Of a stretch of DNA of 64,000 bases, positions 1-64,000 are shown piece by piece. Location of the stretch: the IMG/VR virus record IMGVR_UViG_3300021387_000129; one strand, written 5' to 3'. This stretch comes from an uncultured virus (IMG/VR IMGVR_UViG_3300021387_000129) (taxonomy: Duplodnaviria; Heunggongvirae; Uroviricota; Caudoviricetes). Each line of letters opens with the position of its first letter. The first letter of the stretch is position 1. The translations under genes were made by a program, and so were the position numbers. Below the pieces are notes generated by a model, which saw only the letters and a list, made by a program, of their open reading frames with translations, did not search any database and was not told the DNA's origin.

Positions 1-338
1 GATGATATTAGTGCTTTAATAGCTTGTGTGTCATCAGTTGCGCCATCACCCTTAGCCCCGAACATTTCAGGAGTTACATAGTTGTTTTTAAGAGCAAGCA
101 ATGTTTCGGAATCAATTTTCTCTTCCGTCAAGCTCCCATCTTGCATAGAAGAAACAGGATCCCACTCATCCCCATCCGGATTCACCCATACATTCACATC
201 AGGATCAGTAGGTGCAGTAGTCCCGACATACACTCCCGAATTACCTGTATTTCCTTGAATCCCCTGCGGCCCTGGAGCACCAGTAATCGAGGGAATGGGA
301 ATCCATTGGTCCCCCTGTTTAACTTTCATTACTGCCAT
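1..338 (-). CDS. Tailspike / beta-helix depolymerase-like receptor-binding protein, 5' part (runs off the left edge)
   Basis: Not in the ORF track. ATG at 338 after AAGGAGG; translates MAVMKVKQGDQWIPIPSITGAPGPQG...YVTPEMFGAKGDGATDDTQAIK with no stop before base 1. FGAKGDGxTDDT is the usual start of pectate-lyase-3-type beta-helices. Confidence 0.8.
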   Translation of the reverse strand, partial: MAVMKVKQGDQWIPIPSITGAPGPQGIQGNTGNSGVYVGTTAPTDPDVNVWVNPDGDEWDPVSSMQDGSLTEEKIDSETLLALKNNYVTPEMFGAKGDGATDDTQAIKALIS

Positions 339-359
339 TTTGATTCATTCCTCCTTTTA

Positions 360-2456
360 TCAGTGCACAACCCATTCATTACCGAACAATGTCATAGTCA
401 GAACGCCATTAAACGGCACCGCATCCGTAAACACAGTGTGATCCGCCTTGAAAACCGCCGGTCCATGCAGACCAATCGAGCTGCCCCATTCAAACACCTG
501 CTCATTCACGGTCAAATATGCCTGCGATCCGCCGGTATACTGTAAGTTCTGGAATCGTACGATAAGCGTCATTCCATTGATGTATGAAACTCCTGGTATT
601 GTTACATTCCAGTAATTTGTGTCTCCTGTATGACTGGCGTAGCACGCATAAACCGGAGTCGGATCCACTGCACCTTCCTCACCATTCGTATCCACCCATA
701 CACCCACATATGGATCTTCAGGTTCATTATCCCCAACATAAAGTAGACTTGTTCCTGCTGTCGGATCGATCCACACATTCACTTCAGGATCTTCTGGCTC
801 GGTTGTTCCCACATAAACTCCCGAGTTGCCAGTATCGCCTTTTTCACCCTTCGCTCCTGGAACATGGCCATCCGTCCTCAGATCAACTCGCTGATTCCCG
901 TCATAGTAGAACAGGTAGTCGCCCTTCGGCAGAACAACCGGACCACCCCACATATCTCCGTCAACATACCCGCAACTGTTACTGCCATTTACGTATAAAT
1001 TAAACTGTCTGCTTGACCCAGCAAACCGAATCATCAGGAGACGGCCAAGACCCTCTCCTCCAGAACTGAAGGTACAGTTCTCGCTAATCCGGAGTAGACT
1101 GTATCCGGGAACAGTTGGGTAAAAATTCTTATCCGAATAAATAGTCAGCGAATCATTCTGTACTGACTTCACCTGGTACATCAGATGCGAGTTGTAATCC
1201 TTATCTGCGCAAACCCAATATGGAGGATCATAAGTCAGAATAAGAATACTTCCGATTGGATAGCTGCTATCACTTTTACAGCTAACCCCATAAGGAGTAG
1301 TGAATGATCCATCACTTAAGGTTAACCTCAATTGTGGGTTGTAAGATGTACCGTTCTTTTCACTCGGAATCTTATACACCATTGTGAACCCTTGCTCAAG
1401 GGCATCCACATTGGTTAGGGTTCCTCCCCAATAATTCCCATCAACAACGCCCTGCACGAACGGCACACCCGCATGCAACGCCAACTCCTCCGTGATTTGA
1501 GTCATGGCTGCTTCTGCCCGTTCCGCATAATGCTTGGAATTGTTCTCGAAATAAGTGCTGCCCTGCGATACAGGACTTCCATTTTGAGTGCCGGCAGCAT
1601 ACCCCTCAGCACGCAAGGCATCCAGCGCAGCATCCTGAGCAGCTTCTGTAGCAATGTCAGAGGCTTCAAGCGCATCATCCATGTACCCTTCAGCATTGTC
1701 TGCAGCCGTAGTAGCCCTGGCCGCCTGGTCCCGGGCTGTCTGAGCACTTTCCCTTGCTTCATTGCGGTATGCATTGGCGTTTGTCGCAGCGCTCTCAGCT
1801 GTATTCGCTGCAGTCCCAGCCCGTCCAGCTGCAGCATCCGCATTACTGGCATAATTCTGAGCAGCATTTGCACTGGACCCTGCAACTGACGCAGAATTCT
1901 GAGCACTAGATGCCGCATCCGTAGCAGTACGTGCCTGCTGCGTGGCTGTCCCGGCATCTCTTTCCGCATTACTCGCCGCCGTCTCAGCTCTCCTGGCGTA
2001 TTCGCTGTTTGTGTCAAGATCTTGCTGAATCGTCTGCTCAGCATCGTCAATAGCTCCACGAACCGCACCTGCAGCATTGAGCAGTCTCGTCTCGATATCC
2101 TCCCAATCACTGGGGATATCAATATTAAGACCTTCAATGCTCTGGTCAATGTTGGTTCGCCACACCTTCCGCTTGGCGATGGTGTCCGACGTGGAGTAAA
2201 TAAGTTGACATTCACCAAAACCTTTTGTTGCGCAATCATAGTTCGCGACAGTCCAGATTGCGTAGCCTTCTCCATCCGTTACCAAGTCGACGATGTAATA
2301 TGCATCCTCTTCCGGTCTCTTCACTTGAAGGAAGACGCTGCCGCCAGGAAATTCCTCCAGCAAATCCCCGTAATAGAACCGAACCTGCGTCCGATTTTTC
2401 TCTCCGGCATATCCGATATGCAGGATGTTTGTCTCTGAAGCATTAATGACGTTCAT
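360..2456 (-). CDS. Tail fibre / baseplate adaptor (BppU-like N-terminus, Ala-rich coiled coil, short collagen segment)
   Basis: 698 aa; Ala/Thr-rich stalk, GAKGEKGDTG, repeated YVGxxEPEDPxVxVW modules; position near tail genes. Confidence 0.7.
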   Translation of the reverse strand: MNVINASETNILHIGYAGEKNRTQVRFYYGDLLEEFPGGSVFLQVKRPEEDAYYIVDLVTDGEGYAIWTVANYDCATKGFGECQLIYSTSDTIAKRKVWRTNIDQSIEGLNIDIPSDWEDIETRLLNAAGAVRGAIDDAEQTIQQDLDTNSEYARRAETAASNAERDAGTATQQARTATDAASSAQNSASVAGSSANAAQNYASNADAAAGRAGTAANTAESAATNANAYRNEARESAQTARDQAARATTAADNAEGYMDDALEASDIATEAAQDAALDALRAEGYAAGTQNGSPVSQGSTYFENNSKHYAERAEAAMTQITEELALHAGVPFVQGVVDGNYWGGTLTNVDALEQGFTMVYKIPSEKNGTSYNPQLRLTLSDGSFTTPYGVSCKSDSSYPIGSILILTYDPPYWVCADKDYNSHLMYQVKSVQNDSLTIYSDKNFYPTVPGYSLLRISENCTFSSGGEGLGRLLMIRFAGSSRQFNLYVNGSNSCGYVDGDMWGGPVVLPKGDYLFYYDGNQRVDLRTDGHVPGAKGEKGDTGNSGVYVGTTEPEDPEVNVWIDPTAGTSLLYVGDNEPEDPYVGVWVDTNGEEGAVDPTPVYACYASHTGDTNYWNVTIPGVSYINGMTLIVRFQNLQYTGGSQAYLTVNEQVFEWGSSIGLHGPAVFKADHTVFTDAVPFNGVLTMTLFGNEWVVH

Positions 2457-2483
2457 GACAGCAACGTCCTCCTTCCATTTTGA

Positions 2484-2738
2484 TTACTTCTTCGTAGTCT
2501 TCCTGGTGGGTTTCTTGGCCGGAACGAGCAGCGCATCCAGCTTCGCCTTCGTCTTGGCATCAATCTCGCCAGTAACTTTCAGGCCGTTCTTCTTCTGGAA
2601 ACTCTTCACCGCGCTGATCATACCAATCGTGTATTCGCCGGTCACCTTAATTGTGCTGCCAGCCTTCTGCAGCGCCTTCTGCATGGTCTTAACGTCTTCG
2701 CCAGTCGCACCATACTTCATAACCTTAGTAGTAGCCAT
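2484..2738 (-). CDS. Stand-alone peptidoglycan-binding domain protein (PG_binding_1-like)
   Basis: GATGEDVKTMQKAL...AVKSFQKKNGLKVTGEID signature; Lys-rich tail. Confidence 0.85.
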   Translation of the reverse strand: MATTKVMKYGATGEDVKTMQKALQKAGSTIKVTGEYTIGMISAVKSFQKKNGLKVTGEIDAKTKAKLDALLVPAKKPTRKTTKK

Positions 2739-2751
2739 CTTTCTTTCCTCC

Positions 2752-3483
2752 TTAGATCATCTTCAGGAACTTGGTCATCATGTACCAGCCCTTGCGTTTT
2801 CCAAAATTAATCTTGGTCCAGGTATCTCCAGGTTCAACCACCTGCACCTCTGCACCTACGGGGATTTCGTCATAGAGTTTGCATAACCGAGAAGGTTCTT
2901 TCCGCATCTTCACATACATGCCTGTCGGAGCGGTCACCTTAGCTTTGGACCCAGGGATTGTTGGAGAGATAACCACCTGCACTGGGATTTCGTCATGCTT
3001 TTCACCATAGTCCACCCCTTTCAGTTCGCCCCACCAGGTCCACTTGGCAAGAGAGGCTTTACTCTTGACCACTCCTGCCTTGGTGCCCTGAGCCTCAATT
3101 ACCATACCGTCACCGATATAAAGCCCGACATGTCCCCTGTCCGTACTGTTCCCTGTAAAGAGAGCAGTCCCGGGTTTGAGTTCATTGCCGTCTGTCCGCC
3201 TGCCGTTCTTGAGCGGACCATTGGCGGTGCAGTATTTGCTGTACATTGTGTTGCTACCGTGATACATGTATCCGCCTAGCTGTTTAAATGCCCATGAGAA
3301 TAACCCGGAGCAGTCTGCAACCATTTTGCCGACCCACTTCCGTCCAAAGTCTTTGGTCTGCTGTCGGGTCGCCTCATCCTGCTTCGCTTGCGTCCATTTG
3401 ATTCCAGCCGTGCCCCAGATATAGCCCCATTTGTTGTCCAAGGCATACTGGAACTTGGCAATAAGGTCTTTAGGATTAATCAT
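2752..3483 (-). CDS. NlpC/P60 cell-wall peptidase with C-terminal SH3b-like domain (probable endolysin)
   Basis: DCSGLF catalytic Cys, GHVGLYIG His; C-terminal VKMRKEPS...WTKINF..KGWYMM. Confidence 0.85.
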   Translation of the reverse strand: MINPKDLIAKFQYALDNKWGYIWGTAGIKWTQAKQDEATRQQTKDFGRKWVGKMVADCSGLFSWAFKQLGGYMYHGSNTMYSKYCTANGPLKNGRRTDGNELKPGTALFTGNSTDRGHVGLYIGDGMVIEAQGTKAGVVKSKASLAKWTWWGELKGVDYGEKHDEIPVQVVISPTIPGSKAKVTAPTGMYVKMRKEPSRLCKLYDEIPVGAEVQVVEPGDTWTKINFGKRKGWYMMTKFLKMI

Positions 3484-3509
3484 CTGTAAGAACCTCCTTC
3501 CATTTTGAA

Positions 3510-3911
3510 TTAGTCCTTAGTAGTTTCCACCATGAACCGAATTTTTGAAATCTCCAGCGGACTCAGTTCGAGTTTCTCAACATCCTGTATGGTGAACGGT
3601 TCAACCTCCACATCCACTTCCATATTGCGCAGGTCGATAATTTCATTGGAGAAAGTCTGGGTCATAACCTCGTCTACTTTACCGTCATCACCGAACACCA
3701 CCAGGCGGCAAGAGGGATCATTTTCCTTCTCGGGAACCGCCTGGTACTGTTCGATAATCTTCCGGGTCTCCTGATCAAGGAACTGGGACTTCTTCAAAAG
3801 AACTTCAGAGTTGTCAAAAATCTTGAGAGAAAGTAAACCCGGTAAGCGCTGTTCGGCAAACCGGGTAAGACAGTTCAGAGCTTCCATAGAGGAATATAAA
3901 GTTGTTTTCAT
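3510..3911 (-). CDS. Hypothetical tail-associated protein
   Basis: 133 aa, RBS, directly downstream of the large tail gene. Confidence 0.6.
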   Translation of the reverse strand: MKTTLYSSMEALNCLTRFAEQRLPGLLSLKIFDNSEVLLKKSQFLDQETRKIIEQYQAVPEKENDPSCRLVVFGDDGKVDEVMTQTFSNEIIDLRNMEVDVEVEPFTIQDVEKLELSPLEISKIRFMVETTKD

Positions 3912-3936
3912 TGAGGTGATCTCCTTTTTTGTTGAA

Positions 3937-6900
3937 TTAAGTGTATGCCTTTTGTGGTTGGATATAAGTGCTTCTCATGTACCAGTATCCTGTGGCCATT
4001 TCAACATACTTGGTTCTGTTGGGATCCCAATAGAAGAGTTTTGTCTGTTTAGTGGTTCCATTAGACTGGCCCTGTTGGTCAAGACCGGTATAATACTGCA
4101 ATCCCCAAACTGCATTAGAGCGTTCAGTTCCTTTGCTGACGGTTACATTAAGGGTTCTTCGATTTCCTTCTCGAGGAGTGTTGTTGCCAATGGCATTTGT
4201 ATAACCTGGTTCAATTTTATATGTGCCATTTTCCGTGATGCTGGTTCCCAAATCAGTTTTGCTGTCATCACCGTCTTTATACACTCGATAAATATATCCG
4301 GTTTTACCAGCATTATTCCATAGGGTATCAAGTGACACCTGAGCAACCAATTTTCCTCCGCATAAGAGTTTAACACCACGATGAGTTTTACCGTCGCTTC
4401 CAGTATAGGTCGATGTTGATACACCTTGGATTGACATAGTTACTGTTTTGGTTTTACCATTGGTAAGCGCAATCACGGCTTTACCGTCATATTGACCACT
4501 GCTTGTTGTCGCTACTGTTGTGGGCGTAACAGAATCAAAATCAACCTCGCCAGCACCATCTGTTTTGCCAGTGGTGTAAATATCAGCAGCAGATATAGAA
4601 CCAATTTTTGTTTCAGTAGCATCCGATGCTTTACCACTTTCGGGTGTCTTAACCATGTAGACATCCATGGCATTATTGTTCCACTGGTTCACCTTTTTGA
4701 TTTGTCCGCTATAATATCCCCACCATACACTAACGCTATTTTGACCTGTTGTGAAATTATTTGCCTTAGAAGTAATCGTTACTGAGTCTAATTGCGTATC
4801 GCCAGACATCATTTTGATGGTTATTGACCCACCATAAGGAAGCGGACTATAGCTGGTTGTGCTCTTAGTAAGGGAGAGCGAACCAATAGCAGCATCCCAG
4901 CCATTAGTGTACCTGCTTGTAGCATCCACGTAAGCCGTATAAGCAGTGGCATTGCTGGCATTAGCATCCTTGATAACTCGTTTGGCTACGTTACCATTAG
5001 AGTCAGATTCCCATGCGTGACTACTGTTGTATTTACCCCATACAGGGCTATCCGCAGTTAAGCTGATAGATCTTGATGAAGCTCCGCTAGAAGACAAACT
5101 GATTGTCGCAGTGCCATCTCCAGCCCAGGAAACAGCTCCAATACCCTTCTGAGGAGCAGATGCAGCACCCGCATCATAGACATCTTGTACAGATATACTT
5201 GTCGGAGATACAGCACTTGTCCTGTCGTCACCAATCTTAGCCTTAACAAGCTTATTCTCAACATCCAATTCCAAATATACATACTTAGTCCAGATGATAC
5301 CACCAGAAGGAGTAACGCTTCCGGTGCACGCCGCATTAATCTGAGCATACTCACCACTGTTGACTGATTTAACTTCTGAAGTGATTGTTATGGTGCCTTT
5401 CTTAGACGCGTTATTGGCGTTTTGGTAAGTGAATTTTTGACCAGCCCAGTAACCACTAACATTAGCATCTGTCAACCCTGTAGAATATAGCTCGCCAATG
5501 CTGATGGATGCGATCGCACTTTCACCAACCGGAATAACCTCAACTTTGGAATTTTTCTTGTTATAGGTTGGCGTAAGATTCAGATACTTTCTCCCATGAA
5601 TGGTGGCATCGAAAGCCTGAATTCCTGCGGAGAAATTCGTTGAGCCATTACCCTCAAAAACAACACTAGGCGTGATCGAATATGCATTGCTGCCATCAAC
5701 GCTGGGTGTGGCTGTGAAGCTCATCGCATCGCCACTCCATGCCCCAGTAATGGTTACAGTGGCTCTTGCATTCCCATCCAGAAGGCCTTGCTTGTAGGGA
5801 TTATTGCCCGTTCCACCTTCTGTACAAATGAGATCTGCTGCATTGGAATATCGGGTTTCTCCATCTGCATAAGCTTCATAAGTGCCATAGAACTCATGAT
5901 GCTTGGAGTCAATTTCCTTTATATTCCAACCAGCGACCCAGCTGCTTGAATCACCGACCGTCGCATAATATCCAAACCGCGCGGTTACAGTGATACTCTT
6001 CTTTTGAGTTGGATTTCCTGCGATGCTGGCAATGAAGACATTCGGATATCCAGAACCCTGATCCTGCCATTCGGTAGACAGCTGAGCGGTCATCACACCA
6101 TCTGCCAGCCCTTGCGCATATGGATTTACTTGCAGGGTTGTGCTTCCGATGGTGAAGCTATTGGCATTCATGATCATGAGATCTTGAATATATGATCGTC
6201 TACCACTAGGAGATATGCGATCATCGGTGGGATTCCCATAAACCTCATACAATGCCATAAAGGTGCGATTTCCAACGCTACCTGACACTCTGAATCCACT
6301 GGTAAAATCCCCTGTTGGACTACCATGTGAGTCCTGCCCAGCATAGTTTCCGAAGTGATTATAAAGTCTGATCTCAATCGGTGTGATTTTACCCTTATCT
6401 GCGGACACCGTGAATTTGTTCAGATTCGCGGAAGAATCTGCGCTACTCCACACGCCGCGCAGTGAAGTAGCTCCATTAAAAGTGCCTACTGTGACCCATT
6501 CAGACTCGTTGAAGCGTTTCCGTTTCAGAGCATCACCGTCAATCATGAGGTCATAAACGGCATTAGCTGGGTTAAAGCTTACAGAGCCAACTGTAATTGA
6601 ATTGTCATCAAGCTTTAAACGTCTTACTGCTAAAGTTCCGCGTTCATCGATAGATTCGAGATAATTTGTCTTGATTGAATTGAACACACCATACCCAGCA
6701 GTCACTCTGGTATCTGCATGGATAATTTCTGACCTCAGGTTGTTGATATATGCATCCTGAGCTTCCAATTCGTCAACAACTAGCTTTCGGATCTTCGCGT
6801 AATCCGTCTTAAAACTTGGAATATCGTTCAGCTGAATATCCTGTACGGTAATGAAGCCGGATTGAGTCTGGGTGTTACCATCGTTATCAACATAACTTAC

Positions 6901-8880
6901 TGTATCATTGATAACCACTGCAGGAGCGTCGTTCGCGGTAGTGCTGCCCGCAGGAAGTGAAGATGTCGTACCGTCATCGGCAGTAGTCTGTGTTGGTACT
7001 TCATCACCGCCGACAGCAGTCATAGTAGCAGCGTTGCCGGTAGCTTCGTTAACTTCGATTGTTACTGTTCCTGCGTCAGCAGCACTACTTAATGATTCTG
7101 GATTAAATCCGAAACCATCAACTACAAAGCTGGTTGCTCCGCTTGCAGTTTGGCTAAAGAATTTATGCGGGGTTGGAGCCGTTGCGAGGGCAAGCGTTGA
7201 ACTATACTTGAATGTGTAAAGTCCCCGGTAGTCCGTAGCCACGGCGTACTTTTGTCCTTCATGTGTGAACAAACCAAGCACATAGTAGTAATATCCAGGA
7301 TTAGGAGCATTTCTCGGCACGTACTTTTTTGCCTGAATGGACTGATAACTCAAAGCCGCGAGAACACCGTACTCCATGTTTATGCTCTGCTGAATATTAG
7401 CATGAGCAGTAAACTGAGGATTGCTATCTGGCTGAGTTGTAGAACTCGGTCCGGACGAAGGAGTGCTATTACCTTGAGAAGGTCTCTCACCATACTCATG
7501 ATCTGTCGTCTCGGAAGGATATCCGATGGTGTATTGCCAGTTCTCTGGGTTATACAGAACATATACGAGATTCTTGATCGTCATCCATTTGGCGTTATAA
7601 GTCCCATCGATATCAACAGGATATGCCACGTAGGCAATATCGCCAACCAGATGCTTAATCGGACTCTCGTTCAGCACATGCATGTCAACTGCTTTGATCG
7701 AGAAATTCGGAACAGCGCCGAGATAATTGTTCTTGATCCAGTCAATTACGTATTCCCAGAGCTCACCGGTTGTATCAGCATTCGGAAAATCAACTACTTT
7801 GTAAATGATCCCGTAACGATCTTCCGCATTTTGAAAGTCTGAAACATTGTGATAACCAATACTCAGTTCTTCAGCAGTACAGAATCCCTGAGAAACCAGA
7901 TCACCAACGCTAATATAGTTCTTATTCCACGCGGAGCTCTTCTTCGGTGGAACACTGCCGTTAATGCTGATGGGAGTTCCTTTCTTGCTGCTGCCAACAG
8001 GAATAACCCTTGTAAAAATATTGTCGATCTCAAGGCTGTGGTTCAGATCGATCACATTGTGAGCTACAACCAGCGCATTTGACATCTCGGCATCAGAACT
8101 TGCATCGCTGTTATCAATAACTCCTGTGCCTTTGGATCTGGCAACCATGGATATACCAGAATTGGAAGGCGTACCGGTTACAGCACCCATGACGTGTGTG
8201 TTACCTGTATCGGCAGCTATTTCTTCTCTTGTACGGAAATAATTCTTAAACCAATCGATCTTCAGTTGTCCACTCGCGTCGTCATACCGTGCCCGCCAGT
8301 GACCACCATAATGGGAAGCCAGATCGTCCAGGATACTCTTAACGCTACTCCATCCAGCCTTACCGTGTTTCCTTGTGACTTCATCCACTTGTTTAGCTGT
8401 AACTGTAGATCTGCTATATGCTCCTGGAATTTCTCCGATTGTGAAGCGCTTATGTGCTTCCGCCTGATCATTATACGCATTAATTGTCTCGGTAATATAG
8501 TCATTCAGCGACTGTTTCTTGCGCTTCTTGTCTTCTTCACCCTTAATGTAGACGTCATTGAAAAATCCGTAGCAGTCCTCGCACTTGATCTTCCTGTTTC
8601 CTGTAAAGGAATTCTGGATGGCGAGTACACGTCCATAGAATATGGTTGTACCGTCATACTGAACCCGGAGAATCGTCTTCATGTGCAGGAAAGCATTGAA
8701 ATATGGCGAAGCAGGCTCTACCTCGAAGTCGAAGCTGCCGATCGTATCCCAGCTGGTGTTAACCACAGGATTATTGATTGGGGGCGTTCCGTTCAGGTAG
8801 GGGATAGACATCAGAAGTTTCTCAGCTTGCACAAATTGGCCAAGATCATTCTGATACCTGCTGATATAAATGTTGAACAT
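3937..8880 (-). CDS. Large minor tail protein (Tal/hub-like N-terminus, long S/T/G-rich host-specificity region)
   Basis: 1647 aa after TMP and Dit; N-terminal GSFDF..IFYGRVL..TRVIPVG pattern of siphophage tail hub proteins. Confidence 0.8.
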   Translation of the reverse strand: MFNIYISRYQNDLGQFVQAEKLLMSIPYLNGTPPINNPVVNTSWDTIGSFDFEVEPASPYFNAFLHMKTILRVQYDGTTIFYGRVLAIQNSFTGNRKIKCEDCYGFFNDVYIKGEEDKKRKKQSLNDYITETINAYNDQAEAHKRFTIGEIPGAYSRSTVTAKQVDEVTRKHGKAGWSSVKSILDDLASHYGGHWRARYDDASGQLKIDWFKNYFRTREEIAADTGNTHVMGAVTGTPSNSGISMVARSKGTGVIDNSDASSDAEMSNALVVAHNVIDLNHSLEIDNIFTRVIPVGSSKKGTPISINGSVPPKKSSAWNKNYISVGDLVSQGFCTAEELSIGYHNVSDFQNAEDRYGIIYKVVDFPNADTTGELWEYVIDWIKNNYLGAVPNFSIKAVDMHVLNESPIKHLVGDIAYVAYPVDIDGTYNAKWMTIKNLVYVLYNPENWQYTIGYPSETTDHEYGERPSQGNSTPSSGPSSTTQPDSNPQFTAHANIQQSINMEYGVLAALSYQSIQAKKYVPRNAPNPGYYYYVLGLFTHEGQKYAVATDYRGLYTFKYSSTLALATAPTPHKFFSQTASGATSFVVDGFGFNPESLSSAADAGTVTIEVNEATGNAATMTAVGGDEVPTQTTADDGTTSSLPAGSTTANDAPAVVINDTVSYVDNDGNTQTQSGFITVQDIQLNDIPSFKTDYAKIRKLVVDELEAQDAYINNLRSEIIHADTRVTAGYGVFNSIKTNYLESIDERGTLAVRRLKLDDNSITVGSVSFNPANAVYDLMIDGDALKRKRFNESEWVTVGTFNGATSLRGVWSSADSSANLNKFTVSADKGKITPIEIRLYNHFGNYAGQDSHGSPTGDFTSGFRVSGSVGNRTFMALYEVYGNPTDDRISPSGRRSYIQDLMIMNANSFTIGSTTLQVNPYAQGLADGVMTAQLSTEWQDQGSGYPNVFIASIAGNPTQKKSITVTARFGYYATVGDSSSWVAGWNIKEIDSKHHEFYGTYEAYADGETRYSNAADLICTEGGTGNNPYKQGLLDGNARATVTITGAWSGDAMSFTATPSVDGSNAYSITPSVVFEGNGSTNFSAGIQAFDATIHGRKYLNLTPTYNKKNSKVEVIPVGESAIASISIGELYSTGLTDANVSGYWAGQKFTYQNANNASKKGTITITSEVKSVNSGEYAQINAACTGSVTPSGGIIWTKYVYLELDVENKLVKAKIGDDRTSAVSPTSISVQDVYDAGAASAPQKGIGAVSWAGDGTATISLSSSGASSRSISLTADSPVWGKYNSSHAWESDSNGNVAKRVIKDANASNATAYTAYVDATSRYTNGWDAAIGSLSLTKSTTSYSPLPYGGSITIKMMSGDTQLDSVTITSKANNFTTGQNSVSVWWGYYSGQIKKVNQWNNNAMDVYMVKTPESGKASDATETKIGSISAADIYTTGKTDGAGEVDFDSVTPTTVATTSSGQYDGKAVIALTNGKTKTVTMSIQGVSTSTYTGSDGKTHRGVKLLCGGKLVAQVSLDTLWNNAGKTGYIYRVYKDGDDSKTDLGTSITENGTYKIEPGYTNAIGNNTPREGNRRTLNVTVSKGTERSNAVWGLQYYTGLDQQGQSNGTTKQTKLFYWDPNRTKYVEMATGYWYMRSTYIQPQKAYT

Positions 8881-9680
8881 TACAGCGCCGCCTCCCTGTA
8901 TGTAACAATAAAGGTCCCGTAACCAGATACATTAAGCATCTTGGAAACGCCCGCAGCAGCCATCGGGAACTTTCTTGACTTCTTGGAATTTGTAAGAGTA
9001 TACGTCTGACCTGCGAATGTAACTGCCAACGAATCCGTTGCATTATTGCTTGTCAACCTAACTGTAGGGGTAATATTATTCTCAAACAGATTAACATCTT
9101 CCTGAGGGTTATCTGTATAAACCGGAGAAATATAGTTTTGAAACTCACTACCATTCAGTGTAAAACTTCGTCCGGCAAACGCGTTCTGAACTGTAGAACT
9201 ATACTTGAATGGATCTACACGATACTCAATAGTCACTCGGTCATAATCTGCTCCACCCTGCCAATTAGAAACGGAGAAGCGTCCGCGATAGTAATAGTTC
9301 GGATCTTCCTCCAATTTCATCTTCAGGGGTCTTCTGGTTAAAAATGAACTCATTGTGTTCTTGAGCTGCATCATATACTGTGTCGGCCGATTCAACACAA
9401 TGAATTCCATGGTACCAGATCTGTCGCTATAAATGGGTTTTGATCCACCAATATAGTCACTCAGATCCAGTGACCCATGCATTCCTGGAATATCCACAAA
9501 CTTGTGTGATGTGATTGTTGGTTGCGCAATAACGGGTCTGGAAGTAGGAATGAGCCCCCACCTCTGCCAGGTATTTGCACCATTCACGAAATCCTCCTGG
9601 TCGTCGTACGTGAAGGTAACCGAATATGCGCCGTCATAGACAATGCCGTCAGTGATAACTCCTTCAGCGGTAGTTGTCAT
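8880..9680 (-). CDS. Distal tail protein (Dit-like)
   Basis: VDIPGMHGSLDLS...DPNYYYRGR...DPFKY; between TMP and Tal. Confidence 0.8.
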   Translation of the reverse strand: MTTTAEGVITDGIVYDGAYSVTFTYDDQEDFVNGANTWQRWGLIPTSRPVIAQPTITSHKFVDIPGMHGSLDLSDYIGGSKPIYSDRSGTMEFIVLNRPTQYMMQLKNTMSSFLTRRPLKMKLEEDPNYYYRGRFSVSNWQGGADYDRVTIEYRVDPFKYSSTVQNAFAGRSFTLNGSEFQNYISPVYTDNPQEDVNLFENNITPTVRLTSNNATDSLAVTFAGQTYTLTNSKKSRKFPMAAAGVSKMLNVSGYGTFIVTYREAAL

Positions 9681-9705
9681 GACTCATTCCTCCTTCCATT
9701 TTGAA

Positions 9706-12700
9706 TTATTTGCCTAGTCCACGAACGTAGTAAAAGTCTCGTTCGTTCAGTTCTGCCTGCACGTCATTGATAATGCCGCCAACAAGAAGCCGACCATCAA
9801 GGTAGAGCTTCATCTTGGCCATGTCATCTCCGAGTGTCCCAATGCTGGTGTTAAGCGTCTCGATATTAGAGTTAATAGTGTCAAGACGAGAGCTATAATC
9901 CGGAATCTTGATCTGCTCATAAAAGTCTTCAGGTAAAGTAACCTTGAACCCTGTAAAGGTTCCGTTTGCATAACCCGTAAGCCCACTATCCTGCAGCTGC
10001 TTCTGAATGTCGCCCATCTCAAGAATCGGTGTGACTCTGATCTTGACGTCATTGTTTGCCGGATCATCGAATGCTGCCTGGATTCCCTGTGCAATGGTTA
10101 GAGCGATAGACGTACCAACGCTCGTAAGCTGTTCGTAATTGTCTTCGCTGTTCACATACTCAACAAGACTTTCGATCAGGGGCGTAAGTGCATTCTTGAT
10201 CAAGGTGGGATCTAATGCCGTCAGACGGTTAATGCCATTAGACACTGTGCTGATGTTGGATACGTAGTCCACCTTTCCAAACTCATTAAACGCTTCGCCC
10301 ATGAGTTTTACCAGACGGAATACCTGCATAGGTCCATCGAAGTTGCTGGTTCCAAACGATGAGAAAGAGTCAACAAATCCTTGCAATACATCTTTCTTAC
10401 CCATTAAATATTCGATGCCCTGAATCAGTGCTGTCATGGATTTCTCACCATTCATGACGTCATAAGTTCCATTCGTCTGAAGGATATACATGTTCCTAAT
10501 TGCATCAATCAACAGAGATACACCTTCAATAGACTTGTGAACCTTGTCAATATCGATCGGATTTTCAGCATTGTTGAATACCGTTTCAAGATATTCATAG
10601 AACTTTGCTATCTTCACACCAAAGCTAATCTTGCCAGATTCTTCAGGAATAAGTGCATCCCCGAAGTTCCTTAGAGATTCAGCGATACCAATCTGATTCA
10701 CAGTAGCAGCCATGTACGCCAATTCTTTCATGATGCCAATTACCTGAGAAATAGAGGCAAGATCCAGATCGCTGATTGTGTAATCAGTGTCTCCAATCTT
10801 TCTGGTTGTTGTCCCTAAATCGATCATGAAGGTTGCGACATCAGCAGCAAAGGTTTCGGCGTTTTGGAATACTTGTTTAATGCTGTTGGTGTTCTTATTG
10901 CTGATGACACTGGCTGCATTGGCAACCGATTCAACAGTCATAAGAGCCTTTTGCAGCCGTTCAGCGCTAATATCAGCATCAGACTTTTCTATTTTGATTG
11001 CGTCAAAGAACTTCTGGACATTGATACCAAGCTCCTGAATGTCAAGCCCAAACTGAGTCAAATCTGTTGAACCGACGAAGACACGACGAATCCAGCTGCT
11101 TCCGAATTTGGACGCACGTTCGCCAATCGTAGTCAGCATCGTAAGAGCGTATTCAGCTGCCTTAACATCATCTTCTTTGATCTCTTTGATAGAACCGGAG
11201 AAGCTTTCAAGCCCACCACCAAGCGCATTCATCTTGCTGGCAAATGAGCCAATCTCTTCTTCAGATGTACCATCGGAAATTGTCAGACTGTTGATTGCAT
11301 TAAAGAACTCTTGGATGGAGTCGCCTTTGTCTTTTGTAAATCCCTGTACTGCATTCCCGAGAGAAGCGAGCACTCCTGCAAACATCAGAAGACGTTCACT
11401 GGCAGCCCACATGTCTTTTGTGTCAGTGCTGAAGGTTTCTGTATTCAGCTGGTTGGCAAGCCCCATGATACCTTCATCACTGATAATCTTGGTCAGGAAA
11501 GTTTTGGCTGCTTCAACCACACTGTCATCAAAAGCACCGTCACTCTTGCTAAAGGATAAGGCATTTCCGAGAGAGGCCATCGCGTATTTAAACCGATTGA
11601 AGGTGTCATCTTTCTCGGTAAACTCAACGAACGTCCGCATCTCATCTGTCATTCCGAGGATTTTCTCAATACCTTCAGCCGTATCCTTAGCACTGGATGC
11701 GCGCGAGAGCATAAATGAGAAGAAACCGAACGATGTGCTCAAAGTGTTAAGCATTGTCTTCATCGTTTCCACATCATTGCTATATGCTGAAATATCACGG
11801 ATCTTGCCCATAATATCGAGTATATGGCCAAACAAAGTCGTAACTGATTCGTATTTACCGATAACCGTTTCGATATCTGTCATCGCATCGGCCATGGTTG
11901 CCGCGAATGTTCCAACAGAAGCACCGACATCTGTAAACGTTCCAAGGAACTGCTGAATAACGTCGTTAATTGAACTGCCAACAATTTCAATGCCTGCTCC
12001 AGCTGCGGCAGAGCCAACAAGCTTCCCACCAGCTTCGCTAAGAGCATCCGTCGCTTTTGTGAACGCGCCTATGTTTTTTGTAACCTTTACGGTTTCCTTG
12101 CGCCCATTTTTAAAATCATCGGCAACCTCTGCCAGTCCAAGAACAGTCTCTCCACCTTTAGCAATACCGTATACGATGGCAAGAGTTTCAAACAAACTTT
12201 TAAGTTTATCGAGTACAGTATTAGCTCTATCGAACTGGTTTTCGTCCATGTTTGCTGCATAAGCCACCAAAGCCATCGCAGCAATTAATGCTGTAAGGAA
12301 ACGTTTAAATACGGCTTCAATGCTATTTCTTGCTTCTACTTTTTCAGCCATTGATCCGGCAACGTCTATTCCAGAAACAAGGTCTTTGATCAATTCAATG
12401 ATCTTGATTAACAAAATACCGCCCATTAATATAGCTGCATATTTTGGAGTCTGTTGCAAGAATTCATTTGACGTGATGAAGTTGAACACATTACTGATGC
12501 CTTCCATCGTATCTTCAAGCATCGTTTGCGCACCGAATTCTTTGGAAGATCCTCCTCCAGTAAATTGACCATCAATATTACTGAGTTCTTTAGTAAGATT
12601 TCCCTTGAATTGATCCACATTCTTCTCAACTTGTCCTGCTACTTTCTCGCTGGCCTTTTCAGCATCTCCTTCTTTCGGAGTGAAAGAATTCATAAGATTG

Positions 12701-15700
12701 TCGAAGAACTCCTGGAGTAACTTCGGCCCTTCAGTAACAATAGTAGTAAACGCCGATGAAATAAACGTCGGCAGGGTAGTGGTAATGAAGTTCTTGATGG
12801 TCTCACCAAATTTATTAATAGCTTCCTCAATCTTCTTGGCATTCTCCTCACCGAATACGTCCGCTAATGCATCTCCAACGGACTTCTTACCCGCGAGGAT
12901 ATCACTGGCATAACCAAGAAATTTCTGGATATCGCTGATGGTGTTGTTCCAGCCATTAATGATATACGGAAGGATAAGCCCAAAGGCATTCTGGATCTTT
13001 TCACCAATGCTAACAAATAGATCGTTAATGCCGAGCGCATCCTTGGATTCGGTAGGACCACCAACCTTATCCTTGATCTCTTTATACGCATCGTCAACTC
13101 GATCCATGATTGGATTGAAAAATCCGTAGTCCTGTTTGCCTTGCAGTGTCCTCTGAACAAACCGGAATCCCCTGCGAATATAGCCAGGAATCGTTTCAAG
13201 CCAGCCCATAATGTTCAGGCCAATGCTTGCAATTTTCTTCTTCAGATCCGCATGCTCACCTTCAGCATTAAGCCAGCCATCAAATATGGTTCTGACGCTT
13301 TCCCACCATTGTCCTGCATTTGTCTTGATGGCTTCAAACCCTTCGCTGATCTTTCCCGGAATCGTTTCCGTAATCAGCTTCTTGATTGTTTCTCCAAGGG
13401 CAAGAAGGCTCTTCTGAAGTTCACTCTGTTCCTTAGTTTCAGTTGCGCCTTCCTCAACAGCTTCACCAACGCCTTCTGCAGCTGCACTGCTTACAGGAAT
13501 CTTAACCCTCTCAAGAATGGCACTAACGCCCTGAAGAGCCATGTTCAGGCCGGTAACAATCCAACCAGGAAGTTTTTGGAATGCATCGACAATTGCCTGA
13601 CCAAGTTCCTCAACGAATTCCTCCCATTTTGATTTCTGCTTGGGTACTTCTCGTTTGAGGTAATTCCGAGGCAAACTCTTTTCAATTTCTTCAGCAGCTT
13701 GATCTTCATCATTACCGGTAAGCGAGCTGTAAATCCTGTCCCAAAGCTTACTGATTTCTTTGATGGCATTGTCAACAAAGGTGACCAGCGTCCCAGGAAT
13801 AGAAGCAATGAATCCTCCAACAGTTTCAGCAAACCCTTTGATGGCGCTTTCCGTTGCGGTTGCTTCCTTACCTTCAGATCCTTCACCGGTGAAGATGTTG
13901 CTGATCTTCTGAGGAATGCTCGTGATGAAGTCGATCACTGTAGGCCATACTTCTTTAGCTTTGGTATCGATCCAGGCGATGGCTTCTGCAACCTTGTTTC
14001 CCAACCATTTTGTATTGTACTCATTGTCGGTACTGCCACTGAAGAAGCTGATTAAGAGGTTTTTGAGATCATTAATAACACCGGTCAGCAATTCTTTCAG
14101 GTTGCCATTCTTGATGGTTTCGCCAACCCGATTCCAGATGCTTACGATGGTGTTCTTAATGTTCGATGCTGCCTGCTGCAAAGTGTCTGCAAACTCAAGC
14201 AGCTTCTTCCGCATTTCCTCGGCCCGAACGGTTCCAAAGATCCGATCCATCAGCATGCCAATGCCGGTTCTTCCTTCCCATTCTCGTTTCTGGCCGTCTA
14301 CTACTGCGGATTTCTTTTCATAGAAAATCTTCTTAAAAATATCAGAGAGGGAGAATTTAGGCAGTTTCTTGATCCACTTCTTGATGGAGGTGTTCAAGTT
14401 TTTCAGCCATGTAGTTAACGTCGTGTCAACCGTGTAGGTATACTTCTTACCATCTGCAGTTTCAAACGTCTTCTTCTGGAAAAATATACCGTAGATGGTT
14501 TCATAAAGCATGTTGGCAATGTTGCCCAACCGTTCAGGAATGCTTGCGATGAAATCTAAGAAAGTCTTCTTGAGACTGTCAAACCAGATCTCCAAGTTCA
14601 CCGCAAGATCAGACTTGGCATCCCATTCAACCCGGGTGCCATCAGACATTTCCATTGTCTTGTGGGAAACAAATAACCCACTAATAGCTTCCTGAATCTT
14701 GTTGAAGAAGTTGCCAACCTTTGTAGGAAGATCAGCAATCCACTGCTTAACGTCGGTAGTTGCCTGCTGTACCCATGCATCCGCGTCCTTCAGGAACTGG
14801 TTGGTATTGAAAAAGTTGATGATCCGTGAGAAGAAACCACTATTTTGATTTTCCTCAGTCTCTCCTTCAACCTTCTCGCTGATGCCAAGAAGCTGCCTCA
14901 AGTCACCAATCAGCGCTTTGAAGAAATCTCCGACAGCGGTGATAGCTCCTGTGCATGCATCCTTCAAACTATTGATATCAGCCGCAATCCCAGCCATTAC
15001 GCCATGGTCGTTTGCTTCCTGAGCAGATTCACCACCGAGAAGCTCTATCAGCAATCCCAGCGCATCCGCAAAGAAGCTGATGTTCATAGCTGCCGTGTCG
15101 ATACTCATGCTGAGGAAGAAAGCGCCGATATCACCCAAGAAGCCGAGAACCTGACCAAGTACATCTGCTACGGGTTTGAGCACGATATACATGTTATCAA
15201 TGGATTCGCGCAGCTTATTGAACGGTGAATTCTTGTCATCTGCGGCCGCGCCAAGCGTTGATAATGGCCGAATCAGTGTGTCCAGTGCTTTGAACAACCC
15301 ATTAAGAACCGGCTTTACAAGATTGTATGCCGTACTGATCGCATATCCCGCAATGCCAACCACTTCAGACACAATGCGGATGGCGTTCGTAAACCTCTGC
15401 AATGGGGTGGTATCTTCACCTTCCTGTTGCGTTGTAAGCCATTCATTAAACCGTGAAGTAGCTTCCGCAAACTGTTTGCTGAGCCTGGCGAGAGTGAATC
15501 CAAGTGTCTTTGCATCAGGGGCAAATTTACCCATAGCCTCCGTGACCTTACCAAGGATGCTATCAATATTCTGCAGAGCCTCGATCATGTAGTCTCGACC
15601 ACTTTTGCCTTCCGCAGAAGCATCTGACTGGGCCCAGGCACCAAGAACTTCATTCCGCCATTCACCAATGGAATAAATGGCGTTTGCCAGATCGCTCTCG

Positions 15701-16947
15701 GTCAACCAGGTAAAGAACTCAGTGGCCTCATCCAACTTACCGAAAATATACTCAAAGGAAGTGCTCCAACCCGTGGAAATAACATCCTTCAGGGTGTTGA
15801 ACACGTCGGTCAGGCTTCGGGCTTCCTTAGCCGCCATATAAGCTTTGTAGGCCAACTCGCCATACGTCCGGATGAAAGGCTGAACACCCATTTCCTGCAT
15901 GGTCTTCTGGTATTCACGCTCACCCTTTTGGGTGCGAAGACGATCAAGTTCTTCCTGAGTATGACCATCTTCAAGAAATTGCTTCTCTGCCAGACGGACC
16001 ATCTGTTTCTTGATCTCTTCCGGGTCAATCACGTCCATATAATAGGTTCCACCAAATAACTGGTTCATCGCTTCTTTATTGATAAAATTATACCGAAGCG
16101 AATCACTCAGATTCTCAGTGGTAACCTTTTTGCCAGACGTTACTTTCTTGTCCTTCTTGTTGGTTGTGGTATAGGTCGTCTTGCCAAGCTTATCGACTTT
16201 CTTAGTCAACGTGCCCGCTGCAACAGCCGCCTCAAGCATCTGATTCTTGAATTCGGCAGTAGTCATGTTCAGCAGTTCCAAAGACCGGTAGTCCGTATAC
16301 TTCAACACACCGCTGGAATATGCCTGACTCAGATTGTAATATGCCCTGCTGGCATCCTGAGCGTTAATACCCGCAATAGCACAGGCGTTGGCGATACCTT
16401 CCACAGATTTGGCAGCTTCGTCAATATTGACGCCTGCCGCAACCATCTTGGACATGGCGTCGGTCATCTGTTCCAAAGAATATGAGGTCTGGTCTGAATA
16501 TGCAGCCAGTCGCTCAATATTCTGATACGCCTTTTCCTGCCCGACACCGGCACTCACCATAGTTCGAACACTCGTCAGCATCTGCTCATATTTACCCATA
16601 CCTGCGTTGAATTGCTGCGAGGTCAGGGTATTAATAAGCCCATGGATGCTGCTCTGCATCTTGAAAAATACACCGGCCACCTGATCAGCCAGACCACTGA
16701 GCAGCTTCTGCTTGATCATACCTGTGAAGTTAGTGAACCGGTCCGTCAGCTTCTCCAGGGATTTTGAGGCGTCCTGACTGGCCTTTTCAGTCTTCTCTGC
16801 CAGATCGGTAATGGACTTGCTGCCATCCTTAATCTGCAGGGATTTCTTTAATTCGTCCAGTTTCTTAACGGTTTTGTCGACGCCTTTCTCGAATTCAGTT
16901 GCGTCAAATTTTGCCGCTACTATCCGCTCGTCAACCTCGTTTGCCAT
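9706..16947 (-). CDS. Tape measure protein
   Basis: 2413 aa helical protein; N-terminal LAAYSDQTSYSLEQMT...AYYNLSQA tape-measure motif; synteny. Confidence 0.92.
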   Translation of the reverse strand: MANEVDERIVAAKFDATEFEKGVDKTVKKLDELKKSLQIKDGSKSITDLAEKTEKASQDASKSLEKLTDRFTNFTGMIKQKLLSGLADQVAGVFFKMQSSIHGLINTLTSQQFNAGMGKYEQMLTSVRTMVSAGVGQEKAYQNIERLAAYSDQTSYSLEQMTDAMSKMVAAGVNIDEAAKSVEGIANACAIAGINAQDASRAYYNLSQAYSSGVLKYTDYRSLELLNMTTAEFKNQMLEAAVAAGTLTKKVDKLGKTTYTTTNKKDKKVTSGKKVTTENLSDSLRYNFINKEAMNQLFGGTYYMDVIDPEEIKKQMVRLAEKQFLEDGHTQEELDRLRTQKGEREYQKTMQEMGVQPFIRTYGELAYKAYMAAKEARSLTDVFNTLKDVISTGWSTSFEYIFGKLDEATEFFTWLTESDLANAIYSIGEWRNEVLGAWAQSDASAEGKSGRDYMIEALQNIDSILGKVTEAMGKFAPDAKTLGFTLARLSKQFAEATSRFNEWLTTQQEGEDTTPLQRFTNAIRIVSEVVGIAGYAISTAYNLVKPVLNGLFKALDTLIRPLSTLGAAADDKNSPFNKLRESIDNMYIVLKPVADVLGQVLGFLGDIGAFFLSMSIDTAAMNISFFADALGLLIELLGGESAQEANDHGVMAGIAADINSLKDACTGAITAVGDFFKALIGDLRQLLGISEKVEGETEENQNSGFFSRIINFFNTNQFLKDADAWVQQATTDVKQWIADLPTKVGNFFNKIQEAISGLFVSHKTMEMSDGTRVEWDAKSDLAVNLEIWFDSLKKTFLDFIASIPERLGNIANMLYETIYGIFFQKKTFETADGKKYTYTVDTTLTTWLKNLNTSIKKWIKKLPKFSLSDIFKKIFYEKKSAVVDGQKREWEGRTGIGMLMDRIFGTVRAEEMRKKLLEFADTLQQAASNIKNTIVSIWNRVGETIKNGNLKELLTGVINDLKNLLISFFSGSTDNEYNTKWLGNKVAEAIAWIDTKAKEVWPTVIDFITSIPQKISNIFTGEGSEGKEATATESAIKGFAETVGGFIASIPGTLVTFVDNAIKEISKLWDRIYSSLTGNDEDQAAEEIEKSLPRNYLKREVPKQKSKWEEFVEELGQAIVDAFQKLPGWIVTGLNMALQGVSAILERVKIPVSSAAAEGVGEAVEEGATETKEQSELQKSLLALGETIKKLITETIPGKISEGFEAIKTNAGQWWESVRTIFDGWLNAEGEHADLKKKIASIGLNIMGWLETIPGYIRRGFRFVQRTLQGKQDYGFFNPIMDRVDDAYKEIKDKVGGPTESKDALGINDLFVSIGEKIQNAFGLILPYIINGWNNTISDIQKFLGYASDILAGKKSVGDALADVFGEENAKKIEEAINKFGETIKNFITTTLPTFISSAFTTIVTEGPKLLQEFFDNLMNSFTPKEGDAEKASEKVAGQVEKNVDQFKGNLTKELSNIDGQFTGGGSSKEFGAQTMLEDTMEGISNVFNFITSNEFLQQTPKYAAILMGGILLIKIIELIKDLVSGIDVAGSMAEKVEARNSIEAVFKRFLTALIAAMALVAYAANMDENQFDRANTVLDKLKSLFETLAIVYGIAKGGETVLGLAEVADDFKNGRKETVKVTKNIGAFTKATDALSEAGGKLVGSAAAGAGIEIVGSSINDVIQQFLGTFTDVGASVGTFAATMADAMTDIETVIGKYESVTTLFGHILDIMGKIRDISAYSNDVETMKTMLNTLSTSFGFFSFMLSRASSAKDTAEGIEKILGMTDEMRTFVEFTEKDDTFNRFKYAMASLGNALSFSKSDGAFDDSVVEAAKTFLTKIISDEGIMGLANQLNTETFSTDTKDMWAASERLLMFAGVLASLGNAVQGFTKDKGDSIQEFFNAINSLTISDGTSEEEIGSFASKMNALGGGLESFSGSIKEIKEDDVKAAEYALTMLTTIGERASKFGSSWIRRVFVGSTDLTQFGLDIQELGINVQKFFDAIKIEKSDADISAERLQKALMTVESVANAASVISNKNTNSIKQVFQNAETFAADVATFMIDLGTTTRKIGDTDYTISDLDLASISQVIGIMKELAYMAATVNQIGIAESLRNFGDALIPEESGKISFGVKIAKFYEYLETVFNNAENPIDIDKVHKSIEGVSLLIDAIRNMYILQTNGTYDVMNGEKSMTALIQGIEYLMGKKDVLQGFVDSFSSFGTSNFDGPMQVFRLVKLMGEAFNEFGKVDYVSNISTVSNGINRLTALDPTLIKNALTPLIESLVEYVNSEDNYEQLTSVGTSIALTIAQGIQAAFDDPANNDVKIRVTPILEMGDIQKQLQDSGLTGYANGTFTGFKVTLPEDFYEQIKIPDYSSRLDTINSNIETLNTSIGTLGDDMAKMKLYLDGRLLVGGIINDVQAELNERDFYYVRGLGK

Positions 16948-17329
16948 TGGCGGTTACCTCCTTCCAAGCTTCATTGGCCATGTTCTCAAATACACTTTGT
17001 ACAGCAGGGTTGATGTAGTCGATGCCTTTCACAAACCCGCCGTTATTGGTTGCGTGTCCATATTGCAGCAATATAGCGACGTTCACATGATCTACCACAT
17101 TGCTGTTCTTCCACACGATTGAATACCGTCCATCTTCTTTCACGATCTCATAACTCCAGGAATCTGCCGTCTTACCGGTATCTTTGGGGGTTGCGGCCTG
17201 CAGCGCCTTCACACCCCGTTCGCCATATTTGCGTAATATAGCTTCAATCACCGGTCGGATCTTCAGACTCTTGGCGAGGAACTTCTCCAGATGATTGAAG
17301 TTTCCCCGATGTTCAAAGTTAATCTTCAC
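16931..17329 (-). CDS. Tail completion protein (HK97 gp10-like)
   Basis: ATPKDTGKTADSW...LQYGH...YINPA motif. Confidence 0.75.
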   Translation of the reverse strand: MKINFEHRGNFNHLEKFLAKSLKIRPVIEAILRKYGERGVKALQAATPKDTGKTADSWSYEIVKEDGRYSIVWKNSNVVDHVNVAILLQYGHATNNGGFVKGIDYINPAVQSVFENMANEAWKEVTANGKRG

Positions 17330-17865
17330 TTCTTGCGTGCCGCCCTGCGCATGGCATTAAGGCGGTCATTCTCCCTGTAAATGGCATTCTTGTCCATCAT
17401 CTGATTACTCCCCTTGATGCTGCAGATCCGAATCAGGGTAAGAAGCCGACTCAGGTGCCATTTCTGGTATTCGGAGGGGATGTTGTGATAGATCATCCAG
17501 TAATATATGAGCTCGGACGTGATGATTTCATGCCCGCCGCGATGTTGACGACGATCAAAAATTTTGGTCGCTGTTTGCTCCGTGCTAATGTAGTCCTCAA
17601 TCTGCTGGTATATCTCAAACGGGATATACTCATACACCTGGGGATCTACATGTTGCGTGATCGTCATGCAGCGAATATAATCCAGCATCTCCTCCCTCTC
17701 GTGTGGTTCCTCAGTCAGGAAGGGTTTCTTCCATTTTGATTCCCATTTCGAGAGGGAGATGAGAGAATGCTCAAGCTGCAATTTAGTCTCCTTCACAGTA
17801 ACAAACTCAACACCGTCGGCTCGTTCAACGGCGAGCTCTCTTTCAGGAATTGTAATCTCAAGCAT
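17326..17865 (-). CDS. Tail assembly chaperone-like protein
   Basis: Between MTP and TMP; LEHSLISLSKWESKW...WHLSRLLTLI. Confidence 0.65.
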   Translation of the reverse strand: MLEITIPERELAVERADGVEFVTVKETKLQLEHSLISLSKWESKWKKPFLTEEPHEREEMLDYIRCMTITQHVDPQVYEYIPFEIYQQIEDYISTEQTATKIFDRRQHRGGHEIITSELIYYWMIYHNIPSEYQKWHLSRLLTLIRICSIKGSNQMMDKNAIYRENDRLNAMRRAARKK

Positions 17866-17880
17866 TCTCTCAGTCCTCCG

Positions 17881-18309
17881 TTACTTGTTTTCTTCCGTTA
17901 CGGGGTGCAGCAGACTTACGTCGCCGACCTCCACGGCTTTCCCAGGCGCTGCTTCTGCCGGTACAATACCATTGATAAACGCAGCCGCTGCCTCTGCGTC
18001 AGAGATCAACTCCATGTATAGGTTTGAGTAGGCCTCGGTCTGCGAAAAGGCTTCGGAAAGTTCAGGACTTTTGACAAAGCGCCGCCCGTCAGCGCTCTTC
18101 TCACCATACGCCTTGAAGATGATGGTCTTGAAGGCATCGATGATTTTGGGAATGTCTTGTTTGTCTATAATGTTCTGTAGGAGCTGCCTAAAACCGCCGG
18201 TCGTGCCCAATTCCATGTCCAGTAGTTCAGCCTTCGTGAGGTTAAAGTAGAAGTTTTCGGAACGTTCGACACCGTTGTAATCGGTGTAATGGATAAGTTT
18301 TTTAAGCAC
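17881..18309 (-). CDS. Tail assembly chaperone
   Basis: GTG start after AAAGGAG; immediately downstream of the major tail gene. Confidence 0.7.
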   Translation of the reverse strand: MLKKLIHYTDYNGVERSENFYFNLTKAELLDMELGTTGGFRQLLQNIIDKQDIPKIIDAFKTIIFKAYGEKSADGRRFVKSPELSEAFSQTEAYSNLYMELISDAEAAAAFINGIVPAEAAPGKAVEVGDVSLLHPVTEENK

Positions 18310-18363
18310 TGGAAACGATCTCCTTTCTTTTACGCCAGGTAATTAATATTCATGTAAGGGCCC

Positions 18364-18399
18364 AAAAAGGAGGGCCTCCTGGTGGAAAGAGACCCTCCT
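18364..18399 (-). terminator. Intrinsic terminator after major tail gene
   Basis: AGGAGGGTCTC...GAGGCCCTCCT followed by TTTT on the minus strand. Confidence 0.8.
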
Positions 18400-18410
18400 G
18401 AATTGGTTGA

Positions 18411-19100
18411 TTAAGTCATGGCGGTGATGATGCCCTGAGGCCGGGGCAGGGTGGGTTCTGCGTTGGTGGTGCCGAAGATCGTTTCCTCAAGCGTAGTCAG
18501 CTTGGTAAGGCCAGAAGCGTCCAGCTTGGTGCTGTCGATTTCGATGGTGCAAACAGCCTTATAAGTGCTGCCATCGCCCACCTGAGTGGAAGTAGCACTG
18601 GCTTCCCAGCTGAAGCTGATCGCGTCCGGATTCTCGTTGATCGTCGCGAATGCACGGCTGGAAGGAGAAGCAGTGCAGTTATAGATGATATGGAGCTTGT
18701 GGCCCTTGTCCATGCTGGGATGCATGTCGTCACCAACCTGGGTCACATACACCAGCGCGAAGGCCGCACGACCCTGCTGTCCAAGATACACACCGGGAAC
18801 GGCCTGCTTGGAACCGTCGCACTCTTTCCACTCATCCGGATAGTCATAAGCTTCAATAGTGAAGCCAAAGTTTTCCGCAGCACGCATGGAGGCGTACTTG
18901 ATGTTGTCGGCATACAGGTCAGTCAGGTCTGCACCACCGGGGTTCTCGGTGATCGCAGTCACACCACTCCAGGCTACACCGGTCAGATAAGCGCTAGTGT
19001 CGCTAGCCGTGGCATTGGGATTCGCCCGAAACAGAGCAACCTTACTTACACCCGCCTGAATATTTCTGGTACCGTCCAGATCCCATACGAGTTTAGCCAT
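18411..19100 (-). CDS. Major tail protein
   Basis: GVAWSGVTAITE...LYADNIKY...TIEAY.YP.E..ECDG...ISFSWE; synteny. Confidence 0.88.
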   Translation of the reverse strand: MAKLVWDLDGTRNIQAGVSKVALFRANPNATASDTSAYLTGVAWSGVTAITENPGGADLTDLYADNIKYASMRAAENFGFTIEAYDYPDEWKECDGSKQAVPGVYLGQQGRAAFALVYVTQVGDDMHPSMDKGHKLHIIYNCTASPSSRAFATINENPDAISFSWEASATSTQVGDGSTYKAVCTIEIDSTKLDASGLTKLTTLEETIFGTTNAEPTLPRPQGIITAMT

Positions 19101-19114
19101 AGTTATTTCCTCCG

Positions 19115-19417
19115 TTAATAGAAAATGGTATACACAAAATGATGCAGATTATCCGATGTAAATGTCCGGTTCATGCTGCAATATCGCAGATCATCTAGCG
19201 TGTTTGCCATCGGATCGTCTGGATCTTTTGTGATATAGGTGAGGGAATATCGTTTGATTCGCCGGTATTGCCGGTCATCTGCTGGAATATCATTTTGATT
19301 TTCCAGACTGTATACGATACATGGAAACCGTAACCTTACGGATTCCGGAGGCTGAAAATAAACATTCGCAGAGCCAAGCGTTTCCCTCAGCAGCGCGTCA
19401 AGCTCATTCCGGTTCAT
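19115..19417 (-). CDS. Tail terminator / neck protein
   Basis: Start moved to MNRNEL (GGAGG RBS); NVYFQPPESVRLRFPCIVY. Confidence 0.7.
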   Translation of the reverse strand: MNRNELDALLRETLGSANVYFQPPESVRLRFPCIVYSLENQNDIPADDRQYRRIKRYSLTYITKDPDDPMANTLDDLRYCSMNRTFTSDNLHHFVYTIFY

Positions 19418-19736
19418 TGTACAGTCCTCCGATCGTAAGAACGATGCGGGGCCGCTGGATCTCCACATTAGTGATTTTCCAAGCGGACCCCTGCCATCGT
19501 ACATATTTCATCGAGCCGATGTTGTCATAGGCAAACTGATCGGCTACGATGCTGATAGTGTTATTGATGACCGGATTGTCATTCAGTGACATGCCGTTTT
19601 CCCAACGACGGGCATTACGCACCACGTCTCCGTAGTAGTTCCGTTTCCTCAGCACCTCCTCGTATACACTTGGATGGTTCACGGGATCGGTTTCCTCCGT
19701 CCGCAAAAATCCGACTTCTCCGTAAAATCTGGCCAT
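19404..19736 (-). CDS. Head-tail adaptor / stopper
   Basis: 110-aa beta-rich protein immediately after the capsid gene. Confidence 0.7.
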   Translation of the reverse strand: MARFYGEVGFLRTEETDPVNHPSVYEEVLRKRNYYGDVVRNARRWENGMSLNDNPVINNTISIVADQFAYDNIGSMKYVRWQGSAWKITNVEIQRPRIVLTIGGLYNEPE

Positions 19737-19748
19737 CAGATCACCTCA

Positions 19749-21710
19749 TCAGGTTTCGTTGGGGCCATCCACGGAAGGATTCTTGGGAGCGCCGTGCCAG
19801 GGCTTGCTGGGCATACTGCTCTGGATGGTCATGAAGTTGTCAGTAGACGCAGCTTCGATCGCCAGGGCAGAGAAGGGCTTGGTCAGAGCACCAGAAATCC
19901 TGGTTTCGATCAGATACTTCTGCTGGTTATAGTCGATATCGAAGTCGTCGAACATATTGACACTGCCGCCCTTGTCCGCACCAACGTTGTAGTCATTCAG
20001 GTTCACCAGCAGACCCAGCAGCTGATACTGTGTCGTGGTGCTGTTGACAGTCTCAGAACGGGTGCCCGCCTGCTCGAACACAGGAACAGTCACGATATCC
20101 GACACACGCAGAGCCGTCGCCAGCGCCTGCTTGGTGGGATACATGAAATGCCCAATGCCGTCTTCCAGCAGAAGCATCTCAGTCAGGCAGTCTTCAGTGG
20201 TCAGATACAGAGGATTGCCGCTACCCTTGTAGAGCTTCCGATTCTTGATGATCGCCTTGATCAGGGTCTTGGCAGGAGCTTCACCAGCCACAGGAGCAAC
20301 ATGCACCTTCACTGTGAACAGATCGTCATCCTTCCAGATGGAGCGAACATGCTGCTGAGAAATGCTGTCTTCGCTATCAGTAGGACGGCCATCGCCGATC
20401 AGGATCGCGCGGGCGATTTCCTCATCCAGCATCATCCGCATTTCGCCCTTGAGCCAGGCGACAACATCGAAGTCAGTAATATCAATCACATCGTCGCGAT
20501 CGAGCTTCTGCTTCTTGTACACGGTCTGAGGATCGGTGGTACGCTTGAGCAGCGTGAACACTTCTTCCTTTTTCTGATGGCCCTTGAGGTAACCAAGCGC
20601 CCTGGCCTCGTCTTCGGTAATATCCGCGAACATGCTCTTGATCCGGGAGAAGGGAGTATGATGCACGCCGTTCATTACCCTCTGGACCCAGTCCGTTTCC
20701 CGCTTAATGAATTCGGGCGGCGTGTTAAGGTTCTTGTACTCGGGAAACAACCAGTCAATCTGGTCGATGCCGTATTCAGCAGTATGCGCCAGGACGGATT
20801 CCTTCAGGCTGCCGCAGCGCTTCGCATCCGTGAAAATAGCTTCCGTCTCGGCATGGGAAAGGGTGTTGTCCATGGTTTCAGCGCTGCCGTCAAATACATT
20901 GTGCTTCATGTCATAACCTCCATACATGGAATGGGCGACGTCCTCATCTTCATCATCCTCGTCGTCATCCTCATCCTCGTAATCTTCTTCGTCCTCGTCG
21001 TATTCATCTTCGTCGAGGTCTTCGTCATCTTCGTAGTCTTCCTCGTCATCGTAATCCTCTTCGTCGTCCTCATCGGACAGTCCGAGGTTCTCAATGGCGT
21101 CGGCCTGGCCCTGTTCATACATTGCCTGAACGGCAGCCAGCTGATCTTCGTCCATCGTGTCCAGGATGCCCTGAACGTCGAGCTGATCACCCATATCTTC
21201 ATCCTCCTCGTATTCGTCGCCGTCATCGCTGTGATAGAGTTCCAAATCCTGCAGGGCAGAAGTATAAATCGCCTCTTCATCGTCGATGTCGGTCGTTCCA
21301 TCGCTGTGCGCGAAGCTGAGGTTTTCGATCCGGGCTTCTTTATTAGCTCCGGTGAGCACCAGACTGACCTCACGGATCATACCGTGGATCACATCGCTGC
21401 CTCGCTGCACAAGCTGGTTGGCATAAATGCTCAATGCCTTAATATCACCATGTCGAACGGCTTCCTTAACGGCATTGGCTTTTGGGTTCCCATTGAACCA
21501 TCCATAGCAGTAAACACCCTCGTCCCGGTTTTCAAGCAACGCATGGCCCAAAATATTCTCCGGGTCACTGTGGTTGTGCTGATATACCATCGGCACCTCT
21601 TCGCCATCATTGTCGATAAACGCATTATGGCGAATGGTACGACCGTCACTGCATTTGACGTCGTTTACGGTTGCCCAGCCTGAAAAATCAGGCAGTCGAT
21701 TCTTTGCCAT
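19749..21710 (-). CDS. Prohead protease - acidic scaffold - major capsid protein fusion
   Basis: N-terminal HK97-type protease (FSGWAT, YQHNH, LSIYA, IREVSLV..GAN); D/E-rich linker at about 20940-21080; C-terminal capsid domain (EEIARAILIGDG, YLIETRISGAL). Confidence 0.88.
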   Translation of the reverse strand: MAKNRLPDFSGWATVNDVKCSDGRTIRHNAFIDNDGEEVPMVYQHNHSDPENILGHALLENRDEGVYCYGWFNGNPKANAVKEAVRHGDIKALSIYANQLVQRGSDVIHGMIREVSLVLTGANKEARIENLSFAHSDGTTDIDDEEAIYTSALQDLELYHSDDGDEYEEDEDMGDQLDVQGILDTMDEDQLAAVQAMYEQGQADAIENLGLSDEDDEEDYDDEEDYEDDEDLDEDEYDEDEEDYEDEDDDEDDEDEDVAHSMYGGYDMKHNVFDGSAETMDNTLSHAETEAIFTDAKRCGSLKESVLAHTAEYGIDQIDWLFPEYKNLNTPPEFIKRETDWVQRVMNGVHHTPFSRIKSMFADITEDEARALGYLKGHQKKEEVFTLLKRTTDPQTVYKKQKLDRDDVIDITDFDVVAWLKGEMRMMLDEEIARAILIGDGRPTDSEDSISQQHVRSIWKDDDLFTVKVHVAPVAGEAPAKTLIKAIIKNRKLYKGSGNPLYLTTEDCLTEMLLLEDGIGHFMYPTKQALATALRVSDIVTVPVFEQAGTRSETVNSTTTQYQLLGLLVNLNDYNVGADKGGSVNMFDDFDIDYNQQKYLIETRISGALTKPFSALAIEAASTDNFMTIQSSMPSKPWHGAPKNPSVDGPNET

Positions 21711-21751
21711 GATTTATCCTCCTTGGCTGGAAATAACTTCCATTTTGATTT

Positions 21752-23137
21752 TTATCCGGTTTGCCGTTTGGGTACTTCCTCTTTCGGCTCCTTGTTCTTT
21801 CCAGATACGTATTCTTCCGCCAGGTCAATAATCTCGCTGTCGGAGAGTTCATCCAGATCCTCCTCCGTTAATCCCGCGTCCAGCAAGGTTTGTTCAGCCT
21901 GCTTCAGCTCTTCGGGGTCTACCGGTGCTTCTCCGCCTTCCTGATCCTGGATGGGCATGTTGCTGTTACGCAGCTCGTCTGCCTTCGGATCGTCAGAAGG
22001 TTTGATGCCAATAATGCTGCGAAGCTCATTGGCACTGAGAATCTCATTGCGTGTGAACTTGTCAGCGATATCCGCGATATTGTTCACCGGCACCAGCTTG
22101 AAGTGATCTCTGAAGAACTTGATCGCCTGATGCTGAGTTCTGGCTGTCTTAGTCAGGAACTTGCGCTGCATCTCATCGCAGATGGCAGAAAGGATCGGCT
22201 CAATCGTACGGTTGTAGTAATTGAGCATCACCTTTTCGTCTGCAATCCCACTAAAAATCTCCTCTGTCAGACCAAGTTGGCTGTAGAGGAGCTTTGTGAG
22301 ATATTCAATTTGCTGCATCAGGTTATTGTCCACGGATCGGTTCAGCTGCGTAACCTTTTCGGTAGCGTCAGTGTAAGCGATACCGTACTTGGAGCCTGCC
22401 AGCTGTTCCTCGATCTTCTTCCGTCTCCTGTCCGCTTCAGCCTGTCGCGTCTCCGTTTTGATGGTGTAGGGGAGCTGAATAATCAAGTCCAGCTTGCCCG
22501 AACCGCTCTGTTCGTCGATCGCATCCAGCAGATTCAGTTTGCGGATGAGCCGCTGCAGCGTGGAAGAAGGTTCGTTCATCACCGCGTAGAATGGATTCTC
22601 CACGATGGCGACCATCTTCTTTGGCAGCCACAGCTCTTCCTTCACACCCTTTTTCTCGTTGTAGAGAAGCACTCGGACGTCTTCAGGAGCCCATTGCATG
22701 ATCTTGGCTGTTCGCAGTGCGAGAATATCGTAACCCCCAGTGATTTTTGGGTTGATATCTGTGTCTGTCGGCACAATAGCTACACATCCCTCGTCAAACA
22801 TGCTCATTACAACATCTTGCATGAATTGACGACCAGTCTGATCGGTGTTGGCGTCCAGGGTCAGGCAGTTGTTCAGGCCGGATTCGATATCCTCCTGATA
22901 GCGGCCGTTCTCATCCATGCGCACATGGCGAATCTGAATGGCTGCCGTGTCAACTGCAATTCGGTTATAGATCGCCGTGACAATAGACCGTTCATTTCCC
23001 CGTGTCAGCCGGAGACGATCCGGGCGATTGGCACTGGAATACCCAACGGCGATCGGGTTGTACTTAAACTCGGTGGGGTCCCGGTTGTTGTTTCGGAAAG
23101 CGTTCCAGGCATGCTGGAGCCTTTCACCAAACTTCAT
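21752..23137 (-). CDS. Portal protein
   Basis: 461 aa between terminase and capsid; AIYNRIA.D.A...NEILSANELRSIIG. Confidence 0.9.
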   Translation of the reverse strand: MKFGERLQHAWNAFRNNNRDPTEFKYNPIAVGYSSANRPDRLRLTRGNERSIVTAIYNRIAVDTAAIQIRHVRMDENGRYQEDIESGLNNCLTLDANTDQTGRQFMQDVVMSMFDEGCVAIVPTDTDINPKITGGYDILALRTAKIMQWAPEDVRVLLYNEKKGVKEELWLPKKMVAIVENPFYAVMNEPSSTLQRLIRKLNLLDAIDEQSGSGKLDLIIQLPYTIKTETRQAEADRRRKKIEEQLAGSKYGIAYTDATEKVTQLNRSVDNNLMQQIEYLTKLLYSQLGLTEEIFSGIADEKVMLNYYNRTIEPILSAICDEMQRKFLTKTARTQHQAIKFFRDHFKLVPVNNIADIADKFTRNEILSANELRSIIGIKPSDDPKADELRNSNMPIQDQEGGEAPVDPEELKQAEQTLLDAGLTEEDLDELSDSEIIDLAEEYVSGKNKEPKEEVPKRQTG

Positions 23138-23173
23138 CCAATCACCTTCGTTTCCGGGTTATTTCATTTTGAA

Positions 23174-23440
23174 TCATTTGCGCTTGCGTTTTTTCTTCCG
23201 CTTTTTAGCAGGTCCTTCTGGCCAATCGCCTCTTGCAGCTCGCATGGAAGTAACGTACATACCAGCTGCCGGGCCCATCACAGTAGACAAGGCGGCAGAT
23301 CTTAATGCGTATCCGAGTTCCTTCCTGCGTTCTTTCTGCTTCTTAGTAAGGCGCTTTTTACGCATACCCCAGCGCATGCCAAGAACTCCAAAGTGCGCAA
23401 GATATTCTCCACTGCGTTCAACAGCGTAATAAGAGGCCAT
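23174..23440 (-). CDS. Small basic protein with YLAH-FGVLGMRWG leader (putative internal head protein)
   Basis: Start moved to MASYY (GAGGAGG RBS); very K/R-rich. Confidence 0.7.
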   Translation of the reverse strand: MASYYAVERSGEYLAHFGVLGMRWGMRKKRLTKKQKERRKELGYALRSAALSTVMGPAAGMYVTSMRAARGDWPEGPAKKRKKKRKRK

Positions 23441-23455
23441 AGCGCACCTCCTCAA

Positions 23456-24310
23456 TTAACGACGACGCCGACGCTTCCGTCCACCGCCGTTAGCATACTG
23501 AGTTCCGGCGAAGGCCTTATTCATCTCATTACGCCACTCCTGAGCCTTCCGAGCAGCTCTCTTGGTGGTAGCAGCACGATAAGCGTTGTAGCCAGCCGCG
23601 CCAGCCAGGCCAACACCAAGCGCACCAGCACCGATACGGGCGTAGGTATTATTAGAAACACCACCCAATTTATCGATCTGCTGGCCAAGACGTTTCTTAC
23701 CATTCTTCATCAGAAGGTCGTTGGATTTGGTTACCACCTTGCGTCCAATGTTACCTGATTTCGCAAGACCAACGACACCTCGATTTCCAGCATTAGCCAG
23801 AGCTTTGCCAATGGTATTAGAATTGCCAAATTTCTGCGTGGCAAGAGCTGCTCCATAAAGTCCTTTCTGGGCTCCGGGTCCAGCAGCTGATACAGTCTTA
23901 CCAGCTCGGTACAAATTGCCGCCTACACGCCAGGCATATTTGTTCCTGGATTTCATAAGGGCTTCGCCAGCTTTTGTCATGGCACGCCCACCACCATGCA
24001 GACCAGCGTTAACAGCATTACCACCAGCAGCAAGACCGCGAGCAACGCCGGTAGTACCCGCAGCGGCCAGCCCGCCAGCTGCAGCGGCACCCGCGCCAAG
24101 CAGAGCAGCACGATGAGCGTACTTCTTACCGTTATTCGCCCGCTTCTCGAGTCGGGCAAGTTTCCTAGAGGCCTTACGATAGGCCCGTCCGAGCGCACGG
24201 CTGTTTCCGCTTTCGACGGCTTTCCGGACGCCCCACTTCATTCCCTTGATGCCATAATGCGCGAGGTATTCGTCATCCCGCTGCACGGCATACATATAAT
24301 CGTTGTACAT
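23456..24310 (-). CDS. Basic Gly/Ala-rich protein with YLAH-YGIKGMKWG leader (putative internal/ejection protein)
   Basis: Start moved to MYNDY (GGAGG RBS); two Gly/Ala hydrophobic stretches; poly-Arg C-terminus. Confidence 0.7.
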   Translation of the reverse strand: MYNDYMYAVQRDDEYLAHYGIKGMKWGVRKAVESGNSRALGRAYRKASRKLARLEKRANNGKKYAHRAALLGAGAAAAGGLAAAGTTGVARGLAAGGNAVNAGLHGGGRAMTKAGEALMKSRNKYAWRVGGNLYRAGKTVSAAGPGAQKGLYGAALATQKFGNSNTIGKALANAGNRGVVGLAKSGNIGRKVVTKSNDLLMKNGKKRLGQQIDKLGGVSNNTYARIGAGALGVGLAGAAGYNAYRAATTKRAARKAQEWRNEMNKAFAGTQYANGGGRKRRRRR

Positions 24311-24323
24311 GTGAGTTCCTCCA

Positions 24324-26069
24324 TCATTCAAATGATTCTCGATTGATCTTGTAAGAAACAAGCGCGTCCATCAATGCGGACACGCTGTCGACTTTATCTT
24401 GTCGGTTCTTCTTTACAAGTTTTCGGTTACCGTTGGTGTCAACAATGGTAATACAATTACCCATCGTGAACTTCATGATCTGCTGATCAAATATGAGGTT
24501 GCGATCCTCAGTCAGCTTCTTGATCTCTCCAAGGGGGACAGATTCAGTCCGCGCGCCTTGCAATACTTTAACAATACCAAACGGCCCATTCTCAGATTCC
24601 CATCTCTGGACAAAATCTTTCGCATTGTATGGGTCATAGCCAATGCACACTACATCATATCTGGAATCCTGTATATATTTGTCCAGGTCATCGTACACGT
24701 CCATCATATCCAGGATCGTGCCATCCATTATTATCAATGAACCTTCCTCAATGAACTTGTCGTACTCGATGCGCATACCCGAGGGAAGGTTATACAATGT
24801 AGACGCGGAAATGTAGCATCGCGTCTTCGCTCCAAATGAACCATCGCCAAGCGGGAACAAGAATGTAAATGCGCAGAAGTCATCGCCTCGCGAAAGGTCG
24901 ATGCCCATGGAGCAGCGCATGTTCCAGAAATCTCTTGGCCGATGGGGAAGGGTTTCTTCATATGTGAAGAAATATGTGTATCCTTCCATGGGAATACCGA
25001 ACCGCTTCGCCAGAATATCGTTCCTGGTGGCAGGGGCTTTCTCGGCACGTTCCTTATCCAGCTGATACGCTTCGTAGGTTACGGTCTTGCCCAGGTTCGG
25101 ATTCGCCTTGACCCACATTGCTGGATTATCGACCTCTTTTACGTCGTCGAGGCGATAATACCAGATCGAGATATGAGGGTTGTAATACTTACCGTTCAGA
25201 ATATCCATGAGTTCCATTTTGATGGTATCCCCAACATCATTCCGAACGGTTCCTTCCGAGCTGGTAGCTACAATTAAGTATTCATCCAGTTTGGAAGCGC
25301 CCTGCTCGATGGCACCGATGACGTCTTCGCGGATATCCCCCGACAGCCATTCGTCAACAGTTGCGATCTTACAGCGCAAACCCTGAAGCTTATCGATCGT
25401 CATCGGACGGGCTTCAATGATGGAGCCGTTGATGAAGTTTTCGATGCCTTTCTTTGTGGAGCAGAGCTTTACCCGGTTCGCTTTGGAACCAGTTGTATTC
25501 TGTAAGGACCCTTCCGTCAGGAATTTGAACAGCGGCCCACGCGCACGGGTGATGGCGGTCCTGATAGGGGAGAGCGTTTCATCAGCCTGTCGGATCGTGG
25601 GGGCCGTAACAATTTGGTCCGTTGTGGAAGAATCCATGTTCAGGAAATAGCTTTGGATGCAGCTGGCGTATACTGACTTGGCTGCACCACGCCCAACGAT
25701 CAAATATTGCTTGGTGGTAAGCCGCTTCTTTATCGTTCGACGTTCGTATCGTACGGAAAACCCGTCGGGTGCTGTAGTGGGTATACTGCGTTCAACGTAG
25801 TAAAACCATCCAAACACCTGCTCTGCCCAAAGCTTGAAGGAGTCAAGAAGTTTGAGGTCACTGCCATCAGTTAACGTCAATTCCCCTTCGCAAAATCGAA
25901 TAAAAGCTTCTACCGGGTCAGGATCATAATAGATACCCGGGTTCTGGATCATCTGGTCGATTCGGTTCATCTCAAGGCTGATTTCCCGGCAAACTGGAAT
26001 CTCGCCTCGTGTAACCGATTCGCGGAACAATCCATAATATCTTGGCGTGGCTGTGTTCGAGAGAAACAT
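24324..26069 (-). CDS. terL: Terminase large subunit
   Basis: Walker A GRGAAKS, Walker B ATVDE, nuclease GIDLS and KVDSVSALMDA. Confidence 0.95.
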   Translation of the reverse strand: MFLSNTATPRYYGLFRESVTRGEIPVCREISLEMNRIDQMIQNPGIYYDPDPVEAFIRFCEGELTLTDGSDLKLLDSFKLWAEQVFGWFYYVERSIPTTAPDGFSVRYERRTIKKRLTTKQYLIVGRGAAKSVYASCIQSYFLNMDSSTTDQIVTAPTIRQADETLSPIRTAITRARGPLFKFLTEGSLQNTTGSKANRVKLCSTKKGIENFINGSIIEARPMTIDKLQGLRCKIATVDEWLSGDIREDVIGAIEQGASKLDEYLIVATSSEGTVRNDVGDTIKMELMDILNGKYYNPHISIWYYRLDDVKEVDNPAMWVKANPNLGKTVTYEAYQLDKERAEKAPATRNDILAKRFGIPMEGYTYFFTYEETLPHRPRDFWNMRCSMGIDLSRGDDFCAFTFLFPLGDGSFGAKTRCYISASTLYNLPSGMRIEYDKFIEEGSLIIMDGTILDMMDVYDDLDKYIQDSRYDVVCIGYDPYNAKDFVQRWESENGPFGIVKVLQGARTESVPLGEIKKLTEDRNLIFDQQIMKFTMGNCITIVDTNGNRKLVKKNRQDKVDSVSALMDALVSYKINRESFE

Positions 26070-27094
26070 CAGTTCCTGAAACTACGCCTCCTGATTTGCC
26101 TGGTACGGCTTTGCCTGCGTCTACGCTCAGTTGCTTGCTGTTCGCTGGCTAGAGTACGCTGTGGTGTAGCCTTTCTCTGTTCAGCAGCTCTCTGAACATC
26201 CTGCTTGGTGGTGTACACCGTAGACATGTTGTTTTGAGATTTTGACGGAGCAATAGCGACATTCTTCCAATAGAATTCGTTTGAAGATCTATTAAAGTTC
26301 ATCGCTCTGGCTTCTTCAAGTCGCGCAGCTCTGGCCCGATTCTCTTCTGCTTCTTTCTCTTTCCTGGCGCTTTCTTTTTCAGCATCCTTGTGGGCTTTCA
26401 GCAACTTAGCACGCTGCTTCTGCGTAATTGGAACATGAGAGTAACGAGAGTCAATATCGCCTTTAGCAACAGCTTCATAGAACTCTTTGTTAACCGCATT
26501 TTCTGCAGCCCTACGCAGATTCTGCTCAGAATTATTGTTGCGCTCCCTACGACGATCGAAAGCCTCTTGCTGCTCATTCATGAGTCGCTGGGTTTTCATC
26601 CTCGATCTCCGTCCAATTGCCTCACCAACGATTGTGCTGACGCCCTGGCCAACACCGGAAATAACACCAGCACCAACTGCTTCTCCGAGTCTTCTTCGGA
26701 AGTTGCTTTTCTCCATTCCGCCAAGTTGCCGGGCCTGGCGTTCAAGAAATAGCCTGTCAGTTACCTTTTTGACTTGTGCATCGCTAAGCTTTCCGTACTT
26801 CAACCGGCCCTCTCGAGCCTGTTGCATATACTTTTCGAATTGCTTGGCTTCGCGTTCTTTAGCCCTCGCCTTCTTGTTGGCAGGGGAGTTGTATTCCTGC
26901 CAGTGGGCTTCGGCTTTCTTGATGCCGCTTCTCATCATCTTGCTCAGCTTATTGCTTGCTCGTTTATAAGCGGCACTTCTGGGTTTCTTCGGATGTCCAA
27001 GCTGAGCGTCTGTACGAATGACGCCCCATTTCATACCTTTGACACCATAGTGCATCAGCTCAGCCGGATCATTTGTCACCGCGTAATATTTCAT
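26069..27094 (-). CDS. Basic protein with ELMH-YGVKGMKWG leader (putative internal head protein)
   Basis: 341 aa, K/R-rich, one Gly-rich hydrophobic segment. Confidence 0.7.
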   Translation of the reverse strand: MKYYAVTNDPAELMHYGVKGMKWGVIRTDAQLGHPKKPRSAAYKRASNKLSKMMRSGIKKAEAHWQEYNSPANKKARAKEREAKQFEKYMQQAREGRLKYGKLSDAQVKKVTDRLFLERQARQLGGMEKSNFRRRLGEAVGAGVISGVGQGVSTIVGEAIGRRSRMKTQRLMNEQQEAFDRRRERNNNSEQNLRRAAENAVNKEFYEAVAKGDIDSRYSHVPITQKQRAKLLKAHKDAEKESARKEKEAEENRARAARLEEARAMNFNRSSNEFYWKNVAIAPSKSQNNMSTVYTTKQDVQRAAEQRKATPQRTLASEQQATERRRRQSRTRQIRRRSFRN

Positions 27095-27441
27095 GATTCG
27101 GCATCTCCCTCTGCCTGGACATTCAGCCTAAACTCCAACTCTGACATCCGGGCATTAATCGCTTCGGCTGCGGCTGAAGAAGTAGGCGGGTCGAAAATCA
27201 TGCGGACCTTCAGATAGACGAACATCCGCACGCTTTCCTTGAGTTTCGGGTTGTCTGTAAAATCCGACCAATACTGGTCGTGAGACGTGATGGAGAACCC
27301 TTCCTCAGGACCGACACCAAGCTGATGCAAGGTCATGAATACGCCATTAATGTGCATGATGAGTTCGTCATCGAAAGCACGGTCATTTGGTACGATGCCG
27401 AGCAGTCTCTTGATGCTCAACAAAATGCTTTCAGAGTCCAT
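27091..27441 (-). CDS. Head-tail connector (gp6/gp15-like)
   Basis: SILLSIKRLLGI..FDDELIMHIN...YLKVRMIFDPP. Confidence 0.7.
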   Translation of the reverse strand: MDSESILLSIKRLLGIVPNDRAFDDELIMHINGVFMTLHQLGVGPEEGFSITSHDQYWSDFTDNPKLKESVRMFVYLKVRMIFDPPTSSAAAEAINARMSELEFRLNVQAEGDAES

Positions 27442-27465
27442 AAGCAGGCCCTCCTTTCTATGTGG

Positions 27466-27873
27466 TCACCAGAGTTTCGTGTCCCCTGGTTTTCGTACGA
27501 TCGGTTGCTTCGGGAGACTGTTTGGATCTCCATAATGGATCGCGTTGTGCGTCTGAGGTGAGACACAGATCAGATATTCAGGGTTGAGAATCCAGTCCTC
27601 GACGTCTATGATGTCCTTAACGGTTATCGGGTTCATGTGATGCACGATAATGCCATTTTGAAGCTCATAGCCTTCGATACCCAGGTCCCGTCCCTCGTCT
27701 CTAATGATCACATCTCTGCGCACTCGCTTCCATGCGTCAGACCGATAGAACTTCTGATTGAGATATCTGTCAAACCCGAAGGTGTCAGCTCCGACAATGC
27801 CTCCGAGTCGCAGGTATTCATAGCGATCTAAAAAAGTCGATCTTTGTTTCAGGTCTGTGTAGCACCTGTTCAT
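27466..27873 (-). CDS. HNH endonuclease (packaging-associated)
   Basis: FYRSDAWKRVR..VIIRD...VHHMNP...THNAIH; next to the terminase genes. Confidence 0.85.
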   Translation of the reverse strand: MNRCYTDLKQRSTFLDRYEYLRLGGIVGADTFGFDRYLNQKFYRSDAWKRVRRDVIIRDEGRDLGIEGYELQNGIIVHHMNPITVKDIIDVEDWILNPEYLICVSPQTHNAIHYGDPNSLPKQPIVRKPGDTKLW

Positions 27874-27876
27874 TTA

Positions 27877-28083
27877 TTACGTCGTTTCCTCATGCTCGAG
27901 ATCCGCGTACAAGTCAAGTGTCCTGATAGCGTCAGCAATGTTACCGCTCTTGACAGGAGTGCCGCCAGCAACTTCAATCGCTCGATTAATCTCAGTCACG
28001 ATGGTGCCATCACTGATAATTGTCGTCGGTCTGTTAACCATCTTGGCAATCTGTTGAGCAATTGTTCCGTGATTCGTGTTCAT
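27877..28083 (-). CDS. Hypothetical protein
   Basis: 68 aa with AAAGGAGG RBS. Confidence 0.6.
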   Translation of the reverse strand: MNTNHGTIAQQIAKMVNRPTTIISDGTIVTEINRAIEVAGGTPVKSGNIADAIRTLDLYADLEHEETT

Positions 28084-28098
28084 GATAATATCCTCCTT

Positions 28099-28419
28099 TT
28101 AGGTGTTCGCACTGTACCGACGCATTGCTTCGATAGCATTCTTATAGAGTTCTTCGACCTCTTGAGCCGATTTGATTGCATCGACTTTCGCGTCAAGCAG
28201 TTTGTTCTGTTTTTTAAGGTTCTCAAGCTCGAGTCGTTCCTTCATGGTGCCAAGCTTGAGGTAATGGGTGATCACCTGGGAAGAAGCGGTTCCATTACGG
28301 AGTTGCTTCTCGGCAAGATCGACCGCATATCCGATCATTCGTGCTTCCCGACCCTCGGCTGTAAGTGCGGGAGCCTCCTGAGGGATGGGTTCTACGGGAT
28401 CTTCTGCCTTCCTTCTCAC
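28099..28419 (-). CDS. Terminase small subunit (putative)
   Basis: First gene after the putative cos; helical, LAEKQLRNGTASSQVITHYLKLG. Confidence 0.65.
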   Translation of the reverse strand: MRRKAEDPVEPIPQEAPALTAEGREARMIGYAVDLAEKQLRNGTASSQVITHYLKLGTMKERLELENLKKQNKLLDAKVDAIKSAQEVEELYKNAIEAMRRYSANT

Positions 28420-28619
28420 CAGAATCCACCTCCTTCAGGTAAAATTTTTGTTACTTGTACTGGACTTCTGGATACTTTAGAGGTGCTTTTATCTGAGATG
28501 TCAAGCCTTTATGAGCCGCGTTCTTACCCGGCCATCCCCAAACCGGATAAAATATATCATCAGCTCAACATCCCAGGTAAAAACACCTCTAAAGTGGACC
28601 CTCCGGGGCATTTTTTAGG

Positions 28620-28628
28620 AGGGCGGCG
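28620..28628 (-). other. Putative cos site (CGCCGCCCT)
   Basis: In a non-coding gap with G and C runs directly upstream of terS-HNH-terL; resembles CGCCGNNCT 3' overhangs I recall for actinophages of similar architecture (unverified). Confidence 0.6.
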
Positions 28629-28704
28629 AAATAGGGGGTGGGGGTATTAGCTGAGACCCCCTCCCCCCGGTCTAATGGGGAAGCTATAGATGCATCACGG
28701 AGCC

Positions 28705-29004
28705 CTAATCCTCTCGGAGGTAGTCCGGAATGCTGTCCAGCTTGGTTCCTTCACGCGTGATGAGACAGTAAACATCGAATCCAAGTTCGTTGTTCATTGA
28801 AATAATCTCAGAATACGTTCTCAGTAAATGCTTTGCTTTCTCATCATCAGTTTCATCAATCGTTGGAAATCCGTAGACGCGCATGCAATATGATTCTGTG
28901 TTGAATCCATAGTCCTGATCGTACTCTTTCCAGTCGTCGTACTGAGTAAATGGATTGAAAGGATTGTCTTTCGTCGTCAACAAAATGTCAGTTGCCTTGA
29001 TCAT
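28705..29004 (-). CDS. Hypothetical acidic protein coupled to the RNAP gene
   Basis: ATGA overlap with the RNAP stop; LTTKDNPFNPFTQYDDW. Confidence 0.7.
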   Translation of the reverse strand: MIKATDILLTTKDNPFNPFTQYDDWKEYDQDYGFNTESYCMRVYGFPTIDETDDEKAKHLLRTYSEIISMNNELGFDVYCLITREGTKLDSIPDYLRED

Positions 29005-31937
29005 GTTGTCCCGATTTGATCCTCCTTTCCAAGCGCACGATATAGCGTTGACACAGAGACGCCAAGGCTGTCAGCAACTTCGGAAGGAGAATAACCGTTG
29101 TCCAAGCGAAGCTTGGCTGTCGCTAATTTGCCTGCAGAAATACCTTTCTTGGTCTTGGGTAACGCACGACGCTTCAGTTTATCCACATCAGTGTTCTTCA
29201 AAATCTCTTCAAGCTTGGCATTAGAAATAGCGCCGGCCTGAATCGCTTCCCATTGACGGTCTGTAATATCGATCTGGTGCTTCTTAGCGCCCACACGATA
29301 TCGAGCTTCTTCCAAACATTGCGCACGAACCTTCTTGATCTTGTCCTTGTCGTAAATAAGCTCCGGATTCTCTTGTTTCTTTAAATTAAAGAATTTAGAT
29401 GCAAGCGACTGAGCCTTACGTTCAAGCGGAGCATTTGCTTTGGCAAGAGCAAGGGCATCGTTGAGCTCTTGGACTTCCTTTAAATAATATTGTTTGGCAG
29501 CGGTGTTCAATTTGTTGGGCTTAATATGCAGAACTTCAAGGCGTGCTTGATTTGCAAGCTGCTTCATCTCAGTTGCATACTCAGCATATACTTTCTCCAT
29601 CTTGGTTCCTGAATTCATACGGGGATCAAATGGATCAAGTTCATAGCCCTTCTGAGATTTAGTTATGCTACCAACCTGCTGATAAATAGGATTGCCATCC
29701 TCATCAAGAGCAGGCTCCTTTATCTTTGCTTTAGATTTAGGATCACGCATAACCTTGCCAGTCTCAGGATCAATTTTATCAACGAGCACTTGCTTCCAAC
29801 GTGTCTGTCCTGTGGTGGTATATAACTTCTCGCCTGTCTGTGGATCAACATAAAATACCCTAGACTTGCCAGTCTCAGGATCAATACGTCTTTGCCCAGC
29901 CTTGCGATGTGGTAAATCATACTCGCCTTTAGACTGTGAAATAAGTGTCGATGCACCGCCTCGTGCTTTGCCTTGCCAACGCTGATATAGCTGAGGAATA
30001 TTATTATCGTATGCTGCTTGACGCCAATCGAGGTCGTGCTTCTCAGCATCAATAACAACCATGCTGTATTTAACAGCACGCGCAATCTCAGGTACAGGAG
30101 CGCCCTTCAAAGTCATGTCAGTAATAAGATTGGAAACCAATCCCATTTGCATCCCCTTTTCCTGTGAAGACATTGGTGGAATATCAGAATTCTTGTCACG
30201 TTTATAACGAACGCGCAATTCATCAGCAAATCCATCGAGCTCTTTCAAAGATGGGAATGTCTTGATCTGACCTTTATCATTTGGAATAACAAGAGCGGTA
30301 TCACCATCAAAATCAGCACCTGACAATTTCTCTGCGACTTTAGGATTAATACCAACAGCATCATTTCTTACGCCATCTTCAGCTTTACCAATAACCCGTT
30401 GTCCTTCACGATATCGATTGTTGACAACAAGCTCAGGAATTTCGAATCGTCCTGCGTGAGGGAAACGAATCAATACAACCTTTTCGCCATCACGAAAATT
30501 AGGTGCATAAATTTCGTTCTCTTTAATTCCCGGTAAAGGAATAAGAAGCTGTGCTGCCTGTCTTGGCATGGCGGCTGCTTTTAAATGAACTGCAGCTGAA
30601 TCACAATTATCAGCAAATGATTCAAGCAAGTTCTTTTTTACTGCAGGATTTGTAATAGATTTGAGTTCTTCAAAATCATCTTTACGCATCCGTGCATCCA
30701 AATTAAGCTGTCGTTTAGCCAAAGGAATTGTCTGTTTAGACAATAACTGAGCAGGAAGGTTTCGCTTCCATTTCTCCCAAGTACCCTGTTCGTTCACCAT
30801 GTTGATCGCGGATAAATGCTGCTTGCCATCCTTGCCAGTGTAGTGAGCCTGAAATAAATGAAGCTCTTTCTCATCATCCTGTTTGATCGAAGCACCAAAT
30901 GGATTATTAGTGATGGGATCGACTTTCATCAATTTAAGACAGGCTTCCTCATTCTTATCAAAGCTCTTAAGCGGCGTGCCTTTCGGTTTGTTTGAGTTGA
31001 CAATGATATCAACGCCATCAGGCATGTTGTCTGAATAAACGGCAACACCTTTGATGAAATGCGTTCCATCAACAGCAATGCGAACCTGAGCGTATTTATT
31101 CTTGCCAAGGTTCAGATCTTCAACACCACGTCTGAGTTCAATAATACCATCCTTTTGAAGCCCGCCTTCTTCAGCATATCGAATCTTAATACGTTTCGAA
31201 TCTACTGAGGTTGGTGTCTCGAGCCGATGCGGATTCTCGTAATCCCGTTCTTCATAATGAAATCCAGGAAAATCAATCTCAGCTCTCTTCTTGGCTTCAT
31301 TGGCTTCTTTCCACATTTCCTTGCTTGTCTTCTTTGGATCAACTTTAATTAACACTTTCATGGTCGTGGGCTTGCCAGTTCCCATTTGAGTCTGTGTTAA
31401 ATAAACAAGTTTGTATCCATCTTGAGTTAATAACTCAACAGCATGAGCAAGCTTCTCTTTGGAAATGTTCATTGCGGTTTCAGCACCGCGACCAACATCA
31501 ATCCATTTCTTGGCAGCTACTTCTTTAACCAGCTCATCAGCAACCTTGCGCGTCGAACTGAGTTTAACCTGATCTCTGTTCTTAAGAACATAGCCAACAG
31601 TTGTGTCCGGAATACCAAGTCGTCTTGAAATGGCGAGCTTTGAATAACCCTTGTCAGCAAGTTTGAAGATTTCGGAATTCCTTCCCTTAACAATGTTCTC
31701 GCTGGCAATATCAATCTTGGCTCTGAGTTGTCCAGTCTTGAGTCCATACTCTCTTGCGATCTCAGTGTTCGTCAGTCCGCGTTTGCGAAGCTTGTTAACA
31801 CCTGCCATGAAATCGAAGTCGCCTTGATATGGGTTCTCGCCTGATCCCCAAGGATACCGTCCTGAATGCCTTGGTGTTCCATAGTGTTGCAAGTCGTTCG
31901 CGTTGTCCTCAATTTGGGATGTGAAGATGCGGCTCAT
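29001..31937 (-). CDS. Single-subunit two-barrel RNA polymerase (YonO / cellular RdRP-like) with N- and C-terminal HTH domains
   Basis: LIRFP (30459-30467) then LSGADFDGD (30300-30320); upstream DGII..AQVR..KGV and downstream MGLVSN..VIDAEK match RdRP/YonO motif order; three HTH-like segments. Confidence 0.85.
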   Translation of the reverse strand: MSRIFTSQIEDNANDLQHYGTPRHSGRYPWGSGENPYQGDFDFMAGVNKLRKRGLTNTEIAREYGLKTGQLRAKIDIASENIVKGRNSEIFKLADKGYSKLAISRRLGIPDTTVGYVLKNRDQVKLSSTRKVADELVKEVAAKKWIDVGRGAETAMNISKEKLAHAVELLTQDGYKLVYLTQTQMGTGKPTTMKVLIKVDPKKTSKEMWKEANEAKKRAEIDFPGFHYEERDYENPHRLETPTSVDSKRIKIRYAEEGGLQKDGIIELRRGVEDLNLGKNKYAQVRIAVDGTHFIKGVAVYSDNMPDGVDIIVNSNKPKGTPLKSFDKNEEACLKLMKVDPITNNPFGASIKQDDEKELHLFQAHYTGKDGKQHLSAINMVNEQGTWEKWKRNLPAQLLSKQTIPLAKRQLNLDARMRKDDFEELKSITNPAVKKNLLESFADNCDSAAVHLKAAAMPRQAAQLLIPLPGIKENEIYAPNFRDGEKVVLIRFPHAGRFEIPELVVNNRYREGQRVIGKAEDGVRNDAVGINPKVAEKLSGADFDGDTALVIPNDKGQIKTFPSLKELDGFADELRVRYKRDKNSDIPPMSSQEKGMQMGLVSNLITDMTLKGAPVPEIARAVKYSMVVIDAEKHDLDWRQAAYDNNIPQLYQRWQGKARGGASTLISQSKGEYDLPHRKAGQRRIDPETGKSRVFYVDPQTGEKLYTTTGQTRWKQVLVDKIDPETGKVMRDPKSKAKIKEPALDEDGNPIYQQVGSITKSQKGYELDPFDPRMNSGTKMEKVYAEYATEMKQLANQARLEVLHIKPNKLNTAAKQYYLKEVQELNDALALAKANAPLERKAQSLASKFFNLKKQENPELIYDKDKIKKVRAQCLEEARYRVGAKKHQIDITDRQWEAIQAGAISNAKLEEILKNTDVDKLKRRALPKTKKGISAGKLATAKLRLDNGYSPSEVADSLGVSVSTLYRALGKEDQIGTT

Positions 31938-31941
31938 GGAT

Positions 31942-32502
31942 TCATTCCTCCAGTTTTAGTTTTTCGATCTTTGAGTCGAAGACGATAATCTTTTGCATGA
32001 TGGTTTTAATATCATCGCCTTTCGGCTGATGGATCGCGATTTCATTGTTCTGATAGATCCGGAGTTCCATTCCAATATCCTGTGGCTGTTTGTGGTATTC
32101 CAAACAAAATAGAGCGGCATAGATTTCAAGCTGCTCCATGTGTGCCACAGTGCTTCCGGTCTTCAGATCATGGATTCGGAGGAATCGTTTCTTGTCATCA
32201 AAAGAAATGGCATCAGCGGTTCCAAAACAATTCCTGCTATACCATAGCGGCTGCTCAGGTGTGAGCCGATAGGAAATAGCATCATTCACATACGAGTTAA
32301 GTGTGCTCTGATTCTTGGGCAATCGAACACCAAGACTAATAAGCCTGGCTGCCAGGTCATGCAATTCAGTTCCTCGTTGAACTGCGAGGCTGTTCAAATA
32401 AGTCTGAATCAGTTTGTCCTCATCATAGTTCAGCCAGTGATACTTACTTGCTCCCAGAAATGCATGCTGACCTACAAGGTCCGAATGTTTGATGAAGTTC
32501 AT
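31942..32502 (-). CDS. PD-(D/E)XK nuclease (Cas4-like phage exonuclease)
   Basis: RGTELH...FGTADAI...IHDLKTG...QLEIYA. Confidence 0.8.
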   Translation of the reverse strand: MNFIKHSDLVGQHAFLGASKYHWLNYDEDKLIQTYLNSLAVQRGTELHDLAARLISLGVRLPKNQSTLNSYVNDAISYRLTPEQPLWYSRNCFGTADAISFDDKKRFLRIHDLKTGSTVAHMEQLEIYAALFCLEYHKQPQDIGMELRIYQNNEIAIHQPKGDDIKTIMQKIIVFDSKIEKLKLEE

Positions 32503-32770
32503 AAATCACGTCCTTTGCATTTTCTGGCGAAACGAACTTTGAAAATGACATTTTGTTGAGCTTGTTAACATAGAACTCTTGATTGGGTCGCCTGGGTGCG
32601 CTCTCATTTCTCTTGCTTTCGAGAACAGCCCATCGTCCATTTGGAAATAGAACTGTAAGATCAGGAAATCCCTGAATGTAATTAGCATCATTCTTCAGAA
32701 CTATACATTCGGGGAACTCCGATTTCAGTTGTTTAATAAGCTGATGTTGGAATTCGCTTTCCTTCTTCAT
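32444..32770 (-). CDS. VRR-NUC domain nuclease
   Basis: KESEFQ...GFPDL...LESKR...RPNQ; start moved to MKKESEF. Confidence 0.8.
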   Translation of the reverse strand: MKKESEFQHQLIKQLKSEFPECIVLKNDANYIQGFPDLTVLFPNGRWAVLESKRNESAPRRPNQEFYVNKLNKMSFSKFVSPENAKDVIYELHQTFGPCRSACISGSK

Positions 32771-32867
32771 TACAATCCGTCCTTCCAAAAAGAGCGCAAA
32801 AATAAGAGAGATTTGTTCTGAATATGCAAAATTTAAAACAAAAGAGGCATATTCTATCTCCCCCTCT

Positions 32868-32892
32868 ATAATAGGCGATGTTTTTATTGCGA
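32868..32892 (-). promoter_or_regulatory. Phage promoter motif
   Basis: TCGCA ATAA AAACA TCGCCT ATTAT|AGAGG. Confidence 0.75.
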
Positions 32893-32896
32893 GTTT

Positions 32897-34060
32897 TTAA
32901 AACCGAAAAAAGTCACTTTCATTGAAGTTCTTCTTCGCTTTGAGTGCCTTTGCAATCGCGAGATCAATCTGCGATCTTGTCATGAGATGATAATAAAAAA
33001 GATCTTTGAACGGAGTGTTCAAACGATCAATACGTCCAGCAGCCTGGATCATCTGTTTGTAAGAATAAGATTGGCTGTAGAAAATCACGGTGTCTGTTTC
33101 TGTGCAATTCCAGCCTTCTGCGCCTGCTGTATATTGTACGACATACGCCCACGATTTCCCTTTCGGAATATCATCATGTTGATGACCATTCCACTCCTTC
33201 ACCACAACTGGTAGTGTTCGGAGAATGTCGAGCTCGTAATTAAAGTTATAGAATATTATTACGCGCGGGTGCTCGCGAAGGATCTCACAAATCTTTTCCT
33301 TCCTGCACAGATCCTCATTCACGATACGCCGCAGCACTCGACACAATCCACCTGCATCCTGCAATGGCTCATTGAGATATGGATCCCATCTGTTTCGAAT
33401 AACTTCCTTACTCTTCACAACATCATATGGAAGATAGATCGTCTCATGATGCTGCTCGGTCTTCTTCTGAAAATTCATCTGCACCAATATATCGCGTCGG
33501 TGCTTTACAAGTCGTCCCTCATCAAAATACTTCTGCACCTTTGGATACTTGCTGAATCGACTCCACACAACATGCTGCATCGTAAAATCAGTTCGGTTGC
33601 GATAAAATCCATTTGCAATAAATACTGGAACATAATCCATCCATGTGTCGCCTGGTGTGGCAGACAATAAGATCCATCGGTTGGCTTTGGCAATCCTGAG
33701 AAATGCTTTCACCCATGCGCCAGATCCGACGACTCGTTGCTCATCAAATATGAAGAACGCTCCGCGTACCATGGCGTACTTGGATATGTTATTCCAGGAG
33801 TCGATGGTTGCCTTCAGATGTTTGAAGCGGTCCAGCTCCTGTTGCCATTCGCCTGTGTCTCTTTTTCGCGCTGTCGTGATAATATACAGATCCTTGGTCT
33901 GCTTGAATTTCAGAGGTATCAGCGAACCTCTCAGTTCTCTCAACACAAAATAAGAGAGCGATGTTATGGACTTGCCGGACCCGACCCCACCACACAGGAT
34001 GGAGCCGGAGCCCAGCTTCAAAACCGCTTCGCTCTGATGAGGAAACAGTTTAATGTCCAT
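32897..34060 (-). CDS. SF2 (SNF2-like) helicase
   Basis: GVGSGKS, FIFDEQ, LSATP, QAAGRIDR. Confidence 0.88.
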   Translation of the reverse strand: MDIKLFPHQSEAVLKLGSGSILCGGVGSGKSITSLSYFVLRELRGSLIPLKFKQTKDLYIITTARKRDTGEWQQELDRFKHLKATIDSWNNISKYAMVRGAFFIFDEQRVVGSGAWVKAFLRIAKANRWILLSATPGDTWMDYVPVFIANGFYRNRTDFTMQHVVWSRFSKYPKVQKYFDEGRLVKHRRDILVQMNFQKKTEQHHETIYLPYDVVKSKEVIRNRWDPYLNEPLQDAGGLCRVLRRIVNEDLCRKEKICEILREHPRVIIFYNFNYELDILRTLPVVVKEWNGHQHDDIPKGKSWAYVVQYTAGAEGWNCTETDTVIFYSQSYSYKQMIQAAGRIDRLNTPFKDLFYYHLMTRSQIDLAIAKALKAKKNFNESDFFRF

Positions 34061-34587
34061 TATGCTTCAACAAGCTGATAGTCTGCATACTTGCCGCCGA
34101 AATCATTCACACTCTCGACGCTTGCCCACATGTTCTTCAGATAACCCTTGGTAGCTCCTTCGAATCCGCGATTGTGCGTGTAGGGATGAATATCCATATC
34201 GATGTTGACGAGATTATCCTGGTCCAGTTTGAAATACTGATCAGGCGTCATCAGCACCATGGATTTCTTGCCCATGAATTCGCTAAGCTTGTAGATCTTC
34301 GGGGGATATGAACTCTGATCATTCACGACGATCTCGGTATAGAACAAACGTTCGCCGTCATCCAGTTCGCGAACCTTAATATTCCATCCACTGCTCTTCA
34401 GCCGATCAGCAAATTCGGGGGACAGGCAAAGATTAAATGTACGCTTGCCGCCAGCAGGATTCAGGTTGGTAGGCTTACCAGCAAAGTTCTTGAAAATGAT
34501 AGAAGCGTTATCAATGCGAATATTTCCATCCGCAAGGAAAGAGAACGTAGAGTTGTTAACAGCCTTAATAGCATCCAGATACTTCAT
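34060..34587 (-). CDS. Putative ssDNA-binding protein
   Basis: Between polymerase and helicase; beta-rich IIFKNFAG..GKRTFNL...KGYLKNM. Confidence 0.5.
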   Translation of the reverse strand: MKYLDAIKAVNNSTFSFLADGNIRIDNASIIFKNFAGKPTNLNPAGGKRTFNLCLSPEFADRLKSSGWNIKVRELDDGERLFYTEIVVNDQSSYPPKIYKLSEFMGKKSMVLMTPDQYFKLDQDNLVNIDMDIHPYTHNRGFEGATKGYLKNMWASVESVNDFGGKYADYQLVEA

Positions 34588-34590
34588 AAA

Positions 34591-37500
34591 TCAAATCTCC
34601 TTTTCTTTATCAGTCCACGGCATAGAAATGTCTTCACTATGCACAAATGTGTCGAAATCTGTAAACTTGGAAATAGTTTCGATTGCAGCGTCATCCAACG
34701 CTCTGAAATAATCCATGTCGATGTTGTCCTCGTATTTTATTCTTGCAACTTCCTCTGCCTCGAGCCAGCGATATCCCTTCGTGCCTGCAACGGAATCATA
34801 CTTGCCTGTTGTAGATTTACGATATAGAATACCGCCACCTTTACCAGGTTTGATCGGACAGAATACACCAGCTTTACCAACAAACCGATACTTGTGCTCT
34901 CCTTCTGCAAGATCCTCATTCATGTCAAGATACATATCCGTCTGAACCGTTCTTGTCTCGCAAAGATCTGGGAATATGATCGGCTCCTTTGAGAATAAGG
35001 TCTTGAATACATATGGGTTCTTGTCTTTCAGAAATTGAGCACCGGTTGCTGTCCAGCGGGTTGGTTCGGGTTTGCCTTCGGCTTCTGCGGTCGCCTTCTC
35101 TTCCTGCCATCCTGGGTCTTCGGTTGATCGCTTGGCAACATATACAGCATCGTTCACCAGGCAGATACGATCGTAAATGTCTTCCACCTCAAAGGTGTAT
35201 CCCCATTCTTTCCCATACTTGAGAATGAAGTTAGATATCTCACTGCTAGGGTGGACCACCTTGATCGAGTCTGTCTTGATATGAACCACTTCACCGCCCA
35301 TCTCCTGCACCTTCAGCCGCAGTGATTCCATAAATAAAGCCCCTCGCTTCGCCACCCAGTTATCAACGTTGCGGGGATCCTTAAATTTATTGGGGAATTT
35401 GGCTGCAGTCAAACCGTATACAGAATTGATGGCGATCTTCAGTGCTCCGCTGAGCTGCTTGGCCATCTTCGGATCGTCCAGGTATTTTGCAAGCTTGCCG
35501 TCCAGCATATGCCGTGCACTGTCGAAGTCCTTATGCTTGATCGCGATTCGAATATCCATAAGCTGCTTGAACCGCTCTGTATACTTGCCAAAGCCGTTCT
35601 CCGCAATTATGCTGGATGGATGCATGCTGGCAACGTCATAGGTGATCACGTCACGATATGCACCGGGCTTCGCATATACGCGTCCTCCTTCACCGATCAG
35701 TTCCTCACCATAATAACTCTTGCCACCTTCGAACCGATACTCAGGGAAATACTTCTTCAGGTCCGGATAAACAAACTGGTTCTGAGGTTCGGGGTCGTTA
35801 CCAAAAATGATCTTGGTTGTCAATTGGTTGGTCGTGTCGTTCACTGTCATGTCAGCGATCTCGGCCAGAATCTTCCTTGCTGTGAAATCCGCCTGTCGTG
35901 CATTGAATACAGCTTCGGTCGCAATAACATCGTTGTCGCAATATTCCGCAACCTGCGCCCACATCTCTTCAGGCACTGGCTGATCCCAAGGCAACCCTAA
36001 TTCCTGATGATGAATTCCAAGCTCGATCTCGAATTTCTTCAATCCTTGCTTCTTGCTTGAGAAATCATACACATCCGTATAGCTGATGTTCAGCGCTTCA
36101 CGAAATGGACAGCGGTTGCCATTCACAATAATATCCTGGCTGAGTTCATACAATTGCTGGTTGTTGTACCCAAGATAACAGGCATAGAGTAGGAAGTTAT
36201 CATAACCCCGACAGTTAAACCCGACTAACTTCATGTTAAATAAAAGTTCCATGTCAGAAGGCTTTGGGTTGATCAGTCGGATGCACTTCTTGTTCTCGCC
36301 CGCAGGCTTATAGTTCACCAGAAACAGATTGGGAAATACTTCCACGTCAAAGAATGTAATCGGCGCATCATCCTGCCATTCAGGAATAAATACCTTGATA
36401 TCGGGTTGCTCTTCAACTTCCTTCGGCCATCGTAGTTCCATCTGATAATACTTGTTCACGCAATATTCCGCGTTATGGCTGCTATTCGCAGCAAATGCGT
36501 AAATGGCATTATCCAGATCCTGCAGGTCATAGGAAACTCCGGCAGCCTGTGCATCCTTCAGCAATTTGTCGATGAAATCAATACTGGTCTTGGTAGCAAA
36601 TGGTTCAATCTCTTTCTTTAGTGCCTTAATAACCAGCGCTCGTAGATGCTTTTCGTTTTCGATCTCCTTCTTGTTAAACACTTTCTTGTCCTTAAGTGGC
36701 AGCCCGCTTGAAATATGAGCGATGGGAAGATCATTACACATGGATACTCGCCTGCGCAACGCAAAGTCTCCAACCTGTACTTTCAATTCCACATCTTCCT
36801 CGATAACCCGACGTAAATCATTCGGATCACCGTCATACCAATACATGCTGTGAATACCCTGTCCACCATTGCTGAGCTCCGCATAGGTGGGTGGAAATTT
36901 TTCAGCAGCTTCCCGGTTCAGTTCAAAATCCTTCTCGCCTTTATCATTCTTCTTGTCAAAATCGATACAAATAAGCGTTGGGAACATCTGAACCATATGA
37001 GTCTGGCTTGTGTCGAGTTCTCTGAGTTTGGTGGTATTGTTCTCCCACTTCCGCATCTGCTTTCCGAAATACTGAGCTGGTTGATCCGCCAATATGTCAT
37101 CCAGCAAAGAATGCTGTTCTGCGAATTTGAGCCATCCGGCGCGAGCTGCCTCCATCTCCTTTCCTTCGTCAGACTCATCAAGGCAGAACTTCTCCATCTT
37201 CAAACCATTAAAGTAGTTACGAACAGTTGCACCATTTATCCTGGCAAATTCTTTAAACTCGACAAAATAATTCTTGGCCTCGCTGTAAACCTGAAAACGC
37301 TTCATCGTCCGTTCGATATTACTATCAATACACCATTGCTTATACAATGCCCAAATACGATCGCCGTTAATTCCATCTTCACGTTTGAAATACTCCATAT
37401 TATCAAGCATAAAATTAAAGAAGGCATTCGTTCGTAGCATCATACGTTTAGGACGATATGAACTGTAATATGATTCTCCAAGCGTCCTATAAACTTGCAG

Positions 37501-38508
37501 ACAATGATATGCGATCGCACCAAGTTCGTAATCAACCTTTTTGACTAGTTTATCATATCGCTCTACTGGTCTAACAAGTTCACCAGTTGGTTCAACATCA
37601 ATAAGTCTTCGAATAATACCACTGTTTGAATCTGTGATTTTGACAGGGGTATTTGTAGCCATAAAAAGCATACAATTAGCTTCTGAAGTATACGCGCGTT
37701 TATACTTCTCATTAATACGTAACTTATCATGGCTAACAATTTGGTTAAGCACAGTGTTATCTTCAATCTTGTCCAACTTTGCTTCATGATCCAGGGCAAC
37801 CAACGGATCTTTTGCAAAAGCATCGAGCGAAAACTGATCTGAACCGCTGACCAATGATTTGGCATCGAACTTTGCGCAATATCCGCCATCACTTTGATAA
37901 CCGCCAAACAACTTTTCAATAATGTCCATGATGGTCGATTTACCACTGCCTTGCGGACCGTGGAATACAATGAACTTTTGAATATGGTTCACTTCTCCCG
38001 CAAGTACAGCGCCAATTGCCCATTCAAACTTCTGACGTTCAACAGGAGCATATAATGTAGTGGCCAGCTCATCATATGCACTAGTATCTCCTTCGCGTAC
38101 AGAATAAGACAACCGTTTACTTGAATGGTCTTCTTTTGTTGGTTTGGTGTCCGCGAATGTGAGTTTTAGATCGAATGGCGAATAATTATCCGAAAGATTT
38201 TTAACGTATAGGATGAAATTGTTCCACATTCTCGTAGAACTGTCTTTCATGGTTTTGATGACATAATGATTTCCACTACCATATTTTTGCTTAGCACGCT
38301 CAAATTCTTCGTACAAATCCTTGTCGACCAGTCTTTGTACTTGCATGATATCTCGGTGCCACTTCTGAGCTTCTTCATCCCATACAGCATAAAACTCGCC
38401 GCCTTGAATCATGAGGTCTTTGGATTTAATAACGAGGAACTCGGGATAAACTTCAAACAGCCCGGGCTTAGGGTTCCGAGTTCGAACCTCGTAAAAATCC
38501 AGCGCCAC
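34591..38508 (-). CDS. SF3 helicase - primase - 3'-5' exonuclease - family B DNA polymerase fusion
   Basis: 1305 aa: GPQGSGKS and FMATN (SF3); CIDFD..SNGGQGIH (AEP-like); FFDVEV, GFN..YD, YCDNDV (Exo I-III); YDVASMHPS, KIAINSVYG, IKTDS (PolB). Confidence 0.9.
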   Translation of the reverse strand: MALDFYEVRTRNPKPGLFEVYPEFLVIKSKDLMIQGGEFYAVWDEEAQKWHRDIMQVQRLVDKDLYEEFERAKQKYGSGNHYVIKTMKDSSTRMWNNFILYVKNLSDNYSPFDLKLTFADTKPTKEDHSSKRLSYSVREGDTSAYDELATTLYAPVERQKFEWAIGAVLAGEVNHIQKFIVFHGPQGSGKSTIMDIIEKLFGGYQSDGGYCAKFDAKSLVSGSDQFSLDAFAKDPLVALDHEAKLDKIEDNTVLNQIVSHDKLRINEKYKRAYTSEANCMLFMATNTPVKITDSNSGIIRRLIDVEPTGELVRPVERYDKLVKKVDYELGAIAYHCLQVYRTLGESYYSSYRPKRMMLRTNAFFNFMLDNMEYFKREDGINGDRIWALYKQWCIDSNIERTMKRFQVYSEAKNYFVEFKEFARINGATVRNYFNGLKMEKFCLDESDEGKEMEAARAGWLKFAEQHSLLDDILADQPAQYFGKQMRKWENNTTKLRELDTSQTHMVQMFPTLICIDFDKKNDKGEKDFELNREAAEKFPPTYAELSNGGQGIHSMYWYDGDPNDLRRVIEEDVELKVQVGDFALRRRVSMCNDLPIAHISSGLPLKDKKVFNKKEIENEKHLRALVIKALKKEIEPFATKTSIDFIDKLLKDAQAAGVSYDLQDLDNAIYAFAANSSHNAEYCVNKYYQMELRWPKEVEEQPDIKVFIPEWQDDAPITFFDVEVFPNLFLVNYKPAGENKKCIRLINPKPSDMELLFNMKLVGFNCRGYDNFLLYACYLGYNNQQLYELSQDIIVNGNRCPFREALNISYTDVYDFSSKKQGLKKFEIELGIHHQELGLPWDQPVPEEMWAQVAEYCDNDVIATEAVFNARQADFTARKILAEIADMTVNDTTNQLTTKIIFGNDPEPQNQFVYPDLKKYFPEYRFEGGKSYYGEELIGEGGRVYAKPGAYRDVITYDVASMHPSSIIAENGFGKYTERFKQLMDIRIAIKHKDFDSARHMLDGKLAKYLDDPKMAKQLSGALKIAINSVYGLTAAKFPNKFKDPRNVDNWVAKRGALFMESLRLKVQEMGGEVVHIKTDSIKVVHPSSEISNFILKYGKEWGYTFEVEDIYDRICLVNDAVYVAKRSTEDPGWQEEKATAEAEGKPEPTRWTATGAQFLKDKNPYVFKTLFSKEPIIFPDLCETRTVQTDMYLDMNEDLAEGEHKYRFVGKAGVFCPIKPGKGGGILYRKSTTGKYDSVAGTKGYRWLEAEEVARIKYEDNIDMDYFRALDDAAIETISKFTDFDTFVHSEDISMPWTDKEKEI

Positions 38509-38529
38509 CCGATCACCTCCTTTCCATGA

Positions 38530-38820
38530 AAGTATCAGTTTCAGTTTTTTTTCTTATTCTTTTTATATATTTAATATTTACTTTTTACTTTTGTTTTAAG
38601 AAAAAAAGTGTGATAATGTATAAAACCCATCTCAACTCCTTATAAATCAAGGCTTCTAGACGTTACGCTTTTTCAAAAATGCTGTTATTTCACTGTGACC
38701 ACTGTGTAATACACCCCCCCTATTCCATCGTGAAATACCCCTCCTCATCGGTATTTTCATCTACCCAGTCGTTTAGTTTCATCCATAAAGACTGGGGTTT
38801 GTCACACTTTGTCACACTTT
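38530..38820. other. Candidate replication origin
   Basis: Very AT-rich non-coding tract (about 38535-38625); tandem GTCACACTTT x2 (38801-38820) and an inverted copy AAAGTGTGA (38605-38613); directly upstream of the replication fusion gene. Confidence 0.45.
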
Positions 38821-39316
38821 TTATCTTCAGAATTTTCTCATGCAACACTTTTTCTGAAACCTTTTCTTTCCAAATTTTCGTAATTTTCTCAGGATCATTG
38901 TCAAAATCTTCCTCATCAAAAGTGTCTAACCCCAAATTTTCGAGCATTAATCCCACAAAAATTGGTGTCATCGGCTCCTCATCAACGTTCACCATCGCAT
39001 CAATATGCTCTGCCAAAGACACTAAAAGCTCAAAAACCGAGCACTTTCCATGAATCGACTTCTTCAATTTATCCTTCAAAACATCCGAAAGATCCGAGCC
39101 GACCTCCTCTGAATACACTTCACGCAACCGAATACCATCCTTCGCGCGATTCTCATCATCCTCAATTGACCAAACATAATCCGTTTCAAAAAGAAAACGA
39201 GCAAGAGGGCCTTCAAGGCCACTCCGCTCGCAAAGCCATTTGTAATAACTTTTCTTATGAATACTGCCTTCCACAAGGGAATTATCGATTTGCCTCATCG
39301 AAATACACCTCGCCAC
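38720..39316 (-). CDS. Hypothetical early protein
   Basis: 198 aa; DENRAKDGIRLR, CSVFELLVSLA; start uncertain. Confidence 0.7.
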   Translation of the reverse strand: MARCISMRQIDNSLVEGSIHKKSYYKWLCERSGLEGPLARFLFETDYVWSIEDDENRAKDGIRLREVYSEEVGSDLSDVLKDKLKKSIHGKCSVFELLVSLAEHIDAMVNVDEEPMTPIFVGLMLENLGLDTFDEEDFDNDPEKITKIWKEKVSEKVLHEKILKIKSVTKCDKPQSLWMKLNDWVDENTDEEGYFTME

Positions 39317-40058
39317 TCTTCACTTTTGCATAGGTGTTATGTGCCCGAGTAATCTCATAGTCAATAGAATCCCGTTCATTCCGAATATGCACCATATCCG
39401 GGTCTTCTCTGTCCGCATTCCTGAACAGTTCAAGCCCATCCGCCGTTCCAAACGCACTATATGGATCCTGAATCGCGCTGTCATTGTCTGCATCCACGCC
39501 AAATACCCCATCATCATACCAGGAGATATAAACTTTCTCATAATGATGGTTGTTTTCAAACTCTTCTCTGGAAATCTTTCTCGGCTTCAGCGCAGGATTT
39601 CCCTGATAATTTTCTACCATTCCAAGATACCGATCATGCTGCTCCGTCATCTCAAGAGCTTCATCGGTTGCCTCCTTATCATCAATTTCAACTGTCATAT
39701 CCTCCAAAACACTCATGTCAGGAGGTAATTCGACCTCATAAACGGCGTCCGGCTCCGAATTTTCAGAATTATCCGAGAATAAACGCCCAATTTTTTTGTG
39801 AATATCCTCTTTCTCAGCCGGTTTAGCCACAATATTTTTGTCTATCCAGTCCTGAGCCTGCTTGGAGCTCTCCTGAATAGCCTTCTCAACCGCTTCTTCC
39901 TTGTCCGCTTCGCATTTCCGCTTCACAAAGAAGGCTGCGAGGGACCCTCCAGCGATCCCTCCGCCCAATAATCCAATGAAAAACATGCCAACACGGCCAA
40001 ATCTGCGTTTTCCACCGTCTCCAATACCAGAATTTCCAGAATAATTGTACTCACTCAT
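39282..40058 (-). CDS. Hypothetical membrane-anchored acidic protein
   Basis: N-terminal FFIGLLGGGIAGGSLAAFFV helix, acidic body. Confidence 0.75.
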   Translation of the reverse strand: MSEYNYSGNSGIGDGGKRRFGRVGMFFIGLLGGGIAGGSLAAFFVKRKCEADKEEAVEKAIQESSKQAQDWIDKNIVAKPAEKEDIHKKIGRLFSDNSENSEPDAVYEVELPPDMSVLEDMTVEIDDKEATDEALEMTEQHDRYLGMVENYQGNPALKPRKISREEFENNHHYEKVYISWYDDGVFGVDADNDSAIQDPYSAFGTADGLELFRNADREDPDMVHIRNERDSIDYEITRAHNTYAKVKSGEVYFDEANR

Positions 40059-40219
40059 TGCTTTTCACGCTCCTTTTTAGGGTCTACTTCATAAGGGCAC
40101 TTATTCCACCACTTCTGAGCTTCCTTTTCCCGCTCATAACGACGTTCCCAGAGGTTATTAGCAAGCATTGCACCGATCAGAAACCCCACAACAAGTGCTA
40201 GAATAACCTTCATGAGCAT
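40055..40219 (-). CDS. Small membrane protein (54 aa, not in ORF track)
   Basis: MLMKVILALVVGFLIGAMLANN...; fills the gap exactly, with RBS and ATGA overlap. Confidence 0.65.
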   Translation of the reverse strand: MLMKVILALVVGFLIGAMLANNLWERRYEREKEAQKWWNKCPYEVDPKKEREKQ

Positions 40220-40221
40220 TA

Positions 40222-41229
40222 TTAACCCCTCCTGGACTCTACTTGAGTCAGTTTTCGGTTCATTTTGTTAGCAATCGGCTCTTCTTCCACGTCAAAAATG
40301 ATCCATGTGCCGGTCGTAACCCCATTCATGAAGTTCTCATCCTCTTCAAAATGCCAGTTAAGACCTTTCGAGCGATTAGGATATTCAGGATTGCCGGGTT
40401 CCCACAAACGACCCATGATTCCACCAATGCCAACGTCCATTTCTCCAGGCTTATACGGGTTATAAGCAAATGCACGCCTCTGATCGTTCAGTGTCAGATG
40501 CCCATTTGTCCTGAGCTTAATATCGTACTCGTCCTGTAAATGCCTCAACTTGGCAATACGCAGATCGTAGTTCGCTTCCCAGATCGAAGGACATGTCTCC
40601 TCGCTAAACCAGAATTTGAACACACTCGGATCTTTGTCGAGCACCAATTCACCAGATGTAGCGACCTGAGTGATCTCACCAGTCTCCTCGTCTACAACTT
40701 CTTCAACTGTTGCCTCCTGATATTTTGAGGTCAAATATTTACGATCCGCCTCAGGCCCCAGATCCGCAATAACATTCTTCCGATAATCCATGAATTCAGT
40801 GGATACCGCAGCCGTCGCAGCTGTAGCCGTCGCCAGTTTCTTGCGTCCATCCACAAATCCGCTCACCGTCACAGCCACACCAACCACTTCCGTAGCCAGC
40901 GGTCTGCGATATACCTTAACCACTGCACCCAGCTTCTTCAGCCTGGCTTTGTAGTATTTCTTCTTGGCAGCCTTCACTTCGATCTTCTCAGCACCATCCG
41001 CCTTAGCCTTCTCCACAGATGCCTTGCACTCCGCAATAACCTTGTCTGCTTCTGCAATCGCCTGTCTCGTTTCCTCCTGAGCAGCTGTCTTCGCAAATAA
41101 ACCGGCACCAATCATCATGATACCAGTCCCTGTCGCTCCAAGAATTTTGTCACTGTTGTTCTTAACAGTAAACGCAATCTGCTGACCCCAAATTTTATAA
41201 CCAGTGATCAGAGTCTGAAAAAATCCCAT
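40222..41229 (-). CDS. Hypothetical membrane-associated protein (DUF6353-like), paralogue of 45888-46784
   Basis: KNNSDKILGATGTG hydrophobic helix; YRKNVIADLG. Confidence 0.65.
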   Translation of the reverse strand: MGFFQTLITGYKIWGQQIAFTVKNNSDKILGATGTGIMMIGAGLFAKTAAQEETRQAIAEADKVIAECKASVEKAKADGAEKIEVKAAKKKYYKARLKKLGAVVKVYRRPLATEVVGVAVTVSGFVDGRKKLATATAATAAVSTEFMDYRKNVIADLGPEADRKYLTSKYQEATVEEVVDEETGEITQVATSGELVLDKDPSVFKFWFSEETCPSIWEANYDLRIAKLRHLQDEYDIKLRTNGHLTLNDQRRAFAYNPYKPGEMDVGIGGIMGRLWEPGNPEYPNRSKGLNWHFEEDENFMNGVTTGTWIIFDVEEEPIANKMNRKLTQVESRRG

Positions 41230-41450
41230 TATTTAGCCCTCCTCATAGCTTCTGAAATAATACTTACCTGTACATCCCGAATCCGCCTGAATACCTCAAG
41301 CGGTTCTTCCTTCGCCGGAATTGGAACCACCGAATCATTCGTAAAAACTTCCGTATAGTCTCCATACTTCCGAACTTTATTGATACACGAGATATTAACC
41401 CAAATTTCCTGATCATCTCCGAATCGATGTACCCGAATAAGTCCGTTCAT
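41229..41450 (-). CDS. FlbD/SwrD-like small protein
   Basis: LIRVHR..QEIWVNISCINKV...TEV...AKEEPLEVFRRI. Confidence 0.5.
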   Translation of the reverse strand: MNGLIRVHRFGDDQEIWVNISCINKVRKYGDYTEVFTNDSVVPIPAKEEPLEVFRRIRDVQVSIISEAMRRAK

Positions 41451-41713
41451 CCACGCACCTCCTCTTTCGCCTCAACGTCATTTCCTTTCATTAAAGCATG
41501 AACCATCCGCTTACCAATTTCCTTGGGGCTCTCCACAACACGTATGGTTTTCTCCCCAGCGAATTCCATGTCCACTTCAATATCACTGAACTGACACATG
41601 ATGCCCTGTACCACCTCGAATCCTTCCAAAATGTTAACTATATCCTCAATATACAGATCCACTGGCTTCAGGTTGCTGTACTTGGTCAGAGTAATCCATG
41701 CTTTAGTTCTCAT
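41447..41713 (-). CDS. FlbD/SwrD-like small protein
   Basis: WITLTK...VDLYIEDIVNI...IRVVESPKEIGKRM. Confidence 0.45.
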   Translation of the reverse strand: MRTKAWITLTKYSNLKPVDLYIEDIVNILEGFEVVQGIMCQFSDIEVDMEFAGEKTIRVVESPKEIGKRMVHALMKGNDVEAKEEVRG

Positions 41714-42390
41714 TAGAATTCCCCCGTTTCAACGTTAGTCAGTCCGTCTTTCTTAGCAGCTTCCACTACAGGATTACCCGCAGGCAGGGCACGATATGAA
41801 GGGGTCGGCTGATTACTCTTCTTAAGAGCCTTCACCAGCTCAATACCCCCTCCAATAATCCCAAGGCCTACACCAGCACCAAGAATCCACTTGAATGCTT
41901 TGCCAAGGAAATGGTTCTCCTCCTGCTCCTTCTCCTTGCGTTCCTTCTCATGCTTCTCATCCAGTTCCCGCTGAATACGTTCACGTTCCAGCTGATCCAA
42001 CCGACGATTCTCAGCCATCATCGCGTCATACTCCATCCGCTTTATAGCGAGTTCGTGCTCCATTTTTGCCTTCTCAAGCGCCAGGTTACACTCCGCATCA
42101 GTTAACGCACGATCATCTGGAAACTCCTTATGAATATGCGTCTCCTTCTTTTTCTTCACCACAGGAGGAACCGGAGGCACCGCAGGCTTCTTCTCACCAA
42201 GCTCACCCAACTGTACCTGCACCACCTGATGCTGCGGCTGAGTGCTGTTGAAGCTGCCATCGGTATTCATCAGATCCTTATCCTTCTCCACCTTACTAAT
42301 GCTCCTTTCGCTCTTCGCCAGCATATCCGTCACATTAGCCATTGTCCGCAGGGTATCGTTCACCATGTTTGTATTAATATCCATCTTCAT
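41713..42390 (-). CDS. Coiled-coil protein with C-terminal TM helix
   Basis: E/K-rich coiled coil then WILGAGVGLGIIGGGI. Confidence 0.7.
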   Translation of the reverse strand: MKMDINTNMVNDTLRTMANVTDMLAKSERSISKVEKDKDLMNTDGSFNSTQPQHQVVQVQLGELGEKKPAVPPVPPVVKKKKETHIHKEFPDDRALTDAECNLALEKAKMEHELAIKRMEYDAMMAENRRLDQLERERIQRELDEKHEKERKEKEQEENHFLGKAFKWILGAGVGLGIIGGGIELVKALKKSNQPTPSYRALPAGNPVVEAAKKDGLTNVETGEF

Positions 42391-42653
42391 TCCCCTTTCT
42401 TCTGCTCGTCAATCACTTTACGACTATACTTAACCAACCAGGAAATTACTTCATCAGAAGCACCGTCATGAATTAGATCAATCAGCATGTCTATCATGAA
42501 CCGCCGTTTCGCATCCTTGTCCTCCGCAAGATATTCGATCGCATTTTCAAATACCATTTGCGCATCTTTGCTCACGACGGTCTCTTCCATAATCAACTTG
42601 AGCCTCTGAATAACCATGTCTCGGCTCATATTACGAACTAGTACATTATTCAT
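42387..42653 (-). CDS. Hypothetical protein
   Basis: Overlaps neighbouring start/stop codons. Confidence 0.65.
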   Translation of the reverse strand: MNNVLVRNMSRDMVIQRLKLIMEETVVSKDAQMVFENAIEYLAEDKDAKRRFMIDMLIDLIHDGASDEVISWLVKYSRKVIDEQKKGE

Positions 42654-43050
42654 TAGTCAACACGACCTCCTTTGCTTCCTCTTCACTCACGGCATTTTCC
42701 ATGTTACCAAGCGTATTGTTCACATATATTGACAGATCTTCCGGCTCAATCAGCATACGGGTTTCTCGATATTGCGCAAATAAATCGCACAACCGTCTCC
42801 ACTTGCGGAAACTGTTCTCGAGAATATTGTGCACACCTTCTCGAGTCGCATCATCCACCTCTCCCGCATCCTTACTCAAAATGGCAGGATCGTGATACTT
42901 CAAGGTTATCTGAGCAAATATTTCCTTCTGAAACGCATCCAGCAGCTGCTCCTTCACCAGTTCCGGCTTAGCACCCTTGCCAATACCCTCCACCGCAAAC
43001 TCGCGAAAATACTGCTTAACACTTCTGATCGGGATTAACGTTTCCGCCAT
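42646..43050 (-). CDS. Hypothetical protein
   Basis: 134 aa, AAGGAG RBS. Confidence 0.7.
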   Translation of the reverse strand: MAETLIPIRSVKQYFREFAVEGIGKGAKPELVKEQLLDAFQKEIFAQITLKYHDPAILSKDAGEVDDATREGVHNILENSFRKWRRLCDLFAQYRETRMLIEPEDLSIYVNNTLGNMENAVSEEEAKEVVLTNE

Positions 43051-43186
43051 CGATGTTCTCCTTTACATGATATTTGTCATACAGGTCCTCACGACAAAAT
43101 ACTCTTCGCTGTTTCTCCTCTTCGGAGACGGGGCATTTATCTCTTCCCGGACAATCATGGCAAATTGGAACTACTTTCACTGACAT
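43016..43186 (-). CDS. Small Cys-rich protein (56 aa, not in ORF track)
   Basis: MSVKVVPICHDCPGRDKCP...FC; TAATG coupling to the upstream gene. Confidence 0.55.
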   Translation of the reverse strand: MSVKVVPICHDCPGRDKCPVSEEEKQRRVFCREDLYDKYHVKENIDGGNVNPDQKC

Positions 43187-43641
43187 TATTGATCTCCTTT
43201 CTTACACGCTTCATAGTTGATTTCTTCGTTTAAATAGAACCTTTCTGTATAGCATTTAAGCTCAAACCTGTCATATCCAAATTTATCGCATAAATATTGG
43301 ATGACTTTTTGGGCAGCTTCTTTAGATTTATAATAATCATCAAATATACCGCTATAATATTCTTTGTCTTTGCTGATCGCTAGTTTGTCAGGTACTTTAA
43401 TGGTTGTGCAAAAAAGCTTTTTGCGTTCTGGCTCGCATTTATGCTTCCTAAGGCTAAAATACAAAGTTCTCTCATTGTCATTAGTAATTCTCGTTCCTGT
43501 GTATATAACATCATATTCCAATTCATGTTCATCATGGAAACGAGTGACAATTTCACAAACTTCTGCTGGATCATCAGCATAATAAAACCAACCATTATGT
43601 TCTTGTTCAATAGTAAACTCAACCTTATAAACCATGCTCAA
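43186..43641 (-). CDS. Hypothetical protein
   Basis: 151 aa, AT-rich, GAAAGGAG RBS. Confidence 0.7.
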   Translation of the reverse strand: MSMVYKVEFTIEQEHNGWFYYADDPAEVCEIVTRFHDEHELEYDVIYTGTRITNDNERTLYFSLRKHKCEPERKKLFCTTIKVPDKLAISKDKEYYSGIFDDYYKSKEAAQKVIQYLCDKFGYDRFELKCYTERFYLNEEINYEACKKGDQ

Positions 43642-43679
43642 TCTCCTTTCTTAATCAGACCAAAATAAGAGAGAAAGAA

Positions 43680-43708
43680 GGAGAACCATGTTCATCACAC
43701 AATTCTCC
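43680..43708 (-). terminator. Cassette terminator
   Basis: GGAGAATTGTG...CATGGTTCTCC plus T-rich tail. Confidence 0.7.
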
Positions 43709-43716
43709 TCCAGAAA

Positions 43717-43938
43717 TTACCGGTATCCCATCACCAGTTGGGCCGTCAGATAACAGCCCCCGCAAGGCCAGACGAAATACTTTCGGTCTCCGTACCGCTC
43801 AAACTCCCGGTTGAGTTTCCGCGCCTCTTTCTTAAGCGCTTCGTACTCACCGAACTTAACCGGTACGTACCGCATCGTCTTAGCCTTCTCCAGGTCCTTC
43901 TTACCTCTTAGTCCGTAATGATTGCCCAAAATATTCAT
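43717..43938 (-). CDS. Cassette-borne hypothetical protein
   Basis: Own promoter (43962-43986), AAGGAGGT RBS and terminator (43680-43708). Confidence 0.7.
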   Translation of the reverse strand: MNILGNHYGLRGKKDLEKAKTMRYVPVKFGEYEALKKEARKLNREFERYGDRKYFVWPCGGCYLTAQLVMGYR

Positions 43939-43952
43939 AAGGGCACCTCCTT

Positions 43953-44165
43953 TCATTTCCTACTATAGGAGATGTCCATTTTGCGAGTTTCTGTCCGATC
44001 TACTTTACCAAACAGTTCAGGAGTATGCTTGAATAACTGACCGGCCGCCTCCATGCGTTTATACATGGCAAGCACCTGAGCATCCGGCATCTCCTTCACC
44101 TTTCTGCGCCACCTGTCTCCAGGATATACCTCTCCAAGAGCACTCCGCATGGATTCAACCGTCAT
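43953..44165 (-). CDS. Hypothetical protein
   Basis: MRSALGEVYPGDRWRRKVKEMPDAQVLAMY; AGGAGG RBS. Confidence 0.7.
   Translation of the reverse strand: MTVESMRSALGEVYPGDRWRRKVKEMPDAQVLAMYKRMEAAGQLFKHTPELFGKVDRTETRKMDISYSRK
43962..43986 (-). promoter_or_regulatory. Phage promoter motif
   Basis: TCGCA AAAT GGACA TCTCCT ATAGT|AGGAA. Confidence 0.7.
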
Positions 44166-44180
44166 CTGAATACCGCCTCC

Positions 44181-44816
44181 TTAACCCCTTAAAGAAATGG
44201 GTCTCGGTAAATCAATCGTAAACCCTTCAGGAATCGGCACAACCCTTGCATTATCAAGATTTGTCCATCCGCGATCCTTCAGAACATATGCCGTGTTATC
44301 AATAGGGGAGCCAATCGCATCATAATAATCCAACACGCTTACACTACCGTATGCATTGATCCGTCCCCTCATATCCGCCAACACTCGTTCCGCATCCATC
44401 TTGCTGCCAAATACGAACGTATCCACTGCATCCAATATCCGTTGTGCCCTGGGCATAGGCTGCTGACCATTACTCGAGAAGCTGGTGTAATCAGTAGGCC
44501 CATTCTGCTGATTTACCACCTTTCCAAATAATAGCATCTGAAGACCATCCGAAGCATGCTTCAATATCGTCTGCCCCGCATTGTTGAGCATCCGCAAACC
44601 CGTCGGCACAAGATACTGGTCCACAATATACTCACCAGGGTTCTCAACGTCCTGCCCAAAAAATGCATGGACGAACTTCTTGCTGGCCTTCTCCTTCTTC
44701 TGAACACGCTTGACAGACCCTTGAACGACCTTCTTGCTCTGTTGCTCCGGCATGTTAGGATCACGAATGGTAATATTCACACTATTATCCAGAATAACAG
44801 GATCATTATTTGCCAT
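44181..44816 (-). CDS. Hypothetical protein
   Basis: 211 aa; C-terminal YGSVSVLDYYD..GWTNL..IDLPRP. Confidence 0.75.
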   Translation of the reverse strand: MANNDPVILDNSVNITIRDPNMPEQQSKKVVQGSVKRVQKKEKASKKFVHAFFGQDVENPGEYIVDQYLVPTGLRMLNNAGQTILKHASDGLQMLLFGKVVNQQNGPTDYTSFSSNGQQPMPRAQRILDAVDTFVFGSKMDAERVLADMRGRINAYGSVSVLDYYDAIGSPIDNTAYVLKDRGWTNLDNARVVPIPEGFTIDLPRPISLRG

Positions 44817-45069
44817 CTTTATCCTCCTTGCCGCTCACGTCATCAAAGAATTTGCCAACCTCGTCTACGATTTTGTCAAAGAATTTGGACGCTGTATTCG
44901 CGATGGCACAGGATATCACCGCTCCCGCACCATAGCTGCACAATTTCATGGCTCCATTGCGCTCCTCATTTCCGTTTCGTATGATCGGTCGCATGAGGCT
45001 GGCAGTGCCTGCATAAATCACGATGCTGCCGCCAGTTTTGATTCGCTCGCGTATTTTCTTTTTGTTCAT
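44806..45069 (-). CDS. Hypothetical membrane protein
   Basis: Two short hydrophobic segments; start moved to MNKKK. Confidence 0.6.
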   Translation of the reverse strand: MNKKKIRERIKTGGSIVIYAGTASLMRPIIRNGNEERNGAMKLCSYGAGAVISCAIANTASKFFDKIVDEVGKFFDDVSGKEDKDGK

Positions 45070-45313
45070 AATCCGATCTCCTCTCACCATAATAATTATT
45101 GATTACAATGGGTGCCTGCGCTGATGGATATACCTGCTGGGGCTGATCCTTCCTTGTCAGTACCTTGCTCCCAAATGCAATCACACCGAACGTAAGTCCA
45201 AATTTGATAATGCCTGAATAATGCTCCAGCTTGTCATTCAGCGTCTCCTTTGCCGATTCCACAGCACCATCTGTCGCCTTAGTCGTAAGCCTCTTAGTCA
45301 ATTTTTCAAACAT
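44966..45313 (-). CDS. Hypothetical membrane protein
   Basis: Start moved to MFEKL; IIKFGLTFGVIAFG helix. Confidence 0.55.
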   Translation of the reverse strand: MFEKLTKRLTTKATDGAVESAKETLNDKLEHYSGIIKFGLTFGVIAFGSKVLTRKDQPQQVYPSAQAPIVINNYYGERRSDYEQKENTRANQNWRQHRDLCRHCQPHATDHTKRK

Positions 45314-45323
45314 GATAAAAAGA

Positions 45324-45349
45324 GGAGCCATGTGTTTCCACACAGCTCC
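45324..45349 (-). terminator. Repeated cassette terminator, family A
   Basis: GGAGCTGTGTG-GAAA-CACATGGCTCC plus T-tract; identical at 48156 and 49190. Confidence 0.8.
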
Positions 45350-45368
45350 ATACTCCTTTCGTCTTAAT

Positions 45369-45671
45369 TCATTCGACGTTCGGATCCAACGGGGACACAG
45401 GTTGTTGTGGCTGCTCATAATATGCAACCGTCTGCTGAACCCCAGCGTTCTTACCTTTCTTGTAAGCCACGAATGCAGAAGCCACACCTCCGCCGACCGT
45501 TACCGCTCCGGCAACAGCACCTTTCCAATGCCGTTTAAACCAGGCCTTAACGCCCTTCTCTTCGGTCTTCTTCTCAGTCTTCGTTTCCTCTACCTTCTTG
45601 GTTTCTTCCACTTTCGGTTCCTCCTTCTTTTCGGTTCCTTCAGTCTCAACAACCTTCTTGTTCTCTTCCAT
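45369..45671 (-). CDS. Cassette-borne E/K-rich membrane protein
   Basis: Own promoter and terminator; EETKK repeats then AVAGAVTVGGGVASAFV. Confidence 0.75.
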   Translation of the reverse strand: MEENKKVVETEGTEKKEEPKVEETKKVEETKTEKKTEEKGVKAWFKRHWKGAVAGAVTVGGGVASAFVAYKKGKNAGVQQTVAYYEQPQQPVSPLDPNVE

Positions 45672-45714
45672 CAGTTTTTACCTCCGAATTATTTTGTGAG
45701 ATATCACTATCTCC

Positions 45715-45739
45715 ATTATCAGCGTTGTTTTTACTGCGA
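45715..45739 (-). promoter_or_regulatory. Phage promoter motif
   Basis: TCGCA GTAA AAACA ACGCTG ATAAT|GGAGA. Confidence 0.75.
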
Positions 45740-45887
45740 GTTTTTGACTGTAATATCTCGCATAGTCTATCCACAGGCATATACATCAATTCCGTCAATG
45801 GTATGCCTTCATATGGGTCTGTCATGTCACTCGACTCCAGTACCTTCGAATATCCCAGTAATCATAGATCAGCTCGTCAAGGCCGAT

Positions 45888-46784
45888 TCACACGCAATCA
45901 GCCTTAATTCTCCATCCAAGCCGCATGTCGCTCGGTTCCGTATCGAAATGAATCGCCCAACAGGTATGCTCGCCGTCTGGAGCCGTATCAGGAACCATGT
46001 AGATCTCAATCGGGTCGTCATCAGATCCATCAATTTCGAATCCTTTGTTAAATCCCTGATGCCTGAGCGAAGGCGCATTTGCAATTTTGTCATCAAACCC
46101 AATATATTTCACAATTTGGCTGAGCGACACACCAACTTCCTTGCCGTCCCAATCTGAGGACATAATCGCGTTCTCATACCTGCTTCTCGGAGGAAGTGCC
46201 TTCATCTCACATTGAGCCTGCTTAATCGCCAACTCGACCCTCTGATGCGTAGAGAAAAATGGGAGCTTGAGCCAATCCAGAACAAACAGTTTGCCTTCTT
46301 CTTCTCCCTGCTCAAAATGAGGAGCTCCGAGAATATCCGCCTTGGTCAGTTTCTGAATATTCTCCTCCGCAACCTTCTGCTGAACTTCCTTCTCTTTCTT
46401 TTCGCCCAGCACTTCTTTGCTCGCCTGCTTGTAATTGTCATAAAGCTTGCGAGTACCTGTATACAGCGCAGTCATCTCAGCCAGGTTCTTCGCAGACACC
46501 CGATTACTCCCGATACCGGCTGCAGAAGTACCAACAGCGCACAGAGCAGTGGGAATATAGTCCTTCCAGCAGTTCTTTACTTTGTCCTGGATGCTCAGAT
46601 CCTCATACTTGATCCCTTTCTCATCCAGCTTCCGAATACTCTTGATGGTATCCTTATGAGAAATAACCGCCGTCCCAATCGTGCCCACCACATTCACACC
46701 TGTCAGAATATTGGCCCGATTCTTTACAATCCAGTCGCCAGCCTGCTGCGCCATAAGCTTGTAACCTTCAATAATGTAACCCAT
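45888..46784 (-). CDS. Hypothetical membrane-associated protein (DUF6353-like), paralogue of 40222-41229
   Basis: KNRANILTGVNVVG helix; YKQASKEVLGEKKE. Confidence 0.65.
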   Translation of the reverse strand: MGYIIEGYKLMAQQAGDWIVKNRANILTGVNVVGTIGTAVISHKDTIKSIRKLDEKGIKYEDLSIQDKVKNCWKDYIPTALCAVGTSAAGIGSNRVSAKNLAEMTALYTGTRKLYDNYKQASKEVLGEKKEKEVQQKVAEENIQKLTKADILGAPHFEQGEEEGKLFVLDWLKLPFFSTHQRVELAIKQAQCEMKALPPRSRYENAIMSSDWDGKEVGVSLSQIVKYIGFDDKIANAPSLRHQGFNKGFEIDGSDDDPIEIYMVPDTAPDGEHTCWAIHFDTEPSDMRLGWRIKADCV

Positions 46785-46855
46785 AGATCCGATCTCCTTT
46801 CTTGTCGAGAGAGTAGTAAGAAATAAGGAGAAGAATGCACATACACTCTCCTCCT

Positions 46856-46880
46856 ATAATAAGCATTGTTTTGTTTGCGA
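46856..46880 (-). promoter_or_regulatory. Phage promoter motif
   Basis: TCGCA AACA AAACA ATGCTT ATTAT|AGGAG. Confidence 0.75.
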
Positions 46881-46883
46881 ATA

Positions 46884-47075
46884 TCATTCTTCAACCATTT
46901 CAACACTGGTGTCGTAAAGGTCATAATAGTTATTGTCTTTTGCGAGATCTTTCATGTGTCTTCCAAATTCCGCGAATTGAGACGCGAAATCAGTATTCGG
47001 CAACTCCATGATAGTTTCTCCTGTTCCTTCCTGGCCAAGGATACTTGTGTAACAATATGTGACCTTTACTTTCAT
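46884..47075 (-). CDS. Hypothetical protein
   Basis: 63 aa, ATGA coupling. Confidence 0.6.
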   Translation of the reverse strand: MKVKVTYCYTSILGQEGTGETIMELPNTDFASQFAEFGRHMKDLAKDNNYYDLYDTSVEMVEE

Positions 47076-47341
47076 TTTCTATTCCTCCTGTGTTCAGCTG
47101 GAGTCTCTGGAGCATACCGAGGATCTGGTTCCGGATCTTCCATGAGCTCCTTCATCTTATATTCCGAAACATACTCACCGGTGCTCGTGCGAATACCCGT
47201 AGGAGTCTCACCACGATCCTTCGCTTCCTTGTACTCCTGAATATAGTACATGATACCAGTCGTCACATCCACCCAGTTGCACCCCATGCCGTAGACCCAT
47301 TCAAAAGATTTCATTGGGTGTTTACGTCTTGCTTCTGCCAT
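47072..47341 (-). CDS. Hypothetical protein
   Basis: 89 aa, AAGGAGG RBS. Confidence 0.65.
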   Translation of the reverse strand: MAEARRKHPMKSFEWVYGMGCNWVDVTTGIMYYIQEYKEAKDRGETPTGIRTSTGEYVSEYKMKELMEDPEPDPRYAPETPAEHRRNRK

Positions 47342-47354
47342 TAAATATCCCTCC

Positions 47355-47675
47355 TTATAAGTCTCTGTTTTCCCACCAATAAAGGTGCTGCAAATATAGG
47401 TTCAGGATTTTCACCGCACGCCTTGGTAGCTCGTAAGGCCACAATAGATATATCTGAATAATATTGAGAAATTTGGTACGAGTTGGCATCATCTGGTCAC
47501 TTTTCTCCACTTGATCATGCCAGTCGCTCGTATGCATATCGTAAACCGAGTCTGAAATACCATTTTGTTTCTTGGCTCTCTTCGCATACCATACAATAAG
47601 CCATGGAAACACAAGCCGGATAAGAATAACCCCTGTGAGCAGATACGCCAGGATAAAGCTGATGATGTTGATCAA
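47355..47675 (-). CDS. Hypothetical membrane protein
   Basis: Strong N-terminal TM helix. Confidence 0.6.
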   Translation of the reverse strand: MINIISFILAYLLTGVILIRLVFPWLIVWYAKRAKKQNGISDSVYDMHTSDWHDQVEKSDQMMPTRTKFLNIIQIYLLWPYELPRRAVKILNLYLQHLYWWENRDL

Positions 47676-47885
47676 TTACTGTACCTCCGTCTGTTCAATA
47701 AATTTGATAAGCCGATTGAGTGTGTTTACAATATCTAATTCCTCCCCTTTATCCAGAGATATCATTGGATGAACGGGGTCCACTTCTTCGGCAAGCTGCA
47801 TTCGATCCATAAGTTTAAGCTTAAGATTATCCGCGTTGTCCAATAAAATCATAAGTTGTCCAACTGTCATCTTCCTTTCGTCCAT
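47676..47885 (-). CDS. Hypothetical protein
   Basis: 69 aa, AGGAGGT RBS. Confidence 0.65.
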   Translation of the reverse strand: MDERKMTVGQLMILLDNADNLKLKLMDRMQLAEEVDPVHPMISLDKGEELDIVNTLNRLIKFIEQTEVQ

Positions 47886-47886
47886 C

Positions 47887-48123
47887 TCAATACCTCCTGC
47901 TCAGTTTAGATACGCACTTACCGATCCAGCCCTTCTTCTTGAATATCTTCCGGGCTTCCGTAGGCTTGTACATCTTGAAGAAATGGCCACCAGCCGGAGT
48001 AGTAATCTCATAGGTCCTCGGTACTTCTGTTCTCAAAACAATCTCCTCCTTCGTAATTCCCCATGCAGAATAATAATTATTGGCACCTGCTGGCATCCTG
48101 GTAACCGACGATTTAGTCACCAT
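47887..48123 (-). CDS. Hypothetical protein
   Basis: 78 aa, AAAGGAGG RBS. Confidence 0.65.
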   Translation of the reverse strand: MVTKSSVTRMPAGANNYYSAWGITKEEIVLRTEVPRTYEITTPAGGHFFKMYKPTEARKIFKKKGWIGKCVSKLSRRY

Positions 48124-48143
48124 TTTAATCCTCCTTTCAGGTC

Positions 48144-48185
48144 AGCGAAAGAAAAGGAGCCATGTGTTTCCACACAGCTCCAAAT
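48144..48185 (-). repeat. 42-bp exact repeat containing family A terminator
   Basis: Identical to 49178-49219. Confidence 0.85.
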
Positions 48186-48197
48186 AACCATCCAAAC

Positions 48198-48413
48198 TTA
48201 ATGAATAGTCACAATAGGTTTTTCCTGTTTCCGCTCCTTTCTCTTTTTAAAGTGGTCCACCATCCGATTCGCGCCATTGCTAATTCCTTCGTTAGCGCGA
48301 TCAATCACAGCTTCTAAATTCGCTTTGCTGCCTAATCTTCTAAAGACAGCAAATACGAATTTGCAAGCTACAATCGTCGCCATTACTCCGGCTAACCATA
48401 ACACAAATTCCAT
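48198..48413 (-). CDS. Cassette-borne membrane protein
   Basis: Promoter 48461-48485, terminator 48156-48181, N-terminal TM. Confidence 0.7.
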   Translation of the reverse strand: MEFVLWLAGVMATIVACKFVFAVFRRLGSKANLEAVIDRANEGISNGANRMVDHFKKRKERKQEKPIVTIH

Positions 48414-48460
48414 AAGTCATCCTCCTTAAAATATGAATTCAGGGATCGCATTCTCTCCCT

Positions 48461-48485
48461 ATATACAGCGTTGTTTCTACTGCGA
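48461..48485 (-). promoter_or_regulatory. Phage promoter motif
   Basis: TCGCA GTAG AAACA ACGCTG TATAT|AGGGA. Confidence 0.75.
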
Positions 48486-48641
48486 CCCTGCAAAGTTATC
48501 CGTTCCAATAAATTGAGTAGGCAAAGAAATAGAGGCCTGCGTTTCCGCATAAGCCTCTTTATATTCTTCTTCAGTGACAAACTTCATCCATCTTCCGTTC
48601 AGCCATCCCATTACGGAATAGTCAACATAATAATACTTCAT
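48477..48641 (-). CDS. Cassette-borne hypothetical protein
   Basis: Promoter 48655-48679 directly followed by AGGAGGT; MKYYYVDYSVMGWLNGRWMKFVTEEEY. Confidence 0.65.
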   Translation of the reverse strand: MKYYYVDYSVMGWLNGRWMKFVTEEEYKEAYAETQASISLPTQFIGTDNFAGSQ

Positions 48642-48654
48642 TTGATCACCTCCT

Positions 48655-48679
48655 ATCATGAGTGTTGTTTTTACTGCGA
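48655..48679 (-). promoter_or_regulatory. Phage promoter motif
   Basis: TCGCA GTAA AAACA ACACTC ATGAT|AGGAG. Confidence 0.75.
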
Positions 48680-49138
48680 CTTCTGCCCACCGAATATCGA
48701 CTTTTCAAGTGCAATATTTACAGGATGCCCATGTTCAACGACCAAAGGTTGCTGGTGGATAAACTTCTTTTTTAAAACGCGTCCATCAGTAGTCCTGATA
48801 GTTATTTCCGGGTACTCAATATGATCACCATCCGTATCTCCTTCGTCCGGTTCATCATCCTGTGGCGATTCCTCTTCTGCCAATTGCCGTTCTACTTTCC
48901 AATTGGATGCATATACCTCCAACCCCAACTGAAGAAGCTGGACAATCCTTTTGGTAATATTCTCGACATCCTCAATGTCATAGAATGGGAGTGTCATCAC
49001 CTCAAATGTCGGATACTTGTCCCCAACATTCCATGCCGTCTTAAGAATATACTTCCTGAATTTTGCATACTCTCCAGCATTCTGAAACCGTACCTTAATC
49101 GTCACCTGTCCAGTAAACTTCTCAACATAATCGCTCAT
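48671..49138 (-). CDS. Hypothetical protein
   Basis: Start moved to MSDYV (GAAAGGAG RBS). Confidence 0.7.
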   Translation of the reverse strand: MSDYVEKFTGQVTIKVRFQNAGEYAKFRKYILKTAWNVGDKYPTFEVMTLPFYDIEDVENITKRIVQLLQLGLEVYASNWKVERQLAEEESPQDDEPDEGDTDGDHIEYPEITIRTTDGRVLKKKFIHQQPLVVEHGHPVNIALEKSIFGGQKSQ

Positions 49139-49177
49139 ATGCAATCTCCTTTCTAAATTAGACATGACTAATTCGAT

Positions 49178-49219
49178 AGCGAAAGAAAAGGAGCCATGTG
49201 TTTCCACACAGCTCCAAAT
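49178..49219 (-). repeat. 42-bp exact repeat containing family A terminator
   Basis: Identical to 48144-48185. Confidence 0.85.
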
Positions 49220-49221
49220 TC

Positions 49222-49527
49222 TTAAATGTTCGTTTCTTTGTTCTTAATGGATTCTTCAACCCATTTATCCGCATTTCTAAACAGTTGATCTGCTTTTTCC
49301 TTATTGCTCATATTACCTTTCAACAAATTGTCCATCATTTCCACAAAATGCTTTGTCATCACCTCCGTAGTTTTTGCCAGCACTTGACATGCTTTGGCCG
49401 TCCTTCTCGACTGATATTCCTCCAGTTCTCTAAGAACCAGATGAAACATCATCGGGACAACAGCACCAACCACAATGCCAGTCACCACAATCACCAGAAT
49501 TGTTCCAAAAACACCGTTCATAGACAT
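49222..49527 (-). CDS. Cassette-borne membrane protein
   Basis: Promoter 49564-49588, terminator 49190-49215; N-terminal TM. Confidence 0.7.
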   Translation of the reverse strand: MSMNGVFGTILVIVVTGIVVGAVVPMMFHLVLRELEEYQSRRTAKACQVLAKTTEVMTKHFVEMMDNLLKGNMSNKEKADQLFRNADKWVEESIKNKETNI

Positions 49528-49563
49528 ACCTCCTAATAATATAAGGTAGACATCTCTGTCTCC

Positions 49564-49588
49564 ATTATCAGCGTTGTTTCTACTGCGA
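49564..49588 (-). promoter_or_regulatory. Phage promoter motif
   Basis: TCGCA GTAG AAACA ACGCTG ATAAT|GGAGA. Confidence 0.75.
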
Positions 49589-49597
49589 GTTTTTGCG

Positions 49598-49758
49598 AAA
49601 AAAGAAAGGACTTGTGGGCTTCGAACCCACGTCTCCACATACATGGTGTTCTACCATTAAACTATTCTATCGGCTAGTAAAACCGAGACAGAATTTCTTC
49701 CGCTTTTACGCCTTTCAACGCTCGGCCCTCCGACGGGTTTATACTCCCAATCCTTCCT
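49598..49758 (-). ncRNA. Promoter-driven ~160-nt structured RNA with tRNA-like D and T arms
   Basis: Starts at predicted +1 of promoter 49759-49783; 5' AGGAAGGATT pairs with 3' AGTCCTTTCT before a T-tract; contains TAGTTTAATGGTAGAAC and GTGGG-TTCGAAG-CCCAC. Confidence 0.65.
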
Positions 49759-49783
49759 ATTTATAGGGATGTTTAAGTTGCGA
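49759..49783 (-). promoter_or_regulatory. Phage promoter motif
   Basis: TCGCA ACTT AAACA TCCCTA TAAAT|AGGAA. Confidence 0.72.
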
Positions 49784-49805
49784 ATATAATAGGAAGAAAA
49801 AGGAA

Positions 49806-49822
49806 AGGGTTTGTTCAACCCT
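49806..49822 (-). terminator. Repeated cassette terminator, family D
   Basis: AGGGT-TGAACAA-ACCCT; variants at about 50305-50323 and 51380-51396. Confidence 0.7.
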
Positions 49823-50228
49823 CGCCTTCGGAATTTTCATAATTCTCCATCATGTCGCAAGTCAAGTCAAATGTCCATTGTACTCTATCCCAGCATTTTG
49901 TATGATCATAACCGTCTTCCTCCTGAATCGTGATCTTAATATACTCAGATCCACAGGTCCATTCGTTATCGCCACTTACATACATCGGCATATAGATACT
50001 AACATCACATCTATACAACATTTCTTCAAAACTCGCGAAACTAGATTTCGGAAATTCATGTTCTTTAACAAATTCCTTTAAATCAATCTTTTCACTTGTC
50101 TGAAAGTAAATAACATCATTGAAATTTTCTTTCAGGTCCCATTCATGATAGTCGTAATTTACATACGAGCATGCGCTCGCACACATAACTACAAATACCA
50201 ACATAATCACCAGAATAAACTTTTTCAT
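49815..50228 (-). CDS. Cassette-borne secreted / lipoprotein-like protein
   Basis: MKKFILVIMLVFVVMCASAC signal; acidic ectodomain; own promoter and terminator. Confidence 0.7.
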   Translation of the reverse strand: MKKFILVIMLVFVVMCASACSYVNYDYHEWDLKENFNDVIYFQTSEKIDLKEFVKEHEFPKSSFASFEEMLYRCDVSIYMPMYVSGDNEWTCGSEYIKITIQEEDGYDHTKCWDRVQWTFDLTCDMMENYENSEGEG

Positions 50229-50267
50229 TTCCGTTTCTCCTTTCGTTTTAGGGATTCTATCCCTTCT

Positions 50268-50292
50268 ATTATAGGGTATGTACATTTTGCGG
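50268..50292 (-). promoter_or_regulatory. Phage promoter motif
   Basis: CCGCA AAAT GTACA TACCCT ATAAT|AGAAG. Confidence 0.7.
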
Positions 50293-50321
50293 AAAGAAAA
50301 AAGAAAGGGCTTGTTCAGCCC

Positions 50322-50534
50322 TTAGTAGTTCCTGATCAACTTCCGAATATAGCCGTTGATCAGATTCCATCCGACCATCAAACCTACCTGCGCAATGCAG
50401 AGGTCCCAACTCCGGATCGTTGCATATGTGTCAAATAACACAATACCCAACTGCACCAGAGTGATGCCTCCAAACACCACATTGATAACAATCTGAATTG
50501 TCGAAAAAATCCTCTCAAAAACCTTCTTTGCCAT
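50322..50534 (-). CDS. Cassette-borne membrane protein
   Basis: Start moved to MAKKV; two hydrophobic helices. Confidence 0.7.
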   Translation of the reverse strand: MAKKVFERIFSTIQIVINVVFGGITLVQLGIVLFDTYATIRSWDLCIAQVGLMVGWNLINGYIRKLIRNY

Positions 50535-50574
50535 CTTGAAACTCTCCTTTCTTTTGCGGGATTCTTTCCCGTCT

Positions 50575-50599
50575 ACTATAGGGTATGTACATTTTGCGA
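50575..50599 (-). promoter_or_regulatory. Phage promoter motif
   Basis: TCGCA AAAT GTACA TACCCT ATAGT|AGACG. Confidence 0.72.
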
Positions 50600-50607
50600 A
50601 AATAAAA

Positions 50608-50629
50608 GGGCCATGCATAAGCACAGCCC
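50608..50629 (-). terminator. Repeated cassette terminator, family B
   Basis: GGGCTGTGC-TTAT-GCATGGCCC; identical at 52377-52398, variant at 54793-54814. Confidence 0.8.
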
Positions 50630-50636
50630 ATAAGTC

Positions 50637-50984
50637 TTATTCCAGCAAATTCATGCTTGCCAGAATATTGGATAACTTTTCACCTTGTTGTTTTCTTTGA
50701 TTGATTAACACGTAGTCATTGTTTCCCAATGGTCGCTTAAGTTTTAGATACATCCCAAGACTCCTGTCATACACATATCGATCTTTGTTAAATTGCTCTT
50801 GTTCAACTTGCTTCAGCTTCTGTCTGCCTCTGTTCCATTTAACAGCAACACCAGCCAGAGAAGTGAACACAGTTCCTCCAACAATCAACTCATCCTTGTG
50901 TACCCTACACCAGTCTCCGAGTTTCCTCATCTTTTCATGAAACTTGCTTTCGACCTTCACCTTGTCCAAATCAATCTCAGGCAT
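50637..50984 (-). CDS. Cassette-borne hypothetical protein
   Basis: Promoter 51003-51027, terminator 50608-50629. Confidence 0.75.
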   Translation of the reverse strand: MPEIDLDKVKVESKFHEKMRKLGDWCRVHKDELIVGGTVFTSLAGVAVKWNRGRQKLKQVEQEQFNKDRYVYDRSLGMYLKLKRPLGNNDYVLINQRKQQGEKLSNILASMNLLE

Positions 50985-51002
50985 ATAAAAGCCTCCTTTC
51001 TC

Positions 51003-51027
51003 ATCATTAGCTATGTTTCAACTGCGA
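51003..51027 (-). promoter_or_regulatory. Phage promoter motif
   Basis: TCGCA GTTG AAACA TAGCTA ATGAT|GAGAA. Confidence 0.72.
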
Positions 51028-51036
51028 CCTTATCCA

Positions 51037-51342
51037 TCAAGAATTCCCTCGTTGTATGGGCAAGTCACCTTCAAATTTCTCGATCAGTTTGCATACTTCC
51101 GTGGAAGGCACATGCACGATCTCCTGGAACATAGGAGTATCGAAAAAATCAATGCATTCTTCTATTACATCTTCAGGCGACCTGTGCGGTACATTATGAT
51201 GTCCTTCTTTGGCTGTTTTGTAATCGCGCACTGCACGCAGGCATACAGCTGAACACAACCCTCGAATATAAAAGTCATCCGTTGCATTCAGGTCGATGTT
51301 GGATTTGTATCGCTTTTGTTTCCTTCGTCTACGAGTTGCCAT
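51037..51342 (-). CDS. Hypothetical protein
   Basis: LCSAVCLRAVRDY...ECIDFF; GAAAGGA RBS. Confidence 0.7.
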   Translation of the reverse strand: MATRRRRKQKRYKSNIDLNATDDFYIRGLCSAVCLRAVRDYKTAKEGHHNVPHRSPEDVIEECIDFFDTPMFQEIVHVPSTEVCKLIEKFEGDLPIQRGNS

Positions 51343-51384
51343 GAAATCAGTCCTTTCATCATGAGTAAAGAAAAAAGGAGAGGC

Positions 51385-51612
51385 TTATTCAGCCTCCTTC
51401 TCCTTTGCAAAAGCCAACGCTATTTTCCGTCTCACGCGGGTTTGTTTGTTGTCCCGAATCCTTTCAAGAGCTCGTATTTCTCGTTGACGCTCATCAATTT
51501 TCGCGTCGTATTCTGCTTTAATAGCAGCTAACTCTTCGCTTGCTTCAAACCGTTTACGAAGCTCTTTCTGTTCTTCTTCATCAAAAACATACCTTAGTCG
51601 CGTTTTAATCAT
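51385..51612 (-). CDS. Cassette-borne coiled-coil protein
   Basis: Promoter 51628-51652; stop codon inside the terminator loop. Confidence 0.7.
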   Translation of the reverse strand: MIKTRLRYVFDEEEQKELRKRFEASEELAAIKAEYDAKIDERQREIRALERIRDNKQTRVRRKIALAFAKEKEAE

Positions 51613-51627
51613 AATGCATCACCTCCT

Positions 51628-51652
51628 ACTGTAGGCAATGTTTATTATGCGA
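51628..51652 (-). promoter_or_regulatory. Phage promoter motif
   Basis: TCGCA TAAT AAACA TTGCCT ACAGT|AGGAG. Confidence 0.72.
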
Positions 51653-51660
51653 AAAAATTA

Positions 51661-51684
51661 AGGGCCCGTGTTTCCACGAACCCT
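51661..51684 (-). terminator. Repeated cassette terminator, family C
   Basis: AGGGTTCGTG-GAAA-CACGGGCCCT; variants at 52128-52152 and 52837-52858. Confidence 0.8.
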
Positions 51685-51692
51685 TTAAGTTC

Positions 51693-52076
51693 TCACTTCT
51701 TCTCGTCTTTGATTATGAGATTCCCAATATACTTGGGTTTCTCAGTTCTCGTCGGTTCTGTTGCTTTGTCATAGTGCAACTGCCCTATTTTGGGCTTTTC
51801 AGCATAATTAAGCGATTTCGTCGTGACAATATTGCCCCGATCTTCATGCTTAAGTACGCTCCACACCGTCGCAAAGGAACTGACACTTGAAATCGCAGTC
51901 TGCAAGAAGCCCAGACCCAACTGAGTGCGCCAGCCCTTATCGTTCTGTTCACTCTTGGTCAGCTTCTCCAGCTGCGTGTTCAACTTGTCATATTCCTCGC
52001 TAGTAGGATCTACTTCAGCCATCCGATCCAACAACCGTTGTCTCGCTTTTTTGATACTGTTTTTGTCGTTGCTCAT
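51693..52076 (-). CDS. Cassette-borne hypothetical protein
   Basis: Promoter 52095-52119, terminator 51661-51684. Confidence 0.75.
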   Translation of the reverse strand: MSNDKNSIKKARQRLLDRMAEVDPTSEEYDKLNTQLEKLTKSEQNDKGWRTQLGLGFLQTAISSVSSFATVWSVLKHEDRGNIVTTKSLNYAEKPKIGQLHYDKATEPTRTEKPKYIGNLIIKDEKK

Positions 52077-52094
52077 TTATGCAACACCTCCTTC

Positions 52095-52119
52095 ATCTTA
52101 ATCGATGTTTTGATTGCGA
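52095..52119 (-). promoter_or_regulatory. Phage promoter motif
   Basis: TCGCA ATCA AAACA TCGATT AAGAT|GAAGG. Confidence 0.72.
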
Positions 52120-52158
52120 AAGAAATTGAGGGCCGTGTTTCCACGAACCCTCGTCTGT

Positions 52159-52311
52159 TCACTCAAACATATCATGATAACTCAGCGTACCATCTATCAG
52201 CTCCTTTCTGATGTCCTCAATCTCGGAAATAACACCTGCGACCGTTACTACTATAGTAGGTCGTTCAGGTTCCTTCACCTCAACCTTGACATCGTCACCA
52301 GAGTTTTCCAT
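52159..52311 (-). CDS. Cassette-borne 50-aa protein (not in ORF track)
   Basis: MENSGDDVKVEVKEPERPTIVV...; GAGGAGGT RBS, promoter 52339-52363, terminator 52128-52152. Confidence 0.65.
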   Translation of the reverse strand: MENSGDDVKVEVKEPERPTIVVTVAGVISEIEDIRKELIDGTLSYHDMFE

Positions 52312-52338
52312 ACAGGGTCACCTCCTCATAATACGTCT

Positions 52339-52363
52339 ATTATGAGAGATGTTTCTATTGCGA
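52339..52363 (-). promoter_or_regulatory. Phage promoter motif
   Basis: TCGCA ATAG AAACA TCTCTC ATAAT|AGACG. Confidence 0.75.
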
Positions 52364-52404
52364 AAGAAAAAAGTAAGGGCCATGCATAAGCACAGCCCAA
52401 TAAG

Positions 52405-52734
52405 TTACTTGTCCTGTTCTGTGAATACAAACAACACCATCGCTAATAAAGCGATAACGTATTCTTTATCTTTTAGTCCATACTCTCCAGTTTCATCATA
52501 CCGAAAACTCGATAATTCGATTGAGTGATCTCCACTGACCAAGCACAACGTATACGCTGGCAACTCCAGTTCTTCATTCCACCGTTTGCCAACATAATAC
52601 CTCATGTCTTCGTAAATTTTACACGAAATCGATTCATCTTCCGTTTTTGGTTGAAGTTCTGCCTCATCCAAAGCTTGAATACATTCTCTGATGTCTTTCA
52701 TGTATTCATCCAAAATGTCATCGTTCTTTTCCAT
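52405..52734 (-). CDS. Cassette-borne acidic protein
   Basis: Promoter 52772-52796, terminator 52377-52398. Confidence 0.7.
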   Translation of the reverse strand: MEKNDDILDEYMKDIRECIQALDEAELQPKTEDESISCKIYEDMRYYVGKRWNEELELPAYTLCLVSGDHSIELSSFRYDETGEYGLKDKEYVIALLAMVLFVFTEQDK

Positions 52735-52771
52735 ACAAAACACTCCTTATTTTTTTGTAACCTTTCGGTTC

Positions 52772-52796
52772 ATTATAAGGATTGTTCCTACTGCGA
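52772..52796 (-). promoter_or_regulatory. Phage promoter motif
   Basis: TCGCA GTAG GAACA ATCCTT ATAAT|GAACC. Confidence 0.72.
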
Positions 52797-52865
52797 GCTC
52801 CGCACCCCTTCACTACGTTTAGCGGGAAAAAAGAAAGGCCCCGTGTTTCCACGAAGCCCCTTTGA

Positions 52866-53090
52866 TCACTTCTTTCGTTTTATGACCATCGAATAGAGAC
52901 CCATCTTGCTCAATTCAACACACCTCCTCAATGCTCCTTTTAACGTTCTCTTCTGAGGCAGCAGAATATCGACCGGATAGCACTCAGCCTCCGGATTCAC
53001 ATCCGGTAAACCTTCCTCCCGGGCGACAATCATCGCCTCTTTTTCATTTTCAACCAACACTGAATTCTGGTATTTCTTGAATAGATGCAT
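52866..53090 (-). CDS. Cassette-borne hypothetical protein
   Basis: Start moved to MHLFKK; promoter 53107-53131, terminator 52837-52858. Confidence 0.7.
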   Translation of the reverse strand: MHLFKKYQNSVLVENEKEAMIVAREEGLPDVNPEAECYPVDILLPQKRTLKGALRRCVELSKMGLYSMVIKRKK

Positions 53091-53106
53091 CAGCATCCCT
53101 CCTTTC

Positions 53107-53131
53107 ATTAAAAGGGATGTTTCTACTGCGA
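53107..53131 (-). promoter_or_regulatory. Phage promoter motif
   Basis: TCGCA GTAG AAACA TCCCTT TTAAT|GAAAG. Confidence 0.75.
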
Positions 53132-53220
53132 AAAAAATAGGCAAAAATTTTGGTGTATGTACAGATCGCGGTCTCTTCCTGGCTGTTCCATGGATAAGGC
53201 CTTGCGCGGTAATGTTTCTG

Positions 53221-53268
53221 TCCTTGGTAAGGATGAGGTCGCCGGTTCGAATCCGGCCATCAGCTCCA
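53221..53268 (+). other. attP: attP core: 3' part of tRNA-Thr(GGT)
   Basis: TC-CTTGGTAA-GGATG AGGTC GCCGG-TTCGAAT-CCGGC CATCAGC TCCA gives anticodon loop, T arm, acceptor 3' strand and CCA, with no 5' half; 45 bp from the integrase stop. Confidence 0.85.
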
Positions 53269-53270
53269 CG

Positions 53271-53308
53271 ACCTGAAGCACGTTGTATCAATGGGCTTCG
53301 GGTTTTTT
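53271..53308 (+). terminator. Terminator following the tRNA fragment
   Basis: CCTGAAGC...GCTTCGGG followed by TTTTTT. Confidence 0.65.
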
Positions 53309-53312
53309 GTTA

Positions 53313-54446
53313 TTATCCTGTAGACTCCTCGGAAGATCTCATACTTTGAGAATTGTCCAGTGTTTTGTCCGGTTGAGGGTCATTCATGACGAGTCTGACG
53401 CTCTCAAATAATTCGGTTCTGTACTTCACATAGCGTTTCTCTGTTATGTCGCTCTTGGAATGACCAAGCATGCGTGAAATAACGTCCACAGGAATGCCTG
53501 ATTCACGCCATTCAGTAGCACACGTATCACGAAAATCATGTGCTGTGTATTGCTGCAAGTCAAATTGGCACCTGATCCGGTTAAATTCCCGCTTAGCCTC
53601 TGAATAAGATAGCGGAGTTTCCCGTTTACCCTCATCCAGATAGCTGCTGAGAATAAAACCAGTAGCATACTTCGGCTTTAATGTCTCCCATACGACTTTT
53701 GGCAAGGGAATTTCCCTGTCGCTCGTCTTGGATTTTGGTGGTTTGATCTCTGGCTGATTCCTCGTTGGATGAACAACAGCCCTTTGAATATGCACCCAGC
53801 CCGTCTGAGGATCAATATCTTCCCATTTAAGACCGAGCACTTCTTCAAATCGCAGACCCAAATAACACAGGAGTACAGCCATATTCCGAGTACGACTTAC
53901 AGGCATTTGCGAGATTTGAGCTCTTACTTCTGCCATCTTTTCACGAGGTATAGCCTGATGATGCGTCGTAGCTGCCCCTCCAATTACCAGTTTCTCCGAC
54001 TTCATTGGATTTCGGGAAATATGTCCATCTTCTACAGCTGAATTCAGCGCAGGAGACATGTTATTCTTGATTTTAAGCAGCGTCTCATGGGAATATCCGT
54101 CCTTCTCCAGCTGGTTAAACCACTCCTGCAATCCTGTAGTGGTGATCTGGTCTACAGGAATGCTACCCCACTTGGGAAGAATATGCTTGCTTACGATGTA
54201 CGCTCTTGAACTCTTGGTTAATGACTGCTGTTTAGACTTGTAAACCTTGTTGAACTCCTGTAGATAGCTTCCAAATAAAGGTTCTTTTGGCTTTGGCTTC
54301 TCTATATGGCTGATGATGCCAGGCATGACGGTGCCCTCCTGGAGACACAGTTGCAAATATCCTTCAAGCAGCTCCTTGAGGGTTTTGCCTGTCACCCAGC
54401 ACTCTTTACCACCAATATTCATCTGCTGCTTATAGCGCTTAGGCAT
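53313..54446 (-). CDS. int: Tyrosine integrase
   Basis: Catalytic R (LGLRFEE), K (PKSK), HxxR (HDFR), H (LGH), Y (KRYV); SAM-like core-binding region; start moved to MPKRY (GAAGGAG RBS). Confidence 0.93.
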   Translation of the reverse strand: MPKRYKQQMNIGGKECWVTGKTLKELLEGYLQLCLQEGTVMPGIISHIEKPKPKEPLFGSYLQEFNKVYKSKQQSLTKSSRAYIVSKHILPKWGSIPVDQITTTGLQEWFNQLEKDGYSHETLLKIKNNMSPALNSAVEDGHISRNPMKSEKLVIGGAATTHHQAIPREKMAEVRAQISQMPVSRTRNMAVLLCYLGLRFEEVLGLKWEDIDPQTGWVHIQRAVVHPTRNQPEIKPPKSKTSDREIPLPKVVWETLKPKYATGFILSSYLDEGKRETPLSYSEAKREFNRIRCQFDLQQYTAHDFRDTCATEWRESGIPVDVISRMLGHSKSDITEKRYVKYRTELFESVRLVMNDPQPDKTLDNSQSMRSSEESTG

Positions 54447-54560
54447 GGTTTCTCCTTCTGCGCAAAGCCCTATTCCGTTTACAAGGTTCAGCAATATACC
54501 AAGGACCTGACTTTGAGTATAAAGAACCTCAGACATGAAGTCAACTCCTGTAATTCATGA

Positions 54561-54589
54561 AAATAGCCGGAACCCCACCAAACCGGCTG
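54561..54589 (-). terminator. Terminator between the ncRNA region and int
   Basis: AGCCGG...CCGGCT followed by ATTTT. Confidence 0.55.
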
Positions 54590-54692
54590 ATCCCGCCGAA
54601 CTCATCTCCAACCTGCACGTCGACAAAGGCTCTCATCCCGGCTGCGAGACAAAAAGTTATCGGGTTGGATAAGAGAAAGGACTACTCCGAAA

Positions 54693-54782
54693 TGCTGATG
54701 CCGGGGATCGAACCCAGACTGTTCCATGCCAGTAAAGAAGAAAGGAGATCGTGAAAAACTTCGCTGGCATTAACACATCAGC
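54693..54782 (-). ncRNA. tRNA-like RNA with acceptor stem and T arm but no D arm
   Basis: GCTGATG/CATCAGC 7-bp stem, CTGGG-TTCGATC-CCCGG, internal ATGCCAG/CTGGCAT stem. Confidence 0.55.
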
Positions 54783-54842
54783 AAAAATAAAAGAGCCATG
54801 CGTATGCACAGCTCTATGAGAATGATTAACCAAGAACCTTCT

Positions 54843-54995
54843 TCATTTATGTTCACACTCCTTTTTTCCATCCATAACAGTATTGATCGCATTCATGATT
54901 GCGGTCTGCAATGTATCTGCCTCGATAAGGTCTGCGTACTTCACGATAAGGTAAAATTCTTCTCCAGAAAACTCAATGCAGATTTTCTCGTTCAT
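54843..54995 (-). CDS. Cassette-borne 50-aa protein (possible RHH-like)
   Basis: Degenerate promoter 55005-55029, GGAGG RBS, terminator 54793-54814. Confidence 0.6.
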   Translation of the reverse strand: MNEKICIEFSGEEFYLIVKYADLIEADTLQTAIMNAINTVMDGKKECEHK

Positions 54996-55004
54996 GATGC
55001 CTCC

Positions 55005-55029
55005 ATAATACATGGTAATTTTGATGCGG
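55005..55029 (-). promoter_or_regulatory. Degenerate phage promoter motif
   Basis: CCGCA TCAA AATTA CCATGT ATTAT|GGAGG; lacks the ACA block. Confidence 0.45.
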
Positions 55030-55228
55030 GTGAGGATTTGCACCTCACATAGCTGTTCATCTCAGAGCCATGCTTTACGATCTCCGCAATAAGATCATCA
55101 TAGCACACAGCCTTGCCATAAGCGTCTACTGATGCAACCGGACTCCGCAGACTTAATTGCGCCATCTGTTTCTGTCTGTACGCACCTGGGCTTCTCTCTT
55201 TCTAGCCACATCTATTCCGCCACCGCAT
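55024..55228 (-). ncRNA. Expanded tRNA-Leu-like RNA (~205 nt)
   Basis: ATGCGG/CCGCAT ends; TGGCGGAATAG...GTAGACGC D arm split by 82 nt; GTGAGG-TGCAAAT-CCTCAC T arm. Confidence 0.55.
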
Positions 55229-55229
55229 T

Positions 55230-55243
55230 TAAGGCGTTATTTA
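55230..55243. repeat. TAA-N8-TTA boundary site
   Basis: TAA GGCGTTAT TTA. Confidence 0.55.
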
Positions 55244-55435
55244 AAAAATGGCTTCCGTACAGCACGGACTCAAACCGTGTGCTTCGCCGCTGTTAACGTC
55301 CACGGAAGACGGTCATGAGGCAGGCACCCGCCCCTGTACGGATTCACACTTCCTTTCTGAGTGTTAGCCATAAACGTGTTATTTTGTATAGCTTGAAACA
55401 AAAATCCGGTCAATCATCCTATCCACTGTCTTTCT

Positions 55436-55510
55436 TTATTTTTCTGCATTAAGAATTGCTCCAACAATGGACACTATTAACGCAATAATCGATATGATTA
55501 AAAACATCAT
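55436..55510 (-). CDS. 24-aa hydrophobic peptide (not in ORF track)
   Basis: MMFLIISIIALIVSIVGAILNAEK, 6 nt downstream of the RHH gene. Confidence 0.45.
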   Translation of the reverse strand: MMFLIISIIALIVSIVGAILNAEK

Positions 55511-55516
55511 CCCGTC

Positions 55517-55687
55517 TCACCCCTCTTTGCAACTGTCATTCTTTTTAAGCCATTCCATCACAACCATCCGTACAAGCCCAGAAACCGTCATACCACGTTT
55601 GGCCGCTTTTGCTTTCAGATGATTCAGCACAGCCGGAGAGAAAAAGACATTGATTCGCTCAGAGTTTTCTGGCGATTTAGGGGACAT
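55517..55687 (-). CDS. Ribbon-helix-helix (CopG/Arc-like) regulator, 56 aa (not in ORF track)
   Basis: ERINVFFSPAVLNHLKAKAAKRGMTVSGLVRMVVMEWL; GAGGAGGT RBS. Confidence 0.8.
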   Translation of the reverse strand: MSPKSPENSERINVFFSPAVLNHLKAKAAKRGMTVSGLVRMVVMEWLKKNDSCKEG

Positions 55688-55708
55688 AATACCACCTCCT
55701 CAGATAAT

Positions 55709-55737
55709 ATTGTATCACCCTTTTATCATCATGTAAA
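55709..55737 (-). promoter_or_regulatory. Host sigma70/sigmaA-type promoter of the RHH gene
   Basis: TTTACA-17 bp-TACAAT with TGn extension; TATCAYC direct repeats in the spacer. Confidence 0.7.
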
Positions 55738-55747
55738 GTGTTATTTA
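55734..55747. repeat. TAA-N8-TTA boundary site
   Basis: TAA AGTGTTAT TTA. Confidence 0.6.
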
Positions 55748-55838
55748 AATACCGATCCGTTCCCGACAAGTATCCCGCCAACGAAGCAGCAGATACACAC
55801 CAACGCCCATGCTATTTCTTGCGTCATCTTGCACCTCT

Positions 55839-56267
55839 TCAAATCTGTTGCGCCAAATACTTCATCAGTTCTGCATTACCTTCTTTAATCTTGTCGTTGT
55901 CTCCTAAATTACCATATGTCGACAGCACTAGCAGGAATTTGCATATAGCCACCAATCCAGCATGCAAATTTTCCTGGCCTTTCGCAGCATCTGAAATAAG
56001 CCGTTCATGGTTATCCAGACGTTGCTTATCCCTACCTAAATTCTTTTCGATCTCCTTGAATCGTGGTTCCAGCTTTTCAATGACCTTCTGGCTCACCTGT
56101 TCAGCGAAATCTGGTTTTTGCGCTTCATTACGATCTCTTCTCCGTTGAATAATCGTATGAATGGCGTCATAAACCCTGTATCCAATTAAAAATAACAGTC
56201 CAATGGCAACAACCCCATAAATCGTTGTCCACAGAACATCTGGCGTGAACCCCTCTACCGTAGGCAC
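55839..56267 (-). CDS. Membrane protein with coiled coil (holin-like / lysis accessory)
   Basis: One N-terminal TM, then RFKEIEKNLGRDKQRLDNHE. Confidence 0.65.
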   Translation of the reverse strand: MPTVEGFTPDVLWTTIYGVVAIGLLFLIGYRVYDAIHTIIQRRRDRNEAQKPDFAEQVSQKVIEKLEPRFKEIEKNLGRDKQRLDNHERLISDAAKGQENLHAGLVAICKFLLVLSTYGNLGDNDKIKEGNAELMKYLAQQI

Positions 56268-56286
56268 CCGTCATCACTCCCTCGTG

Positions 56287-56538
56287 TTAAAAATGCGGGA
56301 ACTGATTCATGAGATTCTGAATCTGTTCATTGGAAATATTCCTGGTTTGCTGTAAATACTGCAGGATCTGATTCGGATCTCCCATAATCTCGTTCGGAAT
56401 ATCCGGGAATGCCTGTCTCACGAATTGCTGCGGGTTCCTCATAGCCTGAAATAAGCTGTTCACCTTCTGGATTGGATTCATCGGTCCCTGCTGTGGTCTC
56501 GCGCCTCCCATGAGCATATTATACAGCGGATTAGGCAT
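56287..56538 (-). CDS. Gln/Asn/Pro/Met-rich small protein
   Basis: MPNPLYNML...NPQQFV...DPNQILQYL. Confidence 0.7.
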   Translation of the reverse strand: MPNPLYNMLMGGARPQQGPMNPIQKVNSLFQAMRNPQQFVRQAFPDIPNEIMGDPNQILQYLQQTRNISNEQIQNLMNQFPHF

Positions 56539-56980
56539 TATTCTCAACCCCATTCTTCAGCTTGCGAATCTCTTCCCTAATCCCTTCAATATCTTCTTTG
56601 GTGGCGTAATTCCCATGGCTCATACCATTAGTACCAGAAGCCCCATTCAAAAGCTGCTGATTCTGCTGCTCAGGCATCTCATACTTCAGCCTCTGCAGCG
56701 GATTCGGAATACCCATGGGCCCCCAGCTTTTCAGCCAAATAACCGTGTCCGTGCTGTCCCAAAGCGGGATAGGCTGGTTCGCAGGGAGTCCGGCAGGCAT
56801 CTGGAAAGCCTTGGCACCAACTTCTCCTTCAACCCACTCCATTGGCTTCAGCTGCATAGGCGCGGCACTCTGCTGATAATTGGGAGCAGGCTGCTGAGCA
56901 TAACTTTGTTGGTAAGGATATGCATTCGGCTGATAGGCCGTGGACGGATAGATGTTATACGGGTTGTAGTAATTAGCCAT
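56531..56980 (-). CDS. Tyr/Gln/Pro-rich low-complexity protein with small globular domain
   Basis: YYNPYN..YQQ repeats; WVEGEVGAKAF..LWDS..IWLKS; C-terminal YATKEDIE coiled coil. Confidence 0.75.
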   Translation of the reverse strand: MANYYNPYNIYPSTAYQPNAYPYQQSYAQQPAPNYQQSAAPMQLKPMEWVEGEVGAKAFQMPAGLPANQPIPLWDSTDTVIWLKSWGPMGIPNPLQRLKYEMPEQQNQQLLNGASGTNGMSHGNYATKEDIEGIREEIRKLKNGVENNA

Positions 56981-56994
56981 AGAAATACCTCCTT

Positions 56995-57189
56995 TTAATC
57001 ATTGAGTGGACACCAGAATGGTTTTTCTTTTTCATGATAGTATATGTTTATTAAGTGTACTTCACACGGACAGCCTTCGCATTTGTTCATTTCAGGTTTG
57101 CTCTCCAAGTTTTCAGTCGGTCTCTTGTATAACAATTTACCAGTTTTACTGTATACACTTTCTAAATCCAACAATTCATAATGCGCCAC
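56995..57189 (-). CDS. Small Cys-rich protein
   Basis: CEGCPC...FWCP; AAAGGAG RBS. Confidence 0.55.
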   Translation of the reverse strand: MAHYELLDLESVYSKTGKLLYKRPTENLESKPEMNKCEGCPCEVHLINIYYHEKEKPFWCPLND

Positions 57190-57210
57190 TGACTAACTAT
57201 CTCCTTTTAC

Positions 57211-57387
57211 TTAATCGCACCACGTGTAAATTACGTATTGACATATTTCCCACAGGTTATCGAGGGTAATATTTTCATTTCCTTTCCAATTACAATCATC
57301 ATGCATTCGTTCATTCCACTCTTCTTTTGACATTTCTTTTTCAAGATAGCACAGTCCATTTTCTACCAAATGTTCTAAATTACTCAT
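57211..57387 (-). CDS. 58-aa hypothetical protein (not in ORF track)
   Basis: MSNLEHLVENGLCYLEKE...; GAAAGGAG RBS. Confidence 0.55.
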   Translation of the reverse strand: MSNLEHLVENGLCYLEKEMSKEEWNERMHDDCNWKGNENITLDNLWEICQYVIYTWCD

Positions 57388-57479
57388 CGGCTATATCATC
57401 TCCTTTCTAATAAGTTAAAGAAAAAAGAGAAAGGCGTGCATTAATCCGAATTCTCAGATTTGCCTTTCTCTCCCTCTCT

Positions 57480-57504
57480 ATTTAGAGCGTTGTTTTTACT
57501 GCGA
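57480..57504 (-). promoter_or_regulatory. Phage promoter motif
   Basis: TCGCA GTAA AAACA ACGCTC TAAAT|AGAGA. Confidence 0.75.
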
Positions 57505-57537
57505 GTTTTTAGACTTGTTTAATTAACGATTGTGATT

Positions 57538-57551
57538 TAAAGTGTTATTTA
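57538..57551. repeat. TAA-N8-TTA boundary site
   Basis: TAA AGTGTTAT TTA, identical to 55734-55747. Confidence 0.6.
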
Positions 57552-57686
57552 ATAAAACTTCTTTTTTCGTGTTTTTCCACACAGGTTGCACTTGCACAAA
57601 AACACGCCGACGTGTAAACCAGAATAGTCCCAATAATCATAAATTGGCTTGTCAGTTATCTTATGCCATTTGTGAATACAAAACAT
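57549..57686 (-). CDS. 45-aa Zn-finger-like protein (not in ORF track)
   Basis: MFCIHKW...CKCNLCGK; stop codon is the TAA arm of the 57538-57551 site. Confidence 0.55.
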   Translation of the reverse strand: MFCIHKWHKITDKPIYDYWDYSGLHVGVFLCKCNLCGKTRKKKFY

Positions 57687-57697
57687 TTGTTAATCTC

Positions 57698-57817
57698 CTA
57701 TTTTGGTTTCTTTTCGCAATAGTCCCTAAACGGACACCATGAACAAGCAAACGACCGTGCAGGGCAATCCGTATCGGGACTATCTATCGTAATGGGAGAA
57801 AATCCTTCTCCAATCAT
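57698..57817 (-). CDS. 39-aa Cys-rich peptide (not in ORF track)
   Basis: MIGEGF...CPARSFACSWCPFRDYC; AAGGTGG RBS. Confidence 0.5.
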   Translation of the reverse strand: MIGEGFSPITIDSPDTDCPARSFACSWCPFRDYCEKKPK

Positions 57818-57836
57818 TGCACATCACCACCTTTGT

Positions 57837-57851
57837 TAATGTGTTATTTTA
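57837..57851. repeat. TAA-N8-TTA-like boundary site
   Basis: TAA TGTGTTAT TTTA, overlapping the stop of the 57849-60569 gene. Confidence 0.55.
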
Positions 57852-60569
57852 TCCTTTTTTTAGTTTGTAATAACCAGAACCATAGTTGTTTTTTACAATG
57901 ACTTTGATTTTTGATCCTGCAACGATATCACCTATTGATATGCTCCCGTATTCTTCAATTACTTCGATTATTCTGCCGTTAAACGTATCTGGGACATCGA
58001 TGTATTTATTTACGGACGAATGCGCGTCGACCATCAAATAGATGTCATCGCCGACATAATACCACGCAACGGAAGGCAATTCGTTATCATACGTGATCAG
58101 CGGGCATCTGAATCCAACCATGCTCAAAGTGTCTTCGTCTGTTACGGGTTTGGGGGTTGCGGATGAATAAGAATAGAAAAACGGATGCATTTTGTGTGTT
58201 TCGTATATAAACCCGGCACTGTTGATGACTTTTCTCAGATCGTCAACTCCGTCAGCGTACTTGTTGTTGTACCCTATAACCATCCCGTTTCCCGCTGTGT
58301 TGCTGTTGGTATACTGGTAGTAGCGAATTGGGGGTTTGTTTGCATCGCGCCATGTGCTCGGTGTCAGTTCTTGTCGTGCGCTTGGGATCGCGCCAACGCC
58401 ATCGAAAGTCGTACCGGGTACAGACCAGTAGTTAAACCCACCAGACGTGGATTGCACACCATGCGCAAACTCGAAATCCCCATCTCTGTTAAAGCCGATT
58501 GATTCGTATACCGTGATACTCCCGCGTTCACTACAATGAAGCACCAGATTCATAGTGAAAAAGCTGTCTGCGATGGCTTCGCTGAAATACGATGAGTTCG
58601 TGTTGTTTCCGACATGGTTTTTTAGGTACGTTATCATCGCCGCTGAGGAGATGACATCGTACGAGTTCACGATATCAAAGTACGAGCTTCTGTACACCCC
58701 GTTTTCCGTTATCTCGTTTCCTTTGTCATCAAACACCTTTACGGTCTGGTGGTTGATGGCAGGTGTTATTTGTTGACCACGTTCGTACGAACTAAACGTC
58801 TTTGTAACACCATCCCTCGACATGCTATTTACTTCGATAGCAAGCCAATCAAGACCATTATGTGTGTTTACAGGGAAACCACCCCAAATGACGGTGTCGC
58901 TTACTATGCGGATGATAACAAATTCTTTCCCGTCTATCAGCCATGTTTCGCCGATGTTGCTCTCTGTAAACCCGTGTGCTGATTCGAACGTTAGTTTGTA
59001 GCCATATGCGTTCCCGTGGTTACCACCAACGATTGTTCCGTTCATACGTACACCCGTCATATCGTCTGTGGCAGTTTTGAAGAGCGTTCCGGCTGTTACG
59101 TTGTCAGCACTTGTTTTCGGCAACGTGTAGTAGCTATCGAAGTTAAACACGTTGTCCGTTGTGTTTATAATAAACTTAATGGCTATATCGAGTTCAGAAT
59201 CGAATCTGCTCCTGACATGAAAATCTGTTCCGATTTTGTTTAATATAACATCTCCATTCGGTGTGATTTGCTCTATCCTCTTTTCGAGTTCGCTTATTTT
59301 TTTAGTGTTTGAATTAATCTTTGATTGTAGAGTTGTCTCTCCATAAACCAATATCTCGCTTATAGGTATTCCAGACAGATCATCATGTACTCCGTAGTAC
59401 TCGTCCGATGAGCTATGAACGCTTCTGTTGGTGATATAGAAAACCACATACTCAACCCCGGAGTTATCTTTAATCTCTATTGAAAGGTCTTTATCATTAC
59501 CGGAGAAGTTAACGTAATCTGTTGAACCGCCATGCCAAATGGCATTTGTCAAGCCATATGCTCTATACCCATTCGATGAATTATTTATATTAAAAGCAAA
59601 AAGCGGGTTTTTCGATGCCCCGTAAAGAGCAACATCGCCAATGTAAAGCGTTTCTGTTTTTATGTTTATAGTTCTTCCTAACGCAGACACAGGGATATAT
59701 CCGCTTAGTATACCATTAGCGAACGACACAAACGATCCGTTACTATTCTGTATGATGTAATGATCCACAACGTAATCGCTTACATCTACTGTTCCCATAT
59801 TGAAACTGTTTATATTTTTTATTTTGGCCGTGTTTGCGGCAACATCTGTTTCAAGATGTCCGATTCTGTTTTCTGCGCCTAAAAGCCCTTTTTCTTTTGT
59901 TGCTATAGCCCAATACACTACGTCCTCATGTGTTAAAGCCGGGTGGGCAGAACCGTAGTATGCGTTAAAAGCAATTTTTGCGGCTGTCGGATATGCCGTT
60001 TTTATGCTCGATGATACGACGGTAAGGCTTCGTGAAATAAATTCACCAAGAAATGTTCCAGACTCATTCCAACAAACAACGTTCCATATGGAGTAACCAG
60101 AAAAAGCATTTATAAGTTCATATGTTACATCTTCTTGAATATCTACGATGTCAGTGCAAGCCCAACCATCATCGGACCTAACCTGTCCTGTTGATTTGAG
60201 GTAATATTTGTTTGGTAGAAAATAACCTGTGCCGCCACCATATATATATAGTCCGTCCTTTTTATAAAAAGCGCTCTTTAAGTCACCAATCTCATCCTCA
60301 AAGCTCACTTCATCCCAATGCGCAGCCGTCCAGGATTCAGTTGTTTGAATATCCGTTTTTGCCACGTATGGTTTATCCGCATATAGACAATAAGTTCCAG
60401 CAGTAACAGGGAAAGTCAAATCCTCATATCTTGAGGCAATAATGACAGTATCACCACGATCACCCTTAGCACCTGGCGCTCCAGGATCACCCTGTCTTCC
60501 GGGCGGCCCAACAATCGCAGGAATATCAATCCAATTCCCTTGACTATCCTTGACTCTCAATATATTCAT
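57849..60569 (-). CDS. Receptor-binding / fibre protein with collagen-like N-terminus and large variable passenger
   Basis: MNILRVKDSQGNWIDIPAIVGPPGRQGDPGAPGAKGDRGD resembles the start of the 1-338 ORF; junction at IGDLKSAF. Confidence 0.75.
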   Translation of the reverse strand: MNILRVKDSQGNWIDIPAIVGPPGRQGDPGAPGAKGDRGDTVIIASRYEDLTFPVTAGTYCLYADKPYVAKTDIQTTESWTAAHWDEVSFEDEIGDLKSAFYKKDGLYIYGGGTGYFLPNKYYLKSTGQVRSDDGWACTDIVDIQEDVTYELINAFSGYSIWNVVCWNESGTFLGEFISRSLTVVSSSIKTAYPTAAKIAFNAYYGSAHPALTHEDVVYWAIATKEKGLLGAENRIGHLETDVAANTAKIKNINSFNMGTVDVSDYVVDHYIIQNSNGSFVSFANGILSGYIPVSALGRTINIKTETLYIGDVALYGASKNPLFAFNINNSSNGYRAYGLTNAIWHGGSTDYVNFSGNDKDLSIEIKDNSGVEYVVFYITNRSVHSSSDEYYGVHDDLSGIPISEILVYGETTLQSKINSNTKKISELEKRIEQITPNGDVILNKIGTDFHVRSRFDSELDIAIKFIINTTDNVFNFDSYYTLPKTSADNVTAGTLFKTATDDMTGVRMNGTIVGGNHGNAYGYKLTFESAHGFTESNIGETWLIDGKEFVIIRIVSDTVIWGGFPVNTHNGLDWLAIEVNSMSRDGVTKTFSSYERGQQITPAINHQTVKVFDDKGNEITENGVYRSSYFDIVNSYDVISSAAMITYLKNHVGNNTNSSYFSEAIADSFFTMNLVLHCSERGSITVYESIGFNRDGDFEFAHGVQSTSGGFNYWSVPGTTFDGVGAIPSARQELTPSTWRDANKPPIRYYQYTNSNTAGNGMVIGYNNKYADGVDDLRKVINSAGFIYETHKMHPFFYSYSSATPKPVTDEDTLSMVGFRCPLITYDNELPSVAWYYVGDDIYLMVDAHSSVNKYIDVPDTFNGRIIEVIEEYGSISIGDIVAGSKIKVIVKNNYGSGYYKLKKG

Positions 60570-60940
60570 TTTATCCTCCAAAAGAAGCTGGGAATTTCAG
60601 ATCCTGAATCCCAGCTATCATAATAATCACCATCAATGATTGCCACAGCATGACTTCCTGTTCCAATAATATATACCCCTCTGGGATACATCTTGGTAAA
60701 CAGATCAATCGTCACACATGTTGGGCAGTTATCAGGAAGGAGAAACGGTTCAAATCCCATTTGATAAAGATACTTGCCCCAGACTGCGTCCGCGACAGGA
60801 ATATTGAACTCTTTTCGACCAAGAGCACACAGATCGTCATAAACATCGATCCATCTCCGGTTCAGAGCAATAGTAATAGCACGAATAACACAGTCTGGGA
60901 CTTCTTTGTGAGCAGGGTTCGGGTTACATCTCATCCACAT
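60566..60940 (-). CDS. Small papain-like (Cys-His-Asp) enzyme
   Basis: DCVIRAI...SHAVAIIDGDYYDSWDSG. Confidence 0.6.
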   Translation of the reverse strand: MWMRCNPNPAHKEVPDCVIRAITIALNRRWIDVYDDLCALGRKEFNIPVADAVWGKYLYQMGFEPFLLPDNCPTCVTIDLFTKMYPRGVYIIGTGSHAVAIIDGDYYDSWDSGSEIPSFFWRIK

Positions 60941-61193
60941 GAGCTTCGTCGCTCCATGGTTCTTCGTAGCTCATAGCCCTTTCGCTGTCGCCAATTCCCT
61001 GAGTGGTAGGATCAACCAGCACACCGATCAGACCTAAGAAGGTCAAGATTTGACTGGCAACCTTCATCATGGTGTTTTCAGTCACGATCGGAACCACGTC
61101 AAACAGCTCCAGCATGCTGAATACAAATCCAATGATCAGCGACACGAACATCGTGAGCCAGGTTTTATTTTTGAACCGTACTTTCCAATTCAT
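60924..61193 (-). CDS. Holin (phiLC3-like)
   Basis: MNWKVRFKNKTW, two TM helices, GVLVDPTTQGIGDSERAMSYEEP. Confidence 0.9.
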   Translation of the reverse strand: MNWKVRFKNKTWLTMFVSLIIGFVFSMLELFDVVPIVTENTMMKVASQILTFLGLIGVLVDPTTQGIGDSERAMSYEEPWSDEAHVDEM

Positions 61194-61215
61194 GATATCT
61201 CTCCTTCCAAATCAT

Positions 61216-61247
61216 AAAAATAGGGGCCAGCACTATGCCAGCCCCTT
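61216..61247 (-). terminator. Intrinsic terminator
   Basis: AGGGGCTGGC-ATAGT-GCTGGCCCCT followed by ATTTTT. Confidence 0.7.
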
Positions 61248-61252
61248 AGAAA

Positions 61253-61606
61253 TCACCAAGGCATTTCGGGCGGATACATACGCCTCATGGCTTCAGAATA
61301 TCCCCTGGAATAACCTTCATTGTAGCTGCGGCCACCTTCACGGCTCACATACTGGCCGGTGCTAGGGCTTCGACCGCGGCGCCCGGACATCCCACCATCA
61401 TCACCAGACATGCCCTGGAACTCATACTCGCCTTCGCCCATTTCTTTCTCGATCTGCTCAATCCGCATCTGCTTCTCCAGTGCCATCGTCAGGCACTTGT
61501 ACATTTCAGCATCCGCGGCAGTGAATTCGCTCTTGTTGGCGTATTGGGCATCAAGCTTCTCGAGCTCCTCCTTAGCAACCCGCTTCAGATTTTTCAGTTC
61601 CTTCAT
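61253..61606 (-). CDS. Helical protein with Gly/Arg/Ser/Tyr-rich tail
   Basis: MKELKNLK..EELEK; SGRRGRSPSTGQYVSRE..GYS. Confidence 0.75.
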   Translation of the reverse strand: MKELKNLKRVAKEELEKLDAQYANKSEFTAADAEMYKCLTMALEKQMRIEQIEKEMGEGEYEFQGMSGDDGGMSGRRGRSPSTGQYVSREGGRSYNEGYSRGYSEAMRRMYPPEMPW

Positions 61607-61620
61607 CTCAATGCCCTCCT

Positions 61621-62067
61621 TTACGCAACCCTGTTCACTTTAACGTTCAGGTTTCGAGTGATAATTGGAATATCCGCCGTAGCGTTAACTACTGCGACAT
61701 CCGTGCAACACCCGACCGGAACATCAATTGTGGTGTCACCGCTCACATGCCAGAACTCTTCCACCGCAGCAGGTGTAGCAACAGCAATGGTCAGCGGCCG
61801 AACAAATCCGTTCACACTCAGGGCCAGCTGAATTTCTCCTACGGTCCCATCCGTGTCTACTGCAATGTTTCCACTAAAACTAACGCTGTACTGAGCGCGG
61901 GCATTGCAGCAAGGGTTACGCACAATTCCACGAAGCCGAAGATTAGGCGTCTGGTCATCATGCACGACATTCTGCGGACATTTGGTGCAGGGTCGTACAT
62001 TTTCAAGAATTGCAGCTGCTCCGGGCTGGAGCGTCTGCGCTTGTACATATCCGTATTCTGCTGACAT
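61621..62067 (-). CDS. Cys-containing beta-sandwich protein (BclA C-terminal / C1q-like)
   Basis: YSVSFSGNIAV...IQLALSVNG...VAVVN...NLNV; CxxC and CC pairs; start moved to MSAEY. Confidence 0.55.
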   Translation of the reverse strand: MSAEYGYVQAQTLQPGAAAILENVRPCTKCPQNVVHDDQTPNLRLRGIVRNPCCNARAQYSVSFSGNIAVDTDGTVGEIQLALSVNGFVRPLTIAVATPAAVEEFWHVSGDTTIDVPVGCCTDVAVVNATADIPIITRNLNVKVNRVA

Positions 62068-62162
62068 AACAGCACTTCCTTTCAAAATTGACTTTTAATG
62101 TCAAAGAAGGGGCACGACATCCCCCATGAGATATGGAAATGCGGCCCCTAAATGAATACTAA

Positions 62163-62924
62163 TTACCCAGCGTATCCACCGCAGCCGCCATAGCCGAAGC
62201 CATTAGCGCAGCAATTGGGATTCTGCACTATGTAAGCAGGGCGCGGAACCGGAGCCAGATACTGCTCCAGTGCGGCTGTCTGAGCTTCGTTATTGGCGAT
62301 AATCGCAGCACGATCAGCAGTACGGGCAATGCCGTTGCGAAGGTCGAGGTTCTCAGCACGAACGGCATCAATTGTGTTCTGCATGCCGGCAATACGGTTC
62401 TCGTAATTCTGCTTGATGCCGTCGAGTTCGAGCTGGCACAGCTTATCCATCACAGCCTGGTGATTGGCATTGCAGTTGGCACGGGTGTTTGCCCCTTCCT
62501 GAGCGATGGCAGTCTGCAATCCGGCAGTAGCCAGTCGGTTCTCACAGCAGCAGTTCTGAAATGCGCTCTGCAGTGCAAAGTTCTGGTTCATCTCAGCCAT
62601 CTGACGGCTATTCGCACCGATTTCAGCCTGAGCAAAACCATTGGCGATTGCCTGATTCACTCCCGCGAAGCCGTTGCACTGGGCAGTCGTGAGGTTGTTG
62701 ATGCCATTCATCACAGCATTCTGGTCGAAGCCCCTCTGAATATCCGCGTTCATAAAACCGCCGCCATTATTACCTCCGAATCCTCCGCCAAAGCCGTTGC
62801 CCCAGCCAAGAACCGCCAACAGGATAATGATCCACCAGGCACCGTTTCCTCCAAACATACCATCATTCATTCCACCGTACGCAGGCGCTACGGGCATATA
62901 CATTCCATTGTTTTCACCAGTCAT
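62163..62924 (-). CDS. Gly-rich TM plus coiled-coil protein with CCC motif
   Basis: WWIIILLAVLGWG flanked by GGFGG repeats; long heptad region with QNCCCENR; C-terminal NPNCC..GCGG. Confidence 0.8.
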   Translation of the reverse strand: MTGENNGMYMPVAPAYGGMNDGMFGGNGAWWIIILLAVLGWGNGFGGGFGGNNGGGFMNADIQRGFDQNAVMNGINNLTTAQCNGFAGVNQAIANGFAQAEIGANSRQMAEMNQNFALQSAFQNCCCENRLATAGLQTAIAQEGANTRANCNANHQAVMDKLCQLELDGIKQNYENRIAGMQNTIDAVRAENLDLRNGIARTADRAAIIANNEAQTAALEQYLAPVPRPAYIVQNPNCCANGFGYGGCGGYAG

Positions 62925-63133
62925 ACTATTTTCCTCCTAAAAATATAGCGGTCGTTTGAGTTAATGTAGCGATAAGTTATCTAAAGAAAGTTAGTAGCCC
63001 AATGGAACCACCTCCTTTCAATTTGATAAGGAAACCGTATAAATAACTTTTTCTGTTTTGATCGATCAAGAATAGAAGAAGTTACTTATCAGAAATAAAA
63101 AAGAAGAGAGAGGCACATTCTGTATCCCTCTCT

Positions 63134-63158
63134 ATAATAAGGCATGCTTTTATTGCGA
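63134..63158 (-). promoter_or_regulatory. Phage promoter motif
   Basis: TCGCA ATAA AAGCA TGCCTT ATTAT|AGAGA. Confidence 0.72.
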
Positions 63159-63191
63159 GTTTTTGTAACGATCATTATTTAGTTGAGCAAT

Positions 63192-64000
63192 TTAAGACGC
63201 ATTAGTAACAGGAGATATTTTTTCAGTGAACACGTAGAATGTTTTTTCTCCAATCATCAATGTGATTGTTATTTTTACAAAATTATCATATTCGGATGGT
63301 GCGATTGTTATCTTATTATCTATCGCACCATATAAACTATATCCGGCATTAACCAAATTATTGCTTAAAGTTATTCGGAACATATCATAGTCGCTGTTTG
63401 TTCGTCTTCGATGCACATACAGTGTCATCGGGCTGAAGGTATTGGTTCTGGATTTATTTATGTCTCTTAAAGTTATGGTTAATCCATTTCCATTTGAATA
63501 CCCGAGAGCATCGACCGAAAAGCTTCGTGGGAATAACTCATCAACGGTTTGATTAAAATTTGTCGAAGGATATCCTATTGTTATTCCATTATTTTTTTTC
63601 TGAGACAAAAATGAAGGACAAACCAACGTCTGATATTCATAATATGTAGATGGAAGCATTTGATGATTGTCCACTATCCAATTCCCTTGCATGAAAGGAT
63701 CTCTACCAGACCCAATAAATGGATTAAAAACATATGTCCTTGCATTGCTATTTGGAGAAATGCTATAGATTCTATCATAAGCATTATTAAAGTAATTTGT
63801 AAATCCGTCTCCTATTGCTTCGAAATAGGTATGAAGTATATTCAGCGCATAGCAACCCGTTTTCATAACTAATGTATCATATGTCGATGCATAATTTATT
63901 ATGGTACCGCCATACGTTAACCCTAATCTAAATGATAGCGGGCCAGATTGTGTGGATAATTGATTTATTAAAAATATTCCTTCACTACGAGAAGATACAA
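63192..64000 (-). CDS. 3' part of an AT-rich tailspike-like gene (open to the right edge)
   Basis: The frame of ORF 63192-63866 stays open for 44 more codons to base 64000; N/I/S/T/Y-rich. Confidence 0.7.
   Translation of the reverse strand, partial: VSSRSEGIFLINQLSTQSGPLSFRLGLTYGGTIINYASTYDTLVMKTGCYALNILHTYFEAIGDGFTNYFNNAYDRIYSISPNSNARTYVFNPFIGSGRDPFMQGNWIVDNHQMLPSTYYEYQTLVCPSFLSQKKNNGITIGYPSTNFNQTVDELFPRSFSVDALGYSNGNGLTITLRDINKSRTNTFSPMTLYVHRRRTNSDYDMFRITLSNNLVNAGYSLYGAIDNKITIAPSEYDNFVKITITLMIGEKTFYVFTEKISPVTNAS

What the first reader, a model, noticed from the sequence alone, without database searches (positions are those of the whole stretch)
32868..63158. 19 copies of a fixed-geometry, non-sigma70 promoter YCGCA-N6-ACA-N10-T|R
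Seen: 19 minus-strand copies (one degenerate; listed in features) align without gaps over 25 bp, all at gene boundaries, and I found none in the structural region (1-28 kb). The terminal ATAAT resembles a -10 box, but at 48655, 51628 and 55005 the Shine-Dalgarno starts on the very next base. At 46856, 49759 and 63134 a terminator stem starts on that same purine. Inference: +1 is the purine after the T, placing TCGCA at -25..-21 and ACA at -14..-12, one helical turn apart. That does not fit sigma70 and is the obvious cognate promoter for the phage RNAP.
Basis: partly seen in the sequence, partly recalled or inferred. Interest (0 to 1): 0.88.

Follow-up and report, generated by a model that had tools for sequence, protein, structure and literature searches.

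The report
Conserved promoter for phage two-barrel polymerase
A 25-base signal repeated about 18 times in this gut phage is almost certainly a promoter, and it travels with the phage's own unusual RNA polymerase across phages of distant bacteria, which gives a direct way to test an enzyme family never studied at the bench.

Summary
There are 18 strong copies plus one weak copy (55005), all on the minus strand and all at gene boundaries. The consensus is TCGCA-N6-ACA-N5-nATAAT followed by a purine run. Shuffled sequence gives 1.2 matches.

The phage RNA polymerase is the 978-aa ORF at 29001-31937. It is a YonO/QDE-1-type two-barrel enzyme (DFDGD motif, PHROG 4291) with helix-turn-helix domains at both ends. 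It is not the 910-aa collagen-like tail fibre.

The same fixed geometry occurs in Gordonia, Streptomyces, Arthrobacter and Lactococcus phages and in Clostridia prophages that carry this polymerase.
- 68 of 74 loci keep a copy about 0.9 kb upstream of the polymerase gene.
- In five host genomes, all 13 hits lie on the contig and strand of a polymerase gene.
- 22 of 23 near-complete viral contigs with the motif encode the polymerase.

Across the lineage the last hexamer is T-W-T-W-A-T, often TTTTAT. That is not the TA...T pattern of a sigma-A -10 box. Ribosome sites or 5' hairpins start within a few bases of the final T.

So a non-sigma-70, phage-specific promoter is well supported. That the phage polymerase reads it is the best inference, but it is untested: no transcript start has been mapped and no RNA data exist.

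The motif is in print for Gordonia DJ phages as a "TATAAT" motif. Earlier notes of this scan saw it on other DNA.

The parts
63134..63158 (-). Promoter copy (GCA variant of the ACA box). It sits in the late tail-fibre/lysis module. A hairpin from +1 plus a T-run follows it.
   Evidence: (42.1 bits)
57480..57504 (-). Promoter copy downstream of the collagen-like tail-fibre gene; first of the small-gene region.
   Evidence: 44.1 bits
55005..55029 (-). Degenerate, doubtful copy (CCGCA ... TTA ... TATTAT). GGAGG starts at +1 and ATG at +10.
   Evidence: below 12 bits
53107..53131 (-). Promoter copy next to the att-like tRNA fragment.
   Evidence: (44.2 bits)
52772..52796 (-). Promoter copy, after a terminator.
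   Evidence: 33.2 bits
52339..52363 (-). Promoter copy, after a terminator.
   Evidence: 41.3 bits
52095..52119 (-). Promoter copy; Shine-Dalgarno from +3.
   Evidence: (34.4 bits)
51628..51652 (-). Promoter copy directly after a terminator; AGGAGG starts at +1 and ATG at +16.
   Evidence: (36.9 bits)
51003..51027 (-). Promoter copy; Shine-Dalgarno from +6.
   Evidence: (32.3 bits)
50575..50599 (-). Promoter copy; 5' hairpin from +4.
   Evidence: (37.2 bits)
50268..50292 (-). Promoter copy (CCGCA); 5' hairpin from +4.
   Evidence: (34.2 bits)
49759..49783 (-). Promoter copy upstream of a partial tRNA-like element. No ORF follows.
   Evidence: (37.3 bits)
49564..49588 (-). Promoter copy; 5' hairpin from +3.
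   Evidence: (45.2 bits)
48655..48679 (-). Promoter copy overlapping the stop codon of the upstream ORF; AGGAGG starts at +1 and ATG at +14.
   Evidence: (34.0 bits)
48461..48485 (-). Promoter copy; 5' hairpin from +1.
   Evidence: (36.2 bits)
46856..46880 (-). Promoter copy; 13-bp hairpin from +1 followed by a T-rich tail (attenuator-like).
   Evidence: (40.7 bits)
45715..45739 (-). Promoter copy; 5' hairpin from +2.
   Evidence: (44.6 bits)
43962..43986 (-). Promoter copy inside the 3' end of the upstream ORF.
   Evidence: 33.0 bits
32868..32892 (-). Promoter copy 931 bp upstream of the polymerase gene, ahead of the nuclease genes. A hairpin plus T-run follows it. This position is conserved in relatives.
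   Evidence: (51.8 bits)
29001..31937 (-). 978-aa single-chain two-barrel RNA polymerase. It carries R491-x-P493, GADFDGD at 540-546, and HTH domains at about 47-73, 86-124 and 937-969.
   Evidence: phrog_4291, E 0; pLDDT 81; QDE-1, RDR2 and P23-45-type RNAPs are the top fold matches
31942..32502 (-). Cas4/RecB-like exonuclease between the 32868 promoter and the polymerase gene. The same gene order is seen in relatives.
28600..28690 (-). G+C-rich block conserved in relatives (cos-like) between the polymerase operon and the late genes. It holds no copy of the motif.

Best explanation
The repeat is a phage-lineage-specific promoter spanning about -25 to +6. The phage's own single-chain two-barrel RNA polymerase (ORF 29001-31937) most likely reads it.

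Proposed mechanism (inferred, not shown):
- Built-in helix-turn-helix modules of the polymerase contact TCGCA (-25..-21) and ACA (-14..-12). These two boxes lie one helical turn apart on one face of the DNA.
- The A/T hexamer T-W-T-W-A-T (-6..-1) is the melting region.
- RNA starts at, or within a base or two of, the purine after the final T, and runs into a purine-rich initial sequence.
- Each small gene is its own unit of promoter, then 5' hairpin or ribosome site, then gene, then intrinsic terminator.
- One copy, with an attenuator-like hairpin, drives the exonuclease-polymerase operon, which would make a feed-forward loop.

Shown here:
- the motif, its strand bias and its gene-boundary positions;
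- its conservation with fixed geometry across phages of two phyla;
- its confinement to polymerase-bearing (pro)phages;
- the non-sigma conservation pattern of the hexamer;
- the polymerase fold.

Inferred: which enzyme reads it, the exact +1, and the role of the HTH domains.
For: 1. The motif is real. 18 matches against 1.22 expected, all on one strand. Nothing else in 64 kb scores 12 bits or more.

2. The same geometry occurs in phages of unrelated hosts whose polymerase is 35-45% identical to this one.
- Gordonia Vardy: 8-9 copies.
- Streptomyces HotFries: 6-7 copies.
- Arthrobacter Mudcat: 6-7 copies.
- Lactococcus 1706: about 10 copies of ACA-N5-TATAGT|AGAAAG.

3. Prophage and phage loci found with the polymerase alignment (374 relatives, 80 kept).
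- 68 of 74 usable loci have a copy scoring at least 12 of 16, mostly 880-1000 bp upstream of the polymerase gene on its strand (a few lie up to 1.5 kb). The opposite strand gives 7 of 74.
- At 14 or more of 16 there are 50 hits on the polymerase strand against 1 on the other.

4. In 5 bacterial genomes (20.9 Mb), 13 of 13 hits lie on the contig and strand of a polymerase gene or fragment. The reversed-pattern control gives 0.

5. Of 31 IMG/VR contigs of 40 kb or more with the motif, 28 encode the polymerase. Among those at least 90% complete it is 22 of 23. The 3 without are same-lineage contigs that end before the expected polymerase position.

6. With the hexamer left unconstrained, 53 distinct sites give T50 / A23,T26 / T52 / A21,T31 / A50 / T52 out of 53. 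TTTTAT is the commonest hexamer, at 20.

7. The Shine-Dalgarno begins at +1 to +6 in 6-7 copies, and a 5' stem begins at +1 to +5 in 11 of 19.

8. No -35 box. Sigma-70-like sites are not enriched (40 against 42.4 expected), and none uses the motif's own hexamer.

9. No sigma factor, T7-type polymerase or MotA/AsiA was found in the 85 minus-strand ORFs of 40 aa or more, scanned against Pfam over three calls (6, 55, 66).

10. The polymerase is real: PHROG 4291 at E 0, an invariant SGADFDGD and R-x-P-H in 58 sequences, and a model at pLDDT 81 whose 11 PDB matches at E 0.001 or better are all QDE-1/RDR2/phage two-barrel polymerases.

11. Precedent: phage P23-45 has two two-barrel polymerases, each with its own promoter motif (passages).
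Against: - No transcript start, ChIP or in-vitro data exist for any member.
- In this window the hexamer is an acceptable sigma-A -10 box in most copies: A at the second position in 15 of 19 and T at the last in 19 of 19. The actinophage copies are perfect TATAAT. Two genome announcements read it as a sigma-70 -10.
- The polymerase gene lies downstream of a copy here and in 68 of 74 relatives. A promoter read only by the phage enzyme therefore needs some other source of the first polymerase molecules, and many relatives are integrated prophages.
- YonO, the only studied single-chain relative, transcribes late genes from one start. Here the late structural genes carry no copy.
- The units end in classical hairpin-plus-U terminators (30 found against 14.7 expected). 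These are typical of host polymerase, and this enzyme family is not known to obey them.
- Motif and polymerase are both markers of one lineage, so co-occurrence is partly ancestry.
- The SPbeta yonN-yonK region, which contains the YonO start, has no similar motif.
Confidence: 0.55

Rival explanations
1. Host sigma-A holoenzyme reads the nATAAT hexamer as a -10 box, with a start about 7 nt downstream. The upstream TCGCA/ACA boxes, centred near -30 and -20 on that numbering, replace the -35 box as the site of a phage-encoded activator. That activator could be the HTH domains of the 978-aa protein acting as a transcription factor. The architecture would resemble T4 middle promoters. The phage polymerase would then transcribe only the late genes from an unidentified promoter near cos, as YonO does.
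For: - TATAAT is the universal -10 consensus. The window copies have A at the second position in 15 of 19 and T at the sixth in 19 of 19.
- This is the published reading for the DJ phages.
- The polymerase gene lies downstream of a copy, which fits early host-driven expression.
- YonO is a late-gene polymerase.
- The motif is absent from the 28-kb structural block.
- Intrinsic terminators bound the units.
Against: - Across 53 sites the critical second position is A in only 23, and TTTTAT is the commonest hexamer. No shifted register restores both the A and the final T.
- The conservation pattern is T.T.AT, the reverse of sigma's TA...T.
- A start at +7 would cut off the Shine-Dalgarno of 6-7 genes and the 5' stems of 11 copies. 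In 1706 the AGAAAGAAGG ribosome site also starts at +1.
- No conserved late promoter was found beyond a cos-like block.
- No MotA/AsiA-like or sigma-like gene was found.
Confidence: 0.2
2. Dual use. The copies are read by the phage polymerase, but those with a good TATAAT are also weak -35-less promoters for host sigma-A. That would supply the first transcripts, including the polymerase mRNA, after infection or prophage induction.
For: - It solves the bootstrapping problem raised by the copy upstream of the polymerase gene.
- Hexamers range from perfect TATAAT to TTTTAT within single genomes.
- G is common two bases after the hexamer in the window (15 of 19).
Against: - The copy upstream of the polymerase gene, the very one that needs host reading, is most often the TTTTAT type in Clostridia prophages.
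- No data exist.
- A canonical sigma-A-like promoter is present elsewhere in the window and looks quite different: TTTACA-17-TACAAT with TG, at 55737-55709.
Confidence: 0.12
3. Host core polymerase is redirected by an unrecognised small phage sigma-like or appropriating factor that reads the motif. The 978-aa protein would be irrelevant to it.
For: - Dozens of small ORFs without any family match lie in the region.
- Phage-encoded sigma factors with unusual promoters are known in other phages (recalled, not tested here).
Against: - No sigma domain was found in any of the 85 minus-strand ORFs scanned.
- The small genes are not conserved across the lineage, while the motif is. According to the passages seen, the conserved blocks are the structural and replication genes plus the polymerase.
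- A -10-type reading has the same second-position and Shine-Dalgarno problems as the first rival.
Confidence: 0.08
4. It is not a promoter. It would be an RNA-level or DNA-level signal, such as a processing site, an operator or a recombination site, repeated at gene boundaries.
For: - Some copies overlap inverted repeats (53107, 49759).
- Three are followed at once by terminator-like hairpins.
Against: - It is strictly co-oriented with the genes.
- It lies just downstream of terminators and just upstream of ribosome sites.
- It ends in an A/T hexamer followed by a purine run, as promoters do.
- It has no dyad symmetry of its own.
Confidence: 0.03

Closest known systems
The '50-bp/43-bp intergenic motif with TATAAT' of Gordonia cluster DJ phages Vardy and Conley (PMC9671010, PMC10868162; passages read, figures not held)
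   Same: It is the same element. In Vardy's own sequence I find 8-9 copies of TCGCA-N6-ACA-N5-TATAAT followed by GAGACCCCTAC and a ribosome site. They lie in the central small-gene region, all on the coding strand.
   Different: The announcements read the TATAAT as a sigma-70 -10 box. In the passages I read they do not mention the polymerase, the upstream boxes, the fixed geometry or the occurrence in other host phyla. The window's copies lack the GAGACCCCTAC leader and start with AG/GG purine runs.
Promoters of the two two-barrel RNA polymerases of Thermus phage P23-45 (gp96 virion enzyme fused to the tape measure; gp64 non-virion enzyme) (bioRxiv 10.1101/2022.12.01.518664; listing abstract and passages read)
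   Same: - It is a siphophage with single-chain two-barrel polymerases that use their own short conserved motifs just upstream of mapped starts.
- That paper used presence or absence of the motif with the polymerase among relatives as support.
- The gp64-type and gp96 structures are among the fold matches of the window's enzyme.
   Different: - There the starts were mapped (ONT-cappable-seq) and polymerase occupancy was shown by ChIP-seq. Here nothing is measured.
- The motifs differ (AT-rich and GC-rich).
- Those enzymes have no terminal HTH domains, as far as the passages say.
T7-group (single-subunit, Pol A family) phage promoters
   Same: Both are one contiguous conserved block of about 23-30 bp. 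It ends in an A/T-rich stretch directly before +1 and has a purine-rich initial transcribed sequence. Both occur in many copies on one strand, each followed by a gene. (The features of T7 promoters are recalled, not checked by any search.)
   Different: The polymerase here is of an unrelated fold (two-barrel). No T7-type polymerase gene is present. The block reaches further upstream, to -25, with a bipartite upstream part.
YonO of Bacillus prophage SPbeta and its late promoter (PMC5467207; passages read)
   Same: It is a single-chain two-barrel phage polymerase of the same broad class, proven to be a DNA-dependent RNA polymerase. Its promoter sequence was left undefined by the authors.
   Different: YonO drives one late operon from one start, and no HTH fusions were reported in the passages read. 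I found no copy of the motif in the yonN-yonK region. The window's family is only distantly related: Pfam RdRP at E 0.033.
T4 middle promoters (MotA box near -30 plus sigma-70 -10 box; sigma appropriation) - recalled
   Same: A -10-like hexamer is combined with a conserved box about 14 bp upstream in place of a -35 box.
   Different: The hexamer here does not keep sigma's critical A. No MotA/AsiA homologues were found. Ribosome sites abut the hexamer.

Membership tests
sigma-70 / sigma-A promoter | A -35-like hexamer 16-18 bp upstream of the -10 hexamer | tested here: not met
   none of the 17 copies in 44-64 kb is listed with its own hexamer as the second hexamer. Sigma-70-like sites are not enriched (40 against 42.4 +/- 5.9); positions -35 to -26 carry at most 0.51 bits each. 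TCGCA lies 14 bp from the hexamer.
sigma-70 / sigma-A promoter | A -10 hexamer with near-invariant A at position 2 and T at position 6 (the rule is recalled) | tested here: not met
   of 53 sites in relatives, position 2 is A in 23 and T in 26. Positions 1, 3, 5 and 6 are 94-98% T, T, A, T. TTTTAT is the commonest hexamer (20). Within the window alone the rule is mostly kept: A in 15 of 19 and T in 19 of 19.
sigma-70 / sigma-A promoter | Start 5-9 nt downstream of the hexamer, dependent on host holoenzyme | not testable with these tools
   There are no RNA data. Indirectly, Shine-Dalgarno sites at +1 to +6 and stems from +1 to +5 argue against it.
T7-group single-subunit polymerase promoters | A Pol A-type phage RNA polymerase gene in the genome | tested here: not met
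   No such Pfam family was found in the 85 minus-strand ORFs of 40 aa or more. The window is 64 kb and may not be the whole genome.
T7-group single-subunit polymerase promoters | One contiguous conserved block ending in an A/T stretch at -1, with a purine-rich start | tested here: met
   conserved from -25 to about +3. There are no pyrimidines at +1 to +3 in 19 of 19 copies.
Cognate promoters of phage single-chain two-barrel RNA polymerases (P23-45 type, YonO type) | The genome encodes a two-barrel polymerase with the DxDGD catalytic loop | tested here: met
   SGADFDGD and R-x-P-H invariant in 58 sequences; pLDDT 81.1, pTM 0.72; QDE-1 at E 3e-6, phage gp64 polymerase at 3e-5, P23-45 gp96 at 3e-3.
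Cognate promoters of phage single-chain two-barrel RNA polymerases (P23-45 type, YonO type) | The motif is present where the polymerase is and absent where it is not | tested here: met
   (13 of 13 hits beside a polymerase gene in 20.9 Mb). (28 of 31 contigs; 22 of 23 near-complete). (68 of 74). (the 3 exceptions are truncated contigs). Caveat: all of this is one lineage, so ancestry contributes.
Cognate promoters of phage single-chain two-barrel RNA polymerases (P23-45 type, YonO type) | Starts mapped at the motif, and the polymerase binds and initiates there | not testable with these tools
   No RNA holder was listed. No paper with such data turned up in searches.
T4-type middle promoter (sigma appropriation) | MotA/AsiA-like activator and co-activator genes | tested here: not met
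   No Pfam hit. This is a weak test, since many small ORFs have no family at all.
Gordonia DJ-cluster repeated motif (Vardy, Conley) | An intergenic repeat in the central small-gene region containing TATAAT, 20-30 nt before a start codon | tested here: met
   description; the Vardy sequence shows the same TCGCA-N6-ACA-N5-TATAAT core as the window.

The most novel reading that the evidence does not exclude
The 978-aa enzyme is a self-sufficient polymerase with a built-in sigma. Its fused HTH modules read TCGCA/ACA, so it needs no host factor. That would explain why one promoter has stayed fixed while the lineage moved between Actinobacteria and Firmicutes.

In addition, the enzyme would be carried in the virion and injected. 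The invariant, disordered N-terminal peptide (L-x-H-Y-G-x-P-R-H-S-G-R-Y-P-W-G-S-G) would be a head-loading tag related to the DUF7211 tag on three head-module proteins. The incoming enzyme would then fire all 18 promoters at once and make more of itself from the 32868 copy.
Probability: 0.15. Interest if true: 0.9.

Novelty: new variant of a known kind. Interest (0 to 1): 0.72.

Why it matters
Single-chain two-barrel RNA polymerases are thought to resemble the ancestor of all cellular RNA polymerases. How any of them finds a promoter is poorly known, and the YonO promoter was left undefined.

This family is common. It gave 250 phage records and 374 loci in bacterial genomes. It is mostly annotated as a "helix-turn-helix DNA-binding protein" and has never been purified.

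A short, fixed-geometry, cross-phylum promoter candidate turns the question into a simple experiment: one protein, one 35-bp template.

If confirmed, three things would follow.
- It would define a new promoter class.
- It would explain gene expression in a large group of gut, dairy and soil phages.
- It could give an orthogonal expression system for Gram-positive and actinobacterial hosts.

If host sigma-A reads it instead, it would be an unusual -35-less promoter with a conserved activator site, which is still useful for annotation.

Tried and rejected
- Megablast of 44.0-60.6 kb against 50,697 phage records: no match.
- No whole genome is held for the window.
- Single-protein scan of genome contigs: 54 candidate stretches, none a relative. 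An alignment was needed.
- A 16-base motif scan of viral contigs gave 87 stretches, nearly all single, chance-like hits. It was useful only for L053, L065, L020 and L079.
- Sequencing runs: no RNA holder listed.
- SPbeta: the 1.7-kb yonN-yonK gap, which holds the YonO start, has no convincing copy. The best score was 11 on a scale where real copies score 13-14. I could not place the published coordinate on the phage record.
- Late promoter: aligning the region between the polymerase operon and the late genes in 5 phages shows only a conserved G+C-rich cos-like block. The window's TTGACA-N19-TAAAGT is not conserved.
- Head-loading tag on the polymerase (a lead from earlier scan notes).
  - DUF7211 is on three head-module proteins.
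  - The polymerase N-terminus does not hit DUF7211 at E up to 1.
  - BLASTP against the tagged proteins gives E 0.31 and 1.5.
  - A profile of the N-terminus from 58 polymerases hits the tagged proteins only at E 0.81 and 2.3.
  - This is not significant here. Only L-x-H-Y-G is shared.
- The first fold, from 10 sequences, was too poor to search (pLDDT 53.5). It was replaced by a 58-sequence alignment.
- Sequence and profile searches of the PDB gave only HTH matches plus a faint P23-45 hit at E 0.57.
- Covariation between promoter base -21 (A or G) and HTH residues was considered and dropped. Both bases occur within single genomes, so it is not a specificity switch.
- Literature searches found no paper that links this motif to the polymerase or maps starts in this lineage. 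The 1706 paper (Virology 2008) and the ReqiPepy6 paper were not available. Supplements of the bioRxiv preprints are closed and could hold relevant motif or proteome tables.

Full report
WHAT IS THERE

The window is a siphophage genome, or most of one, from an animal-gut metagenome. All genes are on the minus strand.

In the direction of transcription the order is as follows.
- Tail-fibre and lysis genes at 63.9-57.8 kb. These include a 910-aa collagen-like fibre, which is not a polymerase, and a holin.
- A small regulatory and integration stretch at 57.5-53.3 kb. It holds a CopG-like ribbon-helix-helix gene at 55517-55687 and a tyrosine integrase at 53313-54536.
- About 35 small genes without family matches at 53.1-43.7 kb.
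- Replication genes: primase-polymerase 34591-38508, SSB, and helicase 32897-34060.
- A Cas4-like nuclease at 31942-32502.
- A 978-aa ORF at 29001-31937.
- A G+C-rich cos-like gap at about 28.4-28.7 kb.
- The packaging, head and tail genes at 28.4-0.4 kb.

THE OBSERVATION

Shuffles gave mean 1.22 and a maximum of 4. Aligned, the copies share these features.
- T-25 C G C A-21.
- A-18.
- A-A-A-C-A at -16 to -12.
- C-10, C-8, T-7.
- n-A-T-a-A-T at -6 to -1.
- A purine run with no pyrimidine at +1 to +3 in 19 of 19 copies.

A weight matrix from the 19 copies (so their own scores are circular) finds 18 sites of at least 32 bits. Nothing else reaches 12 bits on either strand. The exact match at 22698 in the portal gene is therefore chance, and the 55005 copy is doubtful.

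All copies lie at gene boundaries, many directly after an intrinsic terminator. Terminator-like sites are enriched in 44-64 kb: 30 against 14.7 +/- 3.9 expected. Two terminator sequences are themselves repeated.

The hairpin-from-+1 claim holds at 46856 and 63134, and also at 32868. It does not hold at 49759.

THE POLYMERASE

ORF 29001-31937 matches PHROG 4291 end to end (E 0, 1035 bits).

It carries R491-x-P493 and GADFDGD at 540-546. These correspond to five of the eight residues listed as invariant in all two-barrel polymerases (passages of PMC2919709). Both motifs are invariant in 58 family members.

Pfam sees HTH domains at about 86-124 and 937-969. The second includes a sub-threshold Sigma70_r4_2 match at E 4e-4. 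A weaker HTH lies at 47-73. There is a faint RdRP match on the catalytic loop.

A 58-sequence AlphaFold model (pLDDT 81.1, pTM 0.72) has 11 PDB matches at E 0.001 or better. All are two-barrel enzymes: QDE-1, plant RDR2 and a P23-45-type phage gp64 polymerase. P23-45 gp96 and the crAss-like virion polymerase follow.

The family and its two terminal HTH domains were already predicted in print for Streptomyces BI, Arthrobacter AM/AU/AW, Gordonia DJ, Rhodococcus CC, Microbacterium EL, Lactococcus 1706-like and Faecalibacterium phages (Koert et al., bioRxiv 10.1101/842583; passages). tblastn finds it in 250 phage records at under 60% identity.

THE MOTIF TRAVELS WITH THE POLYMERASE

Closer relatives in IMG/VR (polymerase 64-99% identical) keep a copy about 1 kb upstream of the polymerase gene.

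The same geometry is present in phages of other phyla.
- Gordonia phage Vardy (52% G+C): 8-9 copies of TCGCA-N6-ACA-N5-TATAAT|GAGACCCCTAC-GAAAGGA-ATG.
- Streptomyces phage HotFries (61% G+C): 6-7 copies of TCGCA-N14-TATAAT-like|GAGACCCCTAC. The ACA box is kept in only some of them.
- Arthrobacter phage Mudcat: 6-7 copies beginning TCGCG.
- Lactococcus phage 1706 (33% G+C): about 10 copies of y-C-r-C-A...TTTTACA-N5-TATAGT|AGAAAGAAGG.

In each, the copies sit in the central small-gene region on the coding strand, with one degenerate copy ahead of the nuclease-polymerase genes.

For the DJ phages the repeat is in print as a "50-bp motif containing a TATAAT -10 sigma-70 sequence" (PMC9671010, PMC10868162; passages). 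In the passages I read it is not linked to the polymerase.

A scan of 185,579 species' genomes with a polymerase alignment found 374 loci, of which 80 were kept. They are mostly Clostridia and include prophages in cultured isolates.
- 68 of 74 usable loci have a copy scoring at least 12 of 16, mostly 880-1000 bp upstream of the polymerase gene on its strand. The other strand gives 7 of 74.
- At 14 or more of 16, hits are 50 on the polymerase strand against 1 on the other.
- In five host genomes (20.9 Mb) a degenerate pattern hits 13 times, and its reversed control 0 times. All 13 lie on the contig and strand of a polymerase gene. Ten are within 28 kb upstream of a full-length gene. Three are 5-9 kb upstream of a polymerase fragment.

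I tested 31 contigs of 40 kb or more from it, and 28 encode the polymerase. Among those at least 90% complete it is 22 of 23. The three exceptions are same-lineage contigs that break off before the expected polymerase position. I found no phage with the motif and without the polymerase.

This is strong co-occurrence. But both features mark one lineage, so part of it is shared ancestry.

WHY NOT SIGMA-A

1. There is no -35 box. TCGCA lies 14 bp from the hexamer. Positions -35 to -26 are uninformative. The consensus scan does not call any copy with its own hexamer, and it finds no enrichment: 40 against 42.4.

2. I defined sites in relatives by the upstream boxes and the purine run only, leaving the hexamer free. 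This gave 53 distinct sites on the polymerase strand against 2 on the other. They read T(50) W(A23/T26) T(52) W(A21/T31) A(50) T(52) out of 53, and TTTTAT is the commonest hexamer. Sigma-70-family -10 boxes are defined by the A at position 2 and the T at position 6 (recalled). Here positions 1, 3, 5 and 6 are fixed and position 2 is free. No shifted register rescues TTTTAT-GAAG or TTTTAT-GGAG.

3. A start about 7 nt downstream of the hexamer would remove the ribosome site of 6-7 genes: 55005, 51628, 48655, 52095, 53107, 51003 and perhaps 46856. It would also remove the 5' stems that begin at +1 to +5 in 11 of 19 copies. The gene after 51628 lies directly behind a terminator, so it depends on this promoter. 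In phage 1706 the ribosome site also starts at +1.

4. A canonical sigma-A-type promoter does exist in the window, TTTACA-17-TACAAT with TG, just upstream of the CopG-like gene. It looks nothing like the repeat.

5. No sigma factor, T7-type polymerase or MotA/AsiA was found in the 85 minus-strand ORFs.

- Nothing is measured, and no RNA run holds this DNA.
- In this window most hexamers would pass as -10 boxes.
- The polymerase gene is itself behind a copy, here and in most relatives. Many relatives are integrated prophages. So the first polymerase molecules must come from elsewhere.
- YonO, the only enzyme of this class studied in vivo, drives one late operon. Here the 28-kb late block has no copy, and I found no separate late promoter.
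- The SPbeta region that holds the YonO start has no similar motif.

Earlier notes of this scan suggested that the polymerase carries half of a head-loading tag, DUF7211, and is injected. That would solve the bootstrap for infection. In this window DUF7211 is on three head-module proteins. The polymerase N-terminus is invariant across 58 sequences and disordered in the model. But its likeness to the tag (L-x-H-Y-G) is not significant by Pfam, BLASTP or a profile. I keep that idea only as the bold reading.

MOST LIKELY MECHANISM

I put this at confidence about 0.55. That the element is a promoter of some kind I put at about 0.95.
- It is a phage-specific promoter from -25 to about +6, read by the two-barrel polymerase.
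- The HTH modules sit on TCGCA and ACA, one helical turn apart.
- Melting occurs in T-W-T-W-A-T.
- Initiation is on the following purine.
- Each early unit has a 5' hairpin or a 5'-terminal ribosome site and ends at an intrinsic terminator.
- Three copies (63134, 46856, 32868) run straight into a hairpin plus T-run. This looks like attenuation.
- The 32868 copy feeds the polymerase's own operon. After cos joining it possibly also feeds the late genes by read-through. That last point is speculation.

COMPARISON AND NOVELTY

The kind of thing, a dedicated promoter of a phage polymerase, is known from T7-type phages and, for two-barrel enzymes, from P23-45.

The polymerase family is predicted in print. 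The repeat is noted in two DJ genome announcements. Earlier notes of this scan also saw a promoter-like motif travelling with this polymerase on other DNA.

What I did not find in print:
- the fixed bipartite geometry;
- its conservation across Actinobacteria and Firmicutes phages;
- the T.T.AT pattern that separates it from a -10 box;
- the conserved copy ahead of the polymerase gene;
- the link to the polymerase.

I therefore rate it a new variant of a known kind. It is of high interest to phage-transcription specialists because it makes an untested polymerase family directly testable.

Noticed in passing
window 53221-53268 (plus strand): Read on the plus strand, this stretch looks like the 3' half of a tRNA (T-arm GGTTCGAATCC, acceptor end, CCA). 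It lies right beside the integrase gene (53313-54536), as an attP core would. ARAGORN calls no tRNA in the window.
   Followed up: no
window 49614-49664 (minus strand): A partial tRNA-like element: Rfam tRNA at 29.1 bits against a gathering score of 29, covering model positions 8-63 of 71. It lies downstream of the 49759 promoter copy, where no ORF follows. It may be a small RNA or a decayed tRNA.
   Followed up: partly
window 45324-45349, 48156-48181, 49190-49215; also 50608-50629, 52377-52398: The terminators are themselves repeats. There are three identical copies of a 26-nt hairpin (GGAGCTGTGTGGAAACACATGGCTCC) and two of a 22-nt hairpin. Related versions lie at 51660-51685, 52834-52861 and 54792-54815. 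This suggests the promoter-gene-terminator cassettes multiplied by duplication.
   Followed up: no
window 23174-23455, 23456-24361, 26069-27094 (minus strand): Three otherwise unrelated proteins in the head/packaging module carry the short DUF7211 peptide (...YAV...E-L/Y-L/M-A/H-H-Y/F-G-V/I-K/L-G-M-K/R-W-G) near their N-termini. Earlier scan notes propose it is a capsid-loading tag. The polymerase shares only L-x-H-Y-G with it.
   Followed up: partly
window 29001-31937, residues 16-33 of the protein: The most conserved stretch of the whole polymerase is an N-terminal peptide, L-x-H-Y-G-x-P-R-H-S-G-R-Y-P-W-G-S-G. Seven of its residues are invariant in 58 sequences. It is predicted disordered (pLDDT about 32). 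In two IMG/VR relatives, small ORFs near the genome start match the polymerase's first 40-100 residues.
   Followed up: partly
window 55709-55737 (minus strand): A canonical sigma-A-type promoter (TTTACA, 17 bp with TG, TACAAT) lies just upstream of a 56-aa CopG-like ribbon-helix-helix gene (55517-55687) near the integrase. It is a candidate host-read regulatory promoter.
   Followed up: no
window 28600-28690: A G+C-rich block (GGGGGAGGGGG ... CCCCCACCCCC ... ATCGCCGCCCTC) is conserved in four relatives between the polymerase operon and the late genes. It is probably the cos site.
   Followed up: partly
window 19749-21710 (minus strand): Prohead protease and major capsid protein are fused in one 653-aa ORF, as described for relatives of this lineage.
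   Followed up: no
L345 (G021) 5754-11066: In one IMG/VR relative the primase-polymerase gene is split in two (953 aa and 359 aa), with a thymidylate synthase gene and a small ORF in between.
   Followed up: no
L107 (Lactococcus phage 1706) 41634-42083: The gap upstream of the 1706 polymerase gene holds several copies of a roughly 35-bp repeat (ctatcacgaaaaaacttcgggaaaacttcggga) instead of the usual promoter copy.
   Followed up: no
G010:C1:296158-296445: A complete Clostridiales genome holds a 197-aa fragment of a second polymerase gene, 5-9 kb downstream of three motif copies. It looks like a decayed second prophage that kept its promoters.
   Followed up: no

Follow-up and report, generated by a model that had tools for sequence, protein, structure and literature searches.

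The window, a stretch of 64,000 nt from the uncultured virus IMGVR_UViG_3300021387_000129, a gut phage, encodes on its minus strand a putative receptor-binding protein (RBP), followed by two mini-cassettes, a ribbon-helix-helix (RHH) protein, an RNA-like cassette, a tRNA-like shell and a phage integrase. A second tail-type gene lies on the other side of the RBP gene (Table 1). Interspersed among these units are short two-armed sites, all called on the minus (coding) strand and all in the same orientation.

Table 1 Genes, cassettes and sites of the locus, in window coordinates
Feature	Position	Strand	Basis
Second tail-type gene, 5' end beyond the window	63192-64000	-	
Decayed site after second tail-type gene	63166-63182	-	Outside top matrix scores, missed by relaxed scan
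Putative receptor-binding protein, 906 aa	57849-60569	-	ORF; ATG start
In-frame site TTAAA-GAGCGC-TTTTT, encodes L-K-S-A-F, anchor/passenger junction	60266-60281	-	Ends of homology in relatives; fixed codons
Gene-end site TAAAA-TAACAC-ATTAA, first TAA is the RBP stop	57836-57851	-	Matrix; relaxed scan
Mini-cassette 1, with 39-aa Cys-rich ORF (57698-57817)	57698-57846	-	X5 record 28
Site CAAAA-TAGGAG-ATTAA, overlooked at first	57690-57705	-	Relaxed scan; breakpoints 57699-57702
Mini-cassette 2, with 45-aa Cys-rich ORF (57549-57686)	57549-57700	-	Relatives L325, L326, L328
Canonical site TTAAA-TAACAC-TTTAA with right outer arm ATCA	57533-57552	-	Top matrix score
Site TTAAA-TAACAC-TTTAC, upstream border of RHH cassette	55733-55748	-	Matrix; relaxed scan
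RHH protein, 56 aa	55517-55687	-	Pfam RHH_5, E 3e-6
Site CAAAA-TAACAC-GTTTA, overlooked at first	55371-55386	-	Relaxed scan; X1 record 4
ORF-free RNA-like cassette, 125 nt	55245-55370	-	Bounded piece in X1 record 4
Site TTAAA-TAACGC-CTTAA	55229-55244	-	Matrix; relaxed scan; loose contig ends at 55244 in X2, X5
tRNA-like shell with long insert, immediately after site 55229-55244	55024-55228	-	Acceptor-, D- and T-arm-like ends
Phage integrase	53313-54536	-	Pfam Phage_int_SAM_3, Phage_int_M

The six motifs of the initial annotation are all found, in position, on the minus strand, and an ORF check bears out the stop codons that it placed across sites. It had framed the motifs as TAA-N8-TTA; the sites are real, but in the corrected register they read TTAAA-N6-TTTAA, flanked by outer arms (TGAY/RTCA) that are weak, and the bare TAA-N8-TTA pattern is only about two-fold enriched (26 in the window against 14.3 expected). 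A relaxed scan of the window recovered seven coding-strand sites between 55229 and 60281, compared with 0.14 expected, and none on the plus strand. Four matches to TAAATAACRCHTTA, a pattern picked post hoc after inspection of the data, were present against 0.05 in shuffles. When scored by a weight matrix built from 52 sites in recombinase-fetched loci, the sites ending at 57552, 55748, 55244 and 60281 ranked as the top four on the minus strand and that at 57851 as sixth; the sole comparable plus-strand score is the 57552 site in reverse reading. Conservation extends over at most ~24 bp, left arms are degenerate in many sites (three in the window are poor), and both 28-bp conservation and dif-like 11-bp arms are absent. 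About half of the 84 matches from a 17-mer scan were AT-rich and chance-like, and 36 of 85 loci were retained at a GC content of at least 41%. No convincing site was seen in the fetched stretches of four window relatives (L267-L270). The stretch TTAA-ATCACAAT-CGTTA, proposed as a second site abutting 57552, is outside the top matrix scores, and its ATCA is the most frequent right outer arm in the site alignment, so that this second site falls away. The proposed site at 63166-63182 also scores outside the top ranks and is decayed, although a relative (X5 record 28) has a canonical TAACAC site there. A repeated promoter-like motif follows site 57552 by 30-50 nt and site 63166 by ~8 nt.

The 906-aa protein has no Pfam or PHROG match, and its receptor-binding role is putative. 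It comprises a ~100-aa anchor (60282-60569) and a ~805-aa passenger. Its C-terminal 483 aa are predicted to form a beta-supersandwich (pLDDT 90) that best matches a PL26 rhamnogalacturonan lyase (Z 17.7, rmsd 3.2, 246 aligned), and BFVD matches of the model include viral tail proteins. The passenger had no match in PDB sequences or IMG/VR, nor in a search confined to proteins of 973-2775 aa, a range outside which the relevant lengths fall; a search of Atlas gave a lead below threshold only. The LKSAF junction does hold an in-frame site at the anchor/passenger border, but the 'collagen anchor' ascribed to it amounts to a short GXY run that matches no Pfam family. In a metagenome scan with the anchor, the only further records were L271 and L272, duplicates of L001 and L002, so that no new relative was gained. 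All 14 of 14 peptide-defined xLKSA motifs use TTA-AAG-AGY, though TTA makes up 7% of Leu codons; this excludes a constraint on the peptide only, and the fixation of rare codons indicates that selection is still continuing. Of 24 genes that contain the in-frame site, 18 bear another site close to their stop codon, compared with 2/97 control stops. Both the frequency and the placement of sites thus exceed shuffles and control stops, as had been anticipated.

Homology between the window and its relatives ends in these sites. The runs compared (X1, X2, X3 and X5) consist of contigs; X2 comes from the same sample as X1, and X1, the best match, may be the window's own source. Missing contig coverage of the passenger in X2, X3 and X5 is given no weight. 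At the in-frame site, L001 (89.7% over 1134 nt) stops at 60267 and L002 at 60268, and the alignment of X2 record 12 starts at 60271, past which 1221 letters are unlike. At the gene-end site, X5 record 28 stops at 57849 and X1 record 8 at 57839. At the canonical site, the start of X2 record 11 is at 57552 and that of X3 record 19 is at 57553, and past these points the sequence of both is unlike. Near the decayed site, 63164 is the breakpoint of X2 record 15 as well as of X5 record 28. Homology to L116 (75%) starts at 55739, within site 55733-55748, across which contigs of close relatives continue, so that no exchange is seen there among close relatives.

The same behavior is found in other phages. 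In three pairs with 88-99.8% identity, the fibre passengers are unrelated and are bounded on one side by a GAGCGC site in frame and on the other by a TAACAC or GGACA[AC] site at the gene end. In L024/L044, 99.8% identity over 1843 nt is lost within the in-frame site and returns for 33 nt at the TAACAC site; in L058/L068, 95% identity stops and 88% resumes, with divergence starting ~20 nt ahead of the left arm; in L297/L322, the values are 96.8% and 95.7%. All 12 anchor pairs of at least 50% identity have unrelated passengers. Internal high-identity alignment ends touch a site in 18 of 57 cases against ~0.5-1 expected, in a set where many loci were chosen for bearing a site and some ends are one event counted twice. 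Crossovers join different spacers with only 2-3 letters in common, and a 212-nt indel (56989-57200) lies away from sites, at an 8-9-nt RBS-like micro-homology. We infer from these breakpoints, together with site frequency and position, that recombination occurs at the sites, in support of the initial proposal that minimal sites allow tandem stacking of cassettes and in-frame exchange of RBP passengers.

Smaller units are bounded in the same way. The ~290-bp unit after the RBP gene does contain two Cys-rich mini-ORFs, but it is two cassettes, split by the site at 57705-57690, whose spacer doubles as stop of ORF 39 and RBS of ORF 45. X5 record 28 links 57699-57849 to 63164 via a TAACAC-TTTAA site; this backward joint (63164 to 57699), seen in contigs, is compatible with a relocated cassette and with a circle alike. 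Mini-cassette 2 occurs in three of four pattern matches at 81-88% identity, with alignments confined to 57699/57702 to 57548/57549, and X1 has a deeper separate contig spanning 57554-57689. The proposed RHH unit likewise encodes an RHH protein, with homologs in L116 and L153, but the site at 55386-55371 sets apart an RNA-like cassette, over which X1 record 4 aligns alone (55248-55372). Folding of this 125-nt cassette is weak (z -1.76), and ARAGORN and Rfam gave no match to it. Shells similar to the tRNA-like one occur in seven other loci, right behind a TAACAC site in L035 and L061 and nearly so in L029 and L064; neither ARAGORN nor Rfam recognized the window's shell (folding z -0.47).

The candidate enzyme likely belongs to an arm-less family of Xer-like tyrosine recombinases whose sister group is the TvrR-clade hsdS invertases. 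Members of the family share 35-40% identity with the clade-2 CP020859 invertase, and a FastTree phylogeny with one distant outgroup places them as a sister clade. TAAA-N6-TTTA occurs 60 times in 80 recombinase-fetched viral loci (11-30 for other gaps, 15.7 in shuffles) and 138 times in 79 genome loci (30-57 and 39.3). In a 73-member subclade, a site lies within 3.6 kb upstream in 28/51 loci compared with downstream in 3/46; 23/51 loci have no recognisable upstream site and only 13/51 have two or more. The recombinase adjoins sites in L024, L026, L312, L316 and L321, spacer types follow recombinase subclades, and hsdS loci of the family have identical-spacer sites in both orientations. The earlier guess of a Xer-type recombinase thus stands at the family level, but TAA and TTA are 8 bp apart, TAA-N8-TTA is enriched near the candidate and TAA-N6-TTA is not, and XerCD is unlikely.

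The enzyme would probably act in trans and not be encoded by this phage, because the window and 17 of 19 near-complete site-bearing phages lack it. No homolog is present within the 64-kb window, although one may lie beyond it (relatives are 63-71 kb, L272 being 64.6 kb), none of five records with terminal repeats encodes one, and in 8/12 near-complete records that bear sites a tyrosine recombinase of any kind is absent. L265, a window relative, retains a 23-aa recombinase C-terminal remnant right behind its site (E 2.5e-5). The phage integrase, whose gene is 0.7 kb from the last site and which is the window's only tyrosine recombinase, was rejected as the cassette enzyme: it is of the arm-binding type, is 19% identical to the candidate, and has its own probable attP core (~53222-53268) beside a tRNA-3'-half-like stretch, presumably tRNA-Thr.

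We consider it probable that the 16-24-bp sites are core sites of an arm-less recombinase and that cassettes are exchanged with the enzyme supplied in trans. Sites of the form TGAY-TTAAA-N6-TTTAA-RTCA would serve a Xer-like tyrosine recombinase of roughly 330 aa. Because all sites share one orientation, the outcome would be excision, insertion and exchange, and inversion would be excluded. A cassette would comprise spacer, right arm, RBS-ORF (or RNA) and left arm, with strand exchange at, or just within, the left edge of the spacer; the right-site junction of L297/L322 is at odds with a left-edge crossover. Spacer class would fix the role, GAGCGC lying in frame in the fibre gene (DLKSAL) and TAACAC, GGACAC and TAGGAG marking gene-end sites. 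Passenger replacement between two phage genomes, which may affect host range, would take one crossover per site class. Such a double crossover is preferred because integrate-then-excise predicts stored orphan passengers, and there were no orphan frames among 45 GAGCGC-class sites. Mini-cassettes may be gained and lost at gene-end sites, probably as circles, and the enzyme could be borrowed from a co-infecting phage or a resident prophage. Genome comparison itself establishes the sites, the constraint on their DNA, the breakpoints, the mobility of cassettes and the placement near the recombinase family, while catalysis, circles, the chemistry of crossover, supply in trans and an effect on host range belong to the proposed model.

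Alternatively, the sites might be relics of a recombinase once carried and then lost, with site-bounded modules now inherited by homologous recombination in the flanks. The remnant in L265, the decayed 63166 site, the three poor left arms and the records lacking the enzyme would all fit. We regard this as unlikely, since L058 and L068, rated 100% complete and without tyrosine recombinase, differ by a clean passenger swap, 60271 and 57552 are breakpoints of X2 contigs that otherwise match the window at 95-97%, the fixed rare codons point to continuing selection, and flank recombination presupposes an earlier site-specific event for each junction. It is less probable still that the sites are conserved linkers offering micro-homology to a single-strand annealing protein, with no site-specific recombinase involved. 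Such a protein is encoded in the window (PHROG 'single strand annealing protein', 34060-34587) and the off-site indel lies at a micro-homology, but palindromic arms with a fixed 6-bp gap, crossovers between unlike spacers, site enrichment next to one recombinase family and hsdS invertible segments bounded by the same site shape argue against it.

Action of the phage integrase or of host XerC/XerD at the sites seems very improbable: the inverted TAA/TTA arms and the nearby integrase gene would suit them, whereas the 8-bp spacing, the short conservation without dif-like arms, the integrase's arm-binding nature and tRNA-like core, and the records without any tyrosine recombinase would not. Least probable of all is a regulator-binding site or coiled-coil peptide constraint that coincides with module borders. 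The motif is palindromic, two sites precede the promoter-like motif and an RHH protein is encoded nearby, but the position of breakpoints largely refutes this explanation, as in-frame sites deep within coding sequence are exact breakpoints and cassettes down to one mini-ORF move with site-bounded ends; the codons fixed in 14/14 motifs rule out a constraint on the peptide alone.

Clean swaps of RBP domains between unrelated phages are usually ascribed to rare illegitimate or homologous recombination. For this long-standing question, there is now a specific candidate enzyme and a defined junction, a site of 16-24 bp. Sequence comparison indicates that the sites are common to unrelated phages and that a host-recognition domain, tiny genes and RNAs are carried as exchangeable cassettes. 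If the proposed recombinase is correct, restriction-specificity switching by TvrR-clade invertases and phage host-recognition switching would share a recombinase lineage and site design, the small-gene arrays of gut phages would be accounted for, and a compact recombinase with natural heterospecific sites would be usable for cassette exchange. More tentatively, we can picture a distributed phage 'integron', in which many unrelated gut phages (15-kb to >100-kb) have one standard socket in common and take tRNA-like RNAs, mini-proteins and receptor-binding enzyme domains from a joint pool, a minority of them provides the recombinase for the benefit of all, and heterospecific spacers of two kinds allow natural recombinase-mediated cassette exchange between genomes; we find this larger picture quite possible while stopping short of favoring it. 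Literature searches returned no description of this phage system, though subscription papers, figures and bioRxiv supplements, outside their scope, could hold one; a search with the literal site and DLKSAL gave TyrR-box papers only, and the accessible parts of PMC5903667 and PMC9881135 contain nothing specific on a phage cassette system.

The phage cassette system works like Rin, tvr and integrons and appears to belong to none of them. In dif, a 28-bp site with 11-bp arms, TAA and TTA are 6 bp apart. XerCD/dif and pdif sites resemble the phage sites in being short and two-armed with a 6-bp center, in flanking mobile modules and in relying on an enzyme encoded elsewhere, but the phage inner arms are AAA/TTT, 28-bp conservation is lacking, and the candidate enzyme scores under the XerC, XerD and XerA cut-offs. 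Integrons combine IntI, attI and attC, hold tandem gene-sized cassettes, and include arrays without an integrase. The phage system likewise has tandem same-strand gene cassettes at different loci (L064 has ~8 near-canonical sites), a crossover placed close to one edge and involving little homology, and arrays without integrase. It differs from integrons in its enzyme (48-72 bits against TIGR02249, IntI, where the cut-off is 265), in its 16-24-bp palindromic sites, and in the lack of attC-like hairpins (in 60 of 89 gene-end sites, folded together with their upstream flank, z averages -0.35 and falls below -2 in 4/60).

TvrR, of the pneumococcal tvr locus, shuffles segments between direct repeats, via circles (PMC7672463, PMC6265443). 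A TAAA-N6-TTTA core is common to the phage sites, to the sites in hsdS loci of the recombinase family and to the repeats of several invertons in Table S12 of PMC7672463, which bears no clade labels; spacers differ. The enzymes are related, as sister clades, by identity measured against the CP020859 invertase. In contrast to hsdS, the phage cargo consists of fibre domains, mini-ORFs and RNAs in the tail/accessory region, two spacer classes have different roles, and exchange would occur between genomes, with the enzyme usually missing from the carrier. In Rin of Bifidobacterium prophages, according to the accessible text of PMC6109161, an arm-less XerD-like recombinase adjoins the receptor-binding gene and brings about the inversion of silent, stored tips at rix, an asymmetric repeat of 11 bp, and a second locus is proposed to be served in trans. 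Both systems have a constant N-terminus, a variable C-terminus, and a site inside the RBP gene with a directly oriented one at its 3' end (60281 and 57851 here, and the 18/24 in other phages). Unlike Rin, the window has no inverted sites, although L202, a relative from another subclade, has sites in both orientations; stored passengers are absent among the 45 GAGCGC-class sites, the window has no arm-less recombinase beside the RBP gene, and the phage consensus is palindromic. Phage passengers, moreover, are mostly enzyme domains of 300-900 aa, and the gene-end sites also gather mini-cassettes.

The initial annotation described TAA-N8-TTA sites at the borders of variable cassettes, and all six of its motifs were found where it had placed them. 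The bare TAA-N8-TTA pattern is enriched in the window, but only twofold (26 vs 14.3), and TTAAA-N6-TTTAA is a more useful description. When the minus strand is scored with a weight matrix built from 52 sites in loci retrieved with a candidate recombinase, a few of which had first been reached via a site search, four of the annotated sites take the top four places and a fifth comes sixth. A relaxed scan finds seven sites in 55201-60300, where shuffled sequence gives 0.14, with one weak match outside this region and no site on the plus strand of the window. Sites at 57705 and 55386 are new to the list. RTCA-like letters occupy the four positions to the right of 43 of 93 gene-end sites and TGAY-like letters those to the left of 31 of 93 (controls 5-14), suggesting a full layout of about 9-6-9. 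What had been read as an abutting site is an outer arm and not a second site, and the motif at 63166 is a decayed site.

Breakpoints in close relatives fall at these positions. Homology between the fibre gene (57849-60569, minus strand) and the relative L001 (89.7% identity over 1134 nt) stops within the site with the spacer GAGCGC, as does that of L002, and beyond it the passengers, the variable fibre parts, are unrelated between the window and both relatives. Contigs from four sequencing runs were aligned to the window, X1 being possibly its own source. Alignment starts at 60271 for X2 record 12 (1221 unlike letters), at 57552 for X2 record 11 and at 57553 for X3 record 19; X1 record 4 is aligned over 55248-55372 only, and both X2 and X5 have loose contig ends at 55244. 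In X5 record 28, a Cys-rich 39-aa cassette precedes the promoter-like block at 63164, with a canonical TAACAC site at the junction. No circle was seen in these contigs. The neighbouring 45-aa cassette occurs in three further viral contigs, of 165, 95 and 4 kb, where the alignments end at its two sites and the flanking sites are partly decayed.

Other differences were also seen. A 64-aa ORF (56989-57200) is missing from relatives in X2 and X5; the joint shows RBS-like micro-homology of 8-9 nt and has no TTAAA site. A promoter-terminator block (57397-57527, similar to L001:2927-3056) lies behind the second fibre locus in the window and behind the first in L001.

These cassettes lie in an accessory region, bounded by a tail-type gene that extends past the window edge and by the integrase, in a temperate siphophage with genes on the minus strand, most of whose genome is the window. 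The promoter-like motif TCGCA-R-T...AAACA occurs in 11 copies, all on the coding strand and usually 5' of an RBS, and probably serves as the promoter for the phage-encoded polymerase; two more matches, both weak, fall inside genes. A plus-strand stretch resembling a tRNA 3' half (53222-53268) adjoins the integrase end and is a probable attP core. Several genes with DUF7211-type HYG/HFG-GMKWG repeats lie either side of the terminase (23174-24361, 26069-27094).

Annotated features of the phage genome
Feature	Position	Strand	Remark
Terminase, portal, tape measure, large primase-polymerase, holin	window	minus	gene annotation
RNA-polymerase-like protein, PHROG 4291	29001-31937		probable RNA polymerase of the phage
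Tyrosine integrase	53313-54536	minus	
TCGCA-R-T...AAACA motif	63158, 57504, 53131, 52363, 52119, 51027, 49588, 48679, 48485, 45739, 32892	minus	

The cassette system is real and widespread. A 17-mer scan returned 84 stretches, and the 36 loci retained at GC 41% or more are mostly ends of long tail-region genes or mini-gene arrays. Three pairs of loci (L024/L044, L058/L068 and L297/L322) show replacement of a passenger between two sites. A scan for in-frame sites gave 35 loci, 24 with a passenger of at least 100 aa and 600 nt beyond the stop; 18 of these 24 genes have a second site near the stop, compared with 2 of 97 control stops. Among 57 internal alignment ends at 88% identity or more, which include some duplicates and come from loci partly selected for sites, 18 touch a site, 7 of these in both partners, compared with an expectation of about 0.5-1. 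We consider it very highly probable that the sites act as exchange points.

Spacer classes differ in role: GAGCGC-like spacers are in frame at 39 of 45 sites, whereas TAACAC-like (56/72), GGACAC-like (19/24) and TAGGAG-like (14/17) spacers lie at gene ends. The in-frame motif uses the codons TTA-AAG-AGY in 14 of 14 cases even though TTA makes up 7% of Leu codons, indicating constraint as DNA. Among junctions counted by hand from pairwise comparisons, 8 of 13 with a common upstream unit have differing spacers, vs 1 of 7 with a common downstream unit; the spacer hence seems to move together with the downstream unit. Judging from these sequences, exchange appears to work without full spacer homology.

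Some loci (L049:279-307, L026:3989-4017, L162 and L108) have stacked, overlapping sites with a 12-bp period, the right arm of one doubling as the left arm of the next; these may have been left as scars by off-register or minimal-cassette events. The window (55024-55228), L029, L035, L049, L061, L064, L105 and L308 also contain tRNA-like shells, whose ends are conserved and whose inserts (60-160 nt) are unrelated; ARAGORN and Rfam gave no match for them. A group I intron-like match at L035:6890-7291 is under the Rfam gathering score.

Pfam assigned GDSL esterase (9), metallophosphoesterase (6), pectate-lyase-like (3), GDPD (2) and peptidase M14 (2) domains among 43 genes with the in-frame motif, and no domain in 17. 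The window passenger has 398 relatives; xLKSA, the peptide of the in-frame site, occurs in 11 of the best 149, and the anchors (constant N-terminal parts) of these 11 and of the window's own protein fall into 8 groups. Its C-terminal domain has a predicted supersandwich fold of the glycan-enzyme type. Together with the enzyme-domain content, this suggests that the passenger is likely receptor-binding or wall-degrading.

The candidate enzyme is an arm-less recombinase of 327-347 aa that adjoins sites in L024, L026 and L091; its nearest profiles are XerA, yet under every cut-off. Loci fetched by the recombinase alone are enriched in TAAA-N6-TTTA only at gap 6. In a 73-member subclade, whose genomic copies are mostly from Clostridia by entry name, sites with window-type spacers were found upstream of the gene in 28 of 51 loci, 13 of which have at least two, vs 3 of 46 loci on the downstream side. 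A sister clade in chromosomes occupies hsdS loci, where sites with identical spacers face both ways, and matches at 58-63% two plasmid invertases that Huang et al. assign to clade 2, the TvrR clade; their Table S12 lists such TAAA-N6-TTTA repeats (PMC7672463). Kwun et al. demonstrated that TvrR excises circles and reintegrates them at direct repeats (PMC6265443). L202 (4661-10938) has a recombinase from a neighbouring subclade together with CACGAG sites, both ways round, amid tail-fibre-like ORFs, an apparent inversion shufflon with the same site design.

No gene of this family was found in the window, and among near-complete site-bearing records it occurs in 2 of 19 and in none of the 5 with terminal repeats; the window relative L265 retains a short C-terminal remnant just behind its site. 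This rarity implies that the sites either would be served in trans or are relics of a lost activity. Swaps of recent look in genomes without the recombinase, and rare codons fixed at the in-frame motif, argue against relics, and we therefore favour service in trans as the reading of these genomes. That the candidate family is the enzyme, working in trans here, we regard as fairly likely.

We found no earlier description of the cassette system in the literature searched, outside which most subscription journals lie. The system resembles Rin, tvr and integrons in its working, but lacks a defining feature of each of them.
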